NCBI GenBank assembly: GCA_040388985.1
Contig: JAZKAU010000002.1
Location: forward strand, 311,642 to 375,641
Direction of reading: 5' to 3'
From: Patescibacteria group bacterium
Lineage (GTDB): Bacteria; Patescibacteriota; Minisyncoccia; Phycocordibacterales; Phycocordibacteraceae
DNA: 64,000 nucleotides
Shown: positions 1-64,000 of the stretch, in pieces
How the letters are laid out: each line of letters opens with the position of its first letter
Numbering within the stretch: the stretch's first letter is position 1
Notes under the pieces: generated by a model
What the model was told of the DNA's origin: nothing
Databases searched by the model: none
The model's input: the letters and a program-made list of their open reading frames with translations, nothing else
Position numbers and translations under genes: made by a program

Positions 1-65
1 TCCTTATACGTTGGATTGCTGGCCTCGCTCAAGCATTCGCCATCAACTATATAGAGCTCTGGATC

Positions 66-1536
<1,471 letters not shown>

Positions 1537-1550
<14 letters not shown>

Positions 1551-2421
1551 CGAACAGATTCAGGTAGAGAGAATCACCTCGGCGCAGCCGGGCAGGAAAT
1601 TCTTGCTATTCGGCGCGGTCCACGGGAACGAGCCATGCGGACCGCTCGCCATAGAGAGGGTCTTGGAACGTATACGTTCAGGAGAGGTCGCGCTTTTGGG
1701 CGGCGAACTCATTGCGGTTCCGGTCGCCAATCCCGGAGCATATGCTGAAGATGCGCGCTTTCTCGAGGACAACCTCAATCGCGTCTTCAGAAAGACCGAA
1801 CTCCCGGAAACGTACGAAGCACGGCTCGCGAACGTGCTCGCGCCGTTCATAGAAGAGACTGATATCTTCCTCGACATCCACTCGACGAGCGCGCCTGGGC
1901 CCACATGCGTATTCATAGATTATCCGACGCCCGAGAATATCGCCTTTGCGGGTGCGCTCGGCATGGACTACGCGATAACCGGCTGGTCCACAGTCTATGC
2001 GAACAATCCTGCCGGTCTCGACTCCTATGACACGACCCGGTATACGTATGAGCAGGGGAAGACGGGCGTGATCATCGAATGCGGACAGCATGCAGAGCCT
2101 ACGGCAGCCGCGATTGCTGAGCGCTCCATACTCCGGGCACTCGCTCACTTCGGCATGATAGATCCCCTCGGAACGGACACACCGCGCACGAAGACGCGCA
2201 CGGTCCGGATGCATACCCTGCAGTACAAGCACGCTCCAGGCGACGTCTTCAGTAGTCGCTTCGAACACCTCGAACCTCTGGTCGAGGGGGCCGTAATTGC
2301 AACTCGCGAAAGCGGGGAGCCGCTCGTCGCGCCTCGGGATGCGGTGATGGTAATGCCTAAACACACGGCGCAGCCGGGCGGCGAGTGGTTCTATCTGGGA
2401 ACAGAGGAGGATCCGATATAA
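1537..2421 (+). CDS. succinylglutamate desuccinylase/aspartoacylase family zinc hydrolase
   Basis: FGAVHGNEPCG motif typical of AstE/AspA family; start moved to internal ATG (MEPSSEQ) overlapping upstream stop by 14 nt. Confidence 0.6.
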
Positions 2422-2465
2422 CTGCTATCAGGGGCTAGATAAGGTGCTATGATTTCCACATCTCC

Positions 2466-3005
2466 ATGACCCATTGGTTTCAGGCACATAAGCGAAAGAT
2501 TCAAGAGATAGGCGCAGGACTATTTATCTGGGAAAGCTGGAATTTCCTGTACGACTGGCTCTTCTATCCCTTTGCGATCGCGTATTGGGGCGTCGTCGCA
2601 GGCGGCATACTCGTCACCGTCATCTCCGTCATCGTAAACGGCTTCGTATTCTGGCTCTATGAGTACATGCGCGTCGACTGGCTCGGCGCGCACGCGCTGC
2701 GCGAGCTCGAAGATAAGGAGAATAAGAGCAATATCGAGAAGCTTGCCACGTGGCTCGGAAAGCAAAAGACGACGCTGCGCGAGAAGATACTCAGCCCTAT
2801 AGTCTTCATCGGTCTTACCTTGCCGATCGATCCACTCATCGTGGCCATACATTACCGCAAGAATCATTTCCGCGGCTTAGGCACCCGCGACTGGCTGCTC
2901 CTCATAGGCGCGACGCTTGCCGCTAATGCCTGGTGGCTCCTCAAGATCGGCCTCATCGTCGAGGCTGCTAAATTCCTCTGGTTACATTTCCTCTTGCTTA
3001 TCTGA
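2466..3005 (+). CDS. hypothetical integral membrane protein
   Basis: several hydrophobic helices; no recognisable motif. Confidence 0.45.
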   Translation: MTHWFQAHKRKIQEIGAGLFIWESWNFLYDWLFYPFAIAYWGVVAGGILVTVISVIVNGFVFWLYEYMRVDWLGAHALRELEDKENKSNIEKLATWLGKQKTTLREKILSPIVFIGLTLPIDPLIVAIHYRKNHFRGLGTRDWLLLIGATLAANAWWLLKIGLIVEAAKFLWLHFLLLI

Positions 3006-3006
3006 T

Positions 3007-3846
3007 ATGAGCGAGCCATCACCTGACGAACTCACCGTTGACAGGATTGCTTCCGACCGGAGCCTCTTCAACTCATTCGTGTATACGCCGTGGGAGGAGG
3101 CTATAGAGGAATGTAAACGCCGTGAGAATGACCCCGTGCTCGCCGCGTATGTGGAGCGCACGGTCCGTGCGGGCATACCTCCCATCATGAACGGGAAGAA
3201 AAGTATGGTGCTCTTCCGCCATGTGCTGACGCCCAATTACGAGGTGCACCGGTTTCTCGTAGCGGCCGATGCCTTTCCGGAATTCCAACCGCTCGTTCTC
3301 GAATACACGAAAGATAAATATACCAATCGCAACGACTGGAAATTCTCGCTAGGGAAGATGAGCTTCCATAAAGGACATACGAGAACGAACGAGACCATCG
3401 TGGAGAATAAGACCATCATCGATATGAACGATAGCAACTTCAAGCCTATCGATTCTATCCGCACGCATTGGGGGCAGAACCTGGTCGAGTTCCACCATGA
3501 GCTGTTCGATACAGCCTACCCGAATTTCAAGAATCTCCGCTTCGACCTTTCCGACTGGATACACGAGGCAGGACCCTCGCCCAAGGAGTATTATAAGAGC
3601 TTCATCGCGCTCTTCCTGCGGAACGGAATACTCTTCGAGAATTTTCTCGTCGACAGCAAGGAATACAACTTTACGAAGGAGATCATCCTGCCGGCCTTCC
3701 TCGAGCTGTATGCGGAGAGCGGTCATAAGCCGCTCATCGTCGCGCTCGAGCCGACCGACATAGAAGGCGATCGCTTCTGGCATTCGCATCCGTTCGTGCG
3801 CAAGGATGCTGTCGATGCGAAGGAGCGCGGGACACCGAGCGCCTGA
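3007..3846 (+). CDS. hypothetical protein
   Basis: ATG immediately after upstream stop (MSEPSPDE...); long ORF, no recognisable motif. Confidence 0.45.
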   Translation: MSEPSPDELTVDRIASDRSLFNSFVYTPWEEAIEECKRRENDPVLAAYVERTVRAGIPPIMNGKKSMVLFRHVLTPNYEVHRFLVAADAFPEFQPLVLEYTKDKYTNRNDWKFSLGKMSFHKGHTRTNETIVENKTIIDMNDSNFKPIDSIRTHWGQNLVEFHHELFDTAYPNFKNLRFDLSDWIHEAGPSPKEYYKSFIALFLRNGILFENFLVDSKEYNFTKEIILPAFLELYAESGHKPLIVALEPTDIEGDRFWHSHPFVRKDAVDAKERGTPSA

Positions 3847-3912
3847 TATACCCAGCTGCGAAGCGATATATCGGGTTCAGAGGCGAGCTCTGGGGGTATA
3901 CTTAGCTCATTC

Positions 3913-4368
3913 ATGCGTAGTCCACGGTATTTTCTCGTGCTCAGCATCGCGGCGATACTCGGCATCGTAGGCTATCGCTACGACCAGTATCTCGTCGAGA
4001 AGCAGTATACGTTGCGTGTCGACGTCTCCTGTGATTCGGCAGCCGAAAGCTGCTTCGCGGCTGACTGCACGCCTGACAGCGGTCCGGATTGCGATCCGAC
4101 GCCATATAAGAAAGTAGAGATACGCGCAGCGGACGCGCCTGCGTGCCTCGAAGAGCATTCCTGCGAGCACTTTTCCTGTGCAGGTATCGCGTCATGCACC
4201 CTATCACTCTGCAGCGGAGACGTGCTTGAGGACGGCGAGAAATGTGCAACTCCTGACACAGATAGCGACAGTGCTGCGGATACTCCTCCAGACCAGGTCT
4301 CTGCGCCTGCATCCGAGATGGAAAGGTCTTCAGCGATACCCACAGCGAGCACGTCCGCTCCCCGATAG
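3913..4368 (+). CDS. hypothetical Cys-rich secreted/membrane-anchored protein
   Basis: N-terminal hydrophobic helix, multiple CxxxC/CxxC pairs, acidic Ser/Asp-rich tail; GGGTATACT -10-like box ~10 nt upstream. Confidence 0.45.
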   Translation: MRSPRYFLVLSIAAILGIVGYRYDQYLVEKQYTLRVDVSCDSAAESCFAADCTPDSGPDCDPTPYKKVEIRAADAPACLEEHSCEHFSCAGIASCTLSLCSGDVLEDGEKCATPDTDSDSAADTPPDQVSAPASEMERSSAIPTASTSAPR

Positions 4369-4371
4369 CCT

Positions 4372-6024
4372 ATGCACTTAGAATCCCTCATACACGTCCA
4401 ATACTGTTACGACTATCTGATAGAGCAGATACCGGTGGGCTTGCTCGTCTATTCCCATATCCCGACCGCTATCGCAGCGCTTCTCTTCGGCGGCTACGTG
4501 CTCTGGAAGACGCGTAATCTTCCGAGCACCATGCTTTTCATAGTTTGCGTCGCCTTTGCCGCGTGGTGCTTCGGAGACCTCGGATCCTGGTTCTCCTTCC
4601 TGGGATCGGCACAGACGATGTTCCTGTGGGCGCCGCTCGATTTGTTTGCCGTCATCTTCTTCTATTTCGCATACTACTTCCTCTATACTTTCGTCACTAA
4701 ACACGACATCCCGCTCTGGCAGAAGATACTCAGTATCGTTCTCATACTGCCCACGGCTATCGCGACCTTGCTCGGAACGAATCTCACGGCATATGACGCT
4801 AATACCTGCGAAGCCGTAGAGAACGCACGCATAACGGCGTACCCGTATTTCGTGGAAGCGATCGTACTCCTTGGATCGTTGGTCTTCTCGATCCGGCACT
4901 ACCTACGGACTACGGATATGCAGCTCAGGAGAGAAGGACTGCTTGCCGGTATCGGCGTCATCACCTTCCTGGGCTTCTTCCTCACGTCCACGCTTGCCGT
5001 CAAGCTCCTCGTCAACTACAGTGTCGGCGATTACGCCTATAACTATGAGATATACGGATTGTTCGGGATGCCAATCCTTCTCATGTACCTCGGCTATCTC
5101 ATCGTCCGCTATCATGCCTTCGACCTGCGCATCTTCGGTACGCAGGCGCTCGTGCTCGCGCTCATCGCGCTCATCGGAGCTGAATTCGCATTCGTGACTT
5201 CTGTAACCAATAGAATTCTTGTCGGCATCACGCTCGTCCTGACCGGCTTCATCGGCCTCATCCTTATCAGGAGTGTGCGCCGGGAGATAGAGCAGCGTCA
5301 GCGCATCGAGCTGCTCGCAAAGGACCTCGGGGTATCAAACAAGCAGCAGGAGACGCTCATCCGCTTCATCAGCCATCAGTTGAAAGGTTTCATCGCAAAA
5401 TCCCGGAACATCTTCTCCATGATCCAGGAGGGTGACTACGGCACACCGCCGGAGACCATGAAAGCCGTCATCGCCGAAGGCTTCAACTCCTCGACTAAGG
5501 GCGCGCAGACCATCCAGGAGATACTGAATGCGTCCAACATAAAGAGCGGTAAGGTCACCTATATGAACCAAGCCTGTGATTTCAAGGCGCTCCTCGAAGG
5601 CGTGGTCGCGGGACTCAAGCCCGCAGCTGACGCCAAGGGAGTTACCCTTACGCTTGTCATGCCGAGCGAGCCGGTGCCGTGTATGGGCGACAAGATGCAG
5701 ATGGAGAATGCGCTTAGGAATCTCATCGATAACTCGATCAAGTACACGCCGACCGGGAGTATCACCGTCACCCTCACGCAAGGAGAAGGGAAACTGCGAT
5801 TGGTCCTACAGGATACGGGCGTGGGCATTACGCCCGAGGATATGCAGCATCTCTTCACCGAGGGTGGTCATGGTGCCGAGAGTCAGAAGGTGAACATCGA
5901 CTCCACCGGCTTCGGGCTCTACATCGTGAAGAACATCATCGAGGCACATAAAGGGAAGGTGTGGGCGCAGAGTGAGGGCGCGGGCAAAGGCTCAACTTTC
6001 ACCGTCGAGCTCCCAATCTCCTGA
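4372..6024 (+). CDS. sensor histidine kinase with large N-terminal multi-TM sensor domain (orphan, no adjacent response regulator)
   Basis: ~8 predicted TM helices, then HisKA region (FISHQLKGF) and HATPase_c (DTGVGI, GFGLYIVKNIIEAHKG). Confidence 0.8.
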   Translation: MHLESLIHVQYCYDYLIEQIPVGLLVYSHIPTAIAALLFGGYVLWKTRNLPSTMLFIVCVAFAAWCFGDLGSWFSFLGSAQTMFLWAPLDLFAVIFFYFAYYFLYTFVTKHDIPLWQKILSIVLILPTAIATLLGTNLTAYDANTCEAVENARITAYPYFVEAIVLLGSLVFSIRHYLRTTDMQLRREGLLAGIGVITFLGFFLTSTLAVKLLVNYSVGDYAYNYEIYGLFGMPILLMYLGYLIVRYHAFDLRIFGTQALVLALIALIGAEFAFVTSVTNRILVGITLVLTGFIGLILIRSVRREIEQRQRIELLAKDLGVSNKQQETLIRFISHQLKGFIAKSRNIFSMIQEGDYGTPPETMKAVIAEGFNSSTKGAQTIQEILNASNIKSGKVTYMNQACDFKALLEGVVAGLKPAADAKGVTLTLVMPSEPVPCMGDKMQMENALRNLIDNSIKYTPTGSITVTLTQGEGKLRLVLQDTGVGITPEDMQHLFTEGGHGAESQKVNIDSTGFGLYIVKNIIEAHKGKVWAQSEGAGKGSTFTVELPIS

Positions 6025-6144
6025 CCAGAGGCGTTTACGAGATTTCCTCGCATGCGGCTCCGGCGTTGAATATACGGGCTTCGCGTAGTAAGGTGTTCCT
6101 ATCGCTGACGTGCGCAGGCTTTCGTCAGCTGGATTCTCTCATTT

Positions 6145-6218
6145 GCTGGCGTAGCTCAGGTAGTTAGAGCATAGGACTCATAAACCTAAGGTCGGAAGTG
6201 CAAGTCTTCCCGCCAGCA
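6145..6218 (+). tRNA. tRNA-Met (CAT), CCA not encoded, atypical T-loop (G at position 55)
   Basis: acceptor GCTGGCG/CGCCAGC, anticodon loop CTCATAA, T-arm GGAAG-TGCAAGT-CTTCC; hand-folded. Confidence 0.65.
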
Positions 6219-6400
6219 CAAAGTGGTTATCGCGAGCTTGGTGCTGGCGGAGAACCCTGCCTGCGCAGGGTTCGTGAAGACTTGCAAGGCGGAGTCATGT
6301 CGCGAAGCGACGGCGAGCCCGGGTCGGGACTGCGAGGACGAATGCGAATGCTTGGAGCATTCGGCCCGCAGATCGTGACCAAGTCTTCCCGCCAGCACCA
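6219..6400 (+). ncRNA. GC-rich structured segment ending in a duplicated tRNA 3' end with CCA (possible tRNA-associated ncRNA or integration scar)
   Basis: 19-nt exact repeat of tRNA-Met 3' end at 6380-6398 followed by CA; 12-bp long-range helix TGGTGCTGGCGG(6239-6250)/CCGCCAGCACCA(6389-6400); internal hairpins. Confidence 0.35.
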
Positions 6401-6446
6401 ACTTGTATTCCCGAACGGAAAACGTTATATTCCATAGGTTAACCAT

Positions 6447-6523
6447 GCGGCTGTAGCTCAGCTGGTTAGAGCGATCGCCTGTCACGCGATAGGTCGCCGG
6501 TTCGAGTCCGGTCAGCCGCGCCA
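6447..6523 (+). tRNA. tRNA-Asp (GTC), CCA encoded
   Basis: acceptor GCGGCTG/CAGCCGC, D-arm GCTCAGCTGGTTAGAGC, anticodon loop CTGTCAC, T-arm GCCGGTTCGAGTCCGGT. Confidence 0.85.
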
Positions 6524-6526
6524 ACA

Positions 6527-6556
6527 ACAAAGCCGCCCATATGGGCGGCTTTGTGC
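6527..6556. terminator. bidirectional Rho-independent terminator hairpin (AAAGCCGCCCATATGGGCGGCTTT)
   Basis: perfect 9-bp GC-rich stem flanked by A/T runs between convergent tRNA-Asp and minus-strand gene. Confidence 0.6.
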
Positions 6557-6586
6557 GTGCGAGGGGTGAATACGTCTGTAAAGACT

Positions 6587-7594
6587 TTAGTACAGCGGAG
6601 CTACTACTATTGATGTGGCGGTGTGTGCGCTTGAGCCGCTGTCATCCGTCACCGTAAATGCTGGAGCGTAAGTGCCTGCGCGTCCATATGAATGGGTAAA
6701 TGTTCCGCTTGTGCTTATGGTGGTTGGCTGAGGAGCCATGATATTGGCGCCGCTCGTCGCATATTGCTCATTGCCCCAGAGTACTGAGTAATGCAGGTTG
6801 CCTGAACCGCTATCTGTAAGAACGCGTACCGTCCAGGTTCCTTGCTGTCCAAGGGCTAGCGTTGTGGGTGCGTCTAAGCCGCTAATCGAGAGAGTTTGCT
6901 GGCTACCTGTTCCCACCTGTATCACTACCGTACCGATAGGCATGGTCGCGATCATGCAGCGAGGCTCGCTCCACATACAACCGATATAGCGTTCGAGAGT
7001 AGCGGTGTACGTACCACTCGAAGTGTAGGTGTGTGTCGAATGAACTCGCGGGCAGCCCGCAGGATTATTAAGGGTGCCCATGCACACATTTACCGCGTCC
7101 AGAGCGCCGCTGTTTGAACCGTCTCCGTACTCAATGACATATTGATTGCCACCAGTAAGGCCGGACCCAGAAAAGTCTACCGAAAGAGGTGCAGAGCCTG
7201 AAGTAGGAGTAGCGGAGAGGGGAGTGTCTGTGGGGAAGGAGTTTGGACTACAGTGTCGTTGTATGAAGGCCCGGGTAAGGGGGCCCACATATCCTGTTGC
7301 AGGAACGCCGTTGGCTGACTGGAAGGCTATTACTGCCTTACGGGTTATCGGTCCGAAGTGACCAGTACCCATATTCACTGAATCAAAGAACCCTTGTGTC
7401 ACAAGGTATTGCTGTAAAGAGGTAACCTCGCCTGTTGTAGTCGTGTCGTCCGCGCCATATCGCATATTTACTACAGGAGAAAAGCAAGCCGGGCCTGCTC
7501 CTGTACCGTCAGTTTGGGCAGAAGCGACCGAAACGCTAGAAAAGAGCATGGTAATTACAAGCAATGCGCCGGGGAGTATTTGGTATGGTTTCAT
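6587..7594 (-). CDS. secreted protein with peptidoglycan-binding (PG_binding_1-like) domain and Thr/Ser/Gly-rich beta domains
   Basis: signal peptide MKPYQILPGALLVITMLFSSVSVASA (start trimmed from ORF 6587..7747); LQQYLVTQGFF...GHFGPITRKAVIAFQ motif. Confidence 0.55.
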   Translation of the reverse strand: MKPYQILPGALLVITMLFSSVSVASAQTDGTGAGPACFSPVVNMRYGADDTTTTGEVTSLQQYLVTQGFFDSVNMGTGHFGPITRKAVIAFQSANGVPATGYVGPLTRAFIQRHCSPNSFPTDTPLSATPTSGSAPLSVDFSGSGLTGGNQYVIEYGDGSNSGALDAVNVCMGTLNNPAGCPRVHSTHTYTSSGTYTATLERYIGCMWSEPRCMIATMPIGTVVIQVGTGSQQTLSISGLDAPTTLALGQQGTWTVRVLTDSGSGNLHYSVLWGNEQYATSGANIMAPQPTTISTSGTFTHSYGRAGTYAPAFTVTDDSGSSAHTATSIVVAPLY

Positions 7595-7810
7595 TACTAT
7601 AGTATGACGTGTTGTTGAGCTAACTCTTACCCGCCGTTGCGTGACTGGAGGATCATAGAAAACCAAGAGAGATATCAACACAGCTACGTCTAAGTACGTA
7701 CAGTGGTTCCAACAGCGTCCACGAGGTCGCGCGAACAATAAAGCCATCCTCTGGGCGGCTGTGTGTTTCGGTAAACGGAACTGCTATGCTTAGGCCATCC
7801 ACCAAGATTT

Positions 7811-8794
7811 ATGGAGGCTACCCAGACAATAGAGAGCATCCTCGCTTATTGCGCTAAAGAAGGCCTGGATATAGACGCTTCCACGCTTGCTCCTCTGGAT
7901 AGCGCGGGGTTCATGAGCCGAGTACTAACTGCGCGCTCCGACAAAGGCGAAGTCGTCATAACTATCGTCGCGCAGCCGGTGCCGGAACAGCTCTATCAGG
8001 GTGGTGGTGAGAAGATTCTAAAAGTAGGGAGGTTATTAGCGGGCGTGCCTCAGATTCCCCACATATACCTTACCGGCCCGTTGCCCAATAAGGGGTACTT
8101 CATAGTCCAAGAACGCAAACCAGGCACGCCGCTTGGCAGACGCGTGTATTCAGGAGGAACATTTGTTGATGAGTTCTTAGTCGAAGATCCGCAGAGACTC
8201 GTGGAAGAACTTGAAGAAGTAATACTCCAGATACACGAGCATCGATTCACGAGCTTCGGCTACATAGACCTGCAAGCGAGCGCGATACAGGGATCGCACG
8301 CCTCATGGCCTGAATTCTTACTGGATAATTTCAAGAGAAATATATCTATGCTTGAAGCTGCAGAAGCTTCTCATGGAGTCTCGTACTTTAGTGCGGTCTC
8401 TGCGGATGAGTTCAGAAGAAAGATTGAAGATCTGCTCTCCCTAAACAGGGAATGCTTCGAGATCGAGAGCGCCAGTCTCATCCATGGCGACGTGCTCAAC
8501 TACAGCAACGTGTTGGTAGAGGACGGGAAGGTCACCGGAGTCGTGGATCTCGAATGGGCGCTCTTAGGACATCCCGCATGGGAATTCGTATTCAGAAAAC
8601 AACCTCCGATTGGCCGCTATGTGCCCTTGGCTAAGCAGAAAGGGCTCATTCCGCCAGATATAGACTTCAAGCGTTCAGTCGCACTCCACAACATATTCTG
8701 GTGCGCATGGGGTGCTTCAGTCCACGCGACGAATCCAGAGTTCGGCTCAGCGCTTTTTAAATCCTTCATAACTAGCTTACAATCAGAGGTATGA
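7811..8794 (+). CDS. APH/choline-kinase-like phosphotransferase (protein-kinase fold)
   Basis: catalytic-loop-like LIHGDVLNYSNVLVEDGKVTGVVDLEWA (HGD...N...D motif of aminoglycoside/homoserine kinase II family). Confidence 0.6.
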   Translation: MEATQTIESILAYCAKEGLDIDASTLAPLDSAGFMSRVLTARSDKGEVVITIVAQPVPEQLYQGGGEKILKVGRLLAGVPQIPHIYLTGPLPNKGYFIVQERKPGTPLGRRVYSGGTFVDEFLVEDPQRLVEELEEVILQIHEHRFTSFGYIDLQASAIQGSHASWPEFLLDNFKRNISMLEAAEASHGVSYFSAVSADEFRRKIEDLLSLNRECFEIESASLIHGDVLNYSNVLVEDGKVTGVVDLEWALLGHPAWEFVFRKQPPIGRYVPLAKQKGLIPPDIDFKRSVALHNIFWCAWGASVHATNPEFGSALFKSFITSLQSEV

Positions 8795-9675
8795 CCGAAC
8801 GTCTCCGATCTGAGGCTACTGCACAAGATCAGCCACCATCTGAGGAGGCTGCATTCGAAGCGTTCTTCACGCGCCATGGCGCTGCCCTATATCTAGAGAA
8901 TGGACGTATCCTTCGCTCGGATAGCCCTGAAGCCACGCCGAACTTCAAGGGGTTGCTGCGTCCAGATCTCGACCCTCAGAAGATCGAGGCTGTCCATAAG
9001 GCAGCTGAGAAGCTTCTAGGATCGCTTAACCCCGATACCGATGAGCTCTTCATCGTGTCTAGCGACATCCCTCGAGCTATTGAGACCGCAGACATCTATC
9101 GGCAGATAGCTCACACGCTAGGCTTTACTGTCATACGACACGAAGACAGACAGGTTCGTGACGACTTCGCCCGGGATAGCGCCGAAAGCGAGATACGGAC
9201 CCTCCCGAGCCTCGGTCTCAGGGTGGAGAACCTTCTGAATCTCGCCCTATTTAGCCCGGAGACAACAGAGGAGGACATCAACTGGAGCGGAGTGAGCTCG
9301 GAAGCAAGAGAGAAGTGGAGGAAGGCGCGTGCCCTCATCGACCAGGATAGCAGGGCTAACTGGGGAGAGAATTTCGTGGCCCATGCAGACGAGATCGGAA
9401 AGCTGTACCCCGATATAGCGAGAGCCAAGGCGGCATACGTACAGGGCTTCCAGAATCTCTTGAGGCTCGCCAAGTTTGCGAAGAGGAAGAGCGAGACATT
9501 GGCACCAGGGAGGAAGATCAAGGTGCTCGCATTCGGTCATGAGAACTACATACGCCCGTTTCTCAGTGAGAACTTCGGCGACGCAGGTTTTGACAACGTT
9601 GAGACCATAAAGGTAGAGGTGGGCGAGCCTGTCACTATTGAACGCAGGGGCGTGCGTAAATCGCTCGAGGACTGA
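8791..9675 (+). CDS. histidine phosphatase superfamily protein (PGM-like, branch 1)
   Basis: N-terminal FTRHGAALY (RHG motif) and downstream AFGHEN second His; ATGA overlap with upstream gene. Confidence 0.5.
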   Translation: MTERLRSEATAQDQPPSEEAAFEAFFTRHGAALYLENGRILRSDSPEATPNFKGLLRPDLDPQKIEAVHKAAEKLLGSLNPDTDELFIVSSDIPRAIETADIYRQIAHTLGFTVIRHEDRQVRDDFARDSAESEIRTLPSLGLRVENLLNLALFSPETTEEDINWSGVSSEAREKWRKARALIDQDSRANWGENFVAHADEIGKLYPDIARAKAAYVQGFQNLLRLAKFAKRKSETLAPGRKIKVLAFGHENYIRPFLSENFGDAGFDNVETIKVEVGEPVTIERRGVRKSLED

Positions 9676-9709
9676 TTGCGGCAAGTAGCCTCCTTGGTAC
9701 TATTACCTG

Positions 9710-10198
9710 ATGAGCACGTACCATATCGAGGGAGTTGCTGGTACCGGGAAAAGTACTGTTTCTGAAGACCTAAGGAAAAGGGGATACCGCGTCGTCGATG
9801 CTGATGTGCTGTGCTATTACGGCGATCCGAAGACGGGCGAGCCTGCGGAGAAGTCTCCATTGAACTGGATCTGGCCCAAATCAGAGATCCTTGCGCACAT
9901 AACAGATGCAAACGGTGAACCGCTCTTTATCTGTGGCCGAGCCATGAATCAGGACGACTTCGAGCCTTACTTCAAGAAGACCTTCCTACTGAAGATAGAT
10001 GACGAGACTCTGAAATATCGGCTCGCTACCAGAACCAATAACGACTATGGCAAACATCCGGACGATCTGGCCCTTCAGTTGAAATGGAATGCCGAAGAAC
10101 TCGAGGCTGCTCGACACAAAGGGGCAATAGTCATCGACGCGACGCTCCCGCCTGATGAGGTCGTTACTGAAATACTGCGGCATGTTCAGGAAGGATAG
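9710..10198 (+). CDS. small P-loop NTPase/kinase (adenylate-kinase-like fold)
   Basis: Walker A GVAGTGKST at N-terminus, 162 aa. Confidence 0.55.
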   Translation: MSTYHIEGVAGTGKSTVSEDLRKRGYRVVDADVLCYYGDPKTGEPAEKSPLNWIWPKSEILAHITDANGEPLFICGRAMNQDDFEPYFKKTFLLKIDDETLKYRLATRTNNDYGKHPDDLALQLKWNAEELEAARHKGAIVIDATLPPDEVVTEILRHVQEG

Positions 10199-10218
10199 AC
10201 GTTCAACCCATCTCCGCT

Positions 10219-10248
10219 CGCAAGGCCGCCCTCTGGGCGGCCTTGCGT
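10219..10248 (+). terminator. Rho-independent terminator hairpin (GCAAGGCCGCCCTCTGGGCGGCCTTGC)
   Basis: perfect 12-bp stem just downstream of stop codon. Confidence 0.6.
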
Positions 10249-10290
10249 TTCAGCCTGCAGGACTTCAAGACCGGGGGGTATACTTAAGCT

Positions 10291-11112
10291 ATGAGTGAGA
10301 AGATCGAATCAGCAGGACCCAAGGCTACAAATGTTTCGGAATCTGTGCCTCCGGTTGAAACGCCTGAGGGTGAGCGGAAGCCCGAGCTGATAATCGATTT
10401 CATACGACATGGCACGACCGCGTACGGACCCGCTCTTGAGCAGAAACTCCGGGATATCGGACAAGATCCGGAGATATTCACGCTTATGCCGGCAGTCGAT
10501 GGTTCGATCGAAGACGCGCGTGAGCAGCTAGAAGGCAGGGTAACCCAGGAAGGAGAGGAGGGACTGCGAGAGTCTATACGTGAGCTATGCAAGCGAATCG
10601 ACCCGAAGAAGGAGATAGTCGCGATAGCGCACGGTACCCGGACACGGCATGAACAGTCGACCGATATCATCGCTGACGAACTGCGCAAGAACGGTATCGA
10701 CGTAGTGAGGGTGAAGCCCCATAAGAACCTGGTGGATGTTCAAGGAGGCGGCTGGTACAGCTTCGTGGACTACATCATGAATCACCAGGGCAAGACCGAG
10801 GCAGATCTCGAAGCATTCTGGTGGGAGATGTATCAGGATGAAGAGACACGTTCAGCCATGAATGCAGCCGGTTACGAGAACCTCGCCGATGTTGCTAAGC
10901 GTACCGAATATTTCGTCGAGATACTGAGGCGTTTCGTGAGGAGACATGCTCTTGGCAAGACGCTGCGCGTCATTGCTGTAACGAGCGACGTGAATATCGA
11001 GCAGATCCAGCAGGCCGGGATTCCTATGGAAGAACGTAATCAGATCTGGCCTGCCAATGCAGAGATATATGAGGTGGGATTCGAGGCTTTGGATACTGCT
11101 ACGCAACCATGA
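10291..11112 (+). CDS. histidine phosphatase superfamily protein (PGM-like)
   Basis: DFIRHGTTAYG (RHG) and IVAIAHGTRTRHE (AHG second-His motif); GGGTATACT box 6 nt upstream of ATG. Confidence 0.6.
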   Translation: MSEKIESAGPKATNVSESVPPVETPEGERKPELIIDFIRHGTTAYGPALEQKLRDIGQDPEIFTLMPAVDGSIEDAREQLEGRVTQEGEEGLRESIRELCKRIDPKKEIVAIAHGTRTRHEQSTDIIADELRKNGIDVVRVKPHKNLVDVQGGGWYSFVDYIMNHQGKTEADLEAFWWEMYQDEETRSAMNAAGYENLADVAKRTEYFVEILRRFVRRHALGKTLRVIAVTSDVNIEQIQQAGIPMEERNQIWPANAEIYEVGFEALDTATQP

Positions 11113-11723
11113 ATGAGGGAAAGATAATCGCAATAACCGGAGGTCCGCGCAGCGGCAAGAGCACGCTCGTGAAGCTCCTGTCACAGCGGCTTGGCGCAAC
11201 GCCCTTTCTCGAAGGAGAGGAGAAGGATTTTCCCACGAGAATCATCGACGACATCGCGCAGGGAGATAATCAGCTCGAACTTGTGCTGTATTTCAGGAAC
11301 CTGCTCATCAAGCAGTATGCCGAGGCTCTCAGGATAAAGCAGGAAGGAAAGATAGCTGTCCTTGATTGTTTCTGGCTCACGAATCAGGTGTATATCGACG
11401 CCTGGGTGCCGGATGAGTTTCAAAGGAGTCTTCTGACGGAGCTTACTAATCTAGATATGCAGACATATCCGTGGCCGGACGCCGTCCTGGTACTCACTCA
11501 GTCAGACGAGGGTATCAGAGAATTCATACAGCTTGGCGGAAGGGAATTCGAGAATAATGCTGAATACTTCGAGCGGCAGCTAGCTATCCATAGGCAGCAT
11601 GATCGTTTCTTCAAGGAGATGGAACAGCGACATCCCAACGTCGTCTTCTTTGACCGTACAGGACTCGACTTCATGGGAAAAGAAGAAGACCTTGAACGAG
11701 TTCTGAGAATCTTGCCTCTCTAA
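11109..11723 (+). CDS. deoxynucleoside kinase family protein (dNK/dAK-dGK-like)
   Basis: IAITGGPRSGKST P-loop, LEGEE, LGGREFENN (RGREFE-like LID) architecture matching dNK family; ATGA overlap with upstream gene. Confidence 0.6.
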   Translation: MNEGKIIAITGGPRSGKSTLVKLLSQRLGATPFLEGEEKDFPTRIIDDIAQGDNQLELVLYFRNLLIKQYAEALRIKQEGKIAVLDCFWLTNQVYIDAWVPDEFQRSLLTELTNLDMQTYPWPDAVLVLTQSDEGIREFIQLGGREFENNAEYFERQLAIHRQHDRFFKEMEQRHPNVVFFDRTGLDFMGKEEDLERVLRILPL

Positions 11724-11822
11724 AGATTCGTATCACCACCTTTAGCACTGCCAGTATTTATAAAGTCAGACGGACCTTCATTCTCCATCGTTATCAACAC
11801 GAACGTATGAGAATACGGAACG

Positions 11823-12506
11823 GTGCCGTATGATTTGCGTATGGCTTTAGACCTCTCCGCTATCCGGACCTTCCTGCGCATAAACGGCATCACGGATACG
11901 AGCTCGGAAAGGGAGGTCCGGGACATGCTCCTGAAAGCGCATTACTCGGAGGCGGAGATTAGCGCGTATTTGTCTTCGCAGAATGCTGTACGCCCTGCTC
12001 CCGTTTCTGCCGTCGCTCCGGCAGAAACGTATGTGGCGCCCGCACCCGCTCCCGTAGTAAATCGTAGTCCCGTTGATATACCATCCCCTATCGTACGCAG
12101 CACTATGACTGCACCTCCAGCTCCGGCCGCGAGTGTAGATGTACGTAAGGGCAGATTCCAGGGAAGAGTGAACAGGAAGAATTATTTGTTCGGGAGTCTT
12201 GTCTTGCTGCTGACCTCTAGTTTGATGCTGCTATTTCCTCGACTGTTTGCGCACAATATCTATGTGGTATTTTTCGTTACCATCGTGCTAGTCGGCATAG
12301 TGGTCATCTTAGGGATATCACTCACCGTACGTCGCCTTCACGACATCGGCCATTCGTGGCTCCTGCTCCTCCTGAATCTCATCCCGTACGTGAATATCGG
12401 ACTCTTCATCTATCTCCTGGTGCGCAAAGGGTCTATAGGACCCAACGCGTATGGAGACCTCGTATCTCCCCAGCCATTCTGGAAGACCTTCTTCGCAGTT
12501 GCGTAG
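11823..12506 (+). CDS. DUF805-family membrane protein with Pro/Ala-rich N-terminal region
   Basis: RLHDIGHSWLLLLLNLIPYVNIGLFIYLLV resembles DUF805/YhaH motif; TM helices. Confidence 0.55.
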   Translation: MPYDLRMALDLSAIRTFLRINGITDTSSEREVRDMLLKAHYSEAEISAYLSSQNAVRPAPVSAVAPAETYVAPAPAPVVNRSPVDIPSPIVRSTMTAPPAPAASVDVRKGRFQGRVNRKNYLFGSLVLLLTSSLMLLFPRLFAHNIYVVFFVTIVLVGIVVILGISLTVRRLHDIGHSWLLLLLNLIPYVNIGLFIYLLVRKGSIGPNAYGDLVSPQPFWKTFFAVA

Positions 12507-12509
12507 CGT

Positions 12510-12776
12510 ATGACGGAAGAACAGCTCACTTCTCCTCTCATTGCGGCAGCGTTCCTGACATTATTCGCGACATTCTTCCTGGCATCCGTAGTAGGAATGG
12601 AACCGATACGCGCAGGCAGTAATCTCTACATGACGATTGTCATTCCGATCACTCTATTCATATCAGCATTCTACTTCGCGTATACGCTGTACACGAAAGG
12701 ACATAGGGTATACATGGCAGGAGCACTCATCATATCTCTGTTGCTCGGCGGCTTCTTCCTGTACTCGTATTTCTAA
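12510..12776 (+). CDS. small hypothetical membrane protein (3 TM)
   Basis: hydrophobic 88-aa ORF directly after DUF805 gene. Confidence 0.4.
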   Translation: MTEEQLTSPLIAAAFLTLFATFFLASVVGMEPIRAGSNLYMTIVIPITLFISAFYFAYTLYTKGHRVYMAGALIISLLLGGFFLYSYF

Positions 12777-12937
12777 AGATTCTTAGCCTGGGTGACGTAT
12801 GACTATCGTCAGCGAAGTCGGTGTAGACCTTAAAGAACGTCTGCGGACAAAGGGCTACTACGGTTAGTAAGAATTGATTTCTACACGGATGAGCATATAG
12901 TCAACATGGATGTGGCCACTAGAGAAAGGAGGCGACC

Positions 12938-13621
12938 ATGTACATCCCCATCAGCCTCCTCAGGAGGCACGTTCGAGAGAGCAATCTCATCGAGAATATC
13001 CGTTATCGTTCCGGCGTCCGGTTGGTCGCAAGCCATCTGAACGCTGCTGTACAGGTCGTGCGACGCACCGCTCGCGGTGAGCTTCTGGATCCTTTGCACA
13101 TCCATTCGCTGCTGTGCCGCGGCACCAGCATGGAAGGTTTCGGCGGAAAGAAACGTACCTGTAATGTATGCGTTGGCAAGTACGATATGCCGAGGTGGAG
13201 GGAAGTCACGCGACTTCTTAACTTGTGGCGCGGTACCGTCCAGTATTACGACAAGCGTATGAAGGATGCCCCGAAAAAGGAACGGGAACGTATTGCTCGA
13301 ATCCTCCACGAACTATTCCTCTGCGTACATCCGTTCGAAGACGGGAACGGTAGGACCTCACGACTCATTCTGAATATGCTGCGGCTTCGCTGGGGACTTG
13401 AGTGGCTGGTCGTTGAGAATCGCCGGAAAGGATTCTATTACCGGCAGATACGGCATACGCAGGACACGATCTTCAGGCCGTGCTACCCGAATGTCTTCCC
13501 GGAAGATGAGCGGCGGCGCTTGCGACGCCGTCTCGAAGCGGAACGAGCCTGGATAGACGCTTACGAGGATTTGCCGACCGGTAGGGTCTCGATGCGAAAT
13601 TCGATCCGCCCTCGTCGGTAA
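12938..13621 (+). CDS. Fic/Doc family protein (class II, intramolecular inhibitory helix)
   Basis: Fic motif HPFEDGNGRTSR; N-terminal SNLIEN matching [ST]xxxE[GN] inhibitory motif. Confidence 0.8.
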   Translation: MYIPISLLRRHVRESNLIENIRYRSGVRLVASHLNAAVQVVRRTARGELLDPLHIHSLLCRGTSMEGFGGKKRTCNVCVGKYDMPRWREVTRLLNLWRGTVQYYDKRMKDAPKKERERIARILHELFLCVHPFEDGNGRTSRLILNMLRLRWGLEWLVVENRRKGFYYRQIRHTQDTIFRPCYPNVFPEDERRRLRRRLEAERAWIDAYEDLPTGRVSMRNSIRPRR

Positions 13622-13728
13622 GGGCGCAATGACGTGAATCAGACCCGTGCTCGAACACAGGCACACCGGCCACTCCCCACAGGGTGGCCGGTTCACGTAT
13701 CTCTTGGTAGGTGTGCTAGCATTTCGAC

Positions 13729-15003
13729 ATGATCCATCGCCGGAGGTTCGGAGCGCACCATAAGAAACCGAGTGCTGCAGGAACGCATTCCTCTATATAT
13801 CTTGTGTGCGCGATGATGCTCTTCTGGACGCTTTCGGAAGGGATGGTGTCTTTCATTGTGCCGCTCAAGATACAGAATGCCGGCTTCACCGATACGATGC
13901 TCGGCGTCATCATCGGCACATCCTCTATCGCGGGCGCGCTATTCGATCTCGTCGCGTGCCGCCTCTTCAGGAATATCTTCTACAAGCGCATATTCGGGTT
14001 CATGTTCATCCTGTGCCTATCATTCCCACTTATCTTGATGCATGCAGGAACGCTTCTTGCCTTCGTCATAGGAATGGGCGTATGGGGGGTCTACTACGAT
14101 CTGCGTAATATCGGGAACTTCGACTACATCGCTCGCACCACGGTGCGAAGTGACAGCACGCGTGCCTTCGGCCTCATCCAGGTATTCCAGTCAGTGGGCT
14201 GGATACTCGGACCGATCATCGTCGGCTTTCTTGCAGGAGAGGCGGTGGGTTGGAAGCCGTTCGCGGCGATCTATGTATTTCTGGGCCTCGCCTTCTCCTT
14301 CTTTATTGCTCTCTGCGTCGCGGCAGGGAATAAGCGGGCGCTCGAGAATAGTCATAAGGAAAAGGAGTGCCGGCGCGGAACTTGGTCGGAGGCCAGGATG
14401 CTCGGGTCCGTCGGACGCGTCCTGTTCCCGACGCTGCTCGCCGTATTCTTCATCAACTTCGTCGACTCATTCTTCTGGAGTATCGGCCCTTTGTTCGCCG
14501 AAGCGCTTAAGCTCGGCTTCCTCGCGGGACTTCTCATGACCGCATGGTCCTTGCCGTCGATGCTGCTCGGCTGGCACGCGGGAAGGATCGCTGCCAGGTA
14601 CTCGAAGGAGCGCACGGCTTACGGCGCGCAATTCGCGAGCGCGCTCTGCCTCATACCTATCTTCTTTGTGTCCTCAGGAGTGGCTGTTGTCGCCATGGTC
14701 TTCGTCGCAGCTTCCTTCGCAGCCATCGCCATCCCTGCCTTCCAGAGCATGTTCACGGACTATATAGAGGTTCGTGGCGACCTGGAGAAAGAGATAGAAA
14801 GCCTCGAGGATCTCTACACGAATCTCGGCTACGTATTCGGACCTATCCTCGCAGGTTTCTCCTCTGATCTTCTGGGCTTCAATACGACGTTCGGCATTCT
14901 CGGCGCGGTAGTCGCGCTCATCGGATTCGCGCTCATCATCGTCGACCGCAGAGACACGGTGCCCTTCGTGCAGAAGGCCCCGCCCCTCATCTGCGATATC
15001 TAA
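13729..15003 (+). CDS. MFS transporter
   Basis: 12 predicted TM helices, MFS-like loop motifs (GALFDLVACRLFRN); exact start uncertain. Confidence 0.7.
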   Translation: MIHRRRFGAHHKKPSAAGTHSSIYLVCAMMLFWTLSEGMVSFIVPLKIQNAGFTDTMLGVIIGTSSIAGALFDLVACRLFRNIFYKRIFGFMFILCLSFPLILMHAGTLLAFVIGMGVWGVYYDLRNIGNFDYIARTTVRSDSTRAFGLIQVFQSVGWILGPIIVGFLAGEAVGWKPFAAIYVFLGLAFSFFIALCVAAGNKRALENSHKEKECRRGTWSEARMLGSVGRVLFPTLLAVFFINFVDSFFWSIGPLFAEALKLGFLAGLLMTAWSLPSMLLGWHAGRIAARYSKERTAYGAQFASALCLIPIFFVSSGVAVVAMVFVAASFAAIAIPAFQSMFTDYIEVRGDLEKEIESLEDLYTNLGYVFGPILAGFSSDLLGFNTTFGILGAVVALIGFALIIVDRRDTVPFVQKAPPLICDI

Positions 15004-15059
15004 GTAGCTGTTTTTGAGCTTGCGTTCCTGGGATAAGAAATCGGGTATACTGTCCGCAT

Positions 15060-15536
15060 ATGCAGAATGACTTCCGGCTCATCAACTCCTTCATCTTCTA
15101 CGTTGCTGTCCTTTTCTTCCTAGGAATCGGTGCAGCCACCCTTCCGCAGCTTCCTTGGTACTACGCGCTTACTCGGCCGGTCTGGACGCCTTCGCATGTA
15201 GTCGTCTCGACCATCTGGCTTCTCATCTTCCTTTCGACCGCAGCTTCGCTGTCAAAATATTGGGACACGGTGACGCATGACCGAACCTTCAGGTGGACCG
15301 TCCGGATGTATGCAGGCATGGCGCTCCTGGTCCTGCTCTGGAATTATCTCTTCTTCGGCGCGCATATGGTCGCGCTTTCCGTCTGGGCCGCAGCCCTCGT
15401 TACTCTCGCTATACTCGCTATCCTTCTGCGGGTACGAACGGCATCAGCCAAGGCTGCACTATACATGGTCCCGTTCCTGGTCTGGGGAATCTTTGCGACC
15501 TATATCGTCCACGTCATCGCTCTCTTGAACCCCTAA
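15060..15536 (+). CDS. TspO/MBR (tryptophan-rich sensory protein) family membrane protein
   Basis: LPWYYALTRPVWTP, LWNYLFFG, VPFLVWGIFAT motifs and 158-aa size match TspO; GGGTATACT box 8 nt upstream. Confidence 0.65.
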   Translation: MQNDFRLINSFIFYVAVLFFLGIGAATLPQLPWYYALTRPVWTPSHVVVSTIWLLIFLSTAASLSKYWDTVTHDRTFRWTVRMYAGMALLVLLWNYLFFGAHMVALSVWAAALVTLAILAILLRVRTASAKAALYMVPFLVWGIFATYIVHVIALLNP

Positions 15537-15585
15537 GTGCCTTTGTTCGCCTTTACATGCGTCGAATACCTTATAGGGTAGGGAC

Positions 15586-16317
15586 ATGACTCCCGAGAAC
15601 CGGAACAGCAATCAAGAGCAGTGGGACGCGGAATATCGCGCTTCGCAGATGCTCTCGCCATCGAATATTCCCCAGGCGGATGTCGTACGCTTTACGCGCT
15701 GGCTCAAGAAGGAGGGCAAGCGCGCGGGACGTCCGCTCGAGATCGACGAGATGACCGTACTTGATCTTGGAAGCGGTACGGGGCGCAACAGCTTCTACTA
15801 TGCCCAGCAAGGAGCAACTGCCATAGGCTACGAGCTTTCCGAGACGGCGCTCGCTATGGCGCAGAAGTTCGCCCGTCATGGCGAGCTCGCCATCGATTAC
15901 CGGAGACAGGATATCGGCGCGCCGTATCCGCTACCGGACGCATCCGTAGATATCGTGCTTGATATCACGTCTTCCAATTCGCTGAGCGATGCGAAGCGCG
16001 AGGTATATCTCTCGGAAATTTCCCGAGTACTTAAGCCGGGCGGTCATATGCTCGTGCGGGCGCTTGCCAAGGAGGGGGACGCCAACGCGAAGACGCTCAT
16101 CGCGCGCGCTCCTGGCGCTGATCCTGATACCTATGTGCACCCGGATCTGGGCATCATCGAGAAAGTCTTCTCTCGCAAGTCCTTCAGGGAGACTTATGGC
16201 AGGTTCGAGATCCTCGAACTCGAACGAGTGAGCCATTACAACGCCGTTGCGGGCCGGAAGTATAAGAGAAACTACTGGATCGCGTATATGCGCAAGCCTA
16301 GTAAGCCGGTGGATTGA
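15586..16317 (+). CDS. class I SAM-dependent methyltransferase
   Basis: motif I VLDLGSGTGRNS, motif post-I/II (YELSETAL, VDIVLD), LKPGG motif. Confidence 0.8.
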   Translation: MTPENRNSNQEQWDAEYRASQMLSPSNIPQADVVRFTRWLKKEGKRAGRPLEIDEMTVLDLGSGTGRNSFYYAQQGATAIGYELSETALAMAQKFARHGELAIDYRRQDIGAPYPLPDASVDIVLDITSSNSLSDAKREVYLSEISRVLKPGGHMLVRALAKEGDANAKTLIARAPGADPDTYVHPDLGIIEKVFSRKSFRETYGRFEILELERVSHYNAVAGRKYKRNYWIAYMRKPSKPVD

Positions 16318-16494
16318 GATTTGTAAGGAAATCAGATAGGATAGCGGGGTGCGATGTAGAGAGGGTTAGTCGATAGAAGATGGCCTCGCCGATGGAAGAA
16401 CACAATCTCGAAGACTCGAAAGGTTTTTCCATCACGGCTCTCTCGGGCGAAAAGAAATATGCATAAGAATGCAGATTTCTTTTACCCTCGTTCG

Positions 16495-16566
16495 CCGATG
16501 TAGCTCAGGGGTAGAGCAACTCCATGGTAAGGAGTAGGTCGGCAGTTCAATTCTGCCCATCGGCTC
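16495..16566 (+). tRNA. tRNA-Thr (GGT), CCA not encoded
   Basis: acceptor GCCGATG/CATCGGC, anticodon stem ACTCC/GGAGT, loop ATGGTAA, T-arm GGCAGTTCAATTCTGCC. Confidence 0.8.
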
Positions 16567-16667
16567 AAGCATCGATTCCGATGCGGTCGGGCTTCAAGTG
16601 ATCCCATCGGTTCCAGGTTTGTGTTCACAAGCCAGAGCGTTAGTTGGGCGCCGCTAGGCGCCCAGAA

Positions 16668-16740
16668 GCCGAAGTAGCTCAGTTGGTAGAGCATTTCACT
16701 CGTAACGAAAAGGTCGCCGGTTCAATCCCGGCCTTCGGCT
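16668..16740 (+). tRNA. tRNA-Thr (CGT), CCA not encoded
   Basis: acceptor GCCGAAG/CTTCGGC, anticodon loop CTCGTAA, T-arm GCCGGTTCAATCCCGGC. Confidence 0.75.
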
Positions 16741-16875
16741 CAAAGAGTTTGTGCGACATTATTATTCTTGATACATTAGCCTTCTGGCCCGATACGATTT
16801 CACCTCTCGGGCCAGGGACGCTCGGCGTGTTAATCCTGAGCCAAGGCCGTGCTCCGCACGCCGAGCGTCCGCTCT

Positions 16876-16905
16876 CTTGCGCCCACCGAGCATCGGTGGG
16901 TTTTT
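16876..16905 (+). terminator. Rho-independent terminator (CCCACCGAGCATCGGTGGGTTTTT) ending tRNA operon, immediately before prfB promoter
   Basis: 7-bp GC stem + T5; followed by TATACT box and prfB ATG. Confidence 0.6.
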
Positions 16906-16921
16906 GCTATACTCAACCCTA

Positions 16922-17815
16922 ATGAACGATGAGACGCAGAAACGGCTCGAAGAAATCGAAGCGCTGATGGCTTCGCCGTCTTTCTGGGCCGATAAGGACG
17001 AAGCGCAGCGTATCGTACGTGAGTATCAGAGTCTCAAAGACGGCGAAGGCGATCAGGGAGCCGACCCGCAAGATGCAGGACCTGCGACGCTCGCCATCCT
17101 CGCTGGCGCCGGAGGCGACGACGCGGAGGATTTCGCCGGCATGCTGCGACGCATGTACGAAGGATATGCAGATAAGAAGGGTTGGCGCGTGCGCGAACTC
17201 GATGCCAACGAGAACAATCACGGCGGATATCGCAGTCTTCTGCTTGAGATAGAAGGGAAGAGCGCGTACGGCAGGCTCAAATACGAAGCGGGCGTGCATC
17301 GCCTCGTGCGCATCTCGCCGTTCAACTCCAATAACAAACGGCAGACGTCATTCGCGCTCGTGGAAGTGCTTCCGAAAGTCGGCGCTGCCGACGCCATCGA
17401 TCTGCGGCCGGACGATCTCGATATCCAATTCGCCCGCTCCGGAGGAGCGGGCGGCCAGAACGTGAATAAGCGCGAGACTGCGGTGCGTATCACGCACACG
17501 CCGTCCGGGATCTCCGTCCACGTATCGAGCGAACGCAGCCAGCAGGCTAACCGTGAGAAGGCCATGGATCTCATCCGTGCGAAGCTCCTGGTCCGGCAGA
17601 CACTCGAGCGAGACGCGGAATCTAAAGGCCGCTCTATAGCGCCCACGACCGCCAACGAATGGGGCAGCCAGATGCGCTCATATGTCCTGCATCCCTATAA
17701 GATGGTCAAAGACCATGAGACCGGTCACGAGTCTCATAATCCCGACGCCGTGCTGGACGGCGACCTCGATGCTTTCATCGATGCGCACGCGTCTGTGGAT
17801 AACGAAGCCAAATGA
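16922..17815 (+). CDS. prfB: peptide chain release factor 2, N-terminally shortened, no programmed frameshift
   Basis: SPF tripeptide (RISPFNS), GGQ motif ([12 protein letters not shown]), RF2-like C-terminus; start taken at [13 protein letters not shown]; no in-frame CTTTGAC shift site. Confidence 0.85.
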
Positions 17816-17878
17816 GCGGTCCGTTGCGCGCTTCATGAATAGACGTGCCTTGCGACCGTGGGGTATACTACGTCGGTC

Positions 17879-18559
17879 ATGATCTATTTCGACAAGGTGA
17901 CGAAGATGTACCGCGACGGCAGTCCCGGACTCGAGGACGTAACCCTCTCCATCAGTCCCAAGGAATTCGTCTCCATCGTCGGCCACTCAGGCGCGGGCAA
18001 GACCACGCTCCTTAAGATGCTCCTTGCCGAAGATACGCCCACCGAAGGCAACGTCTATTTCGAAGAGACCGACGTGCATTCGCTTCCGAAGCACGCGCTT
18101 CATCATTACCGCCGCAAGATAGGTATGGTCTTCCAGGATTTCCGTCTCATTCCGAATAAGACTGCCTATGAGAACATCGCCTTCGCCATGGAAGCCGCAG
18201 GCCGTCCTGACGACGAGATAGCGTCCGACGTGCCGTACATCCTCGACCTGGTCGATCTGGGCAGCAAGGGCGGACATTTCCCGCACCAGCTCTCAGGCGG
18301 CGAGCAGCAGCGCGTCGCTATCGGTCGTGCAATCGTGAACCAGCCGGACGTTATTGTCGCTGACGAGCCTACGGGAAATCTGGATCCGGTGAACACGTAC
18401 GAGATCGTCGAGATCTTGAAGAAGATAAACGAGCTCGGCACGACGGTTCTCATTACCACGCATAACAAGGGTGTCGTCGACGCCATGGGCAAGCGCGTCA
18501 TCACGATGGAGCGCGGGCGCATCACCCGTGACGACGCGCACGGGCAGTATATCTTATGA
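17879..18559 (+). CDS. ftsE: cell division ATP-binding protein FtsE
   Basis: Walker [24 protein letters not shown], Walker [13 protein letters not shown]; immediately upstream of ftsX; start trimmed to MIYFDKV after TATACT box. Confidence 0.85.
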
Positions 18560-18656
18560 ACACAACGAGCGTAGCGACTATGTGTTCGTTAGATGTCGGG
18601 AATTCTCTGCAGTCTTCCCGGCAGAGAATTCCCGACGCCTATAATTCCTTATAATC

Positions 18657-19577
18657 ATGTTTACTACTTTCAGACGCATCTTCTCCGCAGGCAGCCAGAG
18701 TTTCGCACGCAGCGGCCTCGTATCATTCGCGACCGTGCTCATCATGACGGCGACGCTCATCATCATCGGGACCCTCATCCTCCTCTCTGCCGTACTTTCC
18801 AATACGCTTGCTGCCATCGAGAACAAGGTCGACATCAACGTCTACTTCACGACCGACGCAGGCGAAAGCGACATCATGTCGGTCAAGTCGAGCCTGGAGA
18901 AGCTTCCTGCGGTAGCGCAGGTGACCTATACCTCGCGCGAAGACGCGCTCGCGCAGTTCCGCGCTCGCCATTCCGATGATCAGCTAACCCTCGCCGCTCT
19001 CGATCAACTCGGCGAGAATCCGCTCGGAGCCTCGCTTGCCGTGAAGGCCACCGATCCGAGCAAGTACGCGAGCATCGTGAACTTCCTTTCTGACGGCTCG
19101 AATATATCAGGCGGCTCCTCGATTATCGAGCGCGTGAACTACTATCAGAACAAGACCGTGATCGACCGTCTTACCGCCGCCATCAGTGCCACCCAGAAGG
19201 CTGGCCTCGCCATCGTGCTTCTATTTGCCATCGCAAGCATCATCATCGCCTTCGCGACCGTCAGGCTCGCCATCTACAGCGCGCGCGACGAGATAGCCGT
19301 TATGCGTCTGGTTGGAGCCTCCAATGCCTTCATTCGCGGACCGTTCATCGTGGCGGGCATCATAGGCGGCGTCATATCCGCCGTCATAACACTCCTGCTG
19401 TTCTATCCGGCCACCTGGTATGCAGGCCGCTCGCTTTCCGATTGGCTCGGCGGATTCAACCTCTTCACCTACTACACGGGCCATTTCGCCTTCATATTCT
19501 TCGTGCTAGTAGGTTCAGGCGTATTGCTCGGCGGTATCGCCTCATTCGTAGCCGTGCGCAGGTATCTCCGCATCTAG
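18657..19577 (+). CDS. ftsX: cell division permease FtsX
   Basis: 4-TM topology with large periplasmic loop, FtsX-like C-terminal TM bundle; follows ftsE. Confidence 0.8.
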   Translation: MFTTFRRIFSAGSQSFARSGLVSFATVLIMTATLIIIGTLILLSAVLSNTLAAIENKVDINVYFTTDAGESDIMSVKSSLEKLPAVAQVTYTSREDALAQFRARHSDDQLTLAALDQLGENPLGASLAVKATDPSKYASIVNFLSDGSNISGGSSIIERVNYYQNKTVIDRLTAAISATQKAGLAIVLLFAIASIIIAFATVRLAIYSARDEIAVMRLVGASNAFIRGPFIVAGIIGGVISAVITLLLFYPATWYAGRSLSDWLGGFNLFTYYTGHFAFIFFVLVGSGVLLGGIASFVAVRRYLRI

Positions 19578-19578
19578 T

Positions 19579-21225
19579 ATGGCGCTCGAAGGTCACAAAT
19601 ATATATTCGTCCTCGGCGGGGTGATGAGTGGCGTCGGAAAGGGGGTCGCTTCCTCTTCCATGGGTCTTCTCTTGCAGGAGCTTGGCTACAGCGTGAACCT
19701 TGTGAAGATCGATCCGTATCTGAATGTCGACGCCGGTACGATGAATCCGACCGAGCACGGCGAGGTCTTCGTGCTGAACTCCGGTCTCGAGACCGATCAG
19801 GACATGGGCAACTATGAGCGCTTCCTCAACCGCGACCTGGGTCCCGAAGACTATATGACGAGCGGCATGGTCTATAAGACGGTCATCGAGCGCGAGCGAG
19901 CGCTCGAGTACGGCGGCCGCTGCATCGAAGCTGTCCCGCACGTGCGCGATGAGATATTGCGTCGCATCCAGATAGCGGCAAGCCATAACGGCAGCCAGAT
20001 CTCCGTCATTGAGATAGGCGGGACGGTGGGGGACTTCCAGAACGCGCTCTTCATCGAGGCTGCGCGCGTCCTGCGCCTTACGCATCCTGACGACGTGCTC
20101 TTCGTGATGGTTTCGTACCTGCCGGTGCCGAGCACGCTCGGCGAGATGAAGACCAAGCCTACCCAGACTGCGGTGCGCGAGCTCAACTCCTATGGCGTGC
20201 AGCCGGACTTCATCATTGCTCGCGCGAACAATGCCATGGATGAGAAGCGTAAGGAGAAGCTCGCCATCTGGTGCAACGTGCGTCCGAGCCATGTCATCTC
20301 GGCTCCTGACGTCGAGAGCATCTATGACGTGCCGCTTAACTTTGAGCAGGACAATCTCGGCAACCTGCTCCTTGACGCGCTCAAGCTCCCGAATAACAAG
20401 CCTTCGGATTTCAAGGCCTGGAAAGAATTCCTCGGAAAGCTGAAGGCGGGAGGTCCTGAAGTGACTATCGGCATCGTCGGCAAATATTTCGATACCGGAG
20501 ATTTCGTGTTGTCAGACGCCTATCTTTCCATCATCGAGGCGCTCAAGTTCTCGGGAGCGGCGCAGGGCGTGAAGCCCGTCATCGAATGGGTGAACGCCAA
20601 AGATTTCGAGAAGGGAACGAGTGTCGAGACGCTGGCCAAGTATGATGGCATCCTCGTCCCGGGCGGTTTCGGCGAGACCGGCATCGAAGGCAAGCTCAAG
20701 GCCATCCGCTACGCGCGCGAGAACCAGATTCCGTATTTCGGCATCTGCTACGGCATGCAGCTCATGGTCGTCGAATACGCGCGCAACGTGCTCGGTATTG
20801 CTGACGCCCACACCATGGAGATAGATCCGCAGACTAAGAATCCAGTGGTCGCCATCATGGACGCGCAGAAGAAACATATAGCTGAAGGCAACTATGGCGG
20901 CACGATGCGGCTCGGAACCTATGTCGAGAACATCAAGGCGGGGACCATAGCGCGCGAAGCATACGGCGTAGCTTCCGTGGAAGAACGCCATCGCCATCGC
21001 TATGAGATAAACCCTGCATATGTGCCGCAGATCGAAGAAGCTGGCATGGTCTTCTCTGCGACCAGTCCTGACGGCGTGCTCATGGAGATGGCTGAGCTGC
21101 CGCGCGAGACGCACCCCTTCTTCCTGGGCACCCAAGCGCACCCCGAGCTTCAGGCCCGCCCGCTTGCGCCGCACCCGCTTTTCACTGAGTTCTTGAAGGC
21201 AGCTTCAGCCCGGCGCGCCCGCTAG
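19579..21225 (+). CDS. pyrG: CTP synthase
   Basis: N-terminal GGVMSGVGKGVASSS, KIDPYLNVDAGTMNP, glutaminase GICYGMQ and HRHRYE motifs. Confidence 0.95.
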   Translation: MALEGHKYIFVLGGVMSGVGKGVASSSMGLLLQELGYSVNLVKIDPYLNVDAGTMNPTEHGEVFVLNSGLETDQDMGNYERFLNRDLGPEDYMTSGMVYKTVIERERALEYGGRCIEAVPHVRDEILRRIQIAASHNGSQISVIEIGGTVGDFQNALFIEAARVLRLTHPDDVLFVMVSYLPVPSTLGEMKTKPTQTAVRELNSYGVQPDFIIARANNAMDEKRKEKLAIWCNVRPSHVISAPDVESIYDVPLNFEQDNLGNLLLDALKLPNNKPSDFKAWKEFLGKLKAGGPEVTIGIVGKYFDTGDFVLSDAYLSIIEALKFSGAAQGVKPVIEWVNAKDFEKGTSVETLAKYDGILVPGGFGETGIEGKLKAIRYARENQIPYFGICYGMQLMVVEYARNVLGIADAHTMEIDPQTKNPVVAIMDAQKKHIAEGNYGGTMRLGTYVENIKAGTIAREAYGVASVEERHRHRYEINPAYVPQIEEAGMVFSATSPDGVLMEMAELPRETHPFFLGTQAHPELQARPLAPHPLFTEFLKAASARRAR

Positions 21226-21341
21226 AGCGCGCAAGCGCGCTCATCTTCTCTTCACGACATTCGTGCCATGCTTATCTCCTAGGTAAGGGAGCTATACTAA
21301 GAACGTCTACCTTAGCGGAACTAACCACCTATCATTCGTCT

Positions 21342-21602
21342 ATGACCACTACCAGCAAAGCCGTTCTCGGGATAGCACTAGCAGCCGTTATCCTCGTCAT
21401 CGCGTTCTACGCGCTTCGCATGCATGACGCCGGTACGAACGCGCAATCGGCTGACGCGGCAACCCTTCCGACGCCCGCAAATGACACGTCCGATAGCGCG
21501 ATGGATAAGGATGCAGCCGCTATCGATGCGCAGCTGAAAGGCCTATCTGACGATGACGCCACTGTCGACCAGGGAATCCAGACGCACGCGACTGCGCAGT
21601 AG
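21342..21602 (+). CDS. small hypothetical protein with N-terminal TM/signal anchor
   Basis: 86-aa ORF, hydrophobic N-terminus, Ala/Asp-rich. Confidence 0.35.
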   Translation: MTTTSKAVLGIALAAVILVIAFYALRMHDAGTNAQSADAATLPTPANDTSDSAMDKDAAAIDAQLKGLSDDDATVDQGIQTHATAQ

Positions 21603-21654
21603 CTCTGGTATCCGCGACTCTCACATCTTTACTAATCTCACTACTACCCACTCT

Positions 21655-22590
21655 ATGAAATCCACCCGAACCCTTACTGCCGTCACGCTTGCCGCAGGTA
21701 TCGCGCTTACGCCGTTCCTCGCCCTTGCTCACGATGCGAACCTGGATTCAGCATCGGCGGTCCAGGTCAAGTTTAACGAAGGTCAGAACAGCGACGATGC
21801 TTCAGTTCACGCTGACACGAATGTCTCCGCAGATGGACAAGGCCTTACCGGTCGTCCAACGCGCGATCACGCGAACCTCGTTCCGGAGGGTGTCATGATG
21901 AATAAAGATCACGGCAATGCTAAGGGAGATAAGGGCGCAGGTATGATGGAGCGCGGCGACACCGGCATTGATATGCGCATAGGTGCGCTTGAGAAGCTCT
22001 CTAGCCGCATCGAAGGCGCGAAGCGCGTCTCAGGCAGCATACGGAGCGAACTCTCCGGAGAGCTTTCCGCACAGATACAGGCGCTTACCAGCCTCAAGGC
22101 CAAGATAGGGAACGATGCCAGTACTTCAACGCTGCGTGCTGACGTGAAGGGTATCCGCCCTGAATTCCGCACGTACGCGCTCGTCCTTCCGCAGGCGGCG
22201 ATAACCGCAGCGAGCGATCGCGTGCTTAACATTAGCGCGCAGATGGATGCCTTCGGCGCAAAGCTCAATTCCCGCATCCAGGCTGCGACGACTGCCGGCA
22301 CTGACACGACTGCTGCAGTAAGCGCATACAACGACTACACCGCAAAGGTCGCTGACGCGAAAGTTCAGGCAAATGCAGCCGCAAGCCTCATTGCAGGACT
22401 GAAGCCTGATAACGGCGACAAAGCCGTCTTCGCCGCCAACAGTGCCGCTCTCAAGAGCGCGCACGACAAGCTGAAAGTAGCCGAGACTGACCTCAAGGCG
22501 GCTCGCGTCGACATCGGTACCATCCTCAAGACAGTGAAGGGAGCAAGCGCAGAAGCGCACGCTTCAACGACCGTGAAGACCCACTCATAA
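21655..22590 (+). CDS. secreted alpha-helical/coiled-coil hypothetical protein
   Basis: signal peptide MKSTRTLTAVTLAAGIALTPFLALAHD (start trimmed from ORF 21553); Ala-rich repeats. Confidence 0.5.
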   Translation: MKSTRTLTAVTLAAGIALTPFLALAHDANLDSASAVQVKFNEGQNSDDASVHADTNVSADGQGLTGRPTRDHANLVPEGVMMNKDHGNAKGDKGAGMMERGDTGIDMRIGALEKLSSRIEGAKRVSGSIRSELSGELSAQIQALTSLKAKIGNDASTSTLRADVKGIRPEFRTYALVLPQAAITAASDRVLNISAQMDAFGAKLNSRIQAATTAGTDTTAAVSAYNDYTAKVADAKVQANAAASLIAGLKPDNGDKAVFAANSAALKSAHDKLKVAETDLKAARVDIGTILKTVKGASAEAHASTTVKTHS

Positions 22591-22742
22591 TTTCCTCTCG
22601 GGAGCTTAGATAGGAGTAAGTATCAGATATATAGAATCAGTCCCCGGCTACGCCGGGGACTGATTCTATATATACACCTTGCCTGATTTCCAGGCCCCAT
22701 ACAGCGGTATACTTAGGGAATAGCAGATAATCCGCAGTATCC

Positions 22743-23171
22743 ATGGAAGTCATAATCAATTATTGGGCCGTGCTTCTCGCAGCCATCGCCGCCTTCGTCC
22801 TCGGAGGCCTCTGGTTCGGACCGTTCTTCGGGAAGACCTGGATGAAGCTCGCCGGCATCCATATGCCGCACGAGATGACCAAGGCGATGAGAAGCAGCAT
22901 GATGCGCTCCTATGCCGTCGTCGCCATCTTCTCGCTCGTCATGGCAACCGTCCTCGCCCATCTCTTGTTCTATATGAACATCTTCACCGGCGTCTACGGC
23001 GTCGACACCGGCGTCACGACTGCCATTTGGTGCTGGCTCGGCTTCGTCGTCCCGGCGACTCTCGGCTCCGTCCTCTGGGAAGGCCGCTCATGGAAGTACT
23101 GGTTCATCGTCGCAGGCTACTGGCTCGTCGCGATGATCATTGCGGGCATTATCCTTGCCGCCTGGCGCTAA
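22743..23171 (+). CDS. hypothetical 4-TM membrane protein (DUF1761-like)
   Basis: MEVIINYWAVLLAAIAAFVLGGLWFGPFFGKTW N-terminus; TATACT box upstream. Confidence 0.45.
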   Translation: MEVIINYWAVLLAAIAAFVLGGLWFGPFFGKTWMKLAGIHMPHEMTKAMRSSMMRSYAVVAIFSLVMATVLAHLLFYMNIFTGVYGVDTGVTTAIWCWLGFVVPATLGSVLWEGRSWKYWFIVAGYWLVAMIIAGIILAAWR

Positions 23172-23185
23172 GTATCTGAGAATTT

Positions 23186-23222
23186 ATAAAGAACAGAGCC
23201 GGGCATGCCCGGCTCTGTTCTT
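23186..23222 (+). terminator. Rho-independent terminator (AAAGAACAGAGCCGGGCATGCCCGGCTCTGTTCTTT)
   Basis: perfect 15-bp stem followed by T-run. Confidence 0.65.
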
Positions 23223-23271
23223 TATCTTTTATCCATATTTCCTCTATGTGTTTGTGCCATAGTAGGTCGTT

Positions 23272-23940
23272 ATGGATGCGCGCTCTCGTAAGATATCAGA
23301 AACAATGCGAGCTAAGAAGCTCGATAACCTCAAGGAGTGGCGAGACCGCATGAAGGCAGAAGGGAAGATCAAGTCATCCTACGAACCGTTCGAGAAGAAC
23401 GGAGATCTGGCAGAGTTAATCGGCGTAGTGCTTGGAGACGGTCATATTTATAAACACGTTCGGTGCGAATCCTTGCGCATCGTCGGAAGTGGGAATAACC
23501 CCGGCTTTGCGCAAAGATACGCATCTCTTGTCGAGAATATATTCGGTAAGAAGCCACATGTAGCTCTCAGAAGCGCAGAATATGCAATTAATATAACGAT
23601 TTACCAAAGAGAGATCGCCGCGCGTCTCGGTATACCTGCAGGCTCCCGCAAGAATCTTGTATACGAACTTCCGCCGTGGATTCAAGATGAGCCACAACAT
23701 ATCATCTATTTCTTGCGTGGGCTCTATGAAGCAGAAGGTTGCCTCGCGCACCATGAGGGCACCTATACGCATAAGTTCCAATTCTCCAACGTAAACAGAT
23801 CGCTTCTGGATATCGTCTTTAATGAGCTCCAGAAGCTTGGCTTCCATCCGCACCGATCACCTAAGCAAATACAGGTCTCGCGGAAGGAAGAGGTGCAAAA
23901 ATTAGCCAATTTGCTACAATTTCGAAACTACGGTCCGTAG
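23272..23940 (+). CDS. free-standing double-motif LAGLIDADG homing endonuclease-like protein
   Basis: two LAGLIDADG-like motifs ~100 aa apart: LIGVVLGDGHI and FLRGLYEAEGCL; stop codon 4 nt before tRNA-Gln. Confidence 0.65.
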   Translation: MDARSRKISETMRAKKLDNLKEWRDRMKAEGKIKSSYEPFEKNGDLAELIGVVLGDGHIYKHVRCESLRIVGSGNNPGFAQRYASLVENIFGKKPHVALRSAEYAINITIYQREIAARLGIPAGSRKNLVYELPPWIQDEPQHIIYFLRGLYEAEGCLAHHEGTYTHKFQFSNVNRSLLDIVFNELQKLGFHPHRSPKQIQVSRKEEVQKLANLLQFRNYGP

Positions 23941-23944
23941 TATT

Positions 23945-24018
23945 TGCGGGATCATCTAATGGTAGGATCCATGCTTCTGGCGCATGTCATCTAGGTTCGA
24001 GTCCTAGTCCCGCAGCCA
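23945..24018 (+). tRNA. tRNA-Gln (CTG), CCA encoded; integration target
   Basis: acceptor TGCGGGA/TCCCGCA, anticodon stem CATGC/GCATG loop TTCTGGC, T-arm CTAGGTTCGAGTCCTAG, GCCA end. Confidence 0.7.
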
Positions 24019-24032
24019 ACTCGTGCTAGGTT
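24006..24032 (+). repeat. left copy of 27-bp perfect direct repeat (tRNA-Gln 3' end + 14 nt): AGTCCCGCAGCCAACTCGTGCTAGGTT
   Basis: identical 27-mer recurs at 40422-40448. Confidence 0.8.
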
Positions 24033-24098
24033 ATCGCGCTCGAGACGCGTCGATATGAGAATCACCAAAATGGTATAATTGGTGGAGTCAACTTTAAT

Positions 24099-25010
24099 AT
24101 GTCCGCTTCCCATAATCACAATAGTGTTTCCGCAGATTCAGCCTCAATAGGCAAAGCATTTGCGTGGGGAGTCAGTCTCAATACTGTTTTCATTATTGTA
24201 GAAATCAGCTTCGGTCTACTGGCGGGATCTGTAGCTCTGATTGCGGACGCTGCTCATAACTTTAGCGACGTGCTAGGTCTCCTACTTTCGTGGGGTGCAC
24301 TAGCACTTGCTCGGAGAATTCCGAATGGAAAATACACCTACGGATATCGTTCAGCAACCATATTATCTGTCCTTGCCTCAACCGCTTTTTTGTTCGTGGC
24401 AGTGGGCGGGATTGTGTGGTCAGCATTCGGTCGCTTTGCAGAGCCAGCTCCAGTCGAAAGCGGTATTGTCATGATTGTTGCCGCTGTAGGCATTCTTATA
24501 AACGGACTTTCTGCGTGGTTGCTTTCACGGGGGAATAAAGATCTAAACGTGAAAAGTGCTTTCATGCATTTGGCGGCTGATGCGGCGGTATCGGCGGGAG
24601 TTGTCGTAGCAGGTATCGCTATCTACTTCACGGGTTGGAATGTTCTCGACCCTATCGTTAGTATTTTGATTTCAGTAGTCGTTCTATGGGGAGGTTGGGG
24701 TGTTCTGCGTGACGCAGTAAAGCTTGCTCTTAATGCCGTTCCTGATTCTGTACAGCTTCCTGAAGTTCGCACCTATCTTGAAACGCTTCCCGGGGTATCT
24801 CGCATACACGACGTACATGTCTGGCCTATAAGCACCACCGAAATCGCGCTTACAGCGCACCTAGTGCTTCCGCAGGGAGGGTGCAATGATCGTTTCTTGC
24901 ATGAAGTTTGTCATACATTACGCGAGCGTTTTGGTATTGCTCACGCAACCCTACAGACTGAACAAGGAGAAGGGGAGGAATGCGACCTCGCGCCTGAGGA
25001 AGTCGTCTAA
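24099..25010 (+). CDS. czcD: cation diffusion facilitator (CDF) family metal efflux transporter
   Basis: FAWGVSLNTVFIIVEI...LIADAAHNFSDV TM1-2 motif, His-rich N-terminus, C-terminal cytoplasmic domain. Confidence 0.85.
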   Translation: MSASHNHNSVSADSASIGKAFAWGVSLNTVFIIVEISFGLLAGSVALIADAAHNFSDVLGLLLSWGALALARRIPNGKYTYGYRSATILSVLASTAFLFVAVGGIVWSAFGRFAEPAPVESGIVMIVAAVGILINGLSAWLLSRGNKDLNVKSAFMHLAADAAVSAGVVVAGIAIYFTGWNVLDPIVSILISVVVLWGGWGVLRDAVKLALNAVPDSVQLPEVRTYLETLPGVSRIHDVHVWPISTTEIALTAHLVLPQGGCNDRFLHEVCHTLRERFGIAHATLQTEQGEGEECDLAPEEVV

Positions 25011-25153
25011 TATTTAACCCATGTCACCTAAAGCAATTATCTTTATTCTCTTAGCGCTAGTGGTAGCTTTCTTGATTTTTAAGACGGTAACTCATAAGCC
25101 AGGAGACATTTCGTTCCACATATGCACTAGTCAGATAGTGTAAAATAGGAGTC

Positions 25154-25516
25154 ATGCGTGCACCTAATCCTCTAATTACTTACGTATCGCTGGCTGCGTT
25201 TCTTTTTATAGTCATCGTTGGGCCGTGGCTGGTTTTCTCATCGCCGGTTGATATAGATCCCGGATGTCTTTTTACGCATGGTCAGGAATCGTTCTGTTCG
25301 ATGACTTCGCTCGAACATCTAGAGCAGTGGCAATCTGCGTTTATGTTCACGCTCGTGCAAATTCTCTCTTTCGCAGTATGTATCGCAGTTGTAAGTATCT
25401 TCTTCGCTATCATTCAGCGACTCAAACCAGATATCCCTTTCTTCTTTAAGCGATATCAACCCACGCTCTTTCAACAACTTTTCTCACAAGGAATATTGAA
25501 TTCAAAGGCTTACTAA
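25154..25516 (+). CDS. small membrane protein with conserved Cys pair (paralog of 30739..31107)
   Basis: GCLFTHGQESFCSMTSLEHLEQWQSAF... aligns with GCPFMKGETSICPMSVLDHITSWQSTF... of second copy. Confidence 0.45.
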   Translation: MRAPNPLITYVSLAAFLFIVIVGPWLVFSSPVDIDPGCLFTHGQESFCSMTSLEHLEQWQSAFMFTLVQILSFAVCIAVVSIFFAIIQRLKPDIPFFFKRYQPTLFQQLFSQGILNSKAY

Positions 25517-25557
25517 AACGCACATGCGCGTGCTTTTATTCGTTTGTTTGAAATCGT

Positions 25558-25758
25558 ATGCAGAAAAAGTTTATTGTTGCGTTGATAGCAACTTTATTAG
25601 TCGTAGGCTTTATAGGGTATCTCTACATAGGAAGGTCTGCTCCGACAGAAGATGGTGAATCAGTAGCAGTACCTGTAAATGAAACTTTATTTCAGCAACC
25701 TATAGTTTCACCTACGAACGCAGAGCCAGATGACTCACAACATCCATCCAATCTCTAA
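25558..25758 (+). CDS. small secreted/membrane-anchored hypothetical protein
   Basis: 66-aa ORF with N-terminal TM helix. Confidence 0.3.
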   Translation: MQKKFIVALIATLLVVGFIGYLYIGRSAPTEDGESVAVPVNETLFQQPIVSPTNAEPDDSQHPSNL

Positions 25759-25782
25759 ATTACCAACCTATACTTTAATCGT

Positions 25783-26340
25783 ATGTCCTTAGAATTATTC
25801 TCAACAATACTTACGATCGGCAGCATGGCCGTAAGTGCAGTACTGCTTCTGTCACTCGTTTTATTTCAGGTGTCAGGCAAGTTTAGAGAGCACGTATATG
25901 CTCATAGTTATTGGAGATTCTTAATAGCCATGGGTCTGCTATCAGTTGTTTCGATTGCAGGTGCTCTTATATATCAGCTTGTGTACCTAACGCCTGTATG
26001 CGAGTTGTGCTGGTGGCAACGAATATTCTTCTTCCCAATCAGTGTCATCTCGCTTGTTGCATTCTGGCGTAAATCTAAAGAGGCACACATTACTATCGCG
26101 ATTCTTGCCGCGCTAGGGCTTTTTTATGCGAGCTACCACTATTATTACCATTTCCAAGGTCTGGTACTCGGAAACAAACTTGCCCTCCCGTGTTCTTCTG
26201 GAGGCTTGCTTCCGGCCTGCACTGATTCGCCAATCTTAATATTTGGCTTCGTCACTATTCCGTTCATGGGAGTTCTCATGTTCTTGAGCATGCTCATACT
26301 CGCATATTTTGCGCACAAAGTCCTAAAACGTACTTCTTAA
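25783..26340 (+). CDS. disulfide bond formation protein B-like oxidoreductase (BdbC/DsbB family)
   Basis: PVCELCWWQRIFFFP (CxxC...QR) and second Cys pair CSSGGLLPAC; FGFVTIPFMG motif as in Bacillus BdbC. Confidence 0.75.
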   Translation: MSLELFSTILTIGSMAVSAVLLLSLVLFQVSGKFREHVYAHSYWRFLIAMGLLSVVSIAGALIYQLVYLTPVCELCWWQRIFFFPISVISLVAFWRKSKEAHITIAILAALGLFYASYHYYYHFQGLVLGNKLALPCSSGGLLPACTDSPILIFGFVTIPFMGVLMFLSMLILAYFAHKVLKRTS

Positions 26341-26364
26341 ATAGATTGATATACTAAAATTACT

Positions 26365-27003
26365 ATGAAAAATAGAACTATTTGGATCGGCGGAATCCTC
26401 ATTCTTTCCCTTGGAGCCCTTCTATTCCTTTCGACGCTCATACGTCCCGCTAGCCAGCCACCAGTAGGTAATTCAACACTTACGGCGCTTTCTTCAGACG
26501 ATTATATTCGTGGCGCTACTTCAAGCCCGGTAACACTAATCGAATATTTTGATTTTGAATGCGAAGCCTGCGGAGCATATTATCCGCTCGTAAAGCAATT
26601 GGAGAGCGAGTTGGGTGACCGCGTAACTTTTGTCGCGCGCTACTATCCGCTCCCGAACCATAAGAACGGGCTGCAGGCAGCGCTTGCCGCAGAAGCCGCA
26701 GGAAGACAAGGCAAGTTTTGGGAAATGCACGACCTACTCTTCACGCGCCAGAAAGAGTGGGGCGAGAAGCAGGTAGAGACTCCTGAAGTCTTTGCCCAAT
26801 ACGCACAGGAGATCGGGCTGGATGTAGAGCGTTTCAAGACGGATGTGACTTCAGCGGAGGTACGAGCACGCGTGCAGCGAGACCTAGATTCAGGCCGTGC
26901 GCTGGGTGTACAGGGTACGCCATCCTTCTTCTTGAATGGAGAGAAGATCCAGAACCCTCAGTCCTATGAAGCATTCAAGACGCTGCTTGAAAATAAGTTC
27001 TAA
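26365..27003 (+). CDS. DsbA/BdbD-like thioredoxin-fold thiol:disulfide oxidoreductase (secreted)
   Basis: signal anchor, active site FECEACGAYY (CxxC). Confidence 0.75.
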   Translation: MKNRTIWIGGILILSLGALLFLSTLIRPASQPPVGNSTLTALSSDDYIRGATSSPVTLIEYFDFECEACGAYYPLVKQLESELGDRVTFVARYYPLPNHKNGLQAALAAEAAGRQGKFWEMHDLLFTRQKEWGEKQVETPEVFAQYAQEIGLDVERFKTDVTSAEVRARVQRDLDSGRALGVQGTPSFFLNGEKIQNPQSYEAFKTLLENKF

Positions 27004-27006
27004 AAT

Positions 27007-28908
27007 ATGTCTTCTTCCTGCGACAACTGCGAAGTAAAGCCGGTAACGGGTCCTGATTGGAGGAAAATCGGTACCGGATATTCAGGCATTGCTACCATGC
27101 TCGGATTCTTACTCTCATACACCAGTCTTTTCCCTCAAGTACAAATGCCCCTTTTCCTCTCTGCAATAGCAGTAGGAGGCATATTCGTAGTTCGGGGTGC
27201 ACTACGGGGACTTACGCGTCAACGATTTCTTAATATTGATTTCCTCGTCGTTATCGCTACCATCGGTGCGCTGTACCTTGGTGAATTCGGGGAAGCGGCA
27301 GCCATTGTATTTTTCTTCTCGCTAGCGGAAGCATTTGAGGAATATGGAATAGCACGCTCTCGAAAAGCCCTTGAGGCACTCGTGGAAAAAAGTCCAAAGT
27401 TTGCAACACTCTCAGACGGAAGCGAGATGGCGGTTGAAAACATTACCGTTGGAACCGTGATCGCGGTTAAGCCCGGGAAGCTGATACCGCTTGATGGAGA
27501 AGTCGTCAAAGGTCAGTCGGCAGTGAATGAGGCTTCAATCACCGGAGAACCGCTACCAAAGGAAAAGACCGAGGGCGACACGGTGTACGCGGGAACGTTG
27601 AACGAAAATGGATACCTTGAAATTCGTGTGACCAAGGAAAGCAAGAATTCTACAATTGCAAAGATTGTAGGACTGGTAGAAGAGGCGCAGAAGTCAAAAA
27701 CAGGAGCAGAGGAATTCATTGATCGCTTTGCAAAATACTACACACCCGGCATCGCGTTCCTCGCGCTCGCCGTGTTTGCCGTCCCCGTACTTTTCCTTGG
27801 TGGCCAGGCTGCGCTATGGCTTGAACGGGCGATAACACTCCTTGTGATCGCATGCCCATGCGCTCTGGTAATTGCTACACCCGTTACGGTTACAGCAGCT
27901 CTCGGCGGCGCATCGCGCAGAGGAGTGCTTATCCGTGGCGGCCGTTTCCTTGAGATGCTTGGAAAGATCCGCGCCATTTCGTTTGATAAGACCGGCACAC
28001 TCACACAAGGAGAACCTCGTGTCGCCGCAGTCATTGCGTTTAATGGGTTTACAGAGCAGCAGGTTCTTGAAGACGCAGCAGGCATTGAGACGTACTCCTC
28101 GCACCCTCTTTCAAAAGCAATCCTCGCATATGCTACTGAGCGCGGGGTAACACCGCATACGATGGAAAAGTACGAGAACGTGAAAGGGAAGGGCGGACAG
28201 GCGGTATGTCTGGTCTGTGATGATACGGAGCATCTTATAGGGAACCTGAAAATGCTCGACACACACAATATAGATACGTCGAGTATTGTAGAAAAAACAA
28301 AAGAGTATGAAGAACAGGGAATGACCATCGTTCTAGTAACGGAGGGTCATACCCCTATGGGGGCACTCGCTATAACAGATACTATCCGCAGTGAATCTTC
28401 CGCCGTGATAGAGCGTCTGCGTGCAATGAAGGTAACCCCAGTTATGCTTACGGGTGACCATCAGCAGGGCGCGGACTATGTTGCCGTACAGGTAGGTATT
28501 ACCGAAGCAAGAGGCGATCTTCTTCCTGAAGACAAAGTGCGCGAGATGCAATCACTTAAAGCGAAGTATGATTCTGTTGCAATGGTCGGAGATGGGGTAA
28601 ACGATGCGCCCTCGCTCGCCATTGCAGACGTTGGTATTGCTATGGGAGCCCGAGGCTCTGATGTTGCAATCGAGACCGCAGATATTGCTCTTATGAATGA
28701 TTCTCTCTCAACGGTTCCTGACATGGTGCGTCTTGGTAGGCGCACACTCTCAACCGTTAAGGTGAATGTATTTCTCGCAATCGCGTCAAAACTCGCGTTC
28801 ATTATCCTTACTATCTTTGGCATATCCAGTCTTGGAATTGCGATAGCCGCAGATACAGGCATTGCAATTCTTGTCACTTTAAATGGCTTACGGTTATTCA
28901 GAGTTTAA
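27007..28908 (+). CDS. heavy-metal translocating P1B-type ATPase (Cd/Zn/Pb or Cu class)
   Basis: N-terminal CDNC, TM CPC motif (IACPCALVIATP), DKTGTLT, TGDHQ, GDGVNDAP. Confidence 0.9.
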   Translation: MSSSCDNCEVKPVTGPDWRKIGTGYSGIATMLGFLLSYTSLFPQVQMPLFLSAIAVGGIFVVRGALRGLTRQRFLNIDFLVVIATIGALYLGEFGEAAAIVFFFSLAEAFEEYGIARSRKALEALVEKSPKFATLSDGSEMAVENITVGTVIAVKPGKLIPLDGEVVKGQSAVNEASITGEPLPKEKTEGDTVYAGTLNENGYLEIRVTKESKNSTIAKIVGLVEEAQKSKTGAEEFIDRFAKYYTPGIAFLALAVFAVPVLFLGGQAALWLERAITLLVIACPCALVIATPVTVTAALGGASRRGVLIRGGRFLEMLGKIRAISFDKTGTLTQGEPRVAAVIAFNGFTEQQVLEDAAGIETYSSHPLSKAILAYATERGVTPHTMEKYENVKGKGGQAVCLVCDDTEHLIGNLKMLDTHNIDTSSIVEKTKEYEEQGMTIVLVTEGHTPMGALAITDTIRSESSAVIERLRAMKVTPVMLTGDHQQGADYVAVQVGITEARGDLLPEDKVREMQSLKAKYDSVAMVGDGVNDAPSLAIADVGIAMGARGSDVAIETADIALMNDSLSTVPDMVRLGRRTLSTVKVNVFLAIASKLAFIILTIFGISSLGIAIAADTGIAILVTLNGLRLFRV

Positions 28909-29067
28909 GCGGTTACTTAAGCCATACTTTAGTCCACACTTCTTCATAAAAGCATCATTGACCACGATTTTACCCTCGTTATACTAGTAGGACTGGTTAG
29001 ATACGGATGTACTCAAGAAAGCCTATTACAGGCTTTTTGTATTATGAAGAAACGCTGAATTTCCTTT

Positions 29068-30165
29068 TTGTTTCCTATTTTACCTTCAAAGTTTTTCTCC
29101 CGTTCTACACGTGCGTCGAACAGGGATACATATAAGCGGTTTGGTTTAGTAGCTGCGATTCCCGCTCTACTTCTTTTTGTCCATATCATCGCACCTAATG
29201 CGATAGACGGTTTCTTTCCGTTCCCTCACAGCGCACATGCGCAGAGCGATAGTATCGGCGGCATCATTCATGACCCAAGCATAGGTTTGCTTAAAGGCGT
29301 TCGTGACTCAAGTGTTACTGACGACAATGAGATGGAAGTCTCAGGAGGAATGGCGCTCATGTCTCATTCTGATCTTTCAGAAGGAAGTGAGGGAGGCGTA
29401 AGCACGCAATCAGCGAAGCCGAAGAAATCAGGCATTTCTCTCTACACTGTCAAAGAAGGAGATTCGCTTTCAGAAATAGCTGAAGAGCATGGAGTTTCAA
29501 GTAATACTATTCTCTGGGCAAACGACATTCGTGATGCAAGTACCATCCGTACTGGAGACGAACTTATTATCCTTCCTGTCTCAGGCGTACAGCATAAGGT
29601 AGCTTCTGGCGAGACTCTACAGACTATAGCGAAGAAGTATGGATCGGATGCATCTGACATCGCACTCTATAACGGCATTGATGAATCAAGTGGTCTTAAG
29701 CAGGGAGCAGAGATAGTGGTTCCCGGCGGAGCGTTCCCTTCAGCTACGAAGAAAGTCGCAAGTACGGCAAACACAAAGAAAGCTGCGGTATCAACAGCAA
29801 AGTCGAGTAGCTCGTCTACTGGCGGGAAGTTTGGGAACCCGCTCCCAGGCAGAGCGATCACACAGGCGAATCACGGATATAATGCAGTAGATATAGATGG
29901 CGAAACAGGAGACCCGATTTACGCTTCGGCTGGCGGTAAGGTCATTATTGCTAAGGGTGGAGGAGGCTACAACGGTGGCTACGGAAATTACATCGTAATT
30001 GAGCATGGGGGAGGAGTTCAGACACTTTACGCTCACATGTCGAGCCTTGCGGTGTCAGGTGGCACGGTTGAAAAGGGTGAGATTATCGGGTATGTAGGTA
30101 GTACCGGAAAATCAACGGGTTCGCATCTGCACTTTGAAGTTCGCGGAGCAACTAATCCGCTTTAA
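29068..30165 (+). CDS. LysM-domain M23 family metallopeptidase (peptidoglycan hydrolase)
   Basis: two LysM repeats (YTVKEGDSLSEIA..., HKVASGETLQTIA...), C-terminal M23 HxxxD/HxH motifs (AVDIDG, YAHMS, GSHLHFEV). Confidence 0.85.
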   Translation: MFPILPSKFFSRSTRASNRDTYKRFGLVAAIPALLLFVHIIAPNAIDGFFPFPHSAHAQSDSIGGIIHDPSIGLLKGVRDSSVTDDNEMEVSGGMALMSHSDLSEGSEGGVSTQSAKPKKSGISLYTVKEGDSLSEIAEEHGVSSNTILWANDIRDASTIRTGDELIILPVSGVQHKVASGETLQTIAKKYGSDASDIALYNGIDESSGLKQGAEIVVPGGAFPSATKKVASTANTKKAAVSTAKSSSSSTGGKFGNPLPGRAITQANHGYNAVDIDGETGDPIYASAGGKVIIAKGGGGYNGGYGNYIVIEHGGGVQTLYAHMSSLAVSGGTVEKGEIIGYVGSTGKSTGSHLHFEVRGATNPL

Positions 30166-30204
30166 GCGAGATTCTCTTGTCTTCCATAGCAGGATAGTAG
30201 TTTC

Positions 30205-30657
30205 CTAGAGCCTCTTGAGAATGCTACTCATCTGATCAATCTCCAGTTGCTGGCTCGCAATGATGTTCTGACAAAGCTGCTTTATCTCTGGATCAGTGAT
30301 TTTCGCTTGCTCACACATCAGTATGGCTCCTGAGTGGTGAGGAATCATAGATTGAAGGAATCCCTTGTCTCCCACAAAAGTCTGATATCGAATCGCAAGA
30401 AATGAAAGTACGAGAACAACGAACCCGATACCAATTATGATCTTGTTCAATTTCTTGTCTTTGTACATCATGCCCATGAGGAGCATCTCAAGAATGAGCA
30501 TAGGCGCAGTCATCATGATTCCCATATAGAGGAAATTGATATTTGGAACCGCGTTCGCAAATACATTTACCATTGCAAACATGAGGACGAACATGGCGAC
30601 TACATGGAGTCCGACCATAAGAGCTAGTTTGCTATAGGAGGCATCTTTCATATTCAT
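30205..30657 (-). CDS. DUF305 family membrane protein (metal-resistance associated)
   Basis: MIPHHSGAILMCEQA matches DUF305 HHxGA-x-M motif; N-terminal TM helices. Confidence 0.6.
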   Translation of the reverse strand: MNMKDASYSKLALMVGLHVVAMFVLMFAMVNVFANAVPNINFLYMGIMMTAPMLILEMLLMGMMYKDKKLNKIIIGIGFVVLVLSFLAIRYQTFVGDKGFLQSMIPHHSGAILMCEQAKITDPEIKQLCQNIIASQQLEIDQMSSILKRL

Positions 30658-30738
30658 AGAAATATTAGCTTATGCGAACTGATAATACGTATAGATATTG
30701 TACCTTTTATCCCTTCTTAATAGGTATAGAATAGAGGT

Positions 30739-31107
30739 ATGACTGCGCAGATAAAGAAACTCCTATCGTGGTCAGCGCTGGCTTTGATAGTAGTGGTTCC
30801 TCTCCTGATGCTTTTCACCATGGCGATGCCCATGGATCATAGTACGGGTGGCTGTCCCTTTATGAAGGGTGAGACTTCAATCTGCCCGATGTCGGTTTTG
30901 GATCACATAACGAGCTGGCAGAGCACATTTACCATTACTCTCGTCGAGATACTCACGTTTGCCCTGCCAATCTTCGCGCTCGCATTGATTTGGCTCATTC
31001 TTCCAAAACCTGAACATCCACCGGGGTACCGAAGACGTTCCTATCCAGTACCGCCTTTACTACAAGAACTCTTCTCAAGCGGTCTCCTCAATCCGAGAGT
31101 TCCATAG
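30739..31107 (+). CDS. small membrane protein with conserved Cys pair (paralog of 25154..25516)
   Basis: see paralog alignment; C-terminal QELFSSGLLNPRVP vs QQLFSQGILNSKAY. Confidence 0.45.
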   Translation: MTAQIKKLLSWSALALIVVVPLLMLFTMAMPMDHSTGGCPFMKGETSICPMSVLDHITSWQSTFTITLVEILTFALPIFALALIWLILPKPEHPPGYRRRSYPVPPLLQELFSSGLLNPRVP

Positions 31108-31146
31108 AAACCCTTTAGTTATCTTTATTTCACTTAACTAAACTCT

Positions 31147-31548
31147 ATGGAAAAGAATGTAATTATTATAGGACTCGTTGCTCTTATTATTGGCGCTGGA
31201 GGGGGTTATGCACTTGCTATGAACAAGGCCCCGGAACCTACAGCAACTACCGGAGGTCATATGATGTCTAACGGTCAGATGATGGGAGGCTCTATGTCAG
31301 GGAATAGTATGCAGGGTGAGATGGACTCGATGATGGCTGGGCTTCAAGGAAAGACTGGAGACGCGTTCGACCAGGCCTTTTTGAGCGAGATGATCATGCA
31401 CCACCAAGGAGCCGTACAAATGGCTGAAGCAGCCCTTCAGAACGCAAAGCATCAGGAGATAAAGGATCTTGCAAAGAACATCATCTCTGCACAGAACACC
31501 GAGATCAAAGAGATGCAAGACTGGCAAAAGTCTTGGTACGGGAACTAA
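31147..31548 (+). CDS. DUF305 family protein with Met-rich (Cu-binding-like) region
   Basis: MIMHHQGAVQMA DUF305 motif; MMSNGQMMGGSMSGNSMQGEMDSMM Met-rich stretch; signal anchor. Confidence 0.65.
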   Translation: MEKNVIIIGLVALIIGAGGGYALAMNKAPEPTATTGGHMMSNGQMMGGSMSGNSMQGEMDSMMAGLQGKTGDAFDQAFLSEMIMHHQGAVQMAEAALQNAKHQEIKDLAKNIISAQNTEIKEMQDWQKSWYGN

Positions 31549-32322
31549 GTGGAGACTGTATGCGTTATGAACCAGACTACTAAACGAACAGCGATCCTCT
31601 ACCGAATGGTGCTACCAGACCATACCTGTCCGTATGGCCTGAAGGCTCGATGGCTTCTAAGGAAGCGCGGGTATGAAATCGATGATCAAATACTTCACAC
31701 CCGTCATGAAGTGGATGCGTTCAAAGCAGAATACTCTGTAGAATCGACACCTCAAATCTTCATTAACGACAAAAGAATTCGTGGGTATGATGACTTGCGT
31801 AAATCGTTAGGCATGAAGGTGCGCGATCCTAAGGGTACGACGTATACGCCCGTTGTTGTAGTGTTTGTTACCACAGCTCTCATGGCTTTGGCAGTGAGCT
31901 ACGCAACATACGGAGACCTGCTTACACTGCAAACGGTTCAGTGGTTCATCGCGCTCTCAATGATGGTACTCGGCATGCTCAAGCTCCAAGACATTGAAAG
32001 CTTCTCCAGTATGTTCCTGAACTATGATCTGCTTGCTCGTCGCTGGGTTCGGTATGGATATATATACCCATATGCAGAACTTGGAGCGGGAGCACTCATG
32101 GTGGCAGGCGCATTGTCTTGGCTATCAATTCCAGTTGCCCTGCTCATTGGAATCATTGGTGCAGTATCTGTATTCAAGGCCGTCTACATCGACAAGCGAG
32201 AACTCAAATGTGCCTGTGTCGGTGGAAACAGTAATGTTCCGCTCGGCTTCCTATCTCTCACTGAGAATCTCATGATGATAGCGATGGCTCTATGGATGCT
32301 GATAATGATTGGAATGCATTAG
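31549..32322 (+). CDS. glutaredoxin-like domain fused to multi-TM (MauE/DoxX-like) membrane domain
   Basis: CPYG active-site motif in N-terminal ~80 aa; 4-5 C-terminal TM helices with Cys pair CACVGG; start could be internal ATG (MNQTTKR). Confidence 0.55.
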   Translation: METVCVMNQTTKRTAILYRMVLPDHTCPYGLKARWLLRKRGYEIDDQILHTRHEVDAFKAEYSVESTPQIFINDKRIRGYDDLRKSLGMKVRDPKGTTYTPVVVVFVTTALMALAVSYATYGDLLTLQTVQWFIALSMMVLGMLKLQDIESFSSMFLNYDLLARRWVRYGYIYPYAELGAGALMVAGALSWLSIPVALLIGIIGAVSVFKAVYIDKRELKCACVGGNSNVPLGFLSLTENLMMIAMALWMLIMIGMH

Positions 32323-32339
32323 TGTTCTACAAATCAAAA

Positions 32340-32373
32340 TATGCAAAAGGCCGCTATATAGCGGCCTTTTGCA
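32340..32373. terminator. bidirectional terminator hairpin (AAAAGGCCGCTATATAGCGGCCTTTT)
   Basis: perfect stem between convergent genes; possible boundary between metal module and satellite-like module. Confidence 0.6.
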
Positions 32374-32384
32374 TTAGGATGCTA

Positions 32385-33707
32385 CTAATTAATCGCCAGA
32401 GTAATTTTCTTGTCATTAATAAGAAGTTTACCCTTTAAACATCCAAGTAATTCCCGCTTTTCTATGTCCGCTCCTTCTCTTAAGAGGTATTTAGCGTAAT
32501 TTCGTATATCTACATCTACTATCTCAATTTTGGTCTTTGTGCCTAGAATAGCTTGCTGGAACTTCTTAAACCTCTCAACCTCAGCTTTTATCTTTTCCTT
32601 AATACCAATCTCGTCGATATCAATGGTATCCATAAGAGCGATGAATTGTTCTATAAGATCCGTCTCATTTATATAGCCTGATTTACAATTCACATCTTTG
32701 CCTTTGCCGCAGCCGTAATAGACGTGGCGGTGAACATTTCCGTTCTTTTGCTTCTTAAATTTCTCGTCAGCCGAGATACTTGAACCGCATAGGCCACACT
32801 CCATAAGACGAGTGAAGGCAAATTCTTTAGTCTCGGAACGGATCACTTGGCTCTTTACTTGTTCCTGAACGAGGTCAAACAGCTCTTTAGAAATAAGGGG
32901 TTCGTGCTTTCCTTGATACCAACGGCCTGAATTCTTCGGGTATTCAAATACTCCGTAGTAGAAGGGATTTTGGAGAAGAATATAAATATTACTCAAACTC
33001 AGGTTCTTGTTCCCGGCGGCTGTCTTAAAATTAAGCTCGAATTTGAGCCAGTTATATACCTTACGTCCGCTCCATTTTTCATATGCTACTTTCTCGAACA
33101 TCTTCCTAATTACCATTGCTCTATCTGGGTCGAGAATGCTCTGACACTTCCTATCCAGTCGCTGTTCTTTCAGATAGCCGGTAGGGGCACGTCCCGGCAG
33201 TAGTCCCATTTCTACTCTCGTCTTTAAACCTCTCTTTACATTAATACTCTTGTTGTCGTTCTCGAGCTTTGCTTGAGAACACAGAATCATCAGGAGGAAC
33301 TTCTCGTTAGGGGAGTTCCTGAAGTGTTGTCCGTAAGTACGAATTTCAAGGAGTAGCTTCTGATCCATCAGATCTACGAGTGTTCCTAAGTCTCCAGCAT
33401 TTCTACTCAAACGGTCAGGTGCCCAAGTTAGTACGGCGTTAAAGCGTCCGCGTCGTATATCTTCGAGTAGTTCTTGATATACAGGTCGTTGTCCTGAATC
33501 CTTTGCTGAATGCGACTCTCTCCGAATATCTACTATCTCTAGATTCTCCCGCTCAGCGATTTGAAGCATTTCCTTAATCTGCGAATCTATGGAAAGAGCT
33601 TGCTTCTCATCGGACTCGGTAGATTTTCGGGCGTATAAGCAGTATCTAATTTTCTCTTCTATAATGACGGGTGATAATCCTATCTGTGAGGTTTCTAAAG
33701 TTTGCAT
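32385..33707 (-). CDS. large serine recombinase (resolvase/invertase N-domain + recombinase domain + zinc ribbon)
   Basis: YARKSTESDEKQ catalytic Ser region, DRLSRN, recombinase domain, CGLCGSS...YYGCGKG zinc ribbon, C-terminal coiled coil. Confidence 0.85.
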   Translation of the reverse strand: MQTLETSQIGLSPVIIEEKIRYCLYARKSTESDEKQALSIDSQIKEMLQIAERENLEIVDIRRESHSAKDSGQRPVYQELLEDIRRGRFNAVLTWAPDRLSRNAGDLGTLVDLMDQKLLLEIRTYGQHFRNSPNEKFLLMILCSQAKLENDNKSINVKRGLKTRVEMGLLPGRAPTGYLKEQRLDRKCQSILDPDRAMVIRKMFEKVAYEKWSGRKVYNWLKFELNFKTAAGNKNLSLSNIYILLQNPFYYGVFEYPKNSGRWYQGKHEPLISKELFDLVQEQVKSQVIRSETKEFAFTRLMECGLCGSSISADEKFKKQKNGNVHRHVYYGCGKGKDVNCKSGYINETDLIEQFIALMDTIDIDEIGIKEKIKAEVERFKKFQQAILGTKTKIEIVDVDIRNYAKYLLREGADIEKRELLGCLKGKLLINDKKITLAIN

Positions 33708-33711
33708 ATAG

Positions 33712-34014
33712 TTATTTCAATTTACTTAATGCTTCGGCACGAAGTCTTCCCATATCTCGGAGTACACCTAAATATACTTTCCGGCTCCTGTCCGTACCTT
33801 GGTGCGTATTGAGCCAGTCGATCAACTCGTCTGGTACGTATGTAGCAAGAGAGCTATAGGAAACTATCAACTCTTCAATCCTTTCAAGGATTGCTCGCTT
33901 TAAATCCTTCTTGGAGTGGGGAAGCAGAGAGATTCTATTCAGATAGGCACTGTCGGCTTCTTTCTTAAAACGATAATGATCTGCGGTATCCAATATTTCG
34001 TCCCTGTCCTCCAC
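33712..34014 (-). CDS. small hypothetical protein (possible RDF/regulator)
   Basis: 100-aa ORF immediately upstream of recombinase on same strand. Confidence 0.3.
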   Translation of the reverse strand: MEDRDEILDTADHYRFKKEADSAYLNRISLLPHSKKDLKRAILERIEELIVSYSSLATYVPDELIDWLNTHQGTDRSRKVYLGVLRDMGRLRAEALSKLK

Positions 34015-34326
34015 CTATTAATTGATGCCAGACTGGTGGCTGGTGCATAGTCTATGCAGAACTAGTCTTTCGTCGCATGGTCGCGAAGGCCTTAGCAAAG
34101 GGTAGGAACTGCGATAATATGAAGAAGTAGTACAGGGCTATGTATTACCTCAATATGGCCTAAACCGAGCAATTGCCCGGCATGGCCGAATAACCGCGAC
34201 CAGCATAGAAAACCCGTCATCAGGGCGCTGGTCGCGTTACCAGGGGAAACTCTGGTATGTCCTTCGGGACTCCTGGTGGCGGGTTTTGTGCTACCCACCA
34301 GAATTACAAATCGCGACCAGCAACAT

Positions 34327-34806
34327 ATGAATGACTCAACCGAGAGTGAGAAATCTGCTCTACAAAAACCTATTAGCGAGCTATGGAAAACCAGTCCTGT
34401 AACTCGAGTTACCACTGTTGTAGTGGTGCTTATACTGATCCTTATAGTTTGGGGTTCTGGAACACCAGCTCCAACATATCAATATCAGTATGTTCCAGAT
34501 ACGAGTTCTCAGCCTGCTGTAAGTACAACGGGAACGTATCAAGAAGTGCTTACGTTCTCTGGCAATGGACCTAAGCGGTCAGAGCCATTTACCATTATAG
34601 GTAGCCGATTCAAGATTACTTATGATTGTAAGGCTATGTATTGCGGCGCGTTCGTATTCAACACAAGCGATCAGATGCCAAGAGCGCTTATGAATAGCCC
34701 TGAGGCAGTAAGCGATGAAACTGTGTTCTACGGTAGCGGCCAATACTACATTGATACCAATATAGTGAATGGAAGTTATACGATGACGGTATACGACTAT
34801 AAATAG
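34327..34806 (+). CDS. membrane-anchored extracellular hypothetical protein
   Basis: single TM (VTTVVVVLILILIVW) then Thr/Tyr-rich beta region; start trimmed to MNDSTESEK. Confidence 0.4.
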   Translation: MNDSTESEKSALQKPISELWKTSPVTRVTTVVVVLILILIVWGSGTPAPTYQYQYVPDTSSQPAVSTTGTYQEVLTFSGNGPKRSEPFTIIGSRFKITYDCKAMYCGAFVFNTSDQMPRALMNSPEAVSDETVFYGSGQYYIDTNIVNGSYTMTVYDYK

Positions 34807-34818
34807 TCTCCAGTTAAT

Positions 34819-36270
34819 TTAAAAGAATCGGGGCACAGCTGGAGGATTGTTGACTGTGTGTAGTACAAGCATCGAAAAGGCATCGGCTAGGTCATCATGC
34901 TTTTCGACACCGAAGTGTACCAGCTGTTGAATTAGCTGTTCCGCGCCTTCTCTTGGGAAAAGGATTGTGCCATTCTTAATTAGATTTGCGGTTAACATGA
35001 GTCGACTGCGCTTGTCTGACCCTGGGTGAATAGTCTCTACTTGCCAAATACCTTCGGTAATAAGCTGCTCGGCCATAGCCCTCTGATACCCAACATCTTC
35101 GATAAGAAATGTGGCTTGTTGTCTATCCTCGTCCATATATGTCTGGTGAAGGATCTTGCAGGTATTTACTGTTTCGGGAAAATCCATTCTCCTGTTTACG
35201 ATCTTAGGCAGGATATATATGCAGTAGTCATTCTCTCGTTCATACAATAGCGCAGGAACCATGGCGGTGTAGTCCGCCGTATCCCTCTTGGATATCGCAA
35301 GATCTACTCCAATATGGAGCTCTGTATGCGTTGTGTAATATTCGTCCAACTGTGTTGATGGAGGAATCGTATCGTAGTACTGAATCCAGGCGCGATCGAT
35401 AACTTGATCTTCGGCAGGAACGATATTTAAGAGATATTCTCTCTGCCAAGCATATTCGTTAGAAGCTTTACGGCGTTCCTCCTCAACATCCTCCATGGTT
35501 GGATATTTGCCTGGCCATAGCACCTGACTTCTGTCGATAAGTGGATAAGACTTAAAAACACCCACCATGCTCTCTGTTTCCACATCTTCTTTAAGTCTCA
35601 TCATGAGTGAATCCTCGTGAAGGAGGTTTCCGATAATGATCATGCGCGTAGTACGGTCTCCGGTCGGTATAACTTCACCCGTTAGCCATTCATAGGTCTT
35701 ATTACGTCCCTCGCGTGTTTTCGTCGAAGCGATATCTTCAAGGTCGTCTCCAATAATAAGATCTGGTCTGTGTTGGTTGTGACGCAAGCCTCGGATGCTT
35801 TGTTCGGAAGAGACGGTTGTGATACGGGCATTGGTTTCAGCAAATACGAGTGAGGAAGCTCCCCATTCGTTATGCTCTTCTTGAAACGGACCAAGATCGT
35901 TCTTAAGGAGTATATTTCCCTCAAGCTCGCGTCGTAGGTTCATCATATGTTGCTTTGCTTGCGCCTGGGTCTGCGCGAGTATTAGCACGAACTTCTTCTG
36001 TGGCTGTCCAAGGATTGCCCAAAGCGGATATGACATAGTGAAGATCGTAGACTTTGCCGACCCACGAAATGCGACTATGAAGAGGTTTCTGATGTTTTCT
36101 TGTTCAGACAGATGAATCAGTTCTCGTTGGAAGGGAGCGGTAGGGTACTTTACATAGTGTGCGAAGTAGAAGTGGAAGAACATGAAGTGGCTTTGCCGAG
36201 TGATTGCTGAGCGAACATTACGGTCACTAAACATTTTCTCGGCAAGTTCTGGTGGCAGATGCTCATTCAT
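34819..36270 (-). CDS. phage terminase large subunit
   Basis: Walker A-like VAFRGSAKST, Walker B LIIGDDLED, C-terminal RNaseH-like nuclease acidic residues; size 483 aa. Confidence 0.8.
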   Translation of the reverse strand: MNEHLPPELAEKMFSDRNVRSAITRQSHFMFFHFYFAHYVKYPTAPFQRELIHLSEQENIRNLFIVAFRGSAKSTIFTMSYPLWAILGQPQKKFVLILAQTQAQAKQHMMNLRRELEGNILLKNDLGPFQEEHNEWGASSLVFAETNARITTVSSEQSIRGLRHNQHRPDLIIGDDLEDIASTKTREGRNKTYEWLTGEVIPTGDRTTRMIIIGNLLHEDSLMMRLKEDVETESMVGVFKSYPLIDRSQVLWPGKYPTMEDVEEERRKASNEYAWQREYLLNIVPAEDQVIDRAWIQYYDTIPPSTQLDEYYTTHTELHIGVDLAISKRDTADYTAMVPALLYERENDYCIYILPKIVNRRMDFPETVNTCKILHQTYMDEDRQQATFLIEDVGYQRAMAEQLITEGIWQVETIHPGSDKRSRLMLTANLIKNGTILFPREGAEQLIQQLVHFGVEKHDDLADAFSMLVLHTVNNPPAVPRFF

Positions 36271-36682
36271 CTTGGTCTTGGATAGGGCTCTCTAAGTTTG
36301 CTGGTTCAGGAAGAGAGAAGGAGGCAAGTCGAAGTGCTTCGCGTACCACTTCTTCTTGTTCAGGAGTAAGTTCTTCCTTTGGTTTCGTAGTCGTCACCTC
36401 CAGACGATCGCGATACTTGGGACTGCGCTTACGGAGCCAGAAGGATATGGCGTTCCAGTTCTTGTCGCGGATCATACTAATGAGCTGGCTTTCGCTCATG
36501 TCGTTGATCAGTTCCTCGCCTTCGCCTAACGCTATGTCCATCGATTTACGGAACTCAGGATCTTCGTTTTTCCAGCGATAGACGCTATTGCGCGATACTC
36601 CAACTTTTTCGCAGGCGACCTGGACGATAGGGACTTTCCGGAGATGATCCAGGAACGCGTCTTTGACCTTATTCTTTTTCAT
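36263..36682 (-). CDS. terminase small subunit-like HTH protein
   Basis: N-terminal HTH (VQVACEKVGVSRNSVYRWKNED), located directly upstream of terminase large subunit. Confidence 0.5.
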   Translation of the reverse strand: MKKNKVKDAFLDHLRKVPIVQVACEKVGVSRNSVYRWKNEDPEFRKSMDIALGEGEELINDMSESQLISMIRDKNWNAISFWLRKRSPKYRDRLEVTTTKPKEELTPEQEEVVREALRLASFSLPEPANLESPIQDQDE

Positions 36683-37958
36683 GCGCGTTTCCGGTTACTT
36701 TTGCTTTGTTTCCCGTAAGCTTTTCGTACCGCTTAATAGCGAGATCGCAGAAGGCAGGCTCAAGTTCTACGGCGTAGACGCGGCGCTTCAACTGCTCGGC
36801 GGCAATCATCGTACTTCCTGAGCCAGAGAAGCTATCGAGAATAATCTCGCCTGGCTTCGTACAGCGACGAATAGCCTTCTCATGAAGCTTAGGGGGCTTC
36901 GAGGTTGCGTGTTCATAATCTTTCCCAGAGAGTCGCTTTACGAGCCACACATCGAGATGATCGAGCGTCTCCTCAATGAGGTTGTTTCCAGTCGTAATCT
37001 CCTTATTGAGTACTTCGTTCAGGTTCTGAATGCTCTTGGCTATATACGGTTTACCTCGCAGTCCATAAACGCAGGGTTCGTAGCATTTATTGAACGCGAC
37101 AGACGGCACCGGATTCTGCGAGTTCTTGAGCCATAGACACACACGCTTATTCGCTATACCGAGTTCGCGGTACAGCTCCTGCATGAGACCGATATAGATC
37201 TGATCGCACCAGTAGAAGACATGCGTATCCGGCTTCGCTACCGAAAGGGCAGCGATCATCGTCTTTGTTATGAATTCCTTATACTCGCTGTCAGTGCGAG
37301 TATCGAGGACGTTTCCTCCATAGTTCTGCTTGCCCCCAATCCCCCCGTTGTAGTCGATATTGATGTTGTATGGTGGATCGCTATAGATCATTGACGCGCG
37401 TTCCTCTCCGAAGAGGTGACCGAGTACCCTTGGGTCAGTTGAACTCCCGCAAATAAGACGATGGCCACCAAGCTGAATGAGGTCTCCAATCTTAGTTTTT
37501 GGCTCCTTGATCTGCTTCAGCTCCTTCTCTTCGTCGAATTCGTCATTCTCTGTCTCCAAGTTCTCCGTCCAGACATTCGAGAGGTCGATGTCGCTAAAGC
37601 CAACATCAGACAGGAAGTCCATCTCGAAGAACTTCAATTTCTCGAAGTCCCATTCTCCGGTGTTGCGGTTAAGGCGAAGGTTCAGTTCCTGTTCCTTCCT
37701 CAGGCTTGGAATCTGGACGTACACGACTGGTACAGTCTTGTGTCCCAATTCCTTAGCGGCACGAAGGCGCATGTGACCACCAATAACGATGTTCTTGCGC
37801 TTCGGTGCACCATTCACGATTACAGGATCTACCAGCTCGAAGCGAGAGATACTCTCTTTAAGCTGGGTAAGCGCCTCCTTGGAGATCTTGCGAGGGTTGT
37901 ACTCGGCAGGCTTTAAGTCTCCGACCGGTACGTACACAATATTTAGTTCTTTGTTCAT
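36669..37958 (-). CDS. ParB-like nuclease domain fused to DNA N6-adenine/N4-cytosine methyltransferase
   Basis: ParB N-domain (IGGHMRLRAAKELG), MTase motif IV DPPY (IYSDPPYNI) and motif I (LDSFSGSGST). Confidence 0.85.
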   Translation of the reverse strand: MNKELNIVYVPVGDLKPAEYNPRKISKEALTQLKESISRFELVDPVIVNGAPKRKNIVIGGHMRLRAAKELGHKTVPVVYVQIPSLRKEQELNLRLNRNTGEWDFEKLKFFEMDFLSDVGFSDIDLSNVWTENLETENDEFDEEKELKQIKEPKTKIGDLIQLGGHRLICGSSTDPRVLGHLFGEERASMIYSDPPYNINIDYNGGIGGKQNYGGNVLDTRTDSEYKEFITKTMIAALSVAKPDTHVFYWCDQIYIGLMQELYRELGIANKRVCLWLKNSQNPVPSVAFNKCYEPCVYGLRGKPYIAKSIQNLNEVLNKEITTGNNLIEETLDHLDVWLVKRLSGKDYEHATSKPPKLHEKAIRRCTKPGEIILDSFSGSGSTMIAAEQLKRRVYAVELEPAFCDLAIKRYEKLTGNKAKVTGNAHEKE

Positions 37959-38124
37959 ATTCCTTTGAAACAGTTATGTTCAATAAGGATGTATGGAAAT
38001 AGAAAAGGCCTATTCCACACACGAAAAGAGAAGAGGTTCAATGCCTCAACTCATTTCTTGCGCGGAATAGGCATGGCCGGGAGGCGATACGCTACTCTAC
38101 TTTTTACTACGCTATATCACTATT

Positions 38125-38532
38125 CTATTCCTCTCGCTTTTTCTTCGCAAGGCCTCGAAGCACTCGCTTACCATTTTTACTGTTCAGGAACTCCACAGTA
38201 TCCTTTCCCGGTCCCACTGGAACGCCTGCACGGTCAAAAGAGAGAAGGACTTTATATCCTTTAGACTCTTGATCCCGTACATAATTCACAAAATCTGGAT
38301 CCTCCTTAAGACGATTGATTGCGTACGCGCGTGAATCCATTAGTGCGAGCAAGTCAATTGGCCCGTAAATGCGACCTGGTTGCCCTGCATCAACTGCTTT
38401 TCGTATTTTATTTCCGACTGAAGGAGTGGCAGTCTTTGCCGCAGTATGGAACGCTCCGTCAGTGATATGAATCGTGACATATTTCCGTCCCTTTTTAAGG
38501 ACGGCGGGATTTAGATCAAGCCGATATTCCAT
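38125..38532 (-). CDS. hypothetical protein (135 aa after start trimming), divergent from CD-NTase gene
   Basis: ORF 38125..38742 trimmed to internal ATG (MEYRLDLNPAV...) to avoid overlap with + strand gene; no motif recognised. Confidence 0.35.
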   Translation of the reverse strand: MEYRLDLNPAVLKKGRKYVTIHITDGAFHTAAKTATPSVGNKIRKAVDAGQPGRIYGPIDLLALMDSRAYAINRLKEDPDFVNYVRDQESKGYKVLLSFDRAGVPVGPGKDTVEFLNSKNGKRVLRGLAKKKREE

Positions 38533-38595
38533 ACCAGTATTATACTCTTCTCCTATTTGCTCGCTATATAACCTGGGCTGTAATAAAATAGCGTT

Positions 38596-39489
38596 ATGTC
38601 TTGGGAAGATACTTTTATTACCTGGTCCGCACCACCCAGCCTCACTGAACGTGAGAAGATGGAAAATGCTGAAACGGCAATACGTAAAGCCGTTGCCGCA
38701 AACACTCGTTTGAGTCAAATGGATGTGTCCATCATCCCGCAAGGTTCTTATCGTTCAAAGACAAATGTAAGATTGGACAGTGACGTCGATATTGCAGTAT
38801 GTCTAAATTCGACGTTCTTCACGCAATATCCTGCTGGTAAAGTACACGAAGATTTTGGAAATAGTAGCTCGGAAGAAATTACTTTTCCTGAATTTCGCGG
38901 TCTAGTACAAGTCGCCCTAGATGACTATTTTGGCTCTGCACAAGTAACGCCAGGAAATAAGGCCTTTGATATCCATTCAAATAATTATCGAGTTGATGCT
39001 GATGTGGTAGCTACATTCGCACATCGCCATTACTTCGAGAACGGTCTATTTATAGAACCAGCAGGAGTAGCATTTCTTACGCGCGACACTTCAAAAAGAA
39101 TTGAGAATTGGCCACATCAAGCCTACGAAAACGGAAAAGATAAACATGATAGAACAGGTCGTCGGCACCGGAAAATGGTTCGCATCCTAAAACGTCTTCG
39201 CAATAAGATGCAGGCAGAAGGTTATGAAGAAGCAAACGACATCTCCTCGTATCTCATTGAAAGCATGGTCTGGAATGCCGCCGACCAGTCTTTTAATCAC
39301 ACAACTTATACTGAAGATGTTCGAGCTGTATTAGCATACTGCTTCAATGAGACCCTGCCTGCGGGAAGCCACGGATCTCTTGTTGAATCGAATGATATTA
39401 AGTACCTCTTCCATGTAACTCAGCCGTGGACGCGCGAACAGGCTCACAAATTCTTTTCTGCCGCATGGAATTATTTAGGCTTCCAATAA
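38596..39489 (+). CDS. cGAS/DncV-like nucleotidyltransferase (CD-NTase, SMODS-type minimal NTase)
   Basis: Pol-beta NTase motif QGSYRSKTNVRLDSDVDIAV (GS...DxD) and downstream DADV; N-terminus WSAPPSLTEREKMENAE resembles clade-E CD-NTases. Confidence 0.75.
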   Translation: MSWEDTFITWSAPPSLTEREKMENAETAIRKAVAANTRLSQMDVSIIPQGSYRSKTNVRLDSDVDIAVCLNSTFFTQYPAGKVHEDFGNSSSEEITFPEFRGLVQVALDDYFGSAQVTPGNKAFDIHSNNYRVDADVVATFAHRHYFENGLFIEPAGVAFLTRDTSKRIENWPHQAYENGKDKHDRTGRRHRKMVRILKRLRNKMQAEGYEEANDISSYLIESMVWNAADQSFNHTTYTEDVRAVLAYCFNETLPAGSHGSLVESNDIKYLFHVTQPWTREQAHKFFSAAWNYLGFQ

Positions 39490-39491
39490 GT

Positions 39492-40118
39492 ATGGAAAAG
39501 GTAAACGGGAAGGTACAGATGTATGTTCAAATAATTACTTTTCTTTTTGTTTGGATTCTCGTACTTATATTTACGCAACCAAACCAGACTTGGGATTTAA
39601 TAAATGCACTCAAAGAAGTACCAACGGCCATATCTATATATGCTGTCCTAAGTCTTTTATTTGTTAAATGGCTTTGGCGTATTCCAATCCTTCATCCGTG
39701 GTTAGTGAAAATACCTAATCTTAACGGTACATGGCGAGGTGTTTTAAAAAGCGATTGGGTCAATCCTGTAACAGGAAAGAATATTGAGCCAATACCTGTT
39801 CTTCTTACGATTAAGCAAGATTTCTCTAATCTACATTGCGTATTGATGACAAAGGAGTCAACAAGTTACAGTGTTGTCGCAGATATTAATTTTGGACTTG
39901 GGGGAGATACGTCCTGTCTTAGCTACACTTATACAAATCGATCCAAAGCATCAATCCGAGATAGAAGTCCAATACATGACGGCGCCGCAATTCTTAAGAT
40001 TATTAAGAATCCACAGATTTCCTTAGAGGGAGAATACTGGACAAGCAGAAAAACGAAAGGAGATATCAATGTCATTCTAGAATCAAGAAAGATAGTAGAA
40101 AGTTACATAGAAGTGTAA
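39492..40118 (+). CDS. 2-TM membrane effector with C-terminal beta-rich domain (Cap15-like CBASS effector candidate)
   Basis: two TM helices (VQIITFLFVWILVLIF; AISIYAVLSLLFVKWLW) then ~140-aa beta-rich domain; ATG 3 nt after CD-NTase stop. Confidence 0.5.
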   Translation: MEKVNGKVQMYVQIITFLFVWILVLIFTQPNQTWDLINALKEVPTAISIYAVLSLLFVKWLWRIPILHPWLVKIPNLNGTWRGVLKSDWVNPVTGKNIEPIPVLLTIKQDFSNLHCVLMTKESTSYSVVADINFGLGGDTSCLSYTYTNRSKASIRDRSPIHDGAAILKIIKNPQISLEGEYWTSRKTKGDINVILESRKIVESYIEV

Positions 40119-40150
40119 CTTTCTACGTGACACTCAAAACCTCATTCCTG

Positions 40151-40266
40151 TGTCACTTTTGTCACTTTCCTAGGTGCACGAGACGCGTCGTTTTGGATTC
40201 TGAAAACTCACCAAACGGACTAAGCAGGGCTTGGTTCTAGACGGTTCGAACTCGAGACGGCCAGCA
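40151..40266 (+). repeat. ~115-nt structured repeat, copy B (tandem GTCACTTT half-sites, GACGCGTC palindrome, GAGACGGCCAGCA end)
   Basis: ~85% identical to 41839-41954; partial motif also at 24041-24052. Confidence 0.7.
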
Positions 40267-40421
40267 ACGTATGGAAGCCGCCCGGGAGGGCGGTTTTCAC
40301 GTTGCTGCGGGAAGCGAGTGTGGGGCACTCGCGTCTAGGACTCGAAGCTGTTACGAGTATTTCTCAGGAGTCCTCCGAACTGAGAAATCCGCAACGGATA
40401 CTGCTCCGTAGGAGAGAGGCC

Positions 40422-40448
40422 AGTCCCGCAGCCAACTCGTGCTAGGTT
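40422..40448 (+). repeat. right copy of 27-bp direct repeat (att-like)
   Basis: identical to 24006-24032. Confidence 0.8.
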
Positions 40449-40508
40449 CGGACGCACGAGATGCGTAGTCTCGACTTAAGACACACAACTTTACTGTCGT
40501 GGACGTAC

Positions 40509-40775
40509 TTAGCTTATCCCGGCGTCCTCACGCCACCTCTTAAGAGCAAACTGATAATAATCAGGTATCCACTTTCTGTTACAGGTATCGAACAGCTCCC
40601 AGAAAAAATCTTGCGATTCTTTAGTGTGTGGATTTTCTAAATAGCCTCGAAGTTCCTCATCCTTAACTGCTGATAGAGCCTCTTTAGAGGCGGTGCGCAC
40701 AAGTCCATATATCATAGTGAGAGGCCGTGTGTCAGTTGTGAAGTCGTTCCCATCTCTAGAATTAGTAAAGTTCAT
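40509..40775 (-). CDS. hypothetical protein
   Basis: 88-aa ORF overlapping start of downstream gene by 4 nt. Confidence 0.4.
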   Translation of the reverse strand: MNFTNSRDGNDFTTDTRPLTMIYGLVRTASKEALSAVKDEELRGYLENPHTKESQDFFWELFDTCNRKWIPDYYQFALKRWREDAGIS

Positions 40776-41080
40776 GCCTCCGGCATATACGTTGAATACC
40801 CATGATGAAGTCGGCTAATAACTGTTTTGTATCCACCTTCTTTACCGTTAAGCCACTTAGAAACGCGCGCTACCGTGGTCGAGCTTAACCCGGTCTGCTT
40901 TTCAATAACTGCGTAGGAAATATTTTGGGTGAGCATTTGAGCTGCCTGAAGCCTCTTTCCGAATTCCGCGATCTCCTTTTCTGTCATAAGGTCACGCAGA
41001 AAGCGACGAGCTTCATTCTCGCTTTTAAGTGACAGTATTGCTTCCAGTAGCGTCCTGGCCTCCTTGCTGTTCCAGTTCAT
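40772..41080 (-). CDS. TrpR/YerC-like DNA-binding protein
   Basis: LTEKEIAEFGKRLQAAQMLTQNISYAVIEKQTGLSSTTVARVSKWLN matches Trp-repressor-like YerC/YecD family HTH. Confidence 0.6.
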   Translation of the reverse strand: MNWNSKEARTLLEAILSLKSENEARRFLRDLMTEKEIAEFGKRLQAAQMLTQNISYAVIEKQTGLSSTTVARVSKWLNGKEGGYKTVISRLHHGYSTYMPEA

Positions 41081-41276
41081 ATAACTACTTTATCAGAGTG
41101 CAGTACTTTAGTCAAGTAAAGTCATATTAGTGAGATTTCTTTGTTATTCAAAAGTATCTTACTTCTCAAACATCCAACTCTCGGTATTAAATAGAGAACC
41201 GCCACCCAAGAAAGGCAGGCTGGTGACAGTCCTCTATCCTTTCCTAAGATGGCGGTCAATCAGCGAAGACGCTTGT

Positions 41277-41750
41277 CTAGACCTGTTCTTTCGAAGCGCG
41301 CATCGCGTTCCGCAACTGGTGAGCAACCTCGATGATCGTCCTGCCCTTCGGCGGCTTGAGGATAGTGACGCTGTCGTCGCCGTTGCGGCGAACCACGTAT
41401 TTCACCTTTCTGCCGTCGATATGTTCGCGATCGTTCCAGAGGATCCGATTGAGCATGTACTCATCCGGATCGTGTTGCCCCGGACCTTCGAGATGTTTGA
41501 CGTCAATCCAGTCCTGAGTCCGATCGATGACAAGGTAGAGACCATACGGAGCAGGCTCCTCGAGCTCGTTTTCGAGCTCCTTTACCTTGATGACATCTCC
41601 CGGCCGGTAGTGGCTGAAAATTGCCCACAGCCAAGGGAAATCCTCGTACATCCGCTGAGTCGCGTGGCGATCACCAAACAACATATTAGCCTTCGCTTTC
41701 TGAGGCATTCCGCCTCTTTGAGTCCATTCCGGACGCTGAAACACCGACAC
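41277..41750 (-). CDS. hypothetical protein
   Basis: protein-like composition; preferred over overlapping + strand ORF 41130..41885 which is low-complexity. Confidence 0.45.
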   Translation of the reverse strand: MSVFQRPEWTQRGGMPQKAKANMLFGDRHATQRMYEDFPWLWAIFSHYRPGDVIKVKELENELEEPAPYGLYLVIDRTQDWIDVKHLEGPGQHDPDEYMLNRILWNDREHIDGRKVKYVVRRNGDDSVTILKPPKGRTIIEVAHQLRNAMRASKEQV

Positions 41751-41838
41751 AAGAGTCGGTACTTATGGAATACTACTAAAGTTATAATACGTCAAGTTTT
41801 AGCCTTGCTATGGCTCCAACATCCTTCCACGCAAGGAC

Positions 41839-41954
41839 TGTCACTTTTGTCACTTTTTGAAGCGCACGAGACGCGTCGTTTTTGACTCTGAAAATTCACC
41901 AAACGGACTAAGCGGGGCTTAGCCGACTACGGTTCTAACACGAGACGGCCAGCA
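41839..41954 (+). repeat. ~115-nt structured repeat, copy C
   Basis: aligned to 40151-40266; lacks the following tRNA-3' repeat. Confidence 0.7.
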
Positions 41955-42145
41955 CTCTAGGATTTTGAGAGTATATTTCTTCAATATCTGTTGCGTTTCC
42001 TTATTGGTTTCTAGCTCTAATCTTGCAGAAAGTGTGCGAGCTTCTTCCGCGACATTTTCAATGGGTATGAGGAGGTTATCTAGTGAAATATTCGGTTTTT
42101 ATGGAATGAGTTTATGATTCTAACCTAATATGGAAGTCTCAGATA

Positions 42146-42724
42146 TTAAGTAAACGAAATCTGTTCCTCAAATGGTTTTGTTCCGTCAATTACAATGTCA
42201 GCGTGCGCTTTAGGGTTGTCGCGCCGTATATACGTTTCTTCCTCCTCAAACCAGTCTTCCCACATTGCAGAAAGTTCGTCCTGCGTTTTACCAGTGCCGC
42301 TGTCTCTCGCAAGGCCACGACGTAAACATATCTCTTTTGGAGTATCCACGAATATGCTCAAGCTGATGTAGTCCCTGAACTCCTCACGTGATGAGCTCAC
42401 TCCTTCAAGTACCATTATCGGGGAAACAGGTTGGTCTACCACTGGATCAGGGTAGTGGTTCTCCCACCATTTTGACCGAGGATAGTTGAGCGTTCTCGCT
42501 CCATTCTTGATGGGAGTAAATACTCGCTCTATAACCAATGACCACCAATCCAAAGGGTTATCCCAGCTTGCGAAATCGTCAGTTTGGATTAGCTCGGCAT
42601 CGAGCTTCTCCGCAAGCCATTTCGCTAGAGTAGATTTACCAGAACCGCCGTGTCCATCCACAGCGATAAAGAGCGTTTGTCCCACCTTGGGCTTCTTGGT
42701 AGCTATCAGCTCTCGTAGGTTCAT
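42146..42724 (-). CDS. P-loop nucleoside/nucleotide kinase (uridine-kinase-like)
   Basis: IAVDGHGGSGKSTLAKWL Walker A; 192 aa. Confidence 0.6.
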   Translation of the reverse strand: MNLRELIATKKPKVGQTLFIAVDGHGGSGKSTLAKWLAEKLDAELIQTDDFASWDNPLDWWSLVIERVFTPIKNGARTLNYPRSKWWENHYPDPVVDQPVSPIMVLEGVSSSREEFRDYISLSIFVDTPKEICLRRGLARDSGTGKTQDELSAMWEDWFEEEETYIRRDNPKAHADIVIDGTKPFEEQISFT

Positions 42725-42903
42725 AAAACTAGTTTACACCGTTGCAAGCAGTTCAGACGAGAGGATTTCATAGCCAAACTCCGATTTGCCAGCCAAAAGA
42801 ACGGTTCTAACTTCGTCTAATGCCTGCAGCAACGAAATGAGCTCTTAGATAATAGGTTTTACGAGGAGGAGTTTAAGACGTTCGAGCCTGATACACTTTA
42901 GTA

Positions 42904-43629
42904 ATGAAAGATATCGACTTGCAGGTTGATGGCCTGCAACTTAAGGCAGAACTATTTGCACCGAACGTCGCTAAGGGCAAAAGGCCGGGAGTGCTTCTCA
43001 TTCACGGATGGGAAAGCGCACAAGACAGAATGTTCGGTCTTGCGGAAGAACTTACGGAGTTGGGATACGTCTGTCTCACTATTGACCTACGAGGTCACGG
43101 CAAGAGCGAGGGAGACCATAAGGTTTACTCTCGAAAAGAGTTCTTAGCAGATGTTGCCGCGGCGTATGATTTCCTTTCAGCGCAGGAGCAAGTTGACCCG
43201 GGGCGAATAGTTTCGATAGGGTCGAGTTTTGGAGGGTATCTGTCCGCACTCCTATCCGCACAACGAAAGCTTTCAGGTATGGTATTACGGGTACCTGCTG
43301 ACTATCGAGATACAGGATTTGATGCGCCTCAATATTCGCAGAGAAAAGAATCAGACCATTCGGAATGGAAAAGCCGCTTGCATGCTCATGACGAGACTGC
43401 AGCCCTACGGGCAGTACATTCGTTCAAGGGCAGCATTTTAGTAATCGAATCTGAATATGACGAACTAGTCCCAAAAACAACCGTAGAGAGTTATCGAGAT
43501 GCAGTCTCTGACAAGAGTAAGGTTACCTACGTGGTTATGAAGGGCGCTCCCCATAGTATTTCAAAGTACCCCGAGTTTCAAAGGGAGTTCGCCAAGATCG
43601 TCATTTCCTGGCTCGGGGAGGCGAAGTAA
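42904..43629 (+). CDS. alpha/beta hydrolase (dienelactone hydrolase-like)
   Basis: nucleophile elbow IGSSFGG, HGWES oxyanion region, C-terminal His. Confidence 0.75.
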   Translation: MKDIDLQVDGLQLKAELFAPNVAKGKRPGVLLIHGWESAQDRMFGLAEELTELGYVCLTIDLRGHGKSEGDHKVYSRKEFLADVAAAYDFLSAQEQVDPGRIVSIGSSFGGYLSALLSAQRKLSGMVLRVPADYRDTGFDAPQYSQRKESDHSEWKSRLHAHDETAALRAVHSFKGSILVIESEYDELVPKTTVESYRDAVSDKSKVTYVVMKGAPHSISKYPEFQREFAKIVISWLGEAK

Positions 43630-43642
43630 GTTCTAACCTCCT

Positions 43643-44488
43643 TCAGTTCCGGGTATTTGGTACGAAGAAATATTTATTATATTTGATTCTCCACTTCTCA
43701 GCTTCTTTCCTTGAACGGATGAAGGTCATACGTGCCGGATCTTTGCGACTGCCGAGTTTTATCAATTCACGCTTAGCAGCCGGAGTCATCACCGGATTCC
43801 GTTCAAAGAATGAATCCAGATCTTCACTGAATCTCTTGCTAACGGATACGCGGATAATGAAGTCACCGAGTACGTTAAGGTACTCAGTTCTTTTAAGACC
43901 AAGATGTATACCCACGCCGATCTGCCTGAATTTACTATCCCAGCCCTTCTTGAACGCCTTATCGAGCGGAGTTGAACTCGCAAGGGAAAAGAATACAAGC
44001 TTCCTATCTTCTTCGAAGCGGTTGAGAAAGAACGATTCAGATTCAGTTCGGGCATGAATGAACCATTCATGCGGGTGAGAGATAAGGATAGGGACTTTCG
44101 GATCGTGAAGATCGAAGATCATGTCGTATATATGTGCCCAGTAGATGCCAAGGAGATTAGGTGTGCCGAATCGATAACTGATCGTATCTCCCTCGCGGAA
44201 GGAGAGTACGTCATCCTGCCCGACTCCGTAACTGGTCTCGATGTACCTTTTACTGAATCGGTATACGCGCTGGAGCCAGCGGAAATTCAATCTATATATC
44301 TTGTCCTGTTTCGTTACGACCTCCTCCACGAGGAGCTTCCGTAGGGTGCGGTAAAAGCTTTCTTTGGTGATGGAGGGGTCGAAGGCTTGTGCTGCAGCGA
44401 GCAGGGCAGGGCCTGACGCTTCTTGCGTATGAAGGCTGGCAACCAGGACATTCTCCAACTTCTCAGAACCGCTTTGTGCCAATAGCAT
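43643..44488 (-). CDS. PaaX-like transcriptional regulator (tentative)
   Basis: N-terminal wHTH-like segment followed by YRL...W...RVY and RYIETS resembling PaaX family; weak. Confidence 0.35.
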   Translation of the reverse strand: MLLAQSGSEKLENVLVASLHTQEASGPALLAAAQAFDPSITKESFYRTLRKLLVEEVVTKQDKIYRLNFRWLQRVYRFSKRYIETSYGVGQDDVLSFREGDTISYRFGTPNLLGIYWAHIYDMIFDLHDPKVPILISHPHEWFIHARTESESFFLNRFEEDRKLVFFSLASSTPLDKAFKKGWDSKFRQIGVGIHLGLKRTEYLNVLGDFIIRVSVSKRFSEDLDSFFERNPVMTPAAKRELIKLGSRKDPARMTFIRSRKEAEKWRIKYNKYFFVPNTRN

Positions 44489-44516
44489 GCCAGAAGCATA
44501 TCATTAGTGTCATTTT

Positions 44517-45401
44517 ATGACACTAAGCCATGTATTAGGTGGCATTTGCTTCCGCTCGTCAGATAGCGAGGTATCGTTCTGTGCTATGCAGATGCATGAT
44601 GCAACTCTCGATATAGAAGGCATAAAGAGAATCGATCGCTTTAACCAGCAGGTCTGTTCAGAAGGCTGGAGAATGGCCGTTGATCAGAATGCTGATGCTG
44701 TGCCTTCCCGGCTGGGTCTGAAGTATCTGTATGCTGGGAAAGACGTACTTTTAGCGATGTGTCTCAACAACGGATACTACCATCGCGAGAATATCTATAG
44801 GATGCTGCGATTCGCTCTGACTTTTTCGAACCGAATGCAGATATTCACGACCGATGGTCCGGCAAAGCACAACTACGAGGCACTCGGTAAAGTGAAAAGC
44901 AAGATTCCCGCGATAACGCGACTTGCTCGGAACCGGCTCCGCAATCAATGCATGGATGCTCTCGGGCGTATCAATGCTGAGCTCCCTCAAGATGAACAGC
45001 GCAGCATCACATTCATGGAGTGGGAGCATATCTATGCCGACCAGGCGTACGTTGACTCGTATAAGTACCTTAAGGACTTATATTCTATGAGCACTGAATT
45101 CCGTACCGATATAAACGATACTTCTGAGCAGGTGCTCCTGAATCGTATTGGCATTGAGAAGGAGGTCAAGGCAGTGCTCTCGATAGGAATTGAATACGTT
45201 ATAGAGGAACTTGCCTTCATACTTGCGTATAGGTCACTGGGGCCTGCGAGTAAGCCAATACGCGATCATGGTCATGAGGGATTCAGCTATCTCTATTACG
45301 AACCCTGGCCTGTATTCGAGAAGCTCATACGTGGCGAGTACGACGGGATGGCAAAGGAGGGGATAGGGTTTGTCGTGGCTAAGATCGAGGAGATAGGCTG
45401 A
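44517..45401 (+). CDS. hypothetical protein divergent from putative regulator
   Basis: 294-aa ORF, no motif recognised; followed by 17-bp-stem hairpin. Confidence 0.4.
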   Translation: MTLSHVLGGICFRSSDSEVSFCAMQMHDATLDIEGIKRIDRFNQQVCSEGWRMAVDQNADAVPSRLGLKYLYAGKDVLLAMCLNNGYYHRENIYRMLRFALTFSNRMQIFTTDGPAKHNYEALGKVKSKIPAITRLARNRLRNQCMDALGRINAELPQDEQRSITFMEWEHIYADQAYVDSYKYLKDLYSMSTEFRTDINDTSEQVLLNRIGIEKEVKAVLSIGIEYVIEELAFILAYRSLGPASKPIRDHGHEGFSYLYYEPWPVFEKLIRGEYDGMAKEGIGFVVAKIEEIG

Positions 45402-45479
45402 CTCGAAGATGTACCTACAGAATGTGGTCGTATATCAGCCAAGACGCCTAGTCCGCGTCTTGGCTGATATACTTTCTGT

Positions 45480-45971
45480 ATGAGACCAAGAATTACCTTC
45501 ATTCTTACCGGAGGAACTATCGATAAGGAATATGACGCGCTCGATCAAGCTTTTACTGTTGGGAAGGGTGCTGTTGATCGAGTGCTCGGGTTTGTAAACC
45601 CTAACTTTGAAGCAACTATTATTTCTGTCGTTCAGAAAGTAAGCGTGAATATCCTTCCTGAAGAAAAAGAAGAAATACGCAAGGCATGTGCTGAAGCGGC
45701 AGATGATAAAATTATCGTAACCTACGGTACCGATGCTATGGCAGAGGCAGGCGAGATGCTTGCCGGAATTGAAGGGAAGACGCTTGTGCTTACTGGCGCT
45801 CTAAAGTCTCAACTCATAAAGGATACTGATGCTGAATTCAACTTGGGATTTGCGGTCGCTGCGGTGCAAACAATGCCAGCTGGAGTGTACGTAGCCATGA
45901 ATGGTCGCATTTACCCGTGGAATGAATGCAAGAAAGATAAGGCTACCGGGCAGTTTGTAGAGATTGCATAA
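45480..45971 (+). CDS. stand-alone L-asparaginase N-terminal-domain-like protein
   Basis: ILTGGTID (TGGTI) and VTYGTDAM (HGTDTM-like) motifs; only 163 aa. Confidence 0.55.
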   Translation: MRPRITFILTGGTIDKEYDALDQAFTVGKGAVDRVLGFVNPNFEATIISVVQKVSVNILPEEKEEIRKACAEAADDKIIVTYGTDAMAEAGEMLAGIEGKTLVLTGALKSQLIKDTDAEFNLGFAVAAVQTMPAGVYVAMNGRIYPWNECKKDKATGQFVEIA

Positions 45972-46464
45972 AGTTTTCAACGTTATACCAAACCTATCTT
46001 TTATGTTTGATGAGAAATGCAGTGAGTGCGGGTCTTCGCTCAGAGGGGTCGCTGCGTGCCGAGAGTATCTGAACGAGATGATCAGATGGGACTTCGAAGA
46101 CTTTACTGGCGTCGGGAAGGTACATCACCTGACGGTGCTCTCTTATAACCTGCAGCACCCCAGTCTGTATTCTTCCAAAGGATTGGAAGACGCGAAAAGC
46201 TCTTTGCCGGAGTTTCTTGCGAATCCTGAGTCCTTCAAGGCTCATGATGAGCGCAATAGAAATAGGCTTTCGTCGGACGTAAGAGACTGGAAGATAACAG
46301 GTACTCCTGACGACCACGGCTCATATGCGACTGCGCCTATCTGGAAGATCGCAGCGGCAGATATCGTGCGGGAAGGTTTGCCTGACTATGTTGAGAACGT
46401 AAAGAAATGGGCACTTTCAGTCCTGCACTCTCTAGAGGAGTCAGACAACCTAGAAATGAAATAA
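45964..46464 (+). CDS. hypothetical protein (possible Zn-ribbon N-terminus CSECGSS)
   Basis: ORF overlapping upstream stop; no family recognised. Confidence 0.35.
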   Translation: MHKVFNVIPNLSFMFDEKCSECGSSLRGVAACREYLNEMIRWDFEDFTGVGKVHHLTVLSYNLQHPSLYSSKGLEDAKSSLPEFLANPESFKAHDERNRNRLSSDVRDWKITGTPDDHGSYATAPIWKIAAADIVREGLPDYVENVKKWALSVLHSLEESDNLEMK

Positions 46465-46525
46465 ATCGTACCCGAACGGGGTACTATAGGTAAGGACGGT
46501 ATGCGTCCCTCATAATCCTTTATCT

Positions 46526-47785
46526 ATGCCGTCAGCAGAGCCTTTACATACTCAAGAAACCGCGTTTGGGAGACTATTCAATAGGGTTCCGGAAATAACC
46601 GTCTTTTTCTGGATCATCAAGGTTCTCGGTACGACCGTGGGTGAGACCGCGGCGGACTTCCTGAACGTCAATCTTAATCTGGGCCTCACCGTCACCTCTG
46701 TCGTTATGGGTGTTCTCCTCGCAGTCGCTCTTTTCTTTCAGTTCAAGGCGAAGCGATATGTTCCCGGCATCTATTGGTCGGCTGTCGTACTCATAAGCGT
46801 GTTTGGCACGCTCGTCACCGATAACCTTACGGATGCCCTCGGCGTGCCTCTGGAGCTCAGTACGCTCGTCTTCAGCGCTCTTCTCGCGATTACCTTTGCT
46901 CTCTGGTACTGGAAGGAGCGAAGCCTCTCGATGCATTCGATCGTGACGGCAAAGCGAGAAACCTTCTACTGGTTCGCCATCCTCTTTACGTTCGCACTCG
47001 GTACGGCGTCCGGCGACCTTATGGCAGAAGGTCTTGGGCTCGGATACTTCACTACTGGCGTCATCGTTGCGGGAGCGATAGCGGCTATCGCGCTCGCACG
47101 GCGCCTTGGCCTTAATGCCGTACTCTCGTTCTGGCTTATCTACATCCTTACCCGCCCACTCGGAGCATCCATAGGTGATCTGCTTACCCAGTCGCCGGCG
47201 CATGGCGGCTTAGGTCTTGGTGCGACGACAACGAGCGTGATATTCATCGCGGCGATCATCGCGACCGTAGCGTATCTTGCGATCACTAAGAAAGACGTAA
47301 CCGAGCCGGAAGGGACTGAGGAAGAGTCGCTGCCACAGAAGGGACGGAAGGGAAGTAAGGGGGCGATGATGCAAGTCGTCGTCACGCTCCTGATAATCAT
47401 CGCGCTCGCAACTGCCGGTTATTATTTGCGCCAATCCTCCTTGCAGGCTCCTGCAGCCACCTTGTCATCTCCTTCGCAGTCTGAAGGAACGACTACAGCA
47501 ACTGTGGCGCCTTCGCCTCTCGGAAACCTCACGACATTCCGCACTATCACTCAGGACATGCTCGACTCAGTAAATAAAGGCGACCTTACGGGGGCGAAGA
47601 CCCGAGCGGACGATCTGGAATTCGAGTGGGATAACGCCGAAGCGCGACTCAAGCCCATGAATACGGCGAAGTGGCATGAGGTCGATGATGCTATAGACAA
47701 GGTGCTGCGCGAGGTACGTTCCGTGAATCCGAATGTGGCGACCTCGAAATCTGCCCTCGAAGCATTGCTCTCAACGCTTAACTAG
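46526..47785 (+). CDS. membrane protein with ~8 TM N-domain and Ser/Thr-rich linker plus soluble C-domain
   Basis: hydropathy; no motif. Confidence 0.5.
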   Translation: MPSAEPLHTQETAFGRLFNRVPEITVFFWIIKVLGTTVGETAADFLNVNLNLGLTVTSVVMGVLLAVALFFQFKAKRYVPGIYWSAVVLISVFGTLVTDNLTDALGVPLELSTLVFSALLAITFALWYWKERSLSMHSIVTAKRETFYWFAILFTFALGTASGDLMAEGLGLGYFTTGVIVAGAIAAIALARRLGLNAVLSFWLIYILTRPLGASIGDLLTQSPAHGGLGLGATTTSVIFIAAIIATVAYLAITKKDVTEPEGTEEESLPQKGRKGSKGAMMQVVVTLLIIIALATAGYYLRQSSLQAPAATLSSPSQSEGTTTATVAPSPLGNLTTFRTITQDMLDSVNKGDLTGAKTRADDLEFEWDNAEARLKPMNTAKWHEVDDAIDKVLREVRSVNPNVATSKSALEALLSTLN

Positions 47786-47936
47786 AGGACCGAAGCAGCA
47801 AAGCGCGTCATCAAAGTGGCCCAACCTCATTCAGCTTCAAAGCGGCAGGTCTCTAGAAATGTAGCTGCAGCCTTGTCCTGCAGCAAGATATCTCATGTGA
47901 TACCCTAGATACATACTTAGAGTAATACGAGCACCT

Positions 47937-48413
47937 ATGATACCTAAAAACACTATCTGCCTCTGGTTCGAAAAGGATGCGCTGGATGCAGCAAACTTCT
48001 ATGCAGCTACGTTCCCTGACACCAGCGTCGGCACTATCGTTCACGCACCCGGTGACTTTCCGAGTGGTAAGAAAGGCGACGTGCTGACAGTGGAATTTAC
48101 TGTCTGCGGGATTCCTTGTCTCGGCCTGAATGGCGGCACGTATTTCACGCAAAGCGAAGCGTTCTCCTTCCAGATCGCAACCGATGATCAGGAGGAAACG
48201 GATCGCTATTGGAACGCGATCGTCGGCAACGGCGGCAAGGAAAGCGAGTGTGGGTGGTGTAAGGATCGCTGGGGAGTATCGTGGCAGATCACCCCGCGTA
48301 CGCTGACCGAGGCTATGACTGCGGGCGGTGCAGAAGCCGAACGTGCCTTCAAGGCCATGATGACCATGAAGAAGATCGACGTCGCTGCTATCGACGCAGC
48401 ACGGAAAGGTTAA
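47937..48413 (+). CDS. VOC/glyoxalase-superfamily protein (PhnB-like)
   Basis: ICLWFEKDALDAANFYAATFPD...TVEFTVCG, WGVSWQI C-terminal motif typical of PhnB-like proteins. Confidence 0.7.
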   Translation: MIPKNTICLWFEKDALDAANFYAATFPDTSVGTIVHAPGDFPSGKKGDVLTVEFTVCGIPCLGLNGGTYFTQSEAFSFQIATDDQEETDRYWNAIVGNGGKESECGWCKDRWGVSWQITPRTLTEAMTAGGAEAERAFKAMMTMKKIDVAAIDAARKG

Positions 48414-48461
48414 GGGAAAGTCGAGGCGCTATAAGCAGACACACCTCGTTATATTCTTCTT

Positions 48462-49079
48462 ATGAGAAAGATTATTACTACGACATTCGTTACTCTTGAC
48501 GGAGTCATGCAGGCTCCAGGAGGACCGCAGGAGGATACCGCAGGCGGATTCGCCTATGGAGGCTGGCAACTATCCCGCCCTTCCGACGAGATGCTCGACT
48601 CCATGCTGAACGAGATCATGCATGCTCCGTTCGAGCTTCTGCTTGGCAAGATCACGTACGATATCTTTGCCGGTTACTGGCCCAGTGCAAAGACTGACCA
48701 GGAGGTGGCAGAGCCGTTCAATCGGACGAAGAAATATGTCGTGTCGCACGAAGCCTTCGAGCCTGAGTGGAATAACTCGACATGTATCACGGGCGATGTC
48801 GTCTCGCAGCTTACAAAACTTAAGGAAGAAGACGGTCCGGACCTATGGGTCTGGGGCAGCGGGAATCTTATCCAGACCTTACTCAAAGCGAATCTGATCG
48901 ATCGGATGCAGCTATGGATATATCCGATCACGCTCGGGACCGGGAAGCGACTCTTCGCGGATGGAACGCAGGCCGAGAATTTCAGGCTCGTCGAGTCTAA
49001 GACATCAACAACGGGCGTTATCGTTGCGACCTACGAATCCGCAGGAGCGCTTACGTCGAATCTATCTTCAGGAAAATAG
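48462..49079 (+). CDS. dihydrofolate reductase family protein (RibD C-terminal-domain-like)
   Basis: MRKIITTTFVTLDGVMQAPGGPQED N-terminus and WVWGSGNL motif. Confidence 0.75.
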   Translation: MRKIITTTFVTLDGVMQAPGGPQEDTAGGFAYGGWQLSRPSDEMLDSMLNEIMHAPFELLLGKITYDIFAGYWPSAKTDQEVAEPFNRTKKYVVSHEAFEPEWNNSTCITGDVVSQLTKLKEEDGPDLWVWGSGNLIQTLLKANLIDRMQLWIYPITLGTGKRLFADGTQAENFRLVESKTSTTGVIVATYESAGALTSNLSSGK

Positions 49080-49138
49080 GCGGCTTCTTCGCCTCCAGAA
49101 AATATTTATACCGCAAAGAAGAGAGGCCTGTACGTGTC

Positions 49139-49182
49139 CCCAACTTCGATTCACAAGAGGTCACCGTGTCATCTGAGACGGT
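49139..49182 (+). terminator. Rho-independent terminator (ACAAGAGGTCACCGT...ACGGTGACCTCTTGT)
   Basis: 15-bp perfect stem. Confidence 0.6.
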
Positions 49183-49281
49183 GACCTCTTGTATCTCCAT
49201 ACTCAGACTTTCAGGACTATAGGGGAGGCAAATAACGATGAAATACTGGCTGAAATTCCTTTCCTCGTCTCGTATATACTT

Positions 49282-49812
49282 ATGGATATGAAATCCATCA
49301 GAATAATCCTGCTCGTTCTGATACTCATCGGGCTCGGCTTACTAGCTGCTCAAAGCATCTGGGTACCACCACTCGTAAACTGGATACTAGCAGAAGAGAA
49401 TACGACCTATGTCGTAGAACCGGCTCCGATGAATATCGTTCCGCCTCCTGCTACGACGATGAGACCGACACCGTCCAAGCCGCCCGCGCCTGGAGTACAA
49501 GAAACAGGGACTCTGCTGGGTACGGTGAGTCTCTCGCCTACGTGTCCGGTAGAACGCATACCCCCAGACCCGCAGTGCGCGCCGAAGCCTTACGTGACGT
49601 CCGTAACCGTGCTGCGCACCGGCGGCACGAGCATAGTCGCTCAACAGAAGACTGAGGATGACGGAAGTTTCAGATTCAGCCTCGCACCAGGACTGTATAC
49701 CGTCAAAGCTGCAGGAGCTGCCGTATATCCTCGCTGCTCGTCGGCGAGTACGCAAGTAACGAAGGACACCATCACCAGCATTGCTATAAGTTGTGATACA
49801 GGTATCCGTTAG
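49282..49812 (+). CDS. secreted hypothetical protein
   Basis: signal anchor MKSIRIILLVLILIGLGLLAA (start trimmed), Pro/Thr-rich, beta-rich C-terminus. Confidence 0.45.
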   Translation: MDMKSIRIILLVLILIGLGLLAAQSIWVPPLVNWILAEENTTYVVEPAPMNIVPPPATTMRPTPSKPPAPGVQETGTLLGTVSLSPTCPVERIPPDPQCAPKPYVTSVTVLRTGGTSIVAQQKTEDDGSFRFSLAPGLYTVKAAGAAVYPRCSSASTQVTKDTITSIAISCDTGIR

Positions 49813-49827
49813 CAAGGCTCTTCCTAT

Positions 49828-50349
49828 ATGTCCGCACGCCGCAGTATAGTTCTCGTACACGATAGGATGCAGGACGGCTACCAGTATGAATTGACCGAGC
49901 CTATGGGAAAGAACTTCAATCCGCGCTTTCAGCCGGAAGTGTCGCCTAAGGAGATGCTCGAGCTCGGAGTCTTCGGCGGCGTGTATATGCGCGATTGCGG
50001 AAAGGAATTCCCGAAGGACTGGTTTACACATGCGAAATTCCAGATACCGGAAACATATAAGCGCGACCCGAAACTCAACTACTTCGGAGTGAATGCCAGT
50101 CAGCCGCTTTCCGTCTGGCGAGCCAAGGGCTGGATCTATAAGGACGATCCGCGCGGATGGTTCCAGTGGTACTGCCGCTACTATAGCGGCAGGCGCGGGC
50201 CCGACGACGACCGGCAGATCAGACGGTGGATAGCCATGCGCCGGCATCTCGCTCAAATACGCATGCATTGCCGCCGCGGCGACTCAACCTGCCATCCCCG
50301 ACAGCGTCAGGCGGTGCTGCACTGGGCATATGATAGCCGCAAGCTCTAG
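49828..50349 (+). CDS. hypothetical protein
   Basis: 173-aa ORF, Trp/Arg-rich, no motif recognised. Confidence 0.4.
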   Translation: MSARRSIVLVHDRMQDGYQYELTEPMGKNFNPRFQPEVSPKEMLELGVFGGVYMRDCGKEFPKDWFTHAKFQIPETYKRDPKLNYFGVNASQPLSVWRAKGWIYKDDPRGWFQWYCRYYSGRRGPDDDRQIRRWIAMRRHLAQIRMHCRRGDSTCHPRQRQAVLHWAYDSRKL

Positions 50350-50398
50350 ATAGGTATCCTTTCTGGGTAGCGCGCGGAGACTGATATACTTTCTCAAC

Positions 50399-50800
50399 AT
50401 GGAAAGAACCCTACCGGACCTGAAGAAAGTTCTCGCAACAAACAAGAAGGCGCAGGCGACGTGGGAGGACCTGACTCCCATCGCGCGCAGGGACTTCATC
50501 AGCTGGATAGAATCGGCCAAACAGCCCGAAACACGCAAGCGACGAGTCGAGAGCCTCCCCTCTAGGCTCGCCTCAGGAAAGCGCCGCCCCTGCTGCTACG
50601 CCATAGTCCCGACGAATCTCTACAAGGCTCTCGACTTTCTTCCCAAAGCAAAGAAGCTCTGGAAGGACCTCACGCCAGATGAGAAAAGAGATTTCACCGA
50701 CTGGATTAATACTGCAAAGGACTCAGAGGCCCGTACCAAAAGAATCGAGAAGGCTTGCGCGCTGCTTTTAGCCGGAAAGAGGAGGCCTCAAGATAAATAG
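50399..50800 (+). CDS. YdeI/OmpD-associated (DUF1801-type) protein, internally duplicated
   Basis: two repeats WEDLTPIARRDFISWIESAKQPETRKRRVE / WKDLTPDEKRDFTDWINTAKDSEARTKRIE. Confidence 0.6.
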   Translation: MERTLPDLKKVLATNKKAQATWEDLTPIARRDFISWIESAKQPETRKRRVESLPSRLASGKRRPCCYAIVPTNLYKALDFLPKAKKLWKDLTPDEKRDFTDWINTAKDSEARTKRIEKACALLLAGKRRPQDK

Positions 50801-50834
50801 ATTGGCCAACTCTCCGACTTGCTATACTTAATCC

Positions 50835-51560
50835 ATGTTCGAAGGCAAGGTAATCCTAGTAACCGGCGGCTCAAGCGGCATTGGCGCTTGTGCAGCCTTG
50901 CTGTTCGCTGAAGAGGGAGGAGATATCGCTTTCTCGTATAAGAGTAACGAAGCGGCAGCTGCTGAGATCGCGGCGAAGATTAAGGGGTTGGGCCGAAGGG
51001 TATTAGTCATTCAGGCAGACTTGGTCAATGAGAACGAAGCGAAAGAGATGGTCGCGAGAGTCATGGATGAATACGGAAGGATCGATATTCTCGTAAATAA
51101 TGCAGGTGGCTACATAGAGGGAGATGAGTGGAACGGGACTGTCGAGATCTGGACAAGATCCCTCTCGCAGAACCTTATTTCCACGATGAGCGTCTCGAAA
51201 TATGTGCTAGAGATCTTTCAGAAACAGAAAAGCGGAGTGATGGTGAACATCGCTTCGCGGCATGGGATGACCGGAGATTACTTTGCTCTTTCGTATGCTG
51301 CTGCAAAAGCCGGAGTGATAAACATAACGCAGGCATATGCAAAACTGCTCGAGCCGTTCGGCCGCGCTAATAGCGTCTCACCGTCTGCCACACATGCTGG
51401 CTACTGGCTCACTGCTCCTCAGCAGGAACTCGAAGAAACCTTGGCTGCACGTCCGGACCACAAGCTCGTTGAGCCGGAAACGGTAGCGAAGAAGATAGTC
51501 TTTCTCGCATCTCCCGAAGCTCGAGAGATTACGGGCCAGAATTTCCCCGTTACGGAATAA
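50835..51560 (+). CDS. SDR family oxidoreductase
   Basis: TGGSSGIG cofactor motif, NNAG, catalytic YxxxK (YAAAK). Confidence 0.85.
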   Translation: MFEGKVILVTGGSSGIGACAALLFAEEGGDIAFSYKSNEAAAAEIAAKIKGLGRRVLVIQADLVNENEAKEMVARVMDEYGRIDILVNNAGGYIEGDEWNGTVEIWTRSLSQNLISTMSVSKYVLEIFQKQKSGVMVNIASRHGMTGDYFALSYAAAKAGVINITQAYAKLLEPFGRANSVSPSATHAGYWLTAPQQELEETLAARPDHKLVEPETVAKKIVFLASPEAREITGQNFPVTE

Positions 51561-51646
51561 TCCCTCATTCATGCTTGAAAACGCGAAGCCAGGCTCATAT
51601 ATCTGGAATGTAGCTTAAGTTTAGTATCTAAGGGTATACTGGATTC

Positions 51647-51722
51647 GATGCGGTCGCCGAGGTGGTTCAGGTGCTTGCCCGCAAGGTAAGAGACGCAGGT
51701 TCAAGTCCTGCCCGCATCTCCA
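51647..51722 (+). tRNA. tRNA-Cys (GCA) (tentative), CCA encoded
   Basis: acceptor GATGCGG/CCGCATC, anticodon stem CTTGC/GTAAG loop CCGCAAG, T-arm GCAGGTTCAAGTCCTGC, TCCA end; D-arm atypical. Confidence 0.55.
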
Positions 51723-52750
51723 TGACACCACAGGAGCATTTAGCGTCCGAGCTCTCAAGCTGTGCCCGATACGAGCTTTCTCCAGCTGAGCAGAAAGAGA
51801 TCGAAGGCGCCGGTCTGCCAGCATTCCTGAAACGACAACTGACTCGTAAGGCATTCCGTCGATGGAAGTTGCCAGAGGCAGCCGAGCAGCGCATCGATAC
51901 AGCAATCGCTCATTGCATCGAGAAGAACAAACCGATCACGTTCCGCTATCGTTTCGGTGGATACAAGCTCTGGCGACTGCCGTCCTCGCCGGAAGTCGAT
52001 TGGGCGGAGTTCTTCACGTTCGTTCACTATTCACGTTACTTGGCACCTATAGCGGCTGCGCATAAGCCAGGAGTAAGGATGATCTTCGCATCCGATGATG
52101 TTTTCGTAGAGCGGCTCGATAACATCGGGAAAGATAAGACCGAGGCATACTACCGTTCGTTCCAGGCGCTCTTAGATGAATTCCGAAAATATTTCCCCGA
52201 GAACTTCTCTATGGATGTGCTCAAGCACAGCTCACTTTATGAGAAGCCTGAAGACCTGGAGAAGGAATTCGAGGAGAAGATGATACAGATGACGAATGCA
52301 TGGGAAGATAAGCCGGAAGAGGCGCGACAAAGCGACCTCGCGACCTCGACCCTTAATATCCGTTGGGATGGAGTGGAGGATCTCACGAGCCTTTCGGATG
52401 AGGAGAAACAACGGAAGATCGTTACGAGTGCGATCATGCACGACGCGCTCGTAGCGCTCCCGACGATCCGGTCATTCACTGCCGATAATCCTGGCATTAT
52501 CTCAGTATTCAGCTTCCCGTTCCCGTCGCTGATCGCTATTGGTACGACCAAGACCTCGATAGCGAAATTCTGGGTGGGGACCGGCGTCCTGGAGCAGAAG
52601 GATGGCCACTACTATGACCGTGTGCTCACCCCTGGTCAAGCAGAACAAATTAGTGAGGCTCCTCACCAAGAGATTGCTGTTGATCTTATACCCTTCAAGA
52701 ACTTCTCGTCGGTCAGGATTTTTAATGGACGGCTAGATTTCGTGAAGTAA
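51722..52750 (+). CDS. hypothetical protein
   Basis: start trimmed to MTPQEH (ORF 51662 overlaps tRNA); no motif. Confidence 0.45.
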   Translation: MTPQEHLASELSSCARYELSPAEQKEIEGAGLPAFLKRQLTRKAFRRWKLPEAAEQRIDTAIAHCIEKNKPITFRYRFGGYKLWRLPSSPEVDWAEFFTFVHYSRYLAPIAAAHKPGVRMIFASDDVFVERLDNIGKDKTEAYYRSFQALLDEFRKYFPENFSMDVLKHSSLYEKPEDLEKEFEEKMIQMTNAWEDKPEEARQSDLATSTLNIRWDGVEDLTSLSDEEKQRKIVTSAIMHDALVALPTIRSFTADNPGIISVFSFPFPSLIAIGTTKTSIAKFWVGTGVLEQKDGHYYDRVLTPGQAEQISEAPHQEIAVDLIPFKNFSSVRIFNGRLDFVK

Positions 52751-52767
52751 GAGCTGGAATAATACAT

Positions 52768-53268
52768 ATGAAAGATCTCGGATTCATTAACCCCAGGAAT
52801 GTCTCTCGAGATGAAGGTGAAAATTACTCCCTACGGGAGGCTGCGCGGGCGATCGTTAGAGATGCGGAAGGACTAATAGCGATGCTCCATGTCACGAGAG
52901 ACAACTACTACAAGCTTCCAGGGGGCGGGGTGGAGGAAGGTGAAGATGTGATCACAGCTCTCAGGCGTGAATGCCAAGAAGAGATCGGGTGCGATATCGA
53001 AGTCACGAGTGAAATCGGAATGATCACTGAGTATTGGCAAGAAGACCGGGAGAAACAGATATCGCATTGCTATCTCGCGAATCTTGTGGGCGCTAAAGGA
53101 GAACCGAGTCTCACCGAAAGTGAAAGAGAGCGACGCTATAAGACCGTATGGCTTTCGTATAACGATGCGTTAAAAGCCTTAAGAGATAGTAGCCTGACTA
53201 ACTGGGAAGCTGAATATATTGTCCCTCGAGAAATCCTTTTTCTTGAAGAGATTAAGGAGCGTTTGTAG
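52768..53268 (+). CDS. NUDIX hydrolase
   Basis: Nudix box GGGVEEGEDVITALRRECQEEIG. Confidence 0.75.
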   Translation: MKDLGFINPRNVSRDEGENYSLREAARAIVRDAEGLIAMLHVTRDNYYKLPGGGVEEGEDVITALRRECQEEIGCDIEVTSEIGMITEYWQEDREKQISHCYLANLVGAKGEPSLTESERERRYKTVWLSYNDALKALRDSSLTNWEAEYIVPREILFLEEIKERL

Positions 53269-53299
53269 TCTCCAATTAGTTAGCTGGTACAATACATCC

Positions 53300-54223
53300 G
53301 TGGCAAAGAGCATAACTATCGGGAGTATCAATATGGATATCGTGAGTCAGGTAGAGAAACATCCTCTGCCTGGACAGACCATTACCGGTAAGGACTTTCT
53401 ATACGTTCCTGGCGGAAAGGGCGCGAATCAGGCTGTCGCCACTCGTCGGATGGGCACTTCGGTACAGATGGCTGGTATGGTCGGAAAAGACCCGTTCGCA
53501 GACACGCTCCTTAATTTCTATCTTTTTGAGGGGATAGATACTCAACATGTCTCGGTTGATAACGAACATCCGACTGGAGCCGCATTTGTCGCAGTAGATT
53601 CTGCTTCGGAGAACGTCATCTATGTAAGCGCGGGCGCTAATTCCAGACTTTCTTCGTTGCATATCGAAGCTATCGTTATTTCAGGCGACGACGTAGTCTC
53701 CGCCACACTCGAGACCCCCGTGAGTTCCACCAAAAGAGCTTTCGAAAAAGCACGGGAGGTAGGAGCCACTACTGTACTCAACGCCGCGCCTGCCCAGAAA
53801 GAAGCGGAAGAACTTTTTCCTCTAACGGATTACTTGATCGTAAACGAGACCGAACTCGCATATTTTGGAGCTATTGATCCAATTAGCTCTAAAGAAGAGG
53901 CTCAGGAAGTCATGAAGGACTTAGCTGCTCGTTTCGAGATGAATATCATTACTACTCTAGGGAGTAAGGGCGCGGCGTCGTATTTAAATAGAGAAGCGTT
54001 CAATGTCGACGGTTATGTAGTGAAAGCCGTAGATAGTACCGGAGCGGGGGATTGCTTCGTAGGAGCATTCGTAAGCATGCTTGTAGAGAAGAGAGGTGCA
54101 AAGGACGCTATCGAATTCGCGAATGCTGCCGCGGCCGTCAAGGTCCAGAAGCTGGGAGCTTCCTCGATGCCTCTGCGAGCCAACGTGGACAGCTTCTTGA
54201 ATCAGAGAGCAGTAACTTTGTAG
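53300..54223 (+). CDS. ribokinase/PfkB family sugar kinase (probable GTG start)
   Basis: ITIGSINMDIV, GGKGANQAVA, C-terminal GAGDCFVGAF; no in-frame ATG near N-terminus so GTG at 53300 proposed. Confidence 0.7.
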   Translation: MAKSITIGSINMDIVSQVEKHPLPGQTITGKDFLYVPGGKGANQAVATRRMGTSVQMAGMVGKDPFADTLLNFYLFEGIDTQHVSVDNEHPTGAAFVAVDSASENVIYVSAGANSRLSSLHIEAIVISGDDVVSATLETPVSSTKRAFEKAREVGATTVLNAAPAQKEAEELFPLTDYLIVNETELAYFGAIDPISSKEEAQEVMKDLAARFEMNIITTLGSKGAASYLNREAFNVDGYVVKAVDSTGAGDCFVGAFVSMLVEKRGAKDAIEFANAAAAVKVQKLGASSMPLRANVDSFLNQRAVTL

Positions 54224-55491
54224 ATCCGATTATCAGCCACTGTTTCTCTATTCTCGAGACCAACTATCTCGAAGGTGTAGTTATTTTCTTTCAGCGAGTC
54301 TTCAAGGATTCTAAGTGCATCCACATCCTTATTCGAGAATCCGATATACATAATCCCGTCCGGTGCAAGATAGTCTCTCGCGGTCTTCACGAATTTGCCG
54401 AGAACGCTCTCCTCATCGTTCTGCGTCTTGAATGCGTGGGCAAGGCTGGTCTCGGTCTTCGCGACCCTTTCGTTATGGAACGGAGGATTGAAGAAGATGA
54501 TGTCGAAGTAGTTCTTATAGATCGATGGTATCTTCTCAAACAGGTCGCTCTCGAAGACCACTCCTTTATCAGCATGAGGAGAACTTTCGAGATTATATTT
54601 TGCATTCTGAACAGCGACAGAATTGATATCGCTCATGACGACTTCCGTTGCTCCTGCGTCCAGAGCGACTAAGCCCATTGCCCCGTGTCCGCATGCTATA
54701 TCGGCTATCTTCTTGCCCTTAGATACTTCGCGCACCAGTCTCGCGAATAGTTTCGATGATCTGAATCGATTGGACGGATACACTCCGGGAAATACGGCCA
54801 TAACCAAGCCCGCAAATAGTATGCGATACGTATTCGCACTCTTAAGCACATGCTTATATATCTCAGCAACTCCAGCAGCCGGATAATATATCGGTGGAGA
54901 GTAATTCTGCTCCACAAGCGAATCAAGATACTCGAGCACTATGGACGCCGCTTTCTCGCCATCCTTCGCATAGAAAAGGGGAGTGGGATCAGCATGCATC
55001 AATTCCTCGGATACAAAGGAGTCGATAAGGGTCTTGTGTCGCTCAAAGTAGTCTCCCACGAGCACGAGCGGCTTATGGATCTCTCCGAGGATATTGAGAA
55101 TCTGTATCTCGAGGATCTCATGGAACGTACCGACTGCGCCCGGGAGCGCGATGAATGCATCTCCCAGCTCGATGAGTCTGCGCTGACGGTCATAGTGATC
55201 GGTATACGCTTCGTATTCCGTGAAGTCGGGACTGGGCTCCGGCTCACGATTCCCGAGTGCTATCCCGAACAGGCTGCCACGCATCCTCCCTGTCTCTCTA
55301 GCTACGACGCCCATGAGTCCTGTCTGGCCGCCCCCGGTATTGATGCCATAGCCCGCTTCACTTATCCTGCATGCCAAAGTCTCCGCGTCACCTATATAAC
55401 GTTTGTTATGAGTGTTCCTCCCGCTTGCGAATATGGTCACGCGAGGTGTATATCCGCCCTTCGTTTTCTTAATCACATTGGTAGTTGTCAT
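54202..55491 (-). CDS. fusion of LOG-family (TIGR00730) nucleotide phosphoribohydrolase and class I methyltransferase (NPPF motif)
   Basis: LOG motifs GGGQTGLMG and LPGAVGTFHE; C-terminal MTase motif I VALDAGATEVVMSDI and IIFFNPPF. Confidence 0.65.
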   Translation of the reverse strand: MTTTNVIKKTKGGYTPRVTIFASGRNTHNKRYIGDAETLACRISEAGYGINTGGGQTGLMGVVARETGRMRGSLFGIALGNREPEPSPDFTEYEAYTDHYDRQRRLIELGDAFIALPGAVGTFHEILEIQILNILGEIHKPLVLVGDYFERHKTLIDSFVSEELMHADPTPLFYAKDGEKAASIVLEYLDSLVEQNYSPPIYYPAAGVAEIYKHVLKSANTYRILFAGLVMAVFPGVYPSNRFRSSKLFARLVREVSKGKKIADIACGHGAMGLVALDAGATEVVMSDINSVAVQNAKYNLESSPHADKGVVFESDLFEKIPSIYKNYFDIIFFNPPFHNERVAKTETSLAHAFKTQNDEESVLGKFVKTARDYLAPDGIMYIGFSNKDVDALRILEDSLKENNYTFEIVGLENRETVADNRIYKVTAL

Positions 55492-55579
55492 ACCGGAGAG
55501 TATGATGCGAATAGCACATCACTGTCAAACACTGTCAGACAGTATTTGACAACAAGTCAGCGCGGACTATACTGACCCT

Positions 55580-56341
55580 ATGGAATTACAGAGGACTCTC
55601 GAAGCACTCGGATTCTCAGCGAAGGAAATCCAGGTATATCTAGCCATCATCAAGCTCGGAAAGACGACGCCTGCGGCAGTGGCTAAGATAACGAAGATAG
55701 GAAGGCCGACGGTGTATAACCTCGTAAAGAGCCTTATATCGAAAGGAGTGATAGCTGAGGATAAGGCTGACGCAATCCTTCACCTGGTCGCGCTGCCGCC
55801 GGAAGGATTGCGGGCATTCATCGAGCGCTCGAAAGTCGAGCTTCAGAAGAAAGAAGCGCTGGTAGATACGGCTATAGAAGAACTCGGTCTTATTCATTCA
55901 GGCGAGACGTATCCGGTGCCGCGTCTGCGATTCGTAGAGGAGAACGAACTGCGTGACTATCTCTTCCAGAATGCGGTCAAATGGAATGAGAGCGTCCTGT
56001 CTAAGGACGGAATTTGGCATGGCTTTCAGGACCATAGCTTCCTTGAGAACTACGCGGACTGGATCGATTGGACCGTGAAGAAATTCAAAGGGAAGGACTA
56101 CGCAGTGCATCTCTTTAGTAATGCGTCGAAGATAGAGGAGAAGATCGAAGGTATGATTCCTGAACGATCCGTAAAGTTTCTTAAGAATTCTCGCTTCACA
56201 GCGACCACCTGGGTCGTGGGCGACTATCTCGTCATGATCTCAACCTCCAAAGCACCGTTCTACCTTGTGGAGATACATGACGCTCTCATGGCCGGAAACA
56301 TGCGCGAAGTCTTCAAGAATATGTGGGAGGTGAATAAATAA
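55580..56341 (+). CDS. TrmB-family transcriptional regulator
   Basis: N-terminal wHTH LGFSAKEIQVYLAIIKLGKTTPAAVAKITKIGRPTVYNLVKSL; TATACT box upstream. Confidence 0.7.
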   Translation: MELQRTLEALGFSAKEIQVYLAIIKLGKTTPAAVAKITKIGRPTVYNLVKSLISKGVIAEDKADAILHLVALPPEGLRAFIERSKVELQKKEALVDTAIEELGLIHSGETYPVPRLRFVEENELRDYLFQNAVKWNESVLSKDGIWHGFQDHSFLENYADWIDWTVKKFKGKDYAVHLFSNASKIEEKIEGMIPERSVKFLKNSRFTATTWVVGDYLVMISTSKAPFYLVEIHDALMAGNMREVFKNMWEVNK

Positions 56342-56391
56342 GCCTCTTCAATCTCATGCGTAAGAACTGATACAATTCTTTTAAGATAACT

Positions 56392-58170
56392 ATGACCAAT
56401 GAGTTCCGAGAAATCCTCCTAGGGCTCAAGAGAGTATCTTCATTGCTAGCCAAGGAAGAGAAGCGGTCGCTGCTTATCGCGACGGTGATTATGCTCGTCA
56501 CGGGTTTCCTGGCGAACGTCCCGGCTCTCGTTCTCGGGCGGTTCGTTGATACGATCGTCCATCTCGAACATCCGACGTTCAGTATCGCGATACCATTTCT
56601 GATCATTATCGTCATCGCGGTCGTGTCCAAAGAAGTGCTCACGGTCTTCCGCAAATACCTCGTCGAGAATGTCGCGACGCAGACCGAGAAGAAGCAGACG
56701 GTAAGTACGATAGAGCGCCTCCTTAAGACGGACATCGACTTCATAACCAAGAATCGCATCGGTGCGCTTCATGGAAGGATATTCCGGTCGATACAGGGCC
56801 TGGTGAAGCTCCTCAAACTGGGCTTCCTGGATTTCTTCCCAGCCTTCTTCGCGGCGCTTACCGCGCTTGCCATCGCCTTCTACCAGAAGCCGCCGCTCGC
56901 GGCGTTCATGATCCTCGTCATTCCGGTCGGCCTGTTCATCATCGTAAAGCAGGTGGCCTCTCAGAAGGGTGTTCGCGTATCGCTTCTGCGCGGCAAGGAA
57001 GACGTGGACGCCAAAGTTATCGAGATGATGGGCGGGCTTGAGACCATTCGTGTTCTCAACACTACTGACGTAGAGGTGAGAGGCATCGAGGCTATTACCG
57101 AACGGCTGCGAAAGATCGAGATCAAGCACCATATAGCCATGGCGCTCTATGACGCCGCGAAGTATCTGAACGAAGCGTTCTTCTACGTGCTGGTCGTTTC
57201 CATAGCCGTGTATTTTGCTGTCACGGGAACTATCTCAAACGGAGACATCCTCACCTACTCGATACTCTTCCTGAGCGTCATCAGCCCGCTCAGGGAAATC
57301 CATCGCATACTCGACGAGGCGCATGAAAGCTCGATACGTGTCCAGGACCTGTATGAGTTGCAGCATCAGCCGATAGACGCGTCATTTGGTGAGGAAGGTA
57401 TCGCTTCGACTCAGACGTCAGAGAATGCAATCGAAGCCCATAATCTTTCCTTCAGGTATGAAAAGGGTGGTCAGCTGATCCTGAATACTGTAAGCCTCTC
57501 TATAAAACGAGAAGAGAAGATAGGTCTCGTGGGAGCTTCGGGGCATGGGAAATCGACATTCGTGAAAGTACTGCTTCGACTGGTCCATGGATATGAAGGA
57601 AGTGTCATGCTATTCGGCAAAGACCTGGAAAAGATAAGTCGCGAGGAAATGGCGCGACAGATCGCCTATATTCCTCAGAAGAGCTATGTTTTCCGCGGAA
57701 CTGTACGGGATAACATCACCTATGGAAGCGGGCAAAGAATTACTGACGAGCAAGTCATCGAGGCGGCTCGAAAAGCGAATATCTTGGAGGAGATAGAGAG
57801 CTCGCTCGGTGGATTGGATGGGCAAGTAGCAGAAGGCGGCAACAATCTGAGCGGAGGACAGAGACAGAGGATCGCACTCGCGCGCCTCATGCTCCAGAAG
57901 CCGGAGCTACTCATTCTCGACGAGGCGACGTCAGCTCTCGATAATACGAATGAAGCTGTCGTCCAGAAGAATCTCGAACACGCATTCGCGGACGCCACCG
58001 TCATCGCGGTAGCTCATCGACTTACTACGCTCCAGAATATGGATCGAATACTCGTCTTCGAGAACGGCTCCATCGTCCAGGAGGGTACGTATCAAGAGCT
58101 CTCAGCGAGACCCGGCTTATTCAAGACCTTCCTGACGCAGCAGGATACAGGAAAGGACTCAGGAACGTAA
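56392..58170 (+). CDS. ABC transporter, fused permease/ATP-binding protein (exporter)
   Basis: 6 TM N-domain; Walker A GASGHGKST, LSGGQRQRIALARL, ILDEATSALD. Confidence 0.85.
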   Translation: MTNEFREILLGLKRVSSLLAKEEKRSLLIATVIMLVTGFLANVPALVLGRFVDTIVHLEHPTFSIAIPFLIIIVIAVVSKEVLTVFRKYLVENVATQTEKKQTVSTIERLLKTDIDFITKNRIGALHGRIFRSIQGLVKLLKLGFLDFFPAFFAALTALAIAFYQKPPLAAFMILVIPVGLFIIVKQVASQKGVRVSLLRGKEDVDAKVIEMMGGLETIRVLNTTDVEVRGIEAITERLRKIEIKHHIAMALYDAAKYLNEAFFYVLVVSIAVYFAVTGTISNGDILTYSILFLSVISPLREIHRILDEAHESSIRVQDLYELQHQPIDASFGEEGIASTQTSENAIEAHNLSFRYEKGGQLILNTVSLSIKREEKIGLVGASGHGKSTFVKVLLRLVHGYEGSVMLFGKDLEKISREEMARQIAYIPQKSYVFRGTVRDNITYGSGQRITDEQVIEAARKANILEEIESSLGGLDGQVAEGGNNLSGGQRQRIALARLMLQKPELLILDEATSALDNTNEAVVQKNLEHAFADATVIAVAHRLTTLQNMDRILVFENGSIVQEGTYQELSARPGLFKTFLTQQDTGKDSGT

Positions 58171-58218
58171 GCTATTCAAAATACTTTCCACCTTGATTCC
58201 GGGTGGTAGTATGCAGGT

Positions 58219-58701
58219 ATGAAAACTGACAAAGAAGGGAAGCTCGAGGAAGCTTCGTCGTTCCTGGTCGGACACGAGGCAGGGGTGTTAGCCACTATCT
58301 CGCAGACCGGAGGCGCGCGAGCGCGGCTGGTGTACTACACGTGCGATGATGCATTCAACGTCTATTTCATAACGCTCAAGAATACGCGCAAGGTGACCGA
58401 CATGATCTTCAACAGTAGCGCCGCATTCGTCGTCTCAGAAACAGAGATTCCCCGGACACTCCAGATGGAGGGAACCGTGTCGAATCTCAGCGATACGGCG
58501 ACAGATGATCCACTCCTTACCGACTTCGTACACAGGCTTATGGAACATAAGAAGTACGGCATACCGCTGGCGCACTTTGACGCGAGCGAGCTGCAATTCT
58601 ACAAATTCACGCCCGATTGGATTCGTTGGGGCGATTTCACGTTCGGACAGGGCACGGATGCCGTGTTCACCGAACTGCATCCTATCGAAGGGGATTCATA
58701 A
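58219..58701 (+). CDS. pyridoxamine 5'-phosphate oxidase-like FMN-binding protein (general stress protein 26-like)
   Basis: FLVGHEAGVLATISQTGGARARLVYY motif typical of PNPOx-like split-barrel. Confidence 0.6.
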   Translation: MKTDKEGKLEEASSFLVGHEAGVLATISQTGGARARLVYYTCDDAFNVYFITLKNTRKVTDMIFNSSAAFVVSETEIPRTLQMEGTVSNLSDTATDDPLLTDFVHRLMEHKKYGIPLAHFDASELQFYKFTPDWIRWGDFTFGQGTDAVFTELHPIEGDS

Positions 58702-58731
58702 TATATTGAATCTTTGAAACTAGAGCTTACA

Positions 58732-58807
58732 TTGCTACTAACCCGAGTGCTTGCGTATAAATAGAAAAGGGCCCGACGTACGCCGTACGTCGGACTCCTC
58801 TTGCCTC
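58732..58807. repeat. ~76-nt repeat with terminator hairpin, copy 1
   Basis: TTGCTACTAACCC..GCTTGCGT.TAAATAGAAAA.GGCCCGAC....CGTCGGA; ~85% identical to 59527-59601. Confidence 0.7.
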
Positions 58808-58840
58808 AGCTCCCTCGCGTTTAGCGGGGGAGCGTCAACC

Positions 58841-59371
58841 TCATTCGGATGGGACGGCGAGCCGCACCACTTCGATATACTCGCCCTTGCGCGAGAACGA
58901 GATCTTCGCGATCTGCCCGGGCTCCAGGTCGAGGTCGGGCCGCGGCTGACCCCTGCACGCCGAGAGCATCATCTCGGCGAGATAGGGGCTGACGTTCAGG
59001 AAGATCGAAGCGCCGGGCTTCGAAGCCTTGATGAGGGGGGTGATCTCGAAGATCGCATTCCTCGCCCTCATGCCGAAGAGATCGGGGTCCTTGTCGTAGA
59101 CGGCGGCGGCCAGGTTGCAGGGAATGGAATGCTCCGGCGGAACGAAGAGGTCCGAGGGATCTTCCGGATGCGGTCCGAGCGATGCAAGGGTATGCAGCCA
59201 GGCATAATCCGGGACCAGTTGCCGAGTCGACTCGACCGCCTCCCGAAGGGGCGAGCAGCCGACGAAGCTGAAGCTGGTGCCTGCCAGGCACGCCTCGCGA
59301 ACCCTTTCGGTGATAATCGCGTTCCCCGTATGGCAGCTGAGGAAGACAGTGATAGGCTTGGTCACGAGCAT
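58841..59371 (-). CDS. hypothetical protein, paralog of 59626..60279 (high-GC)
   Basis: shared LVPDY..., ...FL(N/T)..P.AEM...........LE.G.IA...F...G....L.RL.VP blocks. Confidence 0.5.
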   Translation of the reverse strand: MLVTKPITVFLSCHTGNAIITERVREACLAGTSFSFVGCSPLREAVESTRQLVPDYAWLHTLASLGPHPEDPSDLFVPPEHSIPCNLAAAVYDKDPDLFGMRARNAIFEITPLIKASKPGASIFLNVSPYLAEMMLSACRGQPRPDLDLEPGQIAKISFSRKGEYIEVVRLAVPSE

Positions 59372-59526
59372 CTCCTTGAAAATTGACCGTATGAAGTTGA
59401 ATCTGTGGTGTACACGCTCTACTCAGGCGCACATGCAGAGTCTTGAATACTGTAACATATTTAACAAGACAGGTCAATGATAGAATCATTGACCTACGGT
59501 ACGTATTCTCGAAGCTGAAGCTTTAG

Positions 59527-59601
59527 TTGCTACTAACCCTAGCGCTTGCGTGTAAATAGAAAAAGGCCCGACACACGCTGTGCGTCGGAACCCTTTTGCC
59601 T
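59527..59601. repeat. ~76-nt repeat with terminator hairpin, copy 2
   Basis: see copy 1. Confidence 0.7.
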
Positions 59602-59625
59602 CTCGCTCCAGGCGAGCAGGCTGCT

Positions 59626-60279
59626 TCACCCGGTCGGGACGGGGAGGCGAGTCAGGGCCACGAACTTGCCAGCTGGGGTGAACGCGAATCGGGCGATCTC
59701 GCCCTTCTCCAAGTCCTGCACGGGCTGATTCTGCTCGAGCGCCACCCCTATCCCCATTTCGGCGATAGGGCAGTGCGTGGTCAGGAAGACCGAATCGCCG
59801 GGATCGCACTCGTTGACGATTCTGTGGATCCCGAGGAACGCATCGAGCCCTTTCGCCCGTATGAGCAGGGGGGCTATGGTGCAGCAGGCCTGAGCTAAGA
59901 AGCCAACCGGAGCCGGCGCCATCGTCGCGAGGAACGACCAGTCCTCGTCGTCGTGCGGGCTGAGCCAGTCGAACGTCTCGATCTTGGTATAGTCCGGGAC
60001 CAGCAGCTGGGTGGACAAGATGCCGCGCTTCACCTGCGTGGAGCCGACGCGGCGGTACTTGATGCCGTTCAGATGTGCCATGCGGATGCGGTGAGCGCGC
60101 AGCCTGTGGCCGGGAGCGAGATCTGCCCCCAAGTCCCAGGTGTCCGTGCTCTTGGGCGGCACCTGCGGCAGATGCCGGGCGAGGTCGACGTGGATGTATT
60201 CGGGATGTGCGGGATCGATCAATGGTGCCTCCTCCGGCTGACCTTGTGAAGCTGGATGTGGTGTACGTTCTCTGCACAA
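59626..60279 (-). CDS. hypothetical protein, paralog of 58841..59371 (high-GC)
   Basis: see paralog. Confidence 0.5.
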   Translation of the reverse strand: MCRERTPHPASQGQPEEAPLIDPAHPEYIHVDLARHLPQVPPKSTDTWDLGADLAPGHRLRAHRIRMAHLNGIKYRRVGSTQVKRGILSTQLLVPDYTKIETFDWLSPHDDEDWSFLATMAPAPVGFLAQACCTIAPLLIRAKGLDAFLGIHRIVNECDPGDSVFLTTHCPIAEMGIGVALEQNQPVQDLEKGEIARFAFTPAGKFVALTRLPVPTG

Positions 60280-60375
60280 ACGAACTTGCAGAGTCCCTTA
60301 TAATATACCATCTGTAAAGATAGTAGTCAATGATTGCTTAATTTCGCCTCTGTCCAAGCCACCAAAGCTGTTGTA

Positions 60376-63300
60376 TGCTCAAAGCATTCATTAACGATAA
60401 TTTGCCGGTTGTGGGACTCACTAAACCCTTTGACGAGATAGGCAAAGACGATGCCGAGACAGCGGGCGGTAAGGGGGCGTCTCTCGGGGAAATGACGCAG
60501 GCAGGCATTCCAGTGCCTCCGGGGTTCGTGGTGCTGGCAGATGCCTTCGAACGCTTCATCGAAGAGACGGGACTCGTTGTCGAGATAGATGCGATTCTGG
60601 ATACGGTTGACCATGCAGCGATGCACACGGTCGAGAACGCGTCCGAACAGATTCAGGGTCTCATCCTCGCGGCCGCGATGCCGAACGACCTGCGAACAGA
60701 GATCGAGGAATCATTTGCGCGGCTTGATACGGAATTCGTCGCCGTGCGTTCGAGCGCGACCGCTGAGGACGGCGCGACTGCCGCCTGGGCCGGGCAGCTC
60801 GATACTTATTTGAATACGACGCAGTCGACGCTGCTTGAGAATGTGCAGCGATGCTGGGCTTCGCTCTTTACGCCGCGGGCCATCTTCTATCGCTTTGAGA
60901 AGGGACTTGATACGCAGAAGATATCGGTAGCGGTAGTGGTGCAGAAGATGGTCAACAGCGATGCCGCAGGCATCGCGTTCTCCGTTCATCCAGTGACCGA
61001 AGATTACAACCAGATGATCATAGAAGCCGGCTTCGGGCTCGGCGAGGCGGTCGTATCCGGCCAGATAACTCCCGATAGCTATGTTGTAACCAAGGACAAG
61101 CGAGAAATAATCGAGAAGAGCATCAGCGAGCAAGCGCAGGGACTCTTCCGAAAGTCCGGCGGGGGGAACGAGTGGCGCGATATCCCTCAGAGTGAAGGCA
61201 GCAAGCAAGTGCTTTCGGACGAGCAGATATTAGCGCTTGGCGAGACCCTCATAGGCATCGAACGGCATTATGACTTCCCGGTGGATACCGAGTGGGCGGT
61301 GGAAGGGAAGGAAGTGTATATCGTCCAAAGCCGTCCGATCACGACGCTCTCAACGCAAGAAAGAGAACTGGACACGGATAGTGATGTGGTCCAGCTAATG
61401 AATAGGAGCGGATCTTCGGTTACTCACGTCGTCGACAACTATACCCTCACGTTTGAAAGTGGTGGCATAGGTACTCTCATGAGCGAGATCATCTGCGCAG
61501 GATACCTGCCCGCTGGCTCACTCATTATTTATAGGAACGGTACCTACGAGCAGTACTACTCGAACGCCGGACTCGAGGAAATGGGTCCTAAGGGAATCGA
61601 GTTCTTCAGCATGGAAGGATACGCAGAACAGCTCGTGAAGGACTTGAAGGCTCTAATTGCTTCCGCTACAGATGCGAAGAAAGATACTTTTCAACGCTCG
61701 GATATAGAGAATCTTTTTAAGACATTCACCGAGATTCATAGGAAATATAACGCTTTTGACTTTGGGTACACTGACGGCGCGTATTCGGTGATGGATAGTA
61801 ACGATGTGGTTCGTAAGAACGTGGAGCGCGTTGAAGAAGAGAAGAATGCTATCCGCGAAGAATACAACATACTCTTCTTCGACGAGAACGGCGCGCTTGC
61901 AATCCTCTTGAAGAATCTCTCAGAACGATTCTCCGTACCGGTCTCGAATCTACAATGGTATATAGCTTCAGAATTGTTTGACCTACTCACGAGCAAGAAA
62001 GTAGCCGAGGATGTATTGGAAGAAAGAAAGCGCGCATATGTCTTCAGGAAGGCGGGGGAATCCGAAGAATATACGTTCTTGTACGGGAAAGATGCAATTA
62101 ATTTCAGTTCCAAGTTCGGTCAGATAAAAGTCGTGGAGGATAAAAGCCAGGTTATCCGGGGAGTAGTAGCTAGCGGAGGCAACATTGTACGCGGGGTAGT
62201 CTTCAATCTCACTACTGACTACTCGAACGTCGATCAGTTGCGAGCGCAGATGGCTCTGATGAAGCAGGGAGAGATACTCGTGGCCCCGACTACCGCACCG
62301 GAACATATGGATGCGATTCGGAAGTCAGCGGCTATGGTCGTGGACGTAGGAGGCATGCTATCGCATACGGCGATCGTGGGCCGTGAACTGGGCATACCGA
62401 GTATCGTAGGAACACAGTACGGTAGCAAGGTGTTTAAGACGGGAGACGAGGTTGAGGTCGATGCAGATACGGGCACGGTCCGGCTGATAGGCCGCTCCAC
62501 CAAGGAAGTCACGCTCGTGAAGTTCTTCTCAAGGGATCACTCGCTTTTCTATACCTATGTCTGGCGCACGAGCAATACGCAGAGGGCAAAGAAGTGGGTC
62601 GGATTAAATATTGAAGAAGCCCTCTACGCACATCCGGCGGGAGGGGACGTGGTGGAAGTCTGGTATTCGGATAATGAACTCAAGCGGTATGACGCTGCTA
62701 TCGCGGCAAAGATACTGAGTGATACAGAGTGGTTCCAAGCGCTCGCAGCGTATTTTGAGACTGAGTGGCAGGGCATGTTGAGACTCATACAGAAGAAGGA
62801 AGTGCTTACACGCGAAGAGCTTTCGGAATTCTATGACCACTGGGTGAACTGGTGGGATCCGATGGCGTTTACGATGCAGATTCCGGAGATCGAAGGTGTT
62901 CCTCAAGATATCAAAGACCAGGCATTCAACCTGCGAGCAAGTACGCAGGAATACTCAGATAGCGGAGACGAGTTATTCCACGCGTATATGCAGCAGAATC
63001 ACCCGGAACTCTCGAAGTATTTCTCCGTAGTGACGCCAGAGGAGGTATTCAGCGATACCTTTCCTTCGCATGACGTTCTCGAGCAGCGTCTAGGGGGCTG
63101 GTATATGACCAGCAGTGATTTCGGTCTTATAGACGACCTGCCAAGAGCCCTCAAGGAACGGAACTTCGTACTTGAAAAGGTAGATACGACCGCCATTAAG
63201 GAACTTACCGGACAAGTCGCCTATAAAGGAATCGCGCGGGGCAGGGTGCGGGTGCTCAGTCGTCGCGATCAGGTGTCCGAAGTACAGGAAGGGGAAATTC

Positions 63301-64000
63301 TCGTCGCCACGATGACAACTCCGGATTTCTTCCCAGCACTCCAGAAGGCAGCAGCGTTCATTACCGATGAAGGAGGTATCACGTGCCACGCCGCTATCGT
63401 CGCCCGCGAGATGAAGAAGCCGTGCATCATCGGTACGAAGATCGCGACACAAGTATTGCAGGATGGAGATGAGGTGGAAGTCGATGCAGATACTGGCGTC
63501 GTTCGAATCCTTCAAAAGGAAGACCATCAGCCATACGTGTTCTTTTACGAGTCCCAAGGATACGCCTTCATTCTCGAAGACATGATCATGTCGTCCTATG
63601 TTTCTTGGCCCATGATAGTGCTTGGGGTCGGAACACGGGTACGCAAGTACGTTCCGGCCGGTACGCCCGAAGAGTTGAAGGTGCAGGGACTTACTCACTC
63701 GGCCGAAGATCTCGAGACGAGACTGGCTAGCATTCAGGAGATACTTGGCGAGCTTCGCAGCATCTCTCTTACAGTTGACATGTCAAAGGAAGAATGTCTG
63801 GAGGTATTTGCGAAGATGGAAGAGATTCTTGAACTCTATTCATATTTCGATACCGCGTACTGCGAAGGGCTATACTCGGATGACCTGCAAGATCCTCGCG
63901 CGTTAGTGGTAGAGCAGTCGAAGAACGTGATACGAGACGACCTCGATGGAACATTCTTCAGGGAGAATGGCGTCTTGGATATGTTGCTTACTGCCGTCGG
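60376..64000 (+). CDS. PEP synthase/pyruvate,water dikinase-like multidomain protein (ATP-grasp PEP/pyruvate-binding N-domain + two PEP-utilising swivel His domains), 3' truncated by window end
   Basis: GGKGASLGEM, VAVRSSATAEDG, DTEWAVEGKEVYIVQSRPITT; swivel motifs GGMLSHTAIVGRELGIPSIVGT (~62340) and GGITCHAAIVAREMKKPCIIGT (~63370); not in ORF track because no stop in window. Confidence 0.8.

Follow-up and report, generated by a model that had tools for sequence, protein, structure and literature searches.

The sequence that follows the tRNA-Met gene in the window analysed here (the whole stretch of DNA, 64,000 nucleotides) is a real and non-random feature, and its origin as a lineage-specific insertion is well supported by the comparison with homologous loci. 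As judged from this comparison, the event was the insertion of 179 bp into the 3′ end of tRNA-Met: the insert and one copy of a direct repeat amount to 179 bp, and since deleting them restores an intact, CCA-encoding tRNA-Met gene followed by its native spacer, the event can be described as the insertion of 160 nt of new sequence plus one repeat. The insert itself is an unusual form of tRNA-gene insertion footprint, and nothing found points to a function or to a wider family. Tentatively, it is explained below as the remnant of a site-specific insertion, compared to other origins that are considered less probable.

Organization of the tRNA-Met locus

Upstream of tRNA-Met lies a histidine kinase gene (4372-6024), whose exact sequence is that of MES2225727.1 from a Patescibacteria MAG and whose homologues carry Parcubacteria or Paceibacterota annotations. 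Between both genes, a promoter-like element on the plus strand, TTGAAT-17 nt-TAAGGT (6066-6094), is conserved in position and sequence in the alignment with three related loci (L043, L044 and L053). It is followed by an extra, lineage-specific leader of approximately 41 nt (6103-6143, plus strand), which fills alignment columns 38-78 in the window only and holds a hairpin, GCTGACG...CGTCAGC (6104-6130), while in the relatives only about 9 nt separate the -10 box from tRNA-Met. A scan for promoters and terminators with strict consensus sequences called nothing, and the promoters assigned here to tRNA-Met and tRNA-Asp are putative ones, read from conservation only.

Regarding the tRNA-Met(CAT) gene, it is placed by ARAGORN at 6145-6219 and matched by the Rfam tRNA model at 6145-6218 with 62.6 bits, having on the plus strand an intact cloverleaf whose discriminator, A6218, is followed by C and then by AAA. 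The gene end reads ...CGCCAGC-A-C-aaag, so that CCA is not encoded, and the T-loop is TGCAAGT (6199-6205); the missing CCA and the atypical loop had both been described in an earlier note on this DNA and were borne out by ARAGORN, Rfam and the sequence itself. Besides G55 in its UGCAAGU T-loop, this tRNA possesses A18 in the D-loop and an A31.A39 mismatch. The atypical T-loop looks compensated, as A18 is found with G55 here, compared to G18 with U55 in the other tRNA-Met allele present in relatives, which shows A54...U58. Moreover, because the insert-free L043 carries the same loop, this feature appears to be a lineage trait unrelated to the insertion.

Encoded CCA is present in three of the six tRNA genes of the 64-kb window and absent from the remaining three, tRNA-Met and two tRNA-Thr genes. 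Considering the two CCA-less tRNA-Thr genes, the organism is probably able to add CCA post-transcriptionally.

Downstream of the insert, the native spacer between tRNA-Met and tRNA-Asp (6399-6446, plus strand) shares homology with its counterparts in L053, L044 and L052 and contains the promoter-like sequence of tRNA-Asp, TTGTAT (6403-6408)-17 nt-TATATT (6426-6431). It is followed by the tRNA-Asp(GTC) gene, with CCA encoded (6447-6523, plus strand), as called by ARAGORN and Rfam, and then by a terminator-like palindrome of 14 bp at 6527-6554.

Repeats and palindromic architecture of the insert

The 19-mer CAAGTCTTCCCGCCAGCAC occurs exactly twice in the 64 kb, at 6201-6219 and 6380-6398, for a chance expectation of 0.01 for a 19-nt repeat, even when up to three mismatches are allowed, confirming that the last 19 nt of tRNA-Met recur exactly downstream of the gene, as had been reported. 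The left direct repeat (6201-6219, plus strand) covers tRNA positions 56-74 and completes a functional tRNA-Met gene. Meanwhile, the right direct repeat (6380-6398, plus strand) is the displaced original tRNA 3′ end and is followed by CAA, of which the native CA gives an end in ...ACCA, with CCA at 6398-6400. Between both repeats, 160 nt are insert-only sequence (6220-6379), for which L043 has an empty site and of which no further copy was found in the window.

Within the insert, an inverted copy of its own target is present on the plus strand in two parts. The left part, TTGGTGCTGGCGG (6238-6250), is the complement of tRNA positions 65-76 and the next base, and it pairs with 6389-6401 (13/13) or with 6210-6222 (12/13), with a chance expectation of 0.05. 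The earlier note had described here a perfect closing helix of 12 bp; its complementarity is real, and its length has to be corrected to 13 nt (6238-6250 with 6389-6401). The right part, GAAGACTTGCA (6276-6286), is the complement of TGCAAGTCTTC, corresponding to T-loop and T-stem positions 54-64, and it pairs with 6199-6209 (11/11) or with 6380-6388 (9/9), with a chance expectation of 0.02. In the second case, a helix between GAAGACTTG (6276-6284) and CAAGTCTTC (6380-6388) covers the remainder of the right repeat, and the 13-bp and 9-bp helices then pair all 22 nt of the right 3′-end copy (6380-6401).

Taken together, 6238-6250 and 6276-6286 correspond, as reverse complement, to the complete 24 nt of the ancestral tRNA 3′ end, TGCAAGTCTTCCCGCCAGCACCAA, interrupted by a 25-nt segment bearing a perfect 9-bp hairpin, GAACCCTGC-CTGC-GCAGGGTTC (6252-6273, plus strand), which splits the inverted copy. 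With its 24 nt, this copy outreaches the 19-nt direct repeat by 2 nt upstream (TG) and 3 nt downstream (CAA). The rest of the insert is an inner domain of nested near-perfect hairpins (6287-6379, plus strand) with no similarity to anything found, including GTCGC-GAA-GCGAC at 6299-6311 and a long hairpin at about 6322-6380; the hairpin GGACGAATGC/GCATTCGGCC is present at 6336-6366, and thus both of the internal perfect hairpins listed previously, this one and GAACCCTGC/GCAGGGTTC, exist.

Two ORFs crossing this region, 6198-6437 on the plus strand and 6186-6530 on the minus strand, had been regarded as artefacts, in agreement with the searches made in protein space. The minus-frame ORF matches only the antisense of tRNA-Asp, and the plus-frame ORF has no relatives among 1.84 billion representatives, where two chance matches were obtained.

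Comparison with related loci

Related loci that keep the order of histidine kinase, tRNA-Met and tRNA-Asp were recovered, and the insert is absent from about six to seven of them (L043, L044, L045, L052, L053 and L056). The closest relative found is the JGI contig L043, whose kinase gene has a DNA identity of 68%. All 75 nt of its tRNA-Met are the same as in the window (100% identity), the TGCAAGT loop and the A31.A39 mismatch among them, and the gene ends with ...CAGCACCA (...CAGCACCAcac), therefore having an encoded CCA, no repeat and no insert. L044, L052 and L053 possess the different tRNA-Met allele, with Met-Asp spacers of 52-68 nt. As an NTP-transferase gene sits in this spacer in L045 and a free-standing LAGLIDADG gene in L056, the Met-Asp spacer beside CCA is an insertion hot spot in the clade. 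No direct repeat was found around the LAGLIDADG gene of L056, and the insert was rejected as a remnant of either gene, as no nucleotide or translated similarity to them was detected.

The relatives also indicate which of the two copies is the native one. When compared with the spacers of L053, L044 and L052, the 51 nt after the right repeat reach z values of 5.6, 4.8 and 3.6 against shuffles, respectively, sharing with them a -35-like CTTGTAT and a -10-like TATATTC, whereas the 51 nt after the left repeat reach a z of about 0. As the spacer homology follows the right repeat and not the left one, it is the right repeat that represents the original 3′ end, now displaced. The earlier note had proposed, among other possibilities, an integration scar that duplicated the tRNA 3′ end, for which relatives lacking the duplicated end and the structure would speak. 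Both are indeed lacking in the relatives, and the right repeat is joined to the native CCA and spacer, favouring a lineage-specific scar and refuting a conserved element.

As for the assemblies, a Logan assembly contig of SRR26324622 is 100% identical to the window over 1372-6521, running through both repeats. In another assembly, belonging to a near-identical strain (L049), the 2449 nt that precede a scaffold gap differ by one SNP, and 842 nt on the right side of the gap are identical. This sequence follows the window exactly as far as 6381, the second base of the right repeat, confirming the tRNA and 162 nt of the insert, and continues with ten Ns and a 104-nt patch that replaces 6382-6443. 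This patch starts with a diverged tRNA-3′-end-like string, ACTCCACCCTCCGGCACCC, followed by a different tRNA-Asp promoter. It may represent a true allele, whose boundary would then fall within the repeat, or else a chimera produced in scaffolding at the tRNA-Asp that both sequences share. A true allele would mean that the closing helix lacks conservation even within one species, weakening still further the interpretation of the insert as a functional RNA.

Folding of the insert

As plus-strand RNA, 6219-6402 folds with -98 kcal/mol (z = -6.2 compared to shuffles), and the minus-strand RNA does so with -90.8 kcal/mol (z = -7.0), while the use of DNA parameters results in a z of -7.6. Since both strands fold equally well, as does the DNA, the structure points to a palindrome of Watson-Crick pairs at the DNA level, without any signature specific to one strand, and not to a strand-specific RNA.

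Considering a transcript of the plus strand, two arrangements are predicted. In the fold of the trailer only, the antisense segment pairs with the right repeat, and CCA is paired to TGG instead of being free. In the minimum free energy (MFE) fold of the whole transcript, the antisense segment lies on the 3′ half of the tRNA itself and the 5′ half of the tRNA closes on the right repeat, which results in a tRNA whose T-loop has 179 nt inserted and whose ACCA is free. Thus, the free CCA tail that had been attributed to this element is found in the second fold and not in the first. If the cloverleaf is assumed to form first, co-transcriptional folding should favour the pairing between the antisense segment and the right repeat. 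A possible link between the loop of the leader hairpin (6111-6119) and the insert hairpin (6259-6267) was also considered and rejected, as in a region of 700 nt a complementary stretch of 9 nt is expected by chance.

Searches for related sequences and known families

Rfam searches over 6050-6600, at the gathering threshold and at E<=10, returned only the two tRNAs and noise, the sub-threshold fragments within 6220-6400 being CRISPR-DR28 with 22.6 bits (6249-6272) and Acido-Lenti-1 with 13.4 bits (6299-6314). As a positive control, Intron_gpI was detected in L043 by the same tool. Having no Rfam match at E<=10, the insert could not be assigned to a ribozyme, group I/II intron, T-box, Y-RNA-like RNA or tmRNA, and these readings were dropped. 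Neither a second tRNA nor a pseudo-tRNA was found inside the insert on either strand.

Other copies were searched for in several collections. Viral contigs scanned with the 19-mer, the hairpin, two inner-domain strings and the L049 patch gave nothing or chance matches in coding sequence, and blastn against phages and plasmids gave nothing meaningful, with no phage or plasmid bearing an attP. A scan of 185,579 GTDB species genomes with an 18-mer resulted in 41 matches, none of them in a tRNA and none homologous, and a scan of JGI metagenomes with the 29-mer formed by T-arm and acceptor recovered a single locus, the insert-free L043. Regarding mobility genes, Pfam scans of the 15 large ORFs between 66 and 16317 detected no integrase, transposase, recombinase or reverse transcriptase; the neighbour genes encode the histidine kinase, a PG-binding/PKD protein, kinases, an MFS transporter and similar products.

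Two further classes of elements were rejected by the layout of the insert. MITEs and IS-derived miniature elements are expected to have inverted repeats at their very ends, a target duplication of 2-14 bp and multiple copies, whereas here 18 nt separate the left boundary of the insert from the left arm of the inverted repeat, the duplication has 19 bp and a single copy is present in the 64 kb. A casposon or CRISPR-like staggered integration was discarded as well, because a duplication of 19 bp fits neither and no terminal inverted repeats exist at the ends of the insert.

Origin of the insert

The explanation that we prefer, tentatively and at somewhat less than an even chance, is that the insert is an att-like footprint of a site-specific insertion, now a miniature or decayed palindromic remnant. 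This reading is suggested by the extension of the repeat from the T-loop to the gene end, by the intact gene upstream and the fragment downstream, and by the empty site of the relatives. The T-loop is reportedly one preferred crossover sublocation of tRNA-targeting (tyrosine) integrases.

A native, CCA-encoding tRNA-Met received a non-coding insertion of 179 bp in this lineage only; in the proposed history, this would have occurred through the integrase-type insertion of mobile DNA at the site running from the T-loop to the 3′ end, with the remainder of the element being later lost. The left repeat and the untouched 5′ two-thirds make up a complete tRNA-Met, now needing post-transcriptional CCA addition, and the right repeat is the displaced 3′ end, still with CCA and with the native spacer and the tRNA-Asp promoter-like sequence behind it. 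The surviving part would correspond to a self-complementary att-proximal module with the inverted target copy, allowing the single strand of DNA or RNA to fold as a long branched hairpin. At the RNA level, we infer a passive 3′ trailer, whose antisense segment would be able to pair with either copy of the repeat: once the cloverleaf is formed, this segment would pair with the right repeat, and the trailer would be trimmed off. In principle, tRNA-Met is thus still functional.

Some observations, however, are not easily accommodated by an att-like footprint. There is no mobility gene in the insert, which is too small for one, or among the 15 large ORFs at 66-16317. The searches recovered no related element and no phage or plasmid with an attP, and the 64-kb window holds no second copy. 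In addition, a nearly perfect nested palindrome is not what a decayed attP arm should look like, the greater length of the inverted target copy relative to the repeat (24 versus 19 nt) is unexplained by the classical model, and the difference of L049 at the right of 6381 is not predicted by a simple integration.

The main alternative, though an unlikely one, is a replication or repair accident, in which the tRNA 3′ end would have undergone template switching or snap-back synthesis, maybe after a double-strand break, leaving a functionless direct-inverted-direct product with filler and nested perfect hairpins. The direct-inverted-direct order of three copies of 19-24 nt is the architecture of an inverted triplication, which template switching makes (PMC4689423), and all stems are near-perfect Watson-Crick ones with short loops, with both strands folding equally well; perfect hairpins are known to arise when template switching copies adjacent sequence as its reverse complement (PMC8794818). 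Within the inverted copy, the left half best fits the right repeat and the right half the left repeat, as two local copying events would produce. No mobility gene and no other copy were found, also consistent with an accident, and the LAGLIDADG homing-endonuclease gene at the same spacer in L056 makes breaks plausible. On the other hand, by template tracing in the 64-kb window, the 24-nt inverted copy is traceable and about 130 nt are not: for the linker (18 nt), the hairpin segment (25 nt) and the inner domain (93 nt), no match was obtained in the surroundings on either strand, and several unrelated templated or untemplated steps would be needed to produce them. Moreover, boundaries from T-loop to CCA, being the classical integrase crossover sublocation, are not predicted by an accident.

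It is improbable that the insert is a functional structured RNA derived from the tRNA-Met transcript, be it a 3′-trailer sRNA, a CCA-ending minihelix or an intervening sequence closing on the right repeat. In its favour, the fold is very stable and non-random (z = -6.2), and the segment is probably transcribed, as it lies between the tRNA and the next promoter. The MFE structure of the full transcript, where the right repeat closes a tRNA that has 179 nt inserted in its T-loop and leaves ACCA free, would also agree with it, and the T-loop of tmRNA genes is a known site of group I introns (10.1101/2020.01.27.920355). However, the segment is missing in every relative, including one with an identical tRNA, and no Rfam family matches it at E<=10, not even Intron_gpI, which was detected in L043. 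Folding is no better on the plus strand than on the minus strand, the trailer-only fold has its CCA in a helix, L049 may not retain the closing repeat and, as the upstream gene is already a complete tRNA, splicing would be needless.

Two of the possibilities first raised for this locus belong here. A conserved tRNA-like ncRNA or minihelix is not supported, given the absence of a match in Rfam at E<=10, the absence of the element from relatives and the equal folding of both strands. An unusual intervening sequence may still exist as a consequence at the RNA level, in view of the MFE structure with its 179-nt T-loop insertion. However, ARAGORN calls a complete 75-nt tRNA and no intron-containing tRNA over the region, and no group I signal was obtained here.

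Highly doubtful is the idea of an intact non-autonomous hairpin element, which would move as a single strand, rebuild a duplex mimic of its tRNA target and integrate by one-strand exchange with a recombinase supplied in trans. As deduced from the layout, a one-strand exchange would predict the observed order of repeat, rest of the circle or linker, inverted copy, loop and repeat. An inverted copy longer than the direct repeat (24 versus 19 nt) fits a folded binding site, and the DNA fold has a z of -7.6. The junction of such a circle would read GATCGTGAC-CAAGTCTTCCCGCCAGCAC-AAAGTGGTT, and to our knowledge a circle of 179 nt has no precedent. Against this element, no recombinase was found among the 15 large ORFs at 66-16317, no other copy was recovered in any search made, and no attC R''/R' boxes (RYYYAAC/GTTRRRY) were recognized by reading, as GTTGGTG fits 5/7 and the other arm is CTTGGTG. 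In an extension of this idea that is about as doubtful, the intact 179-nt segment would represent a class of very small, non-autonomous integrative elements of Patescibacteria that has not been described so far, forming a tRNA-targeting analogue of attP(+)/attC.

Finally, an assembly or amplification artefact of the duplication or palindrome is barely credible. In its favour, some amplification methods do produce palindromic chimeras and the scaffold gap of L049 is exactly at the start of the right repeat. Against it, the Logan assembly of SRR26324622 agrees at 100% across the two repeats, the tRNA and 162 nt of the insert are found independently in L049, and about 130 nt of the insert are unique and not merely rearranged tRNA sequence.

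Implications and comparison with known systems

For the annotation of this genome region, the two ORF calls are to be treated as artefacts and the CCA-less tRNA-Met as a secondary state, and the striking fold is no evidence for a new RNA gene. The locus is a clean natural example of a tRNA 3′-end target duplication whose insert holds an inverted copy of its own target. The mobile elements of CPR bacteria are poorly known and, if more copies exist, they would point to hairpin-mediated integration into the tRNA genes of these bacteria. If the insert proves to be templated instead, it would illustrate in textbook fashion how template switching can build an RNA-like structure of approximately 160 nt from nothing.

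Among known systems, the locus can be compared to the att duplications that tyrosine-integrase elements, such as prophages and genomic islands, produce in tRNA genes (general background in PMC5812530). They share the repeat of the 3′ part of the tRNA from the T-loop to the 3′ end, the upstream copy that keeps the gene, the downstream fragment beside the native flank and the empty site in relatives. Nevertheless, the insert described here has 179 bp, no integrase or cargo and an almost entirely palindromic sequence, its inverted target copy exceeds the direct repeat and no parent element was found. The hairpins and inverted triplications formed by template switching are similar in the direct-inverted-direct local copies, the perfect stems made in one step and the lack of strand specificity, differing in that most of the present insert is not copied from neighbouring sequence.

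rRNA intervening sequences and the tRNA and tmRNA genes interrupted at the T-loop are likewise sporadic, strain-specific structured insertions, and one of the folds predicted here has a T-loop insert; however, a group I core is absent and the exon is duplicated, making excision needless. In the CTX-phage attP(+) (XerCD/dif) and the integron attC, a folded single strand rebuilds a duplex recombination site. The present locus resembles both in the imperfect one-strand hairpin that would rebuild a duplex site and in the integrated layout predicted from it, whereas its target is a tRNA gene instead of dif or attI, it is a single-copy locus, and no R/L boxes, Xer arms or recombinase were found.

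LTR retroelements carry primer-binding sites complementary to tRNAs, and TGGTGCTGGCGG is the exact complement of the 12 3′-terminal nt of the mature tRNA-Met, including CCA. Unlike those elements, the locus belongs to a bacterial host and no reverse transcriptase or LTRs were detected among the large ORFs at 66-16317, and this complementarity is explained more simply by an inverted copy of the adjacent gene end than by a primer-binding site.

Genes and an intron around the tRNA-Met to tRNA-Asp spacer

In L056 (6713-7405), one of the related loci with the order histidine kinase, tRNA-Met and tRNA-Asp, a free-standing LAGLIDADG_3 homing-endonuclease gene occupies the tRNA-Met to tRNA-Asp spacer; it is also seen in L051. 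In L056, this gene starts 22 nt past a tRNA-Met with its CCA shortened to CC-g, and contains the tRNA-Asp promoter within its 3' end, with no direct repeat flanking it. In L045, an NTP-transferase (MobA-like) gene lies between the two tRNA genes (4294-4989), its ATG overlapping the tRNA-Met CCA. Within this clade, the part of the spacer that adjoins the CCA of tRNA-Met is a hot spot for insertions.

In L043 (843-1079, minus strand), a group I intron of approximately 205 nt splits the anticodon loop of the tRNA-Asp(GTC), scoring 48.8 bits against the Rfam Intron_gpI gathering score of 50 (E = 4.5e-11). The split gene was not called by ARAGORN; its rejoined exons read CCTGTC joined to ACGCGGG, matching the uninterrupted genes in L045 and L053.

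The right-hand junction

In L049, the assembly of a near-identical strain, the counterpart of window 6382-6443 is found at 2450-2563, where, after an N10 gap, 104 nt opening with a different tRNA-3'-end-like string take the place of the right repeat and of the promoter of tRNA-Asp; this replacement is either a genuine allele or a scaffold chimera. Regarding the independent Logan assembly of the read set SRR26324622, two contigs stop inside the tRNA-Asp, overlapping by 30 nt (window 6492-6521), and these overlapping ends suggest a branch of the assembly graph at that position, arising from another population or a second copy with the same tRNA-Asp segment.

The tRNA-Met gene and other RNAs of the window

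Between the conserved promoter and the tRNA-Met, the window has an additional 5' leader of approximately 41 nt (6103-6143), carrying a GCTGACG/CGTCAGC hairpin and absent from all relatives compared; it is a second palindromic, lineage-specific insertion at this gene.

The kinase-adjacent tRNA-Met(CAT) has a non-canonical T-loop in the window (6145-6218) and in six related loci. The allele of the window and L043 combines the T-loop UGCAAGU with A18 in the D-loop (18-55 = A-G), and that of L044, L045, L052, L053 and L056 combines AUCAUUC (54-58 = A-U) with a normal GG, so that both T-loops appear to be compensated. The 31-39 pair is mismatched in both alleles (A.A or A.C).

The window has a LOOT RNA (RF03000) match at 34157-34271 (plus strand), whose 69.5 bits exceed the gathering score of 46.4. 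The CCA is encoded in the tRNA-Asp, tRNA-Gln and tRNA-Cys of the window and not in tRNA-Thr (GGT) (16494-16566) or tRNA-Thr (CGT) (16668-16741), CCA encoding being mixed among the tRNA genes of this genome.

Follow-up and report, generated by a model that had tools for sequence, protein, structure and literature searches.

Five open reading frames lie on the forward strand between positions 7811 and 11723 of the window, the 64,000-nucleotide stretch of Patescibacteria DNA analysed here (Table 1), and the same five were returned by an independent gene caller on the source contig. The gene order and coordinates given in the initial annotation are all present, as are both ATGA start/stop overlaps, at 8791-8794 between g1 and g2 and at 11109-11112 between g4 and g5. 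Genes g2 and g3 are spaced by 35 bp, and the 92-nt spacer between g3 and g4 has a centroid fold that consists of a hairpin alone (z-score -2.3). A terminator had been placed at this point; the hairpin is perfect but is not called by a consensus terminator scan, because its T-run is short. It is probably a terminator or processing site, with g1-g2-g3 and g4-g5 probably forming two transcription units on either side of it. All five products miss every equivalog model in an NCBIfam profile search, and comparison with the PADLOC models of known anti-phage defence gave nothing beyond the P-loop, as short, weak segments in g3 and g5, together with one weak Csm3 match for g2 (E 0.021).

Table 1. Positions of the five genes and the spacer hairpin, counted from the first nucleotide of the window.
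Feature	Position	Strand	Product or character
g1	7811-8794	+	327 aa; APH/choline-kinase-fold phosphotransferase
g2	8791-9675	+	294 aa; divergent histidine-phosphatase-fold protein
g3	9710-10198	+	162 aa; small P-loop kinase-like protein
hairpin	10219-10247	+	perfect 13-bp G+C-rich stem, 3-nt loop, TTTC after
g4	10291-11112	+	273 aa; divergent histidine-phosphatase-fold protein
g5	11109-11723	+	204 aa; dNK-like P-loop kinase

The families first assigned to these products hold at the level of fold or superfamily only, and for g2 and g4 the support is structural. Both score under the Pfam His_Phos_1 cut-off of 21.7 bits (18.2 for g2, 17.5 for g4), and His_Phos_2 does not reach its gathering score with g2 either. 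When AF2 models of the two (pLDDT 83 for g2, 88 for g4) were compared with the PDB by Foldseek, the 50 best listed matches of each were histidine phosphatases or mutases (probability 0.99-1.0). Those of g2 are histidine acid phosphatases together with dPGM-, PhoE- and CobC-type enzymes (E 4e-8 to 1e-4, probability 1.0), and those of g4 include BPGM/dPGM, PspA, Rv2419c and CobC (E 2e-6 to 4e-5) as well as viral histidine phosphatases; TM-scores are only 0.3-0.6 because of large insertions. The family profiles of g2 and g4 find no PDB relative by sequence, and neither protein matches a phosphatase or mutase family in NCBIfam, the curated models for cofactor-dependent phosphoglycerate mutase, CobC and PhoE included. 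Neither is therefore an ordinary orthologue of PGM or CobC, the outcome that would have counted against the initial annotation.

By structure, g2 comes closest to the branch 2 histidine acid phosphatases (for example those of Francisella and Legionella and the prostatic enzyme), with which it shares the RHG motif, a second His with an acidic residue as its immediate neighbour (HD in those enzymes, HE or HD here) and a large helical insertion. The resemblance is distant (TM-scores 0.31-0.41, identity 10-17%), and the RHGxRxP motif of these enzymes is not kept, being RHGAALY in g2 and RHGTTAY in g4. On reading the sequences, g2 and g4 also differ in having no obvious signal peptide, so that both look cytoplasmic; their N-termini are polar and predicted to be disordered.

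The signature residues of g2 are R28-H29-G30, R95 and H250-E251, of which R28, H29, R95 and H250 do not vary among 12 homologues. Those of g4 are R39-H40-G41, R117/R119 and S232-D233, with Ser in place of the second His. Among its homologues RHG, R117/R119 and D233 are invariant, and position 232 is Ser (as TSD) in 19 of 20, His being found only in P0032. No other cluster examined has 'SD' here, and the loss of the second catalytic His may have left g4 as an enzyme of reduced activity or as a binding protein. The two families align in hhalign over 217 columns (probability 96%, E 2.4e-9), whereas BLASTP of g2 against g4 gives nothing significant, and they are thus deep paralogues and not the outcome of a recent duplication. 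Nor do g3 and g5 have significant similarity to one another, and the description of the locus as containing a duplicated phosphatase-kinase pair was overstated.

Together the g2 and g4 families comprise about 380 clusters at 50% identity (E ≤ 1e-3) with the catalytic signature RH...R...H[E/D]. Among the best 150 members, counted where the position is covered, RH is present in 136 of 136, the arginine equivalent to R95 in 139 of 141 and the second His in 117 of 120; E or D directly follows the second His in 110 members. Within the histidine phosphatase superfamily it forms a divergent branch, associated for the most part with Patescibacteria and so far undescribed. As the initial annotation had stated, no pathway with this arrangement, nor any description of this kinase-phosphatase pairing, was found in the literature.

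The g1 product matches Pfam APH at 34.9 bits (E 1.8e-8), above the cut-off of 23.2, and its closest PDB sequence relatives are the macrolide 2'-phosphotransferase MphH and hygromycin kinase, the similarity being confined to the catalytic-loop region, where H225-G-D227...N233 and the metal-binding D245 align with MphH. It falls well short of the equivalog models for the named antibiotic kinases (APH(3'), APH(4), Mph, Cph), with 11-13 bits against cut-offs of 205-725. The g5 product matches Pfam AAA_28 at 43.2 bits (cut-off 27) and lies just under the cut-off for Pfam dNK (26.9 against 27.0 bits), the match covering positions 1-195 of the 203-position profile. It has about 60 close relatives, from Patescibacteria where the source is named, and more distant ones that carry the name deoxynucleoside kinase. 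As in bacterial dNKs of the dNK/dCK/dGK family, it has a P-loop (G16-K17-S18-T19), a catalytic Glu (E35) and a lid Arg-x-x-Glu (R145/E148), all invariant with Chloroflexi dNKs. Unlike them, neither g5 nor any of its close relatives has a counterpart of the DRS/ERS arginine, the aligned segment reading ...VLDCFW... where the dNKs have DRS; the alignment may be shifted by a few residues, but there is no Arg nearby. Because this arginine is absent, nucleosides are not assured as the substrate.

Gene g3 is the extra kinase gene of the locus. Its product is above the Pfam cut-offs for AAA_18 (E 6.9e-9) and Thymidylate_kin (27.7 bits, cut-off 27), and its N-terminus resembles CoaE or shikimate kinase in the P-loop only. 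It stays below the equivalog cut-offs both for dephospho-CoA kinase (TIGR00152, 24.7 against 65.55, the CoaE-type match covering only residues 7-34, the P-loop) and for dTMP kinase (TIGR00041, 26.9 against 83.25, residues 89-155 only). A g3 homologue is absent from every other locus examined. On the contig of the closest relative (L048), the g2 homologue is immediately preceded by a C-terminus homologous to that of g1, and within the 98 bp readable after it g3 does not directly follow. The g1-g2 adjacency is thus seen at two distinct loci, that is, with one recurrence beyond this one, and the conserved kinase partner of g2 is the upstream g1, not g3 as was first supposed; most g2 homologues adjoin genes for a PPDK_N/PEP-utilizers dikinase. 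Genes g4 and g5 are adjacent in at least five distinct loci with unrelated surroundings, g4 homologues adjoining g5 homologues in L008, L010, L012 and L045, and one such pair sits between smc and rnr (RNase R) in a Saccharibacteria MAG. In keeping with this, ten homologues of g4 and of g5 agree exactly in the length of their longest contig. Two loci (L046, L047) carry close g5 relatives without g4, which indicates that the kinase can do without the phosphatase.

Co-localisation elsewhere is therefore found for the pairs but not for the five genes as a unit, and the single five-gene cluster originally described is not upheld: about 36 other loci of the g2 family contain no g1, g3, g4 or g5 homologue. 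Across the phosphatase family as a whole, 32 of 38 distinct loci have a kinase gene as the immediate same-strand neighbour, the kinase being a rifampin-phosphotransferase-like dikinase in 24, dNK-like in five, APH-like in two and another P-loop kinase in one, with phosphatase-kinase gaps mostly of -3 to +35 bp. This adjacency is far above chance. It is very improbable that the genes are no more than housekeeping kinases and phosphatases without functional link, brought together as neighbours in a small, gene-dense genome. The restriction of the whole arrangement to this organism among the loci examined, the absence of any conserved association for g3, and the existence of g5 relatives without g4 would accord with that explanation, but for the pairs it is contradicted by the 32 kinase-adjacent loci, whose surroundings and kinase folds differ, and by the conservation of the gene overlaps; it stays tenable only for g3 and for the two modules being neighbours.

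The kinase most often paired with a g2-type phosphatase is related to the RPH/PigC-type ATP-grasp and swivel-His dikinases, none of which is encoded inside the five-gene cluster. These partner dikinases begin with PPDK_N and end with PEP-utilizers, lack a PEP/pyruvate barrel, and all fall under the equivalog cut-offs for RPH, PigC and PEP synthase. In many cases such a dikinase is divided among two or more genes, and the gene for the phosphatase lies in between. Since distant members of the phosphatase family (L015, L051) are also dikinase-linked, the dikinase looks like the ancestral partner. The kinase partner has been swapped repeatedly, with the pairing itself kept. A giant dikinase-type open reading frame (PPDK_N and PEP-utilizers) is also present in the window, from position 60342 onward.

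Most family members are located next to the genes for the ATP-grasp and swivel-His parts of a split dikinase, or even between them, which raises the question of whether the phosphatase-fold protein has the kinase itself as its target, either as a phosphohistidine phosphatase resetting the dikinase swivel or as the phospho-acceptor in a His-to-His relay. There is a precedent in SixA, a member of the same superfamily that dephosphorylates phospho-His proteins. The pairing persists, however, with APH-type and P-loop kinases, to which both partners at this locus (g1 and g5) belong and which, to our knowledge, form no phospho-enzyme intermediate, and we consider action on the kinase improbable. Persistence across such different chemistries suggests that the link is probably a shared small-molecule substrate and not a direct phosphorelay between kinase and phosphatase.

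A second way to read the pairs is as antagonists, the phosphatase reversing its own kinase at the same position, so that the two together control how much of a phosphorylated signal or metabolite is present. The models are PFK-2/FBPase-2, for fructose-2,6-bisphosphate, and the dNK/5'-nucleotidase cycles, for dNTP pools; alternatively, a toxic or xenobiotic compound would be reversibly inactivated, and the APH and rifampin-phosphotransferase-like families are kinases that modify xenobiotics. The comparison with PFK-2/FBPase-2 drawn in the initial annotation is apt as an analogy of domain pairs only. In both, a P-loop kinase and a histidine-phosphatase fold form one functional unit, and the ATGA overlaps here mimic a fusion and imply translational coupling, which suggests a fixed stoichiometry. 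Here, in contrast, the genes are separate, and no fused kinase-phosphatase protein is found when the longest proteins of the 150 best family members are inspected; the kinases are dNK-like, APH or dikinases, and neither g3 nor g5 matches 6PF2K in Pfam; the phosphatases, whose motif is H[E/D] or SD, branch separately and belong to a bacterial lineage, Patescibacteria; and nothing at the locus points to sugar-bisphosphate substrates. There is precedent for the control of nucleotide pools by a kinase and a nucleotide phosphatase acting as a pair, and the nucleotidases known from dNK substrate cycles belong to the HAD enzymes and not to the histidine phosphatases. The loci examined show no conserved regulator or sensor beside the pairs, and opposing enzymes without regulation would constitute a futile cycle. 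Antagonism thus seems rather unlikely, though it deserves to be weighed seriously.

Two further systems in which a kinase and a phosphatase work together invite comparison. In cobamide nucleotide-loop assembly, the P-loop kinase CobU and the histidine phosphatase CobC act in one bacterial pathway, and CobC structures are among the fold matches of both g2 and g4, but there is no CobC or CobU equivalog match, the Pfam CobU match is under its cut-off (E 0.038) and no other cob genes lie nearby. In T4 Pnkp a 3'-phosphatase and a 5'-kinase act in sequence on one substrate, and g4-g5 might accordingly be a polynucleotide kinase-phosphatase divided into two genes, with RNA or DNA ends to heal, as the position of one pair between smc and RNase R and the small, adenylate-kinase-like class of P-loop kinase to which g5 belongs would allow. 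The T4 phosphatase is a HAD enzyme, however, and we know of no end-healing phosphatase of the histidine type, the known ones being HAD enzymes or metallophosphoesterases. No ligase, Hen1, RtcB or other nucleic-acid repair partner is conserved near the g4-g5 loci examined, and the nearest g5 relatives are nucleoside kinases, which leaves end healing with a slim chance of being correct.

The explanation that we favour, tentatively and at somewhat less than an even chance when its mechanism is included, is that the locus comprises two independent two-gene modules adjoining by happenstance, the APH-type kinase g1 with phosphatase g2 and phosphatase g4 with the dNK-like kinase g5, together with the extra kinase g3. 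In its observed part, namely the fold, the signature, the adjacency in 32 of 38 loci and the repeated replacement of the partner, we have high confidence. The partnership would survive exchange of the kinase across chemistries, from transfer through a phospho-histidine swivel to direct in-line transfer, and what we consider most likely is that the two enzymes of a pair have a single small molecule as their common substrate; some dikinase loci, with several substrate-domain or swivel genes and a single phosphatase, are a poor fit to one substrate per pair. The phosphatase is predicted to be a working hydrolase, because the nucleophilic His, two Arg and the acidic residue after the second His are kept, the last of which we take to correspond to the 'HD' motif of branch 2.

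Under this two-module arrangement, each pair would process one metabolite in sequence: the phosphatase would remove a phosphate from a position that its kinase does not phosphorylate, and the kinase would then add the useful one, which is the logic of T4 Pnkp transposed to the mononucleotide level. Sequence alone cannot tell this direction from an opposing one. The g1-g2 substrate may be a small molecule such as those on which APH or rifampin-phosphotransferase-type enzymes act. For g4-g5, scavenged nucleosides or nucleotides are the likely substrates, for instance by a route from 3'- or 2'-NMP or dNMP through the nucleoside to 5'-NMP, and such a route, if true, would suit a salvage-dependent organism.

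The five genes g1 to g5, which encode three kinases (g1, g3 and g5) and two phosphatase-fold proteins (g2 and g4), were also recovered by an independent gene caller on the source contig of about 525 kb, and the database entries of the identical proteins are hypothetical proteins of the MAG of an uncultured Patescibacteria (CPR) bacterium, with locus tags V4480_02885 and V4480_02895. ATGA overlaps are present at both the g1/g2 and the g4/g5 junctions. The 92-nt spacer between g3 and g4 carries a perfect 13-bp G+C-rich stem with a 3-nt loop, followed by TTTC; a consensus terminator scan made no call for this hairpin, which likely marks the boundary of two transcription units. The cluster is flanked by tRNA-Met and tRNA-Asp on one side and two tRNA-Thr genes on the other, and its neighbours encode a secreted PG-binding/PKD protein, a DUF805 membrane protein, a Fic protein, an MFS transporter, TspO and a methyltransferase.

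Coordinates of features in the window and in other loci with homologues
Feature	Sequence	Position	Strand	Size
tRNA-Met/tRNA-Asp	window	6145-6523
PG-binding/PKD ORF	window	6587-7747	-	386 aa
CCTCTGGGCGGC, first copy	window	7748-7759	+	12 nt
g1	window	7811-8794	+	327 aa
g2	window	8791-9675	+	294 aa
g3	window	9710-10198	+	162 aa
g3-g4 hairpin	window	10219-10247
CCTCTGGGCGGC, second copy	window	10230-10241	+	12 nt
g4	window	10291-11112	+	273 aa
g5	window	11109-11723	+	204 aa
Fic-domain gene	window	12938-13621	+
Class I SAM methyltransferase	window	15586-16317
Two tRNA-Thr genes	window	16494-16741
LAGLIDADG-domain ORF	window	23272-23940
tRNA-Gln	window	23945-24018
Segment of lower G+C	window	~24000-46000
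LOOT RNA (Rfam RF03000)	window	34157-34271	+
Giant dikinase-like ORF	window	60342-64000, past window end	+	>1200 codons
Fused dikinase + phosphatase pair	L051	2514-5912
ORF with Fic-like stretch	L021	3803-4864
Class I SAM methyltransferase	L008	6199-6954
Class I SAM methyltransferase	L049	1906-2592
Class I SAM methyltransferase	L003	16215-16610

One copy of the 12-mer CCTCTGGGCGGC precedes the g1 start by about 50 bp and a second lies within the g3-g4 hairpin, each with GTTTC within ~10 nt after it; two matches were found in 5 of 100 shuffles, and the repeat is only marginally unusual. The PG-binding/PKD protein probably starts ~50 codons later than the ORF called, at MKPYQILPGALLV…, which resembles a signal peptide; with this start, ~215 bp of divergent intergenic sequence would remain upstream of g1.

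The initial annotation described g2 and g4 as histidine phosphatases, a reading whose weak point is that Pfam His_Phos_1 scores 18.2 bits for g2 and 17.5 bits for g4, below the cut-off of 21.7. No NCBIfam phosphatase or mutase family matches either protein, and sequence searches of the PDB with g2, g4 or their family profiles gave no meaningful relative, so that structure prediction was needed. Alignments of 11 homologues for g2 and 19 for g4 were used for prediction, giving models with mean pLDDT of 83 and 88 respectively, and these were compared by Foldseek with the PDB and with viral models. The PDB matches of g4 are BPGM/dPGM, PspA, Rv2419c and CobC (E 2e-6 to 4e-5), and those of g2 are branch-2 acid phosphatases from Francisella and Legionella and prostatic acid phosphatase, followed by branch-1 enzymes (E 4e-8 to 1e-4); the viral-model search likewise pointed to the histidine phosphatase superfamily. 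TM-scores are modest (0.3-0.6) because both proteins bear large helical insertions. By the fold of the predicted models, the superfamily assignment is confirmed, with g2 and g4 as very divergent members.

No similarity between g2 and g4 is detectable by BLASTP, and the two family profiles align over 217 columns with an hhalign probability of 96% and an E value of 2.4e-9; RH, a Tyr five residues on and a second Arg form invariant columns of the joint alignment. Judged from these profiles, g2 and g4 are deep paralogues, and the duplicated phosphatase-kinase pair proposed previously does not represent a recent duplication. The kinases g3 and g5 likewise lack significant similarity. An exhaustive search that used the joint alignment as a profile identified 380 clusters (50% identity representatives) at E <= 1e-3, 212 at 1e-10 and 74 at 1e-30. 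When the best 150 of the 380 clusters were aligned to the profile, RH was found in 136/136 sequences covering the position, the second Arg in 139/141, and a second His in 117/120, the next residue being Glu in 99 and Asp in 11. The branch 2 enzymes have the signature RHG…HD, in which the acidic residue is the proton donor, and the resemblance of the family's RH…R…H[E/D] to it argues for catalysis over a dead scaffold. The single exception is the g4 subfamily, in which the second His is replaced by Ser232, followed by an invariant Asp233, and only one distant g4 homologue keeps the His. Among the longest of the 150 best members there is no kinase-phosphatase fusion, and their extra regions have no Pfam match; two long proteins, P0294 and P0277, are degenerate copies that lack RHG.

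Comparison of gene order shows that the five genes are not conserved as one block; the cluster consists of two separately conserved kinase-phosphatase pairs, g1-g2 and g4-g5, placed side by side together with g3, whose association with the others was seen at no other locus examined. The g4-g5 pair recurs, tightly spaced (-3 to +9 bp, or overlapping), at loci whose surroundings are otherwise unrelated: in the MAG locus L008 it follows a methyltransferase gene, in the Saccharibacteria MAG loci L010 and L011 it lies between the smc and RNase R genes, and it is also present at L012 and L045. For ten homologues each of g4 and g5 the lengths of the longest contig coincide, which implies shared contigs, and relatives of g5 without g4 are found at two loci, L046 and L047. 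Homologues of g1, g3, g4 and g5 are absent from ~36 other g2-family loci, with the exception of L048, a 1.1-kb contig with the closest g2 relative (56% identity), where the ORF that ends immediately before the g2 homologue is similar to the C-terminus of g1.

The usual neighbours of g2 homologues are genes for PPDK_N ATP-grasp and PEP-utilizers swivel-His proteins (here dikinases), often with the g2 homologue between them, and the two domains are either split or fused as proteins of 684-1152 aa. The swivel domain is C-terminal and the PEP/pyruvate barrel is absent, an architecture that is that of rifampin phosphotransferase and PigC rather than of PEP synthase, and all of the partners fall under every cut-off of the curated models. 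Distant family members are also linked to dikinases, including a g4-like protein (34% identity) at L015 and P0228 at L051. After all loci retrieved with g2-like and g4-like queries were collapsed to 38 distinct loci, from a family of ~380 clusters, an adjacent same-strand dikinase was present at 24/38, a dNK-like kinase at five, an APH-like kinase at two and another P-loop kinase at one; no kinase was detected next to the phosphatase at the remaining six, and L038 is the only one of these in which both flanks are readable. Within these 38 loci, this branch of the superfamily almost always adjoins a kinase gene, and kinases of unrelated folds have taken over the partner role several times.

Several observations concern individual loci. 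At L049, a 42%-identical g2 homologue has upstream of it a 176-aa P-loop kinase protein whose first ~36 residues match 2-phosphoglycerate kinase weakly and far below the cut-off, which is a lead only; comparison showed it to be unrelated to g3. In the CPR genome at L051, a fused dikinase and phosphatase pair is inserted in a core housekeeping neighbourhood, between infA and the rpsM-rpsK-rpsD-rpoA-rplQ block. At five metagenome loci (L024, L029, L031, L039 and L040), just one phosphatase gene is surrounded by several 'middle domain + swivel' and PPDK_N genes, which suggests that several substrate modules may share one ATP-grasp unit. The window itself contains a giant ORF with one PPDK_N ATP-grasp domain and, each behind a middle domain, two PEP-utilizers swivel-His domains; its family is that of the rifampin-phosphotransferase/PigC-like dikinases, the usual neighbours of g2-type phosphatases elsewhere, and it is 64% identical to the PPDK_N protein of L004. 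Downstream of the cluster, at a distance of 1.2 kb, is a Fic-domain gene. At L021, an ORF with a short Fic-like stretch (42% identity, 64 aa) is two genes from the g2 homologue, and a relative of that ORF is four genes from the g2 homologue at L026; the association may be weak or due to chance. Genes for class I SAM methyltransferases also occur near several family loci, and since their likeness is confined to the SAM-binding region they were rejected as orthologues and their recurrence is probably due to chance. Elsewhere in the window, G+C drops from about 0.55-0.57 to 0.43-0.49 right after a tRNA-Gln gene and a LAGLIDADG-domain ORF, in a segment that may be integrated or foreign, and a LOOT RNA matches its full model with 69.5 bits (gathering score 46.4).

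Among the kinases of the cluster, g1 scores 34.9 bits with Pfam APH (cut-off 23.2) and has a complete catalytic loop (H225-G-D227, N233, D245), features of a genuine APH/choline-kinase-fold phosphotransferase; it is far below the cut-off of all named antibiotic-kinase models. The g3 product is a small P-loop kinase-like protein with an AAA_18 match and Thymidylate_kin slightly over the cut-off, and its likeness to dephospho-CoA or shikimate kinases is restricted to the P-loop. The g5 product passes AAA_28 and reaches 26.9 bits with dNK (cut-off 27.0) over almost the full profile. It has ~60 close relatives, assigned to Patescibacteria where source names are present, and the next are annotated deoxynucleoside kinases of Chloroflexi; alignment with these shows that the P-loop, the Glu following it (E35) and lid residues R145/E148 are kept, and that g5 has no counterpart of the DRS/ERS arginine.

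Dikinases pass phosphate via a phospho-histidine and APH-type and P-loop kinases transfer it directly, and because the partner kinases differ in this chemistry, a direct phosphorelay or phospho-enzyme reset is unlikely to be the constant element. The simplest link between kinase and phosphatase would be a common small-molecule substrate. We favour sequential action, in which the phosphatase would take phosphate off one position and the kinase put it on another. For g4-g5, scavenged nucleotides (e.g. 3'/2'-NMPs or dNMPs) could be converted to nucleoside and then to 5'-nucleotides, which would be the logic of kinase-phosphatase end healing at the monomer level; the lack of the hallmark dNK arginine in g5 and of the second His in g4 calls for caution with this scheme. 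The main rival is an opposing pair that, like PFK-2/FBPase-2, would act as a switch or substrate cycle; the sequences agree with it just as well as with sequential action. A broader proposal, which we put forward tentatively and consider rather unlikely to hold in full, is that the g2/g4 proteins form an undescribed class of histidine-phosphatase-fold enzymes, associated largely with Patescibacteria, that works solely as an obligate kinase partner, with a kinase exchangeable among at least four unrelated families, and that ultra-small symbiotic bacteria use the pair as a new general two-enzyme unit to reposition phosphates on metabolites they scavenge, or as a kinase/phosphatase switch.

Known systems provide analogies, and the pairs are members of none of them. 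PFK-2/FBPase-2 has the same domain pair, but fused and with another kinase family and another phosphatase branch; in CobU/CobC, one pathway uses both a P-loop kinase and a histidine phosphatase, whereas the five-gene cluster has no equivalog matches and no cob genes nearby; dNK/nucleotidase cycles are among the nearest analogies; and T4 Pnkp follows the same logic with a different phosphatase fold. PADLOC gave only weak, mostly P-loop matches, and a known defence system is thus unsupported. Full-text literature searches found no account, for Patescibacteria, of a family of histidine phosphatases coupled with dikinases or dNK-like kinases; one paper on HapC/PigC has histidine phosphatases among its cited references only. 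The folds and the general logic of kinase plus phosphatase are familiar; the g2/g4 family, its signature and the interchangeable-kinase rule appear to be undescribed.

Patescibacteria have very reduced genomes, are thought to scavenge from hosts, and carry a large share of genes without an assigned role. A fold is now assigned to a family of ~380 clusters that lacks Pfam or NCBIfam annotation, together with a genomic rule that its members are nearly always beside a kinase, of any type. This rule gives a testable way into the many 'PEP synthase-like' dikinases of Patescibacteria genomes, whose lack of the PEP/pyruvate domain makes it unlikely that they are PEP synthases, as well as into a clade of dNK-like kinases with a possibly central role in nucleotide salvage. 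If the pairs are phosphate-repositioning or switch modules, bacteria would have in them a new counterpart of both PFK-2/FBPase-2 and the end-healing kinase-phosphatases.

What the first reader, a model, noticed from the sequence alone, without database searches (positions are those of the whole stretch)
23945..40448. 16.4-kb composite island at tRNA-Gln bounded by a perfect 27-bp direct repeat
AGTCCCGCAGCCAACTCGTGCTAGGTT occurs at 24006-24032 (last 13 nt of tRNA-Gln plus 14 nt) and again at 40422-40448. This is the classic attL/attR signature of site-specific integration at a tRNA 3' end. The interval is visibly more AT-rich than its flanks. It contains a metal/thiol-redox cargo half (24099-32322) and a phage-satellite-like half (32385-40118), separated by a bidirectional terminator. 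The only recombinase inside is a large serine recombinase, and that type normally leaves only a 2-bp duplication. The 27-bp repeat may therefore come from an earlier tyrosine-integrase event, or from a serine recombinase whose attP carries a tRNA fragment.
Basis: seen in the sequence. Interest (0 to 1): 0.7.

Follow-up and report, generated by a model that had tools for sequence, protein, structure and literature searches.

The report
Serine-recombinase cargo island at tRNA-Gln
This is a real 16.4-kb mobile island inserted at the end of a glutamine tRNA gene in a candidate-phyla-radiation bacterium, and it belongs to a very widespread family that most likely inserts next to tRNA genes with a serine recombinase instead of the usual tyrosine integrase.

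Summary
The 27-bp repeat is exact, occurs only twice, and its left copy overlaps the last 13 nt of tRNA-Gln(CTG). The interval has 46% GC; the flanks have 55% and 53%. It is one element, not two fused islands. The large serine recombinase (LSR) has thousands of relatives at 74-92% identity in candidate-phyla-radiation bacteria. These usually sit in a conserved core: ParB-methylase, small and large terminase, LOOT RNA, LSR. In 48 of 48 related loci that hold a tRNA downstream of the LSR, the nearest one converges on it, 95 nt to 9 kb away. That gap is a cargo slot: metal and thiol genes here and in two relatives, toxins or defence genes elsewhere. Two relatives also have tRNA-Gln 3'-end repeats at both ends. 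No tyrosine integrase is present. The host/element boundary maps to the CCA end. The outer 14 nt of the repeat probably reflect homology with the scar of an older element, whose remnant follows at 40449-41958. No capsid genes were seen, so the element is satellite-like or a stable reduced prophage. No empty site or circular junction was found, so mobility is inferred.

The parts
23945..24018 (+). tRNA-Gln(CTG), the integration target (B arm of attL)
   Evidence: ARAGORN; Rfam tRNA at 52 bits. The acceptor strands TGCGGGA/TCCCGCA pair intact.
24006..24032 (+). Left copy of the 27-bp direct repeat (attL core)
   Evidence: Exact match, 2 copies only.
24019..24056 (+). Element-borne arm (P') just after the CCA: ACTCGTGCTAGGTTATCGCGCTCGAGACGCGTCGATA
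   Evidence: 37/37 identical after tRNA-Gln in L002, L005 and L006 although the tRNA bodies differ. Related palindromic arms follow Gln, Trp, Glu, Ser and Asn tRNAs next to LSR relatives. Absent after the window's other 5 tRNAs.
24099..28908 (+). Cargo: CDF efflux (24099-25010), two small ORFs, DsbB-like (25783-26340), DsbA-like (26365-27003), P-type ATPase (27007-28908)
   Evidence: Pfam. The P-type ATPase, DsbA and DsbB are syntenic at 65-74% aa identity next to the LSR in L076.
29068..30165 (+). LysM-Peptidase_M23 protein, possibly a lysin remnant
   Evidence: Pfam. It abuts the LSR 3' end in L076 (78% id) and L010-L013 (73% id).
30205..32322 (.). Cargo block: DUF305 (30205-30657, -), 122-aa ORF, DUF305 (31147-31548, +), glutaredoxin-MauE fusion (31549-32322, +)
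   Evidence: Pfam. This block is missing between LysM-M23 and the LSR in L076 and L010, so it is a modular insertion.
32341..32374 (-). Perfect 17+17 hairpin terminator after the LSR
32385..33707 (-). Large serine recombinase (440 aa), the proposed integrase
   Evidence: Pfam Resolvase + Recombinase + Zn_ribbon_recom; PHROG integrase at 2e-62; YARKS catalytic motif; SPbeta SprA is the closest solved structure; more than 8000 homologues, the best 120 at 74-92% identity.
33712..34014 (-). 100-aa helical protein co-oriented with the LSR; candidate directionality factor (untested)
   Evidence: 84-90% identity next to the LSR in relatives. The AlphaFold model has pLDDT of only 65.7, so there is no assignment.
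34157..34271 (+). LOOT RNA (Rfam RF03000), leader of the next ORF
   Evidence: 69.5 bits against a gathering score of 46.4. Found in 8 of 9 related loci, on the strand opposite the LSR and (in 7 of them) 135-590 nt upstream of it.
34327..34806 (+). Variable 159-aa ORF downstream of LOOT
   Evidence: Gene call in L156. Only 4 homologues, one of them 100% identical from a Patescibacteria MAG.
34819..36270 (-). Terminase large subunit
   Evidence: phrog_38 at 3.8e-80; Terminase_6C.
36263..36682 (-). Terminase small subunit-like HTH protein
   Evidence: phrog_4044 at 7.7e-13 plus four other TerS PHROGs.
36669..37958 (-). ParB_N-N6/N4 DNA methyltransferase fusion
   Evidence: Pfam; phrog_498 at 5e-92.
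38125..38532 (-). Conserved 135-aa ORF upstream of the methylase, function unknown
   Evidence: 33-53% identity in the same position in about 10 loci; gene call in L156.
38596..40118 (+). Type I CBASS: CD-NTase (38596-39489) and Cap15 2TM effector (about 39492-40118)
   Evidence: PADLOC cyclase at 2.8e-114 and 2TM effector at 3.5e-72; Pfam Cap15.
40133..40272 (+). 'D1' unit, a conserved right-end module: TGTCAC repeats, GCACGAGACGCGTCG, and a mimic of the tRNA-Gln T-loop-to-3'-end (GGTTCGAACTCGAGACGGCCAGCA)
   Evidence: 95% identical at the right end of L007. Present near the right ends of L082, L084, L096, L107, L123, L128 and L136/L041.
40306..40434 (+). tRNA-like scaffold: 5' acceptor strand TGCGGGA, a hairpin, an inverted T-arm copy, a spacer, then the 3' acceptor strand inside the repeat
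   Evidence: Same architecture in L082 and L083, with acceptor strands matching each cognate tRNA. Function unknown.
40422..40448 (+). Right copy of the 27-bp direct repeat (attR core)
40449..41958 (.). Remnant of an older related element: a P'-like arm (CGGACGCACGAGATGCGTAG), 88-aa ORF, TrpR-like ORF, 251-aa ORF, and a second D1 unit (41839-41958)
   Evidence: D1 copy at 84% identity; CGAGAYGCGTMG motif at 40457 and 41867; GC 0.48.

Best explanation
The interval 24006-40448 is a single integrated mobile element in a Patescibacteria (CPR) chromosome. It belongs to a very large CPR family built on a conserved phage-derived core: a small conserved ORF, ParB-methylase, TerS-like, TerL, LOOT RNA with a variable ORF, a 100-aa protein, and a large serine recombinase. 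I propose that the LSR is the integrase. It would recombine an element site (attP) with the 3' end of a tRNA gene, and the host/element boundary lies at the encoded CCA. attP would have a left arm that copies or mimics the tRNA 3' end and a right arm carrying a CTCGTGC..GCACGAG/GAGAC motif. After integration the tRNA stays intact and is followed by the element's right arm. The far end carries the tRNA-like arm, which gives the direct repeat. Here 13 nt of the repeat are the tRNA 3' end. The other 14 nt are most simply identity between this element's right arm and the right arm left behind by an older relative, whose remnant follows at 40449-41958. Cargo sits in two slots. One lies between the tRNA and the LSR and holds metal efflux and thiol-redox genes here. 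The other lies at the far end and holds CBASS here. The element has terminase genes but no capsid, tail or replication genes. It therefore probably spreads by using the particles of a helper phage, or it is a stable reduced prophage. What is shown: the repeat, the composition, the gene content, the family-wide LSR-tRNA linkage and the boundary at CCA. What is inferred: LSR catalysis at these sites, present-day excision, and packaging.
For: The repeat is exact and unique and composition is atypical. The LSR is intact with its catalytic motif. More than 8000 homologues exist; the best 120 are 74-92% identical and the named ones are almost all CPR bacteria. The core is conserved: of 70 loci with at least 6.5 kb upstream of the LSR, 54 have TerL, TerS-like or ParB-methylase and 33 have all three. 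In 48/48 loci with a tRNA downstream of the LSR the nearest one is convergent, 95 nt to 9 kb away. Only 2 loci have a tRNA upstream, although more sequence was searched there (901 kb against 629 kb). L007 (LSR 92% id) has the same layout: tRNA-Gln, cargo, LSR, core, CBASS, D1. L083 is an 8.5-kb island with a 19-nt tRNA-Gln repeat; the LSR is its only site-specific recombinase and it has no terminase genes. L096 is a 16.3-kb island with a 13-nt repeat, 18/19 with one indel. Element-type arms follow the LSR-adjacent tRNAs but not other tRNAs. L096 (Gln) and L098 (Asn) have LSRs 89% identical and homologous sequence from GCCA|ACT onward, while the tRNA bodies are unrelated. The nearest-neighbour LSR shares the tRNA isotype in 30/48 cases. 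L067 has a 25-nt tRNA-Asp 3' fragment joined to a P'-type arm with no full tRNA, which is a candidate attP. The metal cargo is syntenic next to the LSR in L076 and L010-L013.
Against: No empty tRNA-Gln site, circular junction or attP for this element was found. The only other assembly of the region, 97.8% identical, keeps the same right junction. Textbook LSR sites share only a 2-bp core, so a 13-27-bp identity is unusual for the enzyme class; repeats up to 21 bp are reported for streptococcal serine-integrase ICEs (PMC4701971). The LSR lies 8.3 kb from attL and 6.7 kb from attR. The right end has three candidate junctions, so the excisable unit is not certain. No directionality factor was identified. 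The IMG/VR loci may be trimmed at tRNAs, although about two thirds of the 48 cases come from untrimmed metagenome contigs. No replication genes and no helper phage were found.
Confidence: 0.7

Rival explanations
1. The repeat was made by an earlier tyrosine-integrase element that has lost its integrase. The LSR module is a later passenger that did not create the junctions.
For: tRNA 3'-end repeats of 13-27 bp are the standard tyrosine-integrase signature. The Islander paper stated that serine integrases were not known to target tRNA genes (PMC4383910). The LSR is not next to either end here.
Against: No tyrosine recombinase was found among the 41 ORFs (most of those over 100 aa) scanned with Pfam between 21.5 and 51.5 kb. 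None appears in the gene lists of L007, L010-L013 or L083. The LSR-tRNA linkage is 48/48 with fixed orientation, and in seven loci only 95-202 nt separate the LSR from the tRNA. The arm after the tRNA travels with the LSR across different tRNA isotypes.
Confidence: 0.06
2. It is an immobile fossil: a prophage that decayed in place. The repeat and core genes survive only because there has been too little time to erode them.
For: Capsid, portal, tail, lysis and replication genes are absent. No empty site or circle was found. Neighbouring remnants show that decay happens at this locus.
Against: The same compact core, with intact full-length genes, recurs in dozens of independent contigs at 45-96% aa identity. 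Random decay would not reproduce that. In L024 the space between TerL and the LSR holds a type I restriction-modification system, and in L036 a reverse transcriptase with type III restriction-modification, not broken structural genes. The 27/27 repeat is perfect while the adjacent bases have diverged. The LSR has its catalytic motif and all its domains.
Confidence: 0.14
3. Two independent islands, a metal island and a phage-satellite island, integrated in tandem at tRNA-Gln and lost the middle att site. The outer repeat therefore brackets a true composite.
For: The two halves differ in function, are divided by a strong hairpin at 32341-32374, and tandem arrays clearly form at this locus.
Against: There is no tRNA fragment, P'-type arm or D1 unit near 32.3 kb. 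The LysM-M23, P-type ATPase and Dsb genes lie next to the LSR in the same order in L076 and L010-L013, with LysM-M23 touching the LSR 3' end. Across the family the LSR-to-tRNA gap varies continuously from 95 nt to 9 kb. GC is similar in both halves, 0.469 and 0.452.
Confidence: 0.07
4. The sequence after tRNA-Gln is a native trailer or small RNA conserved by descent. The second copy is a local duplication unrelated to integration.
For: The roughly 40-nt trailer is conserved in six or more genomes and can form a hairpin (CTCGTGC..GCACGAG).
Against: The trailer is better conserved than the tRNA body it follows. Related arms follow five other tRNA isotypes only where an LSR element is adjacent. 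Rfam finds no family there.
Confidence: 0.03

Closest known systems
tRNA-integrated genomic islands and prophages of the Islander/TIGER type
   Same: An intact tRNA at one end, a displaced tRNA 3' fragment in direct orientation at the other, an integrase inside, atypical composition, cargo genes, and tandem remnants at the same tRNA.
   Different: The recombinase is a large serine recombinase, not a tyrosine integrase. Islander (PMC4383910) stated that only tyrosine integrases were known to target tRNA genes.
Serine integrases of temperate phages (phiC31, Bxb1, A118, SPbeta SprA)
   Same: Resolvase catalytic domain with the Ser motif, recombinase domain, zinc ribbon and a C-terminal coiled-coil-like region. 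SprA is the closest solved structure.
   Different: Only distant sequence similarity (E 2e-12). It is small (440 aa). The target is a tRNA 3' end rather than a protein-coding gene. attP appears to copy or mimic the tRNA end, giving 13-27 bp of identity. No directionality factor was identified.
Tycheposons of Prochlorococcus (bioRxiv 10.1101/2020.12.28.424599)
   Same: tRNA-targeting elements with cargo-carrying and PICI-like forms, partial tRNA copies, and accretion into islands. A minority (27 of 937) carry a large serine recombinase.
   Different: A different phylum. Here the LSR is the rule, not the exception. There is no primase/helicase replication module. TerS and TerL are both present, along with a ParB-methylase and the LOOT RNA.
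Phage satellites (PICI, cfPICI, P4-like) as carriers of defence hotspots
   Same: Size of 8-18 kb, integrase, packaging genes without a full virion gene set, and variable defence cargo (CBASS, restriction-modification, reverse transcriptase) in fixed slots.
   Different: No replication or helper-sensing module was recognised. Both terminase subunits are present but no capsid genes, unlike cfPICI. No helper phage is known. Induction was not tested.
phiRSM filamentous phage integration by a resolvase-like serine recombinase (Askora 2011, cited in PMC7192596; details are from my own recollection)
   Same: A serine-family recombinase integrating at the 3' end of a tRNA gene with a short common core.
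   Different: That enzyme is a small serine recombinase in an inovirus of Ralstonia. This one is a large serine recombinase in a terminase-bearing island of CPR bacteria.

Membership tests
tRNA-targeting integrative genomic island | Intact tRNA gene at one boundary | tested here: met
   tRNA-Gln(CTG) at 23945-24018.
tRNA-targeting integrative genomic island | Displaced copy of the tRNA 3' end in direct orientation at the other boundary | tested here: met
   27/27 repeat at 40422-40448; 13 nt of it are the tRNA 3' end.
tRNA-targeting integrative genomic island | Site-specific recombinase gene inside | tested here: met
   LSR at 32385-33707. It is a serine recombinase, not a tyrosine one.
tRNA-targeting integrative genomic island | Presence/absence polymorphism (empty site in relatives) or an excised circle | tested here: inconclusive
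   No empty site was found. All 5 GTDB genomes with the 22-mer carry the element arm. The one other assembly has the same junction. There were no viral-contig matches.
Large serine recombinase (serine integrase) | N-terminal resolvase domain with catalytic Ser, followed by a recombinase domain and zinc ribbon | tested here: met
   PF00239 at 2.5e-21, PF07508 at 3.7e-14, PF13408 at 8e-7; YARKS motif.
Large serine recombinase (serine integrase) | Short att sites (about 40-50 bp) with a 2-bp crossover and little other attP/attB identity | tested here: inconclusive
   The repeats observed are 27, 19 and 13-19 bp. The host/element boundary maps to the CCA end. The crossover dinucleotide cannot be read from sequence.
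Large serine recombinase (serine integrase) | A recombination directionality factor for excision | not testable with these tools
   The candidate is the 100-aa ORF at 33712-34014. The model has low confidence.
Phage satellite (PICI/cfPICI-like) | Packaging genes present but no complete virion gene set | tested here: met
   TerL and TerS-like are present; no capsid, portal or tail hits in Pfam or PHROGs. The same holds in L024 and L036.
Phage satellite (PICI/cfPICI-like) | Own replication module (primase/initiator and origin) | tested here: not met
   No replication domain was found in any island ORF.
Phage satellite (PICI/cfPICI-like) | Induction and packaging by a helper phage | not testable with these tools
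   No helper phage identified.
Type I CBASS | CD-NTase cyclase next to a cyclic-nucleotide-sensing effector, with no ancillary Cap2/Cap3 or HORMA genes | tested here: met
   PADLOC cyclase at 2.8e-114 and 2TM effector at 3.5e-72; Cap15 domains.
LOOT RNA (Rfam RF03000) | Match to the covariance model above the gathering score | tested here: met
   69.5 bits against 46.4 over the full model; 8 of 9 related loci also match.

The most novel reading that the evidence does not exclude
These are members of a hitherto undescribed, CPR-wide class of capsid-less, terminase-bearing phage satellites. Their large serine recombinase recognises generic features of tRNA 3' ends (T-arm plus CCA) through an attP that mimics a tRNA end. 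This lets close relatives hop between tRNA isotypes and insert repeatedly beside older scars, building defence and metal-resistance islands. The orphan LOOT RNA would be part of their control region.
Probability: 0.35. Interest if true: 0.8.

Novelty: new variant of a known kind. Interest (0 to 1): 0.62.

Why it matters
tRNA-linked islands are textbook, but they are attributed almost entirely to tyrosine integrases. A large and highly conserved serine-recombinase family that is consistently tied to tRNA 3' ends would widen the known target range of serine integrases. These are the enzymes favoured for genome engineering, and near-universal tRNA ends would be attractive landing sites. The family would also identify a major vehicle for defence systems (CBASS, restriction-modification, reverse transcriptases), toxins and metal resistance in CPR bacteria, whose mobile elements are poorly known. 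It gives the orphan LOOT RNA a genomic home. Finally, it offers a candidate satellite/helper system in a group with tiny genomes.

Tried and rejected
- **Circular or phage form:** I searched IMG/VR for the repeat core and found no match.
- **Empty site:** The GTDB genome scan gave five tRNA-Gln loci, all carrying the element arm. Exact-protein look-ups of flanking genes gave only the same arrangement or nothing.
- **Third att copy between the two halves:** None was found.
- **Further att remnants near the end of the low-GC stretch at 46.5 kb:** None.
- **Repeats at both ends in IMG/VR loci:** Most contigs stop at the tRNA, so nothing was recovered. Only L083 and L096 gave clear pairs.
- **D1 unit or tRNA-like scaffold as a known RNA:** There is no Rfam match even at E<=10, and ARAGORN with introns finds nothing.
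- **D1 as a remnant of a second LSR gene:** Only the last 18 codons of L007's second recombinase overlap it, so this was rejected as a gene remnant.
- **100-aa ORF:** The structure prediction had too little confidence to search folds.
- **ORF after LOOT:** It has too few homologues to model.
- **Structural genes between TerL and the LSR in long contigs:** I expected them but found restriction-modification and reverse-transcriptase cargo instead.
- **Literature:** Searches found no description of this family.

Full report
**Observation.** The 27-mer AGTCCCGCAGCCAACTCGTGCTAGGTT occurs at 24006-24032 and 40422-40448 and nowhere else in the window, even with three mismatches; none is expected by chance. 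tRNA-Gln(CTG) lies at 23945-24018, or 23945-24015 without the encoded CCA. The left copy therefore covers the last 13 nt of the gene plus 14 nt of trailer. Weaker similarity runs on to 45 nt at 87%. The interval has 46.1% GC, against 55.0% on the left and 52.6% beyond 46.5 kb. Its tetranucleotide distance from the flanks is about three times the background. Low GC does not stop at the right repeat. It continues to about 46.5 kb.

**Content.** From the tRNA the genes run as follows:
- CDF efflux protein, two small ORFs, DsbB-like, DsbA-like, P-type ATPase and LysM-M23 peptidase.
- Two DUF305 proteins and a glutaredoxin-MauE fusion.
- A perfect 17+17 hairpin.
- On the other strand, a 440-aa large serine recombinase (LSR) and a 100-aa ORF.
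- A LOOT RNA (Rfam RF03000, 69.5 bits) leading a variable ORF.
- TerL (phrog_38, 4e-80), a TerS-like HTH protein, a ParB-N6/N4 methylase and a small conserved ORF.
- A type I CBASS pair: cyclase at 3e-114 and Cap15 2TM effector at 4e-72.

No capsid, portal, tail, lysis-cassette or replication gene was found, and no tyrosine recombinase. The LSR has the YARKS catalytic motif, a zinc ribbon and a coiled-coil-like tail. Its closest solved relative is SPbeta SprA.

**Host.** The 22-nt core of the repeat occurs once each in five GTDB genomes: Ca. Saccharibacteria, a Paceibacteria MAG, and uncultured bacteria. It is always at the 3' end of tRNA-Gln(CTG). A protein of the island is 100% identical to one from a 'Patescibacteria group bacterium' MAG. 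The host is therefore a CPR bacterium.

**The LSR family.** The LSR has more than 8000 homologues at E<=1e-20. The best 120 are 74-92% identical, and the named ones are almost all from CPR bacteria. I collected 142 loci around relatives from IMG/VR and metagenomes, plus contexts for two close homologues. Two regularities stand out.

First, the core is conserved. ParB-methylase, TerS-like, TerL and LSR are co-oriented. Of 70 loci with at least 6.5 kb upstream of the LSR, 54 carry at least one of the three partner genes and 33 carry all three. LOOT RNA is present in 8 of 9 loci tested, always on the strand opposite the LSR and, in seven of them, 135-590 nt upstream of it.

Second, the LSR is tied to tRNA genes. 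In all 48 loci that contain any tRNA downstream of the LSR, the nearest one lies on the opposite strand, converging on it. The distance is 95 nt to 9 kb. The tRNAs are Gln 16, Ser 14, Trp 5, Glu 4, Asp 3, Arg 3, Asn 2 and Lys 1. Only two loci have a tRNA on the other side, although more sequence was available there. About two thirds of these cases come from untrimmed metagenome contigs, so prophage-boundary trimming does not explain the pattern.

L007 (LSR 92% identical) repeats the window's layout exactly. It has tRNA-Gln next to CTP synthase, then cargo (an RHS toxin), the LSR, the core, CBASS and the same right-end sequence.

**One element, not two.** The LSR-to-tRNA gap varies continuously across the family, so it acts as a cargo slot. 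L076 (LSR 85% identical) has LysM-M23, P-type ATPase, DsbA and DsbB in the same order beside the LSR. L010-L013 (89% identical) have LysM-M23 and then another copper/thiol set. No att-like sequence lies at the 32.3-kb divide. A second slot between TerL and the LSR holds a type I restriction-modification system in L024, and a reverse transcriptase with type III restriction-modification in L036. I had expected phage structural genes there. Their absence makes this a compact, capsid-less family rather than a set of randomly decayed prophages.

**The att sites.** The sequence just after the LSR-adjacent tRNAs is element-like:
- After tRNA-Gln in the window, L002, L005 and L006 the first 37 nt are identical, although the tRNA bodies differ.
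- After Trp, Glu, Ser and Asn tRNAs beside related LSRs there is a related palindrome, CTCGTGC-TAG-CACGAG, or a TATCG..GAGACC motif.
- The window's other five tRNAs lack it.
- A motif chosen after the fact hits 39/48 adjacent tRNAs and 2/20 other tRNAs in the same loci.
- L096 (Gln-TTG) and L098 (Asn) have LSRs 89% identical. Their sequences are homologous from GCCA|ACT onward for more than 70 nt, while the acceptor strands are unrelated.

The host/element boundary is therefore at the CCA end. Two relatives have repeats at both ends. L083 is an 8.5-kb island bounded by a 19-nt tRNA-Gln(TTG) repeat. The LSR is its only site-specific recombinase and it has no terminase genes. L096 is a 16.3-kb island with a 13-nt repeat, 18/19 with one indel. 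L067 has a 25-nt tRNA-Asp 3' fragment fused to an element arm without a full tRNA, which is a candidate attP. The nearest-neighbour LSR shares the tRNA isotype in 30/48 cases, against roughly 12 expected. Close relatives do switch isotype.

**The right end is layered.** After Cap15 comes a 140-nt 'D1' unit at 40133-40272. It is conserved near the right ends of L007, L082, L084, L096 and others. It contains TGTCAC repeats, a GCACGAGACGCGTCG motif, and a diverged copy of the tRNA-Gln T-loop-to-3'-end. Next come a strong hairpin and a 125-nt scaffold at 40306-40434. The first 7 nt of the scaffold (TGCGGGA) pair with the acceptor 3' strand inside the repeat. L082 and L083 have the same scaffold, and in L083 both strands match its own tRNA (TGGGGAA/TTCCCCA). 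I cannot say whether this is an RNA, a DNA site or a captured tRNA.

To the right of the repeat the sequence again looks like an element arm (CGGACGCACGAGATGCGTAG). A second D1 copy, 84% identical, lies 1.4 kb further on at 41839-41958. I read 40449-41958 as the remnant of an older relative. On that reading the outer 14 nt of the 27-mer are shared because two related arms are alike, not because the crossover spans them. In all five right ends I could inspect, the outer flank is arm-like. Either serial insertion is the rule, or the recombinase needs such an arm in its target.

**What was not shown.** I found no empty site, no circular junction and no attP for this element. A 97.8%-identical contig from another assembly keeps the same right junction. 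The directionality factor is unknown, and the 100-aa ORF gave only a low-confidence helical model. LSR catalysis at these sites, present-day excision and packaging by a helper phage are all inferences.

**Comparison with what is known.** tRNA islands with displaced 3' fragments are classic. The Islander paper states that only tyrosine integrases were known to target tRNA genes (PMC4383910). Streptococcal serine-integrase ICEs have repeats of 2-21 bp in protein-coding genes (PMC4701971). The tycheposon preprint reports a large serine recombinase in 27 of 937 Prochlorococcus elements (10.1101/2020.12.28.424599). From memory, phiRSM uses a small serine recombinase at a tRNA-Ser gene. My searches found no description of this CPR family.

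**Verdict.** The island itself is an ordinary kind of object. The interest lies in the recombinase class, the size and conservation of the family, its terminase-only core and its link to LOOT RNA. I rate it a new variant of a known kind, with interest 0.62.

Noticed in passing
window 34157-34271 (+); L007 9437-9551, L010 9415-9540, L076 2991-3116, L078 9686-9813, L082 9722-9838, L084 9749-9866, L086 2555-2682, L083 2696-2814: The orphan Rfam motif LOOT (RF03000) is a regular part of this element family. It lies on the strand opposite the LSR, in most loci 135-590 nt upstream of it, and where checked (window, L007, L010) directly leads a variable, poorly conserved ORF. It may be a cis-regulatory leader or small RNA of the element's control region.
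   Followed up: partly
window 40306-40434; L082 860-1015; L083 7140-7282: There is a tRNA-like scaffold just inside the right repeat: the 5' acceptor strand of the cognate tRNA-Gln, a covarying hairpin, an inverted copy of the T-loop/T-stem, 70-100 nt of spacer, then the 3' acceptor strand. It matches no Rfam family and is not called by ARAGORN.
   Followed up: partly
window 41959-46500: A further low-GC stretch (0.47) lies outside the repeats. It holds a uridine-kinase-like P-loop kinase, an alpha/beta hydrolase, a 281-aa ORF, a cyclodipeptide synthase (44517-45401, PF16715 at 2.5e-14), an asparaginase N-terminal fragment and DUF5946. This may be older island cargo. A cyclodipeptide synthase in a CPR genome is itself unusual.
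   Followed up: no
window 23272-23940 (+): A LAGLIDADG_3-domain protein lies directly upstream of tRNA-Gln. A 60%-identical homologue sits in the same position in L004, and a similar gene end is seen in L005. It is a conserved neighbour of the target tRNA.
   Followed up: no
L007 1-1190: A second, different serine recombinase (499 aa) abuts the D1 right-end unit of the first element; its last 18 codons read into D1. Several IMG/VR contigs also carry two LSR modules (L027/L029, L049/L050, L053/L054, L073/L074). Tandem or multiple elements per genome seem common.
   Followed up: partly
L003 1-1470; L005 1-6730; L006 890-3830: In other CPR genomes the DNA after tRNA-Gln plus the element arm also encodes metal-handling genes: DUF305 and DsbA in L003, CopA in L006, and Zur with ZnuABC in L005. 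L002-L005 additionally show one or two decayed T-arm/acceptor fragments after the arm, as expected at a re-used integration hotspot.
   Followed up: partly
window 22627-22673, 23186-23225, 32341-32374; L001, L158: These are perfect palindromes of 34-47 nt. The Logan contig L001 begins and ends inside two of them (23196 and 32370), so assembly breaks there are technical. By contrast L158, from a sister sample, ends exactly at 40271, the D1 boundary, where there is no long exact repeat. That could be low coverage or a population variant.
   Followed up: no
L024 3040-9851; L036 3892-9661; L010 98-5011; L007 12376-18447: Cargo in related elements includes a type I restriction-modification system, a reverse transcriptase with type III restriction-modification, a 1637-aa DUF4011 helicase-nuclease and a 2023-aa RHS/SpvB toxin. 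The family acts as a defence and toxin carrier in CPR bacteria.
   Followed up: partly
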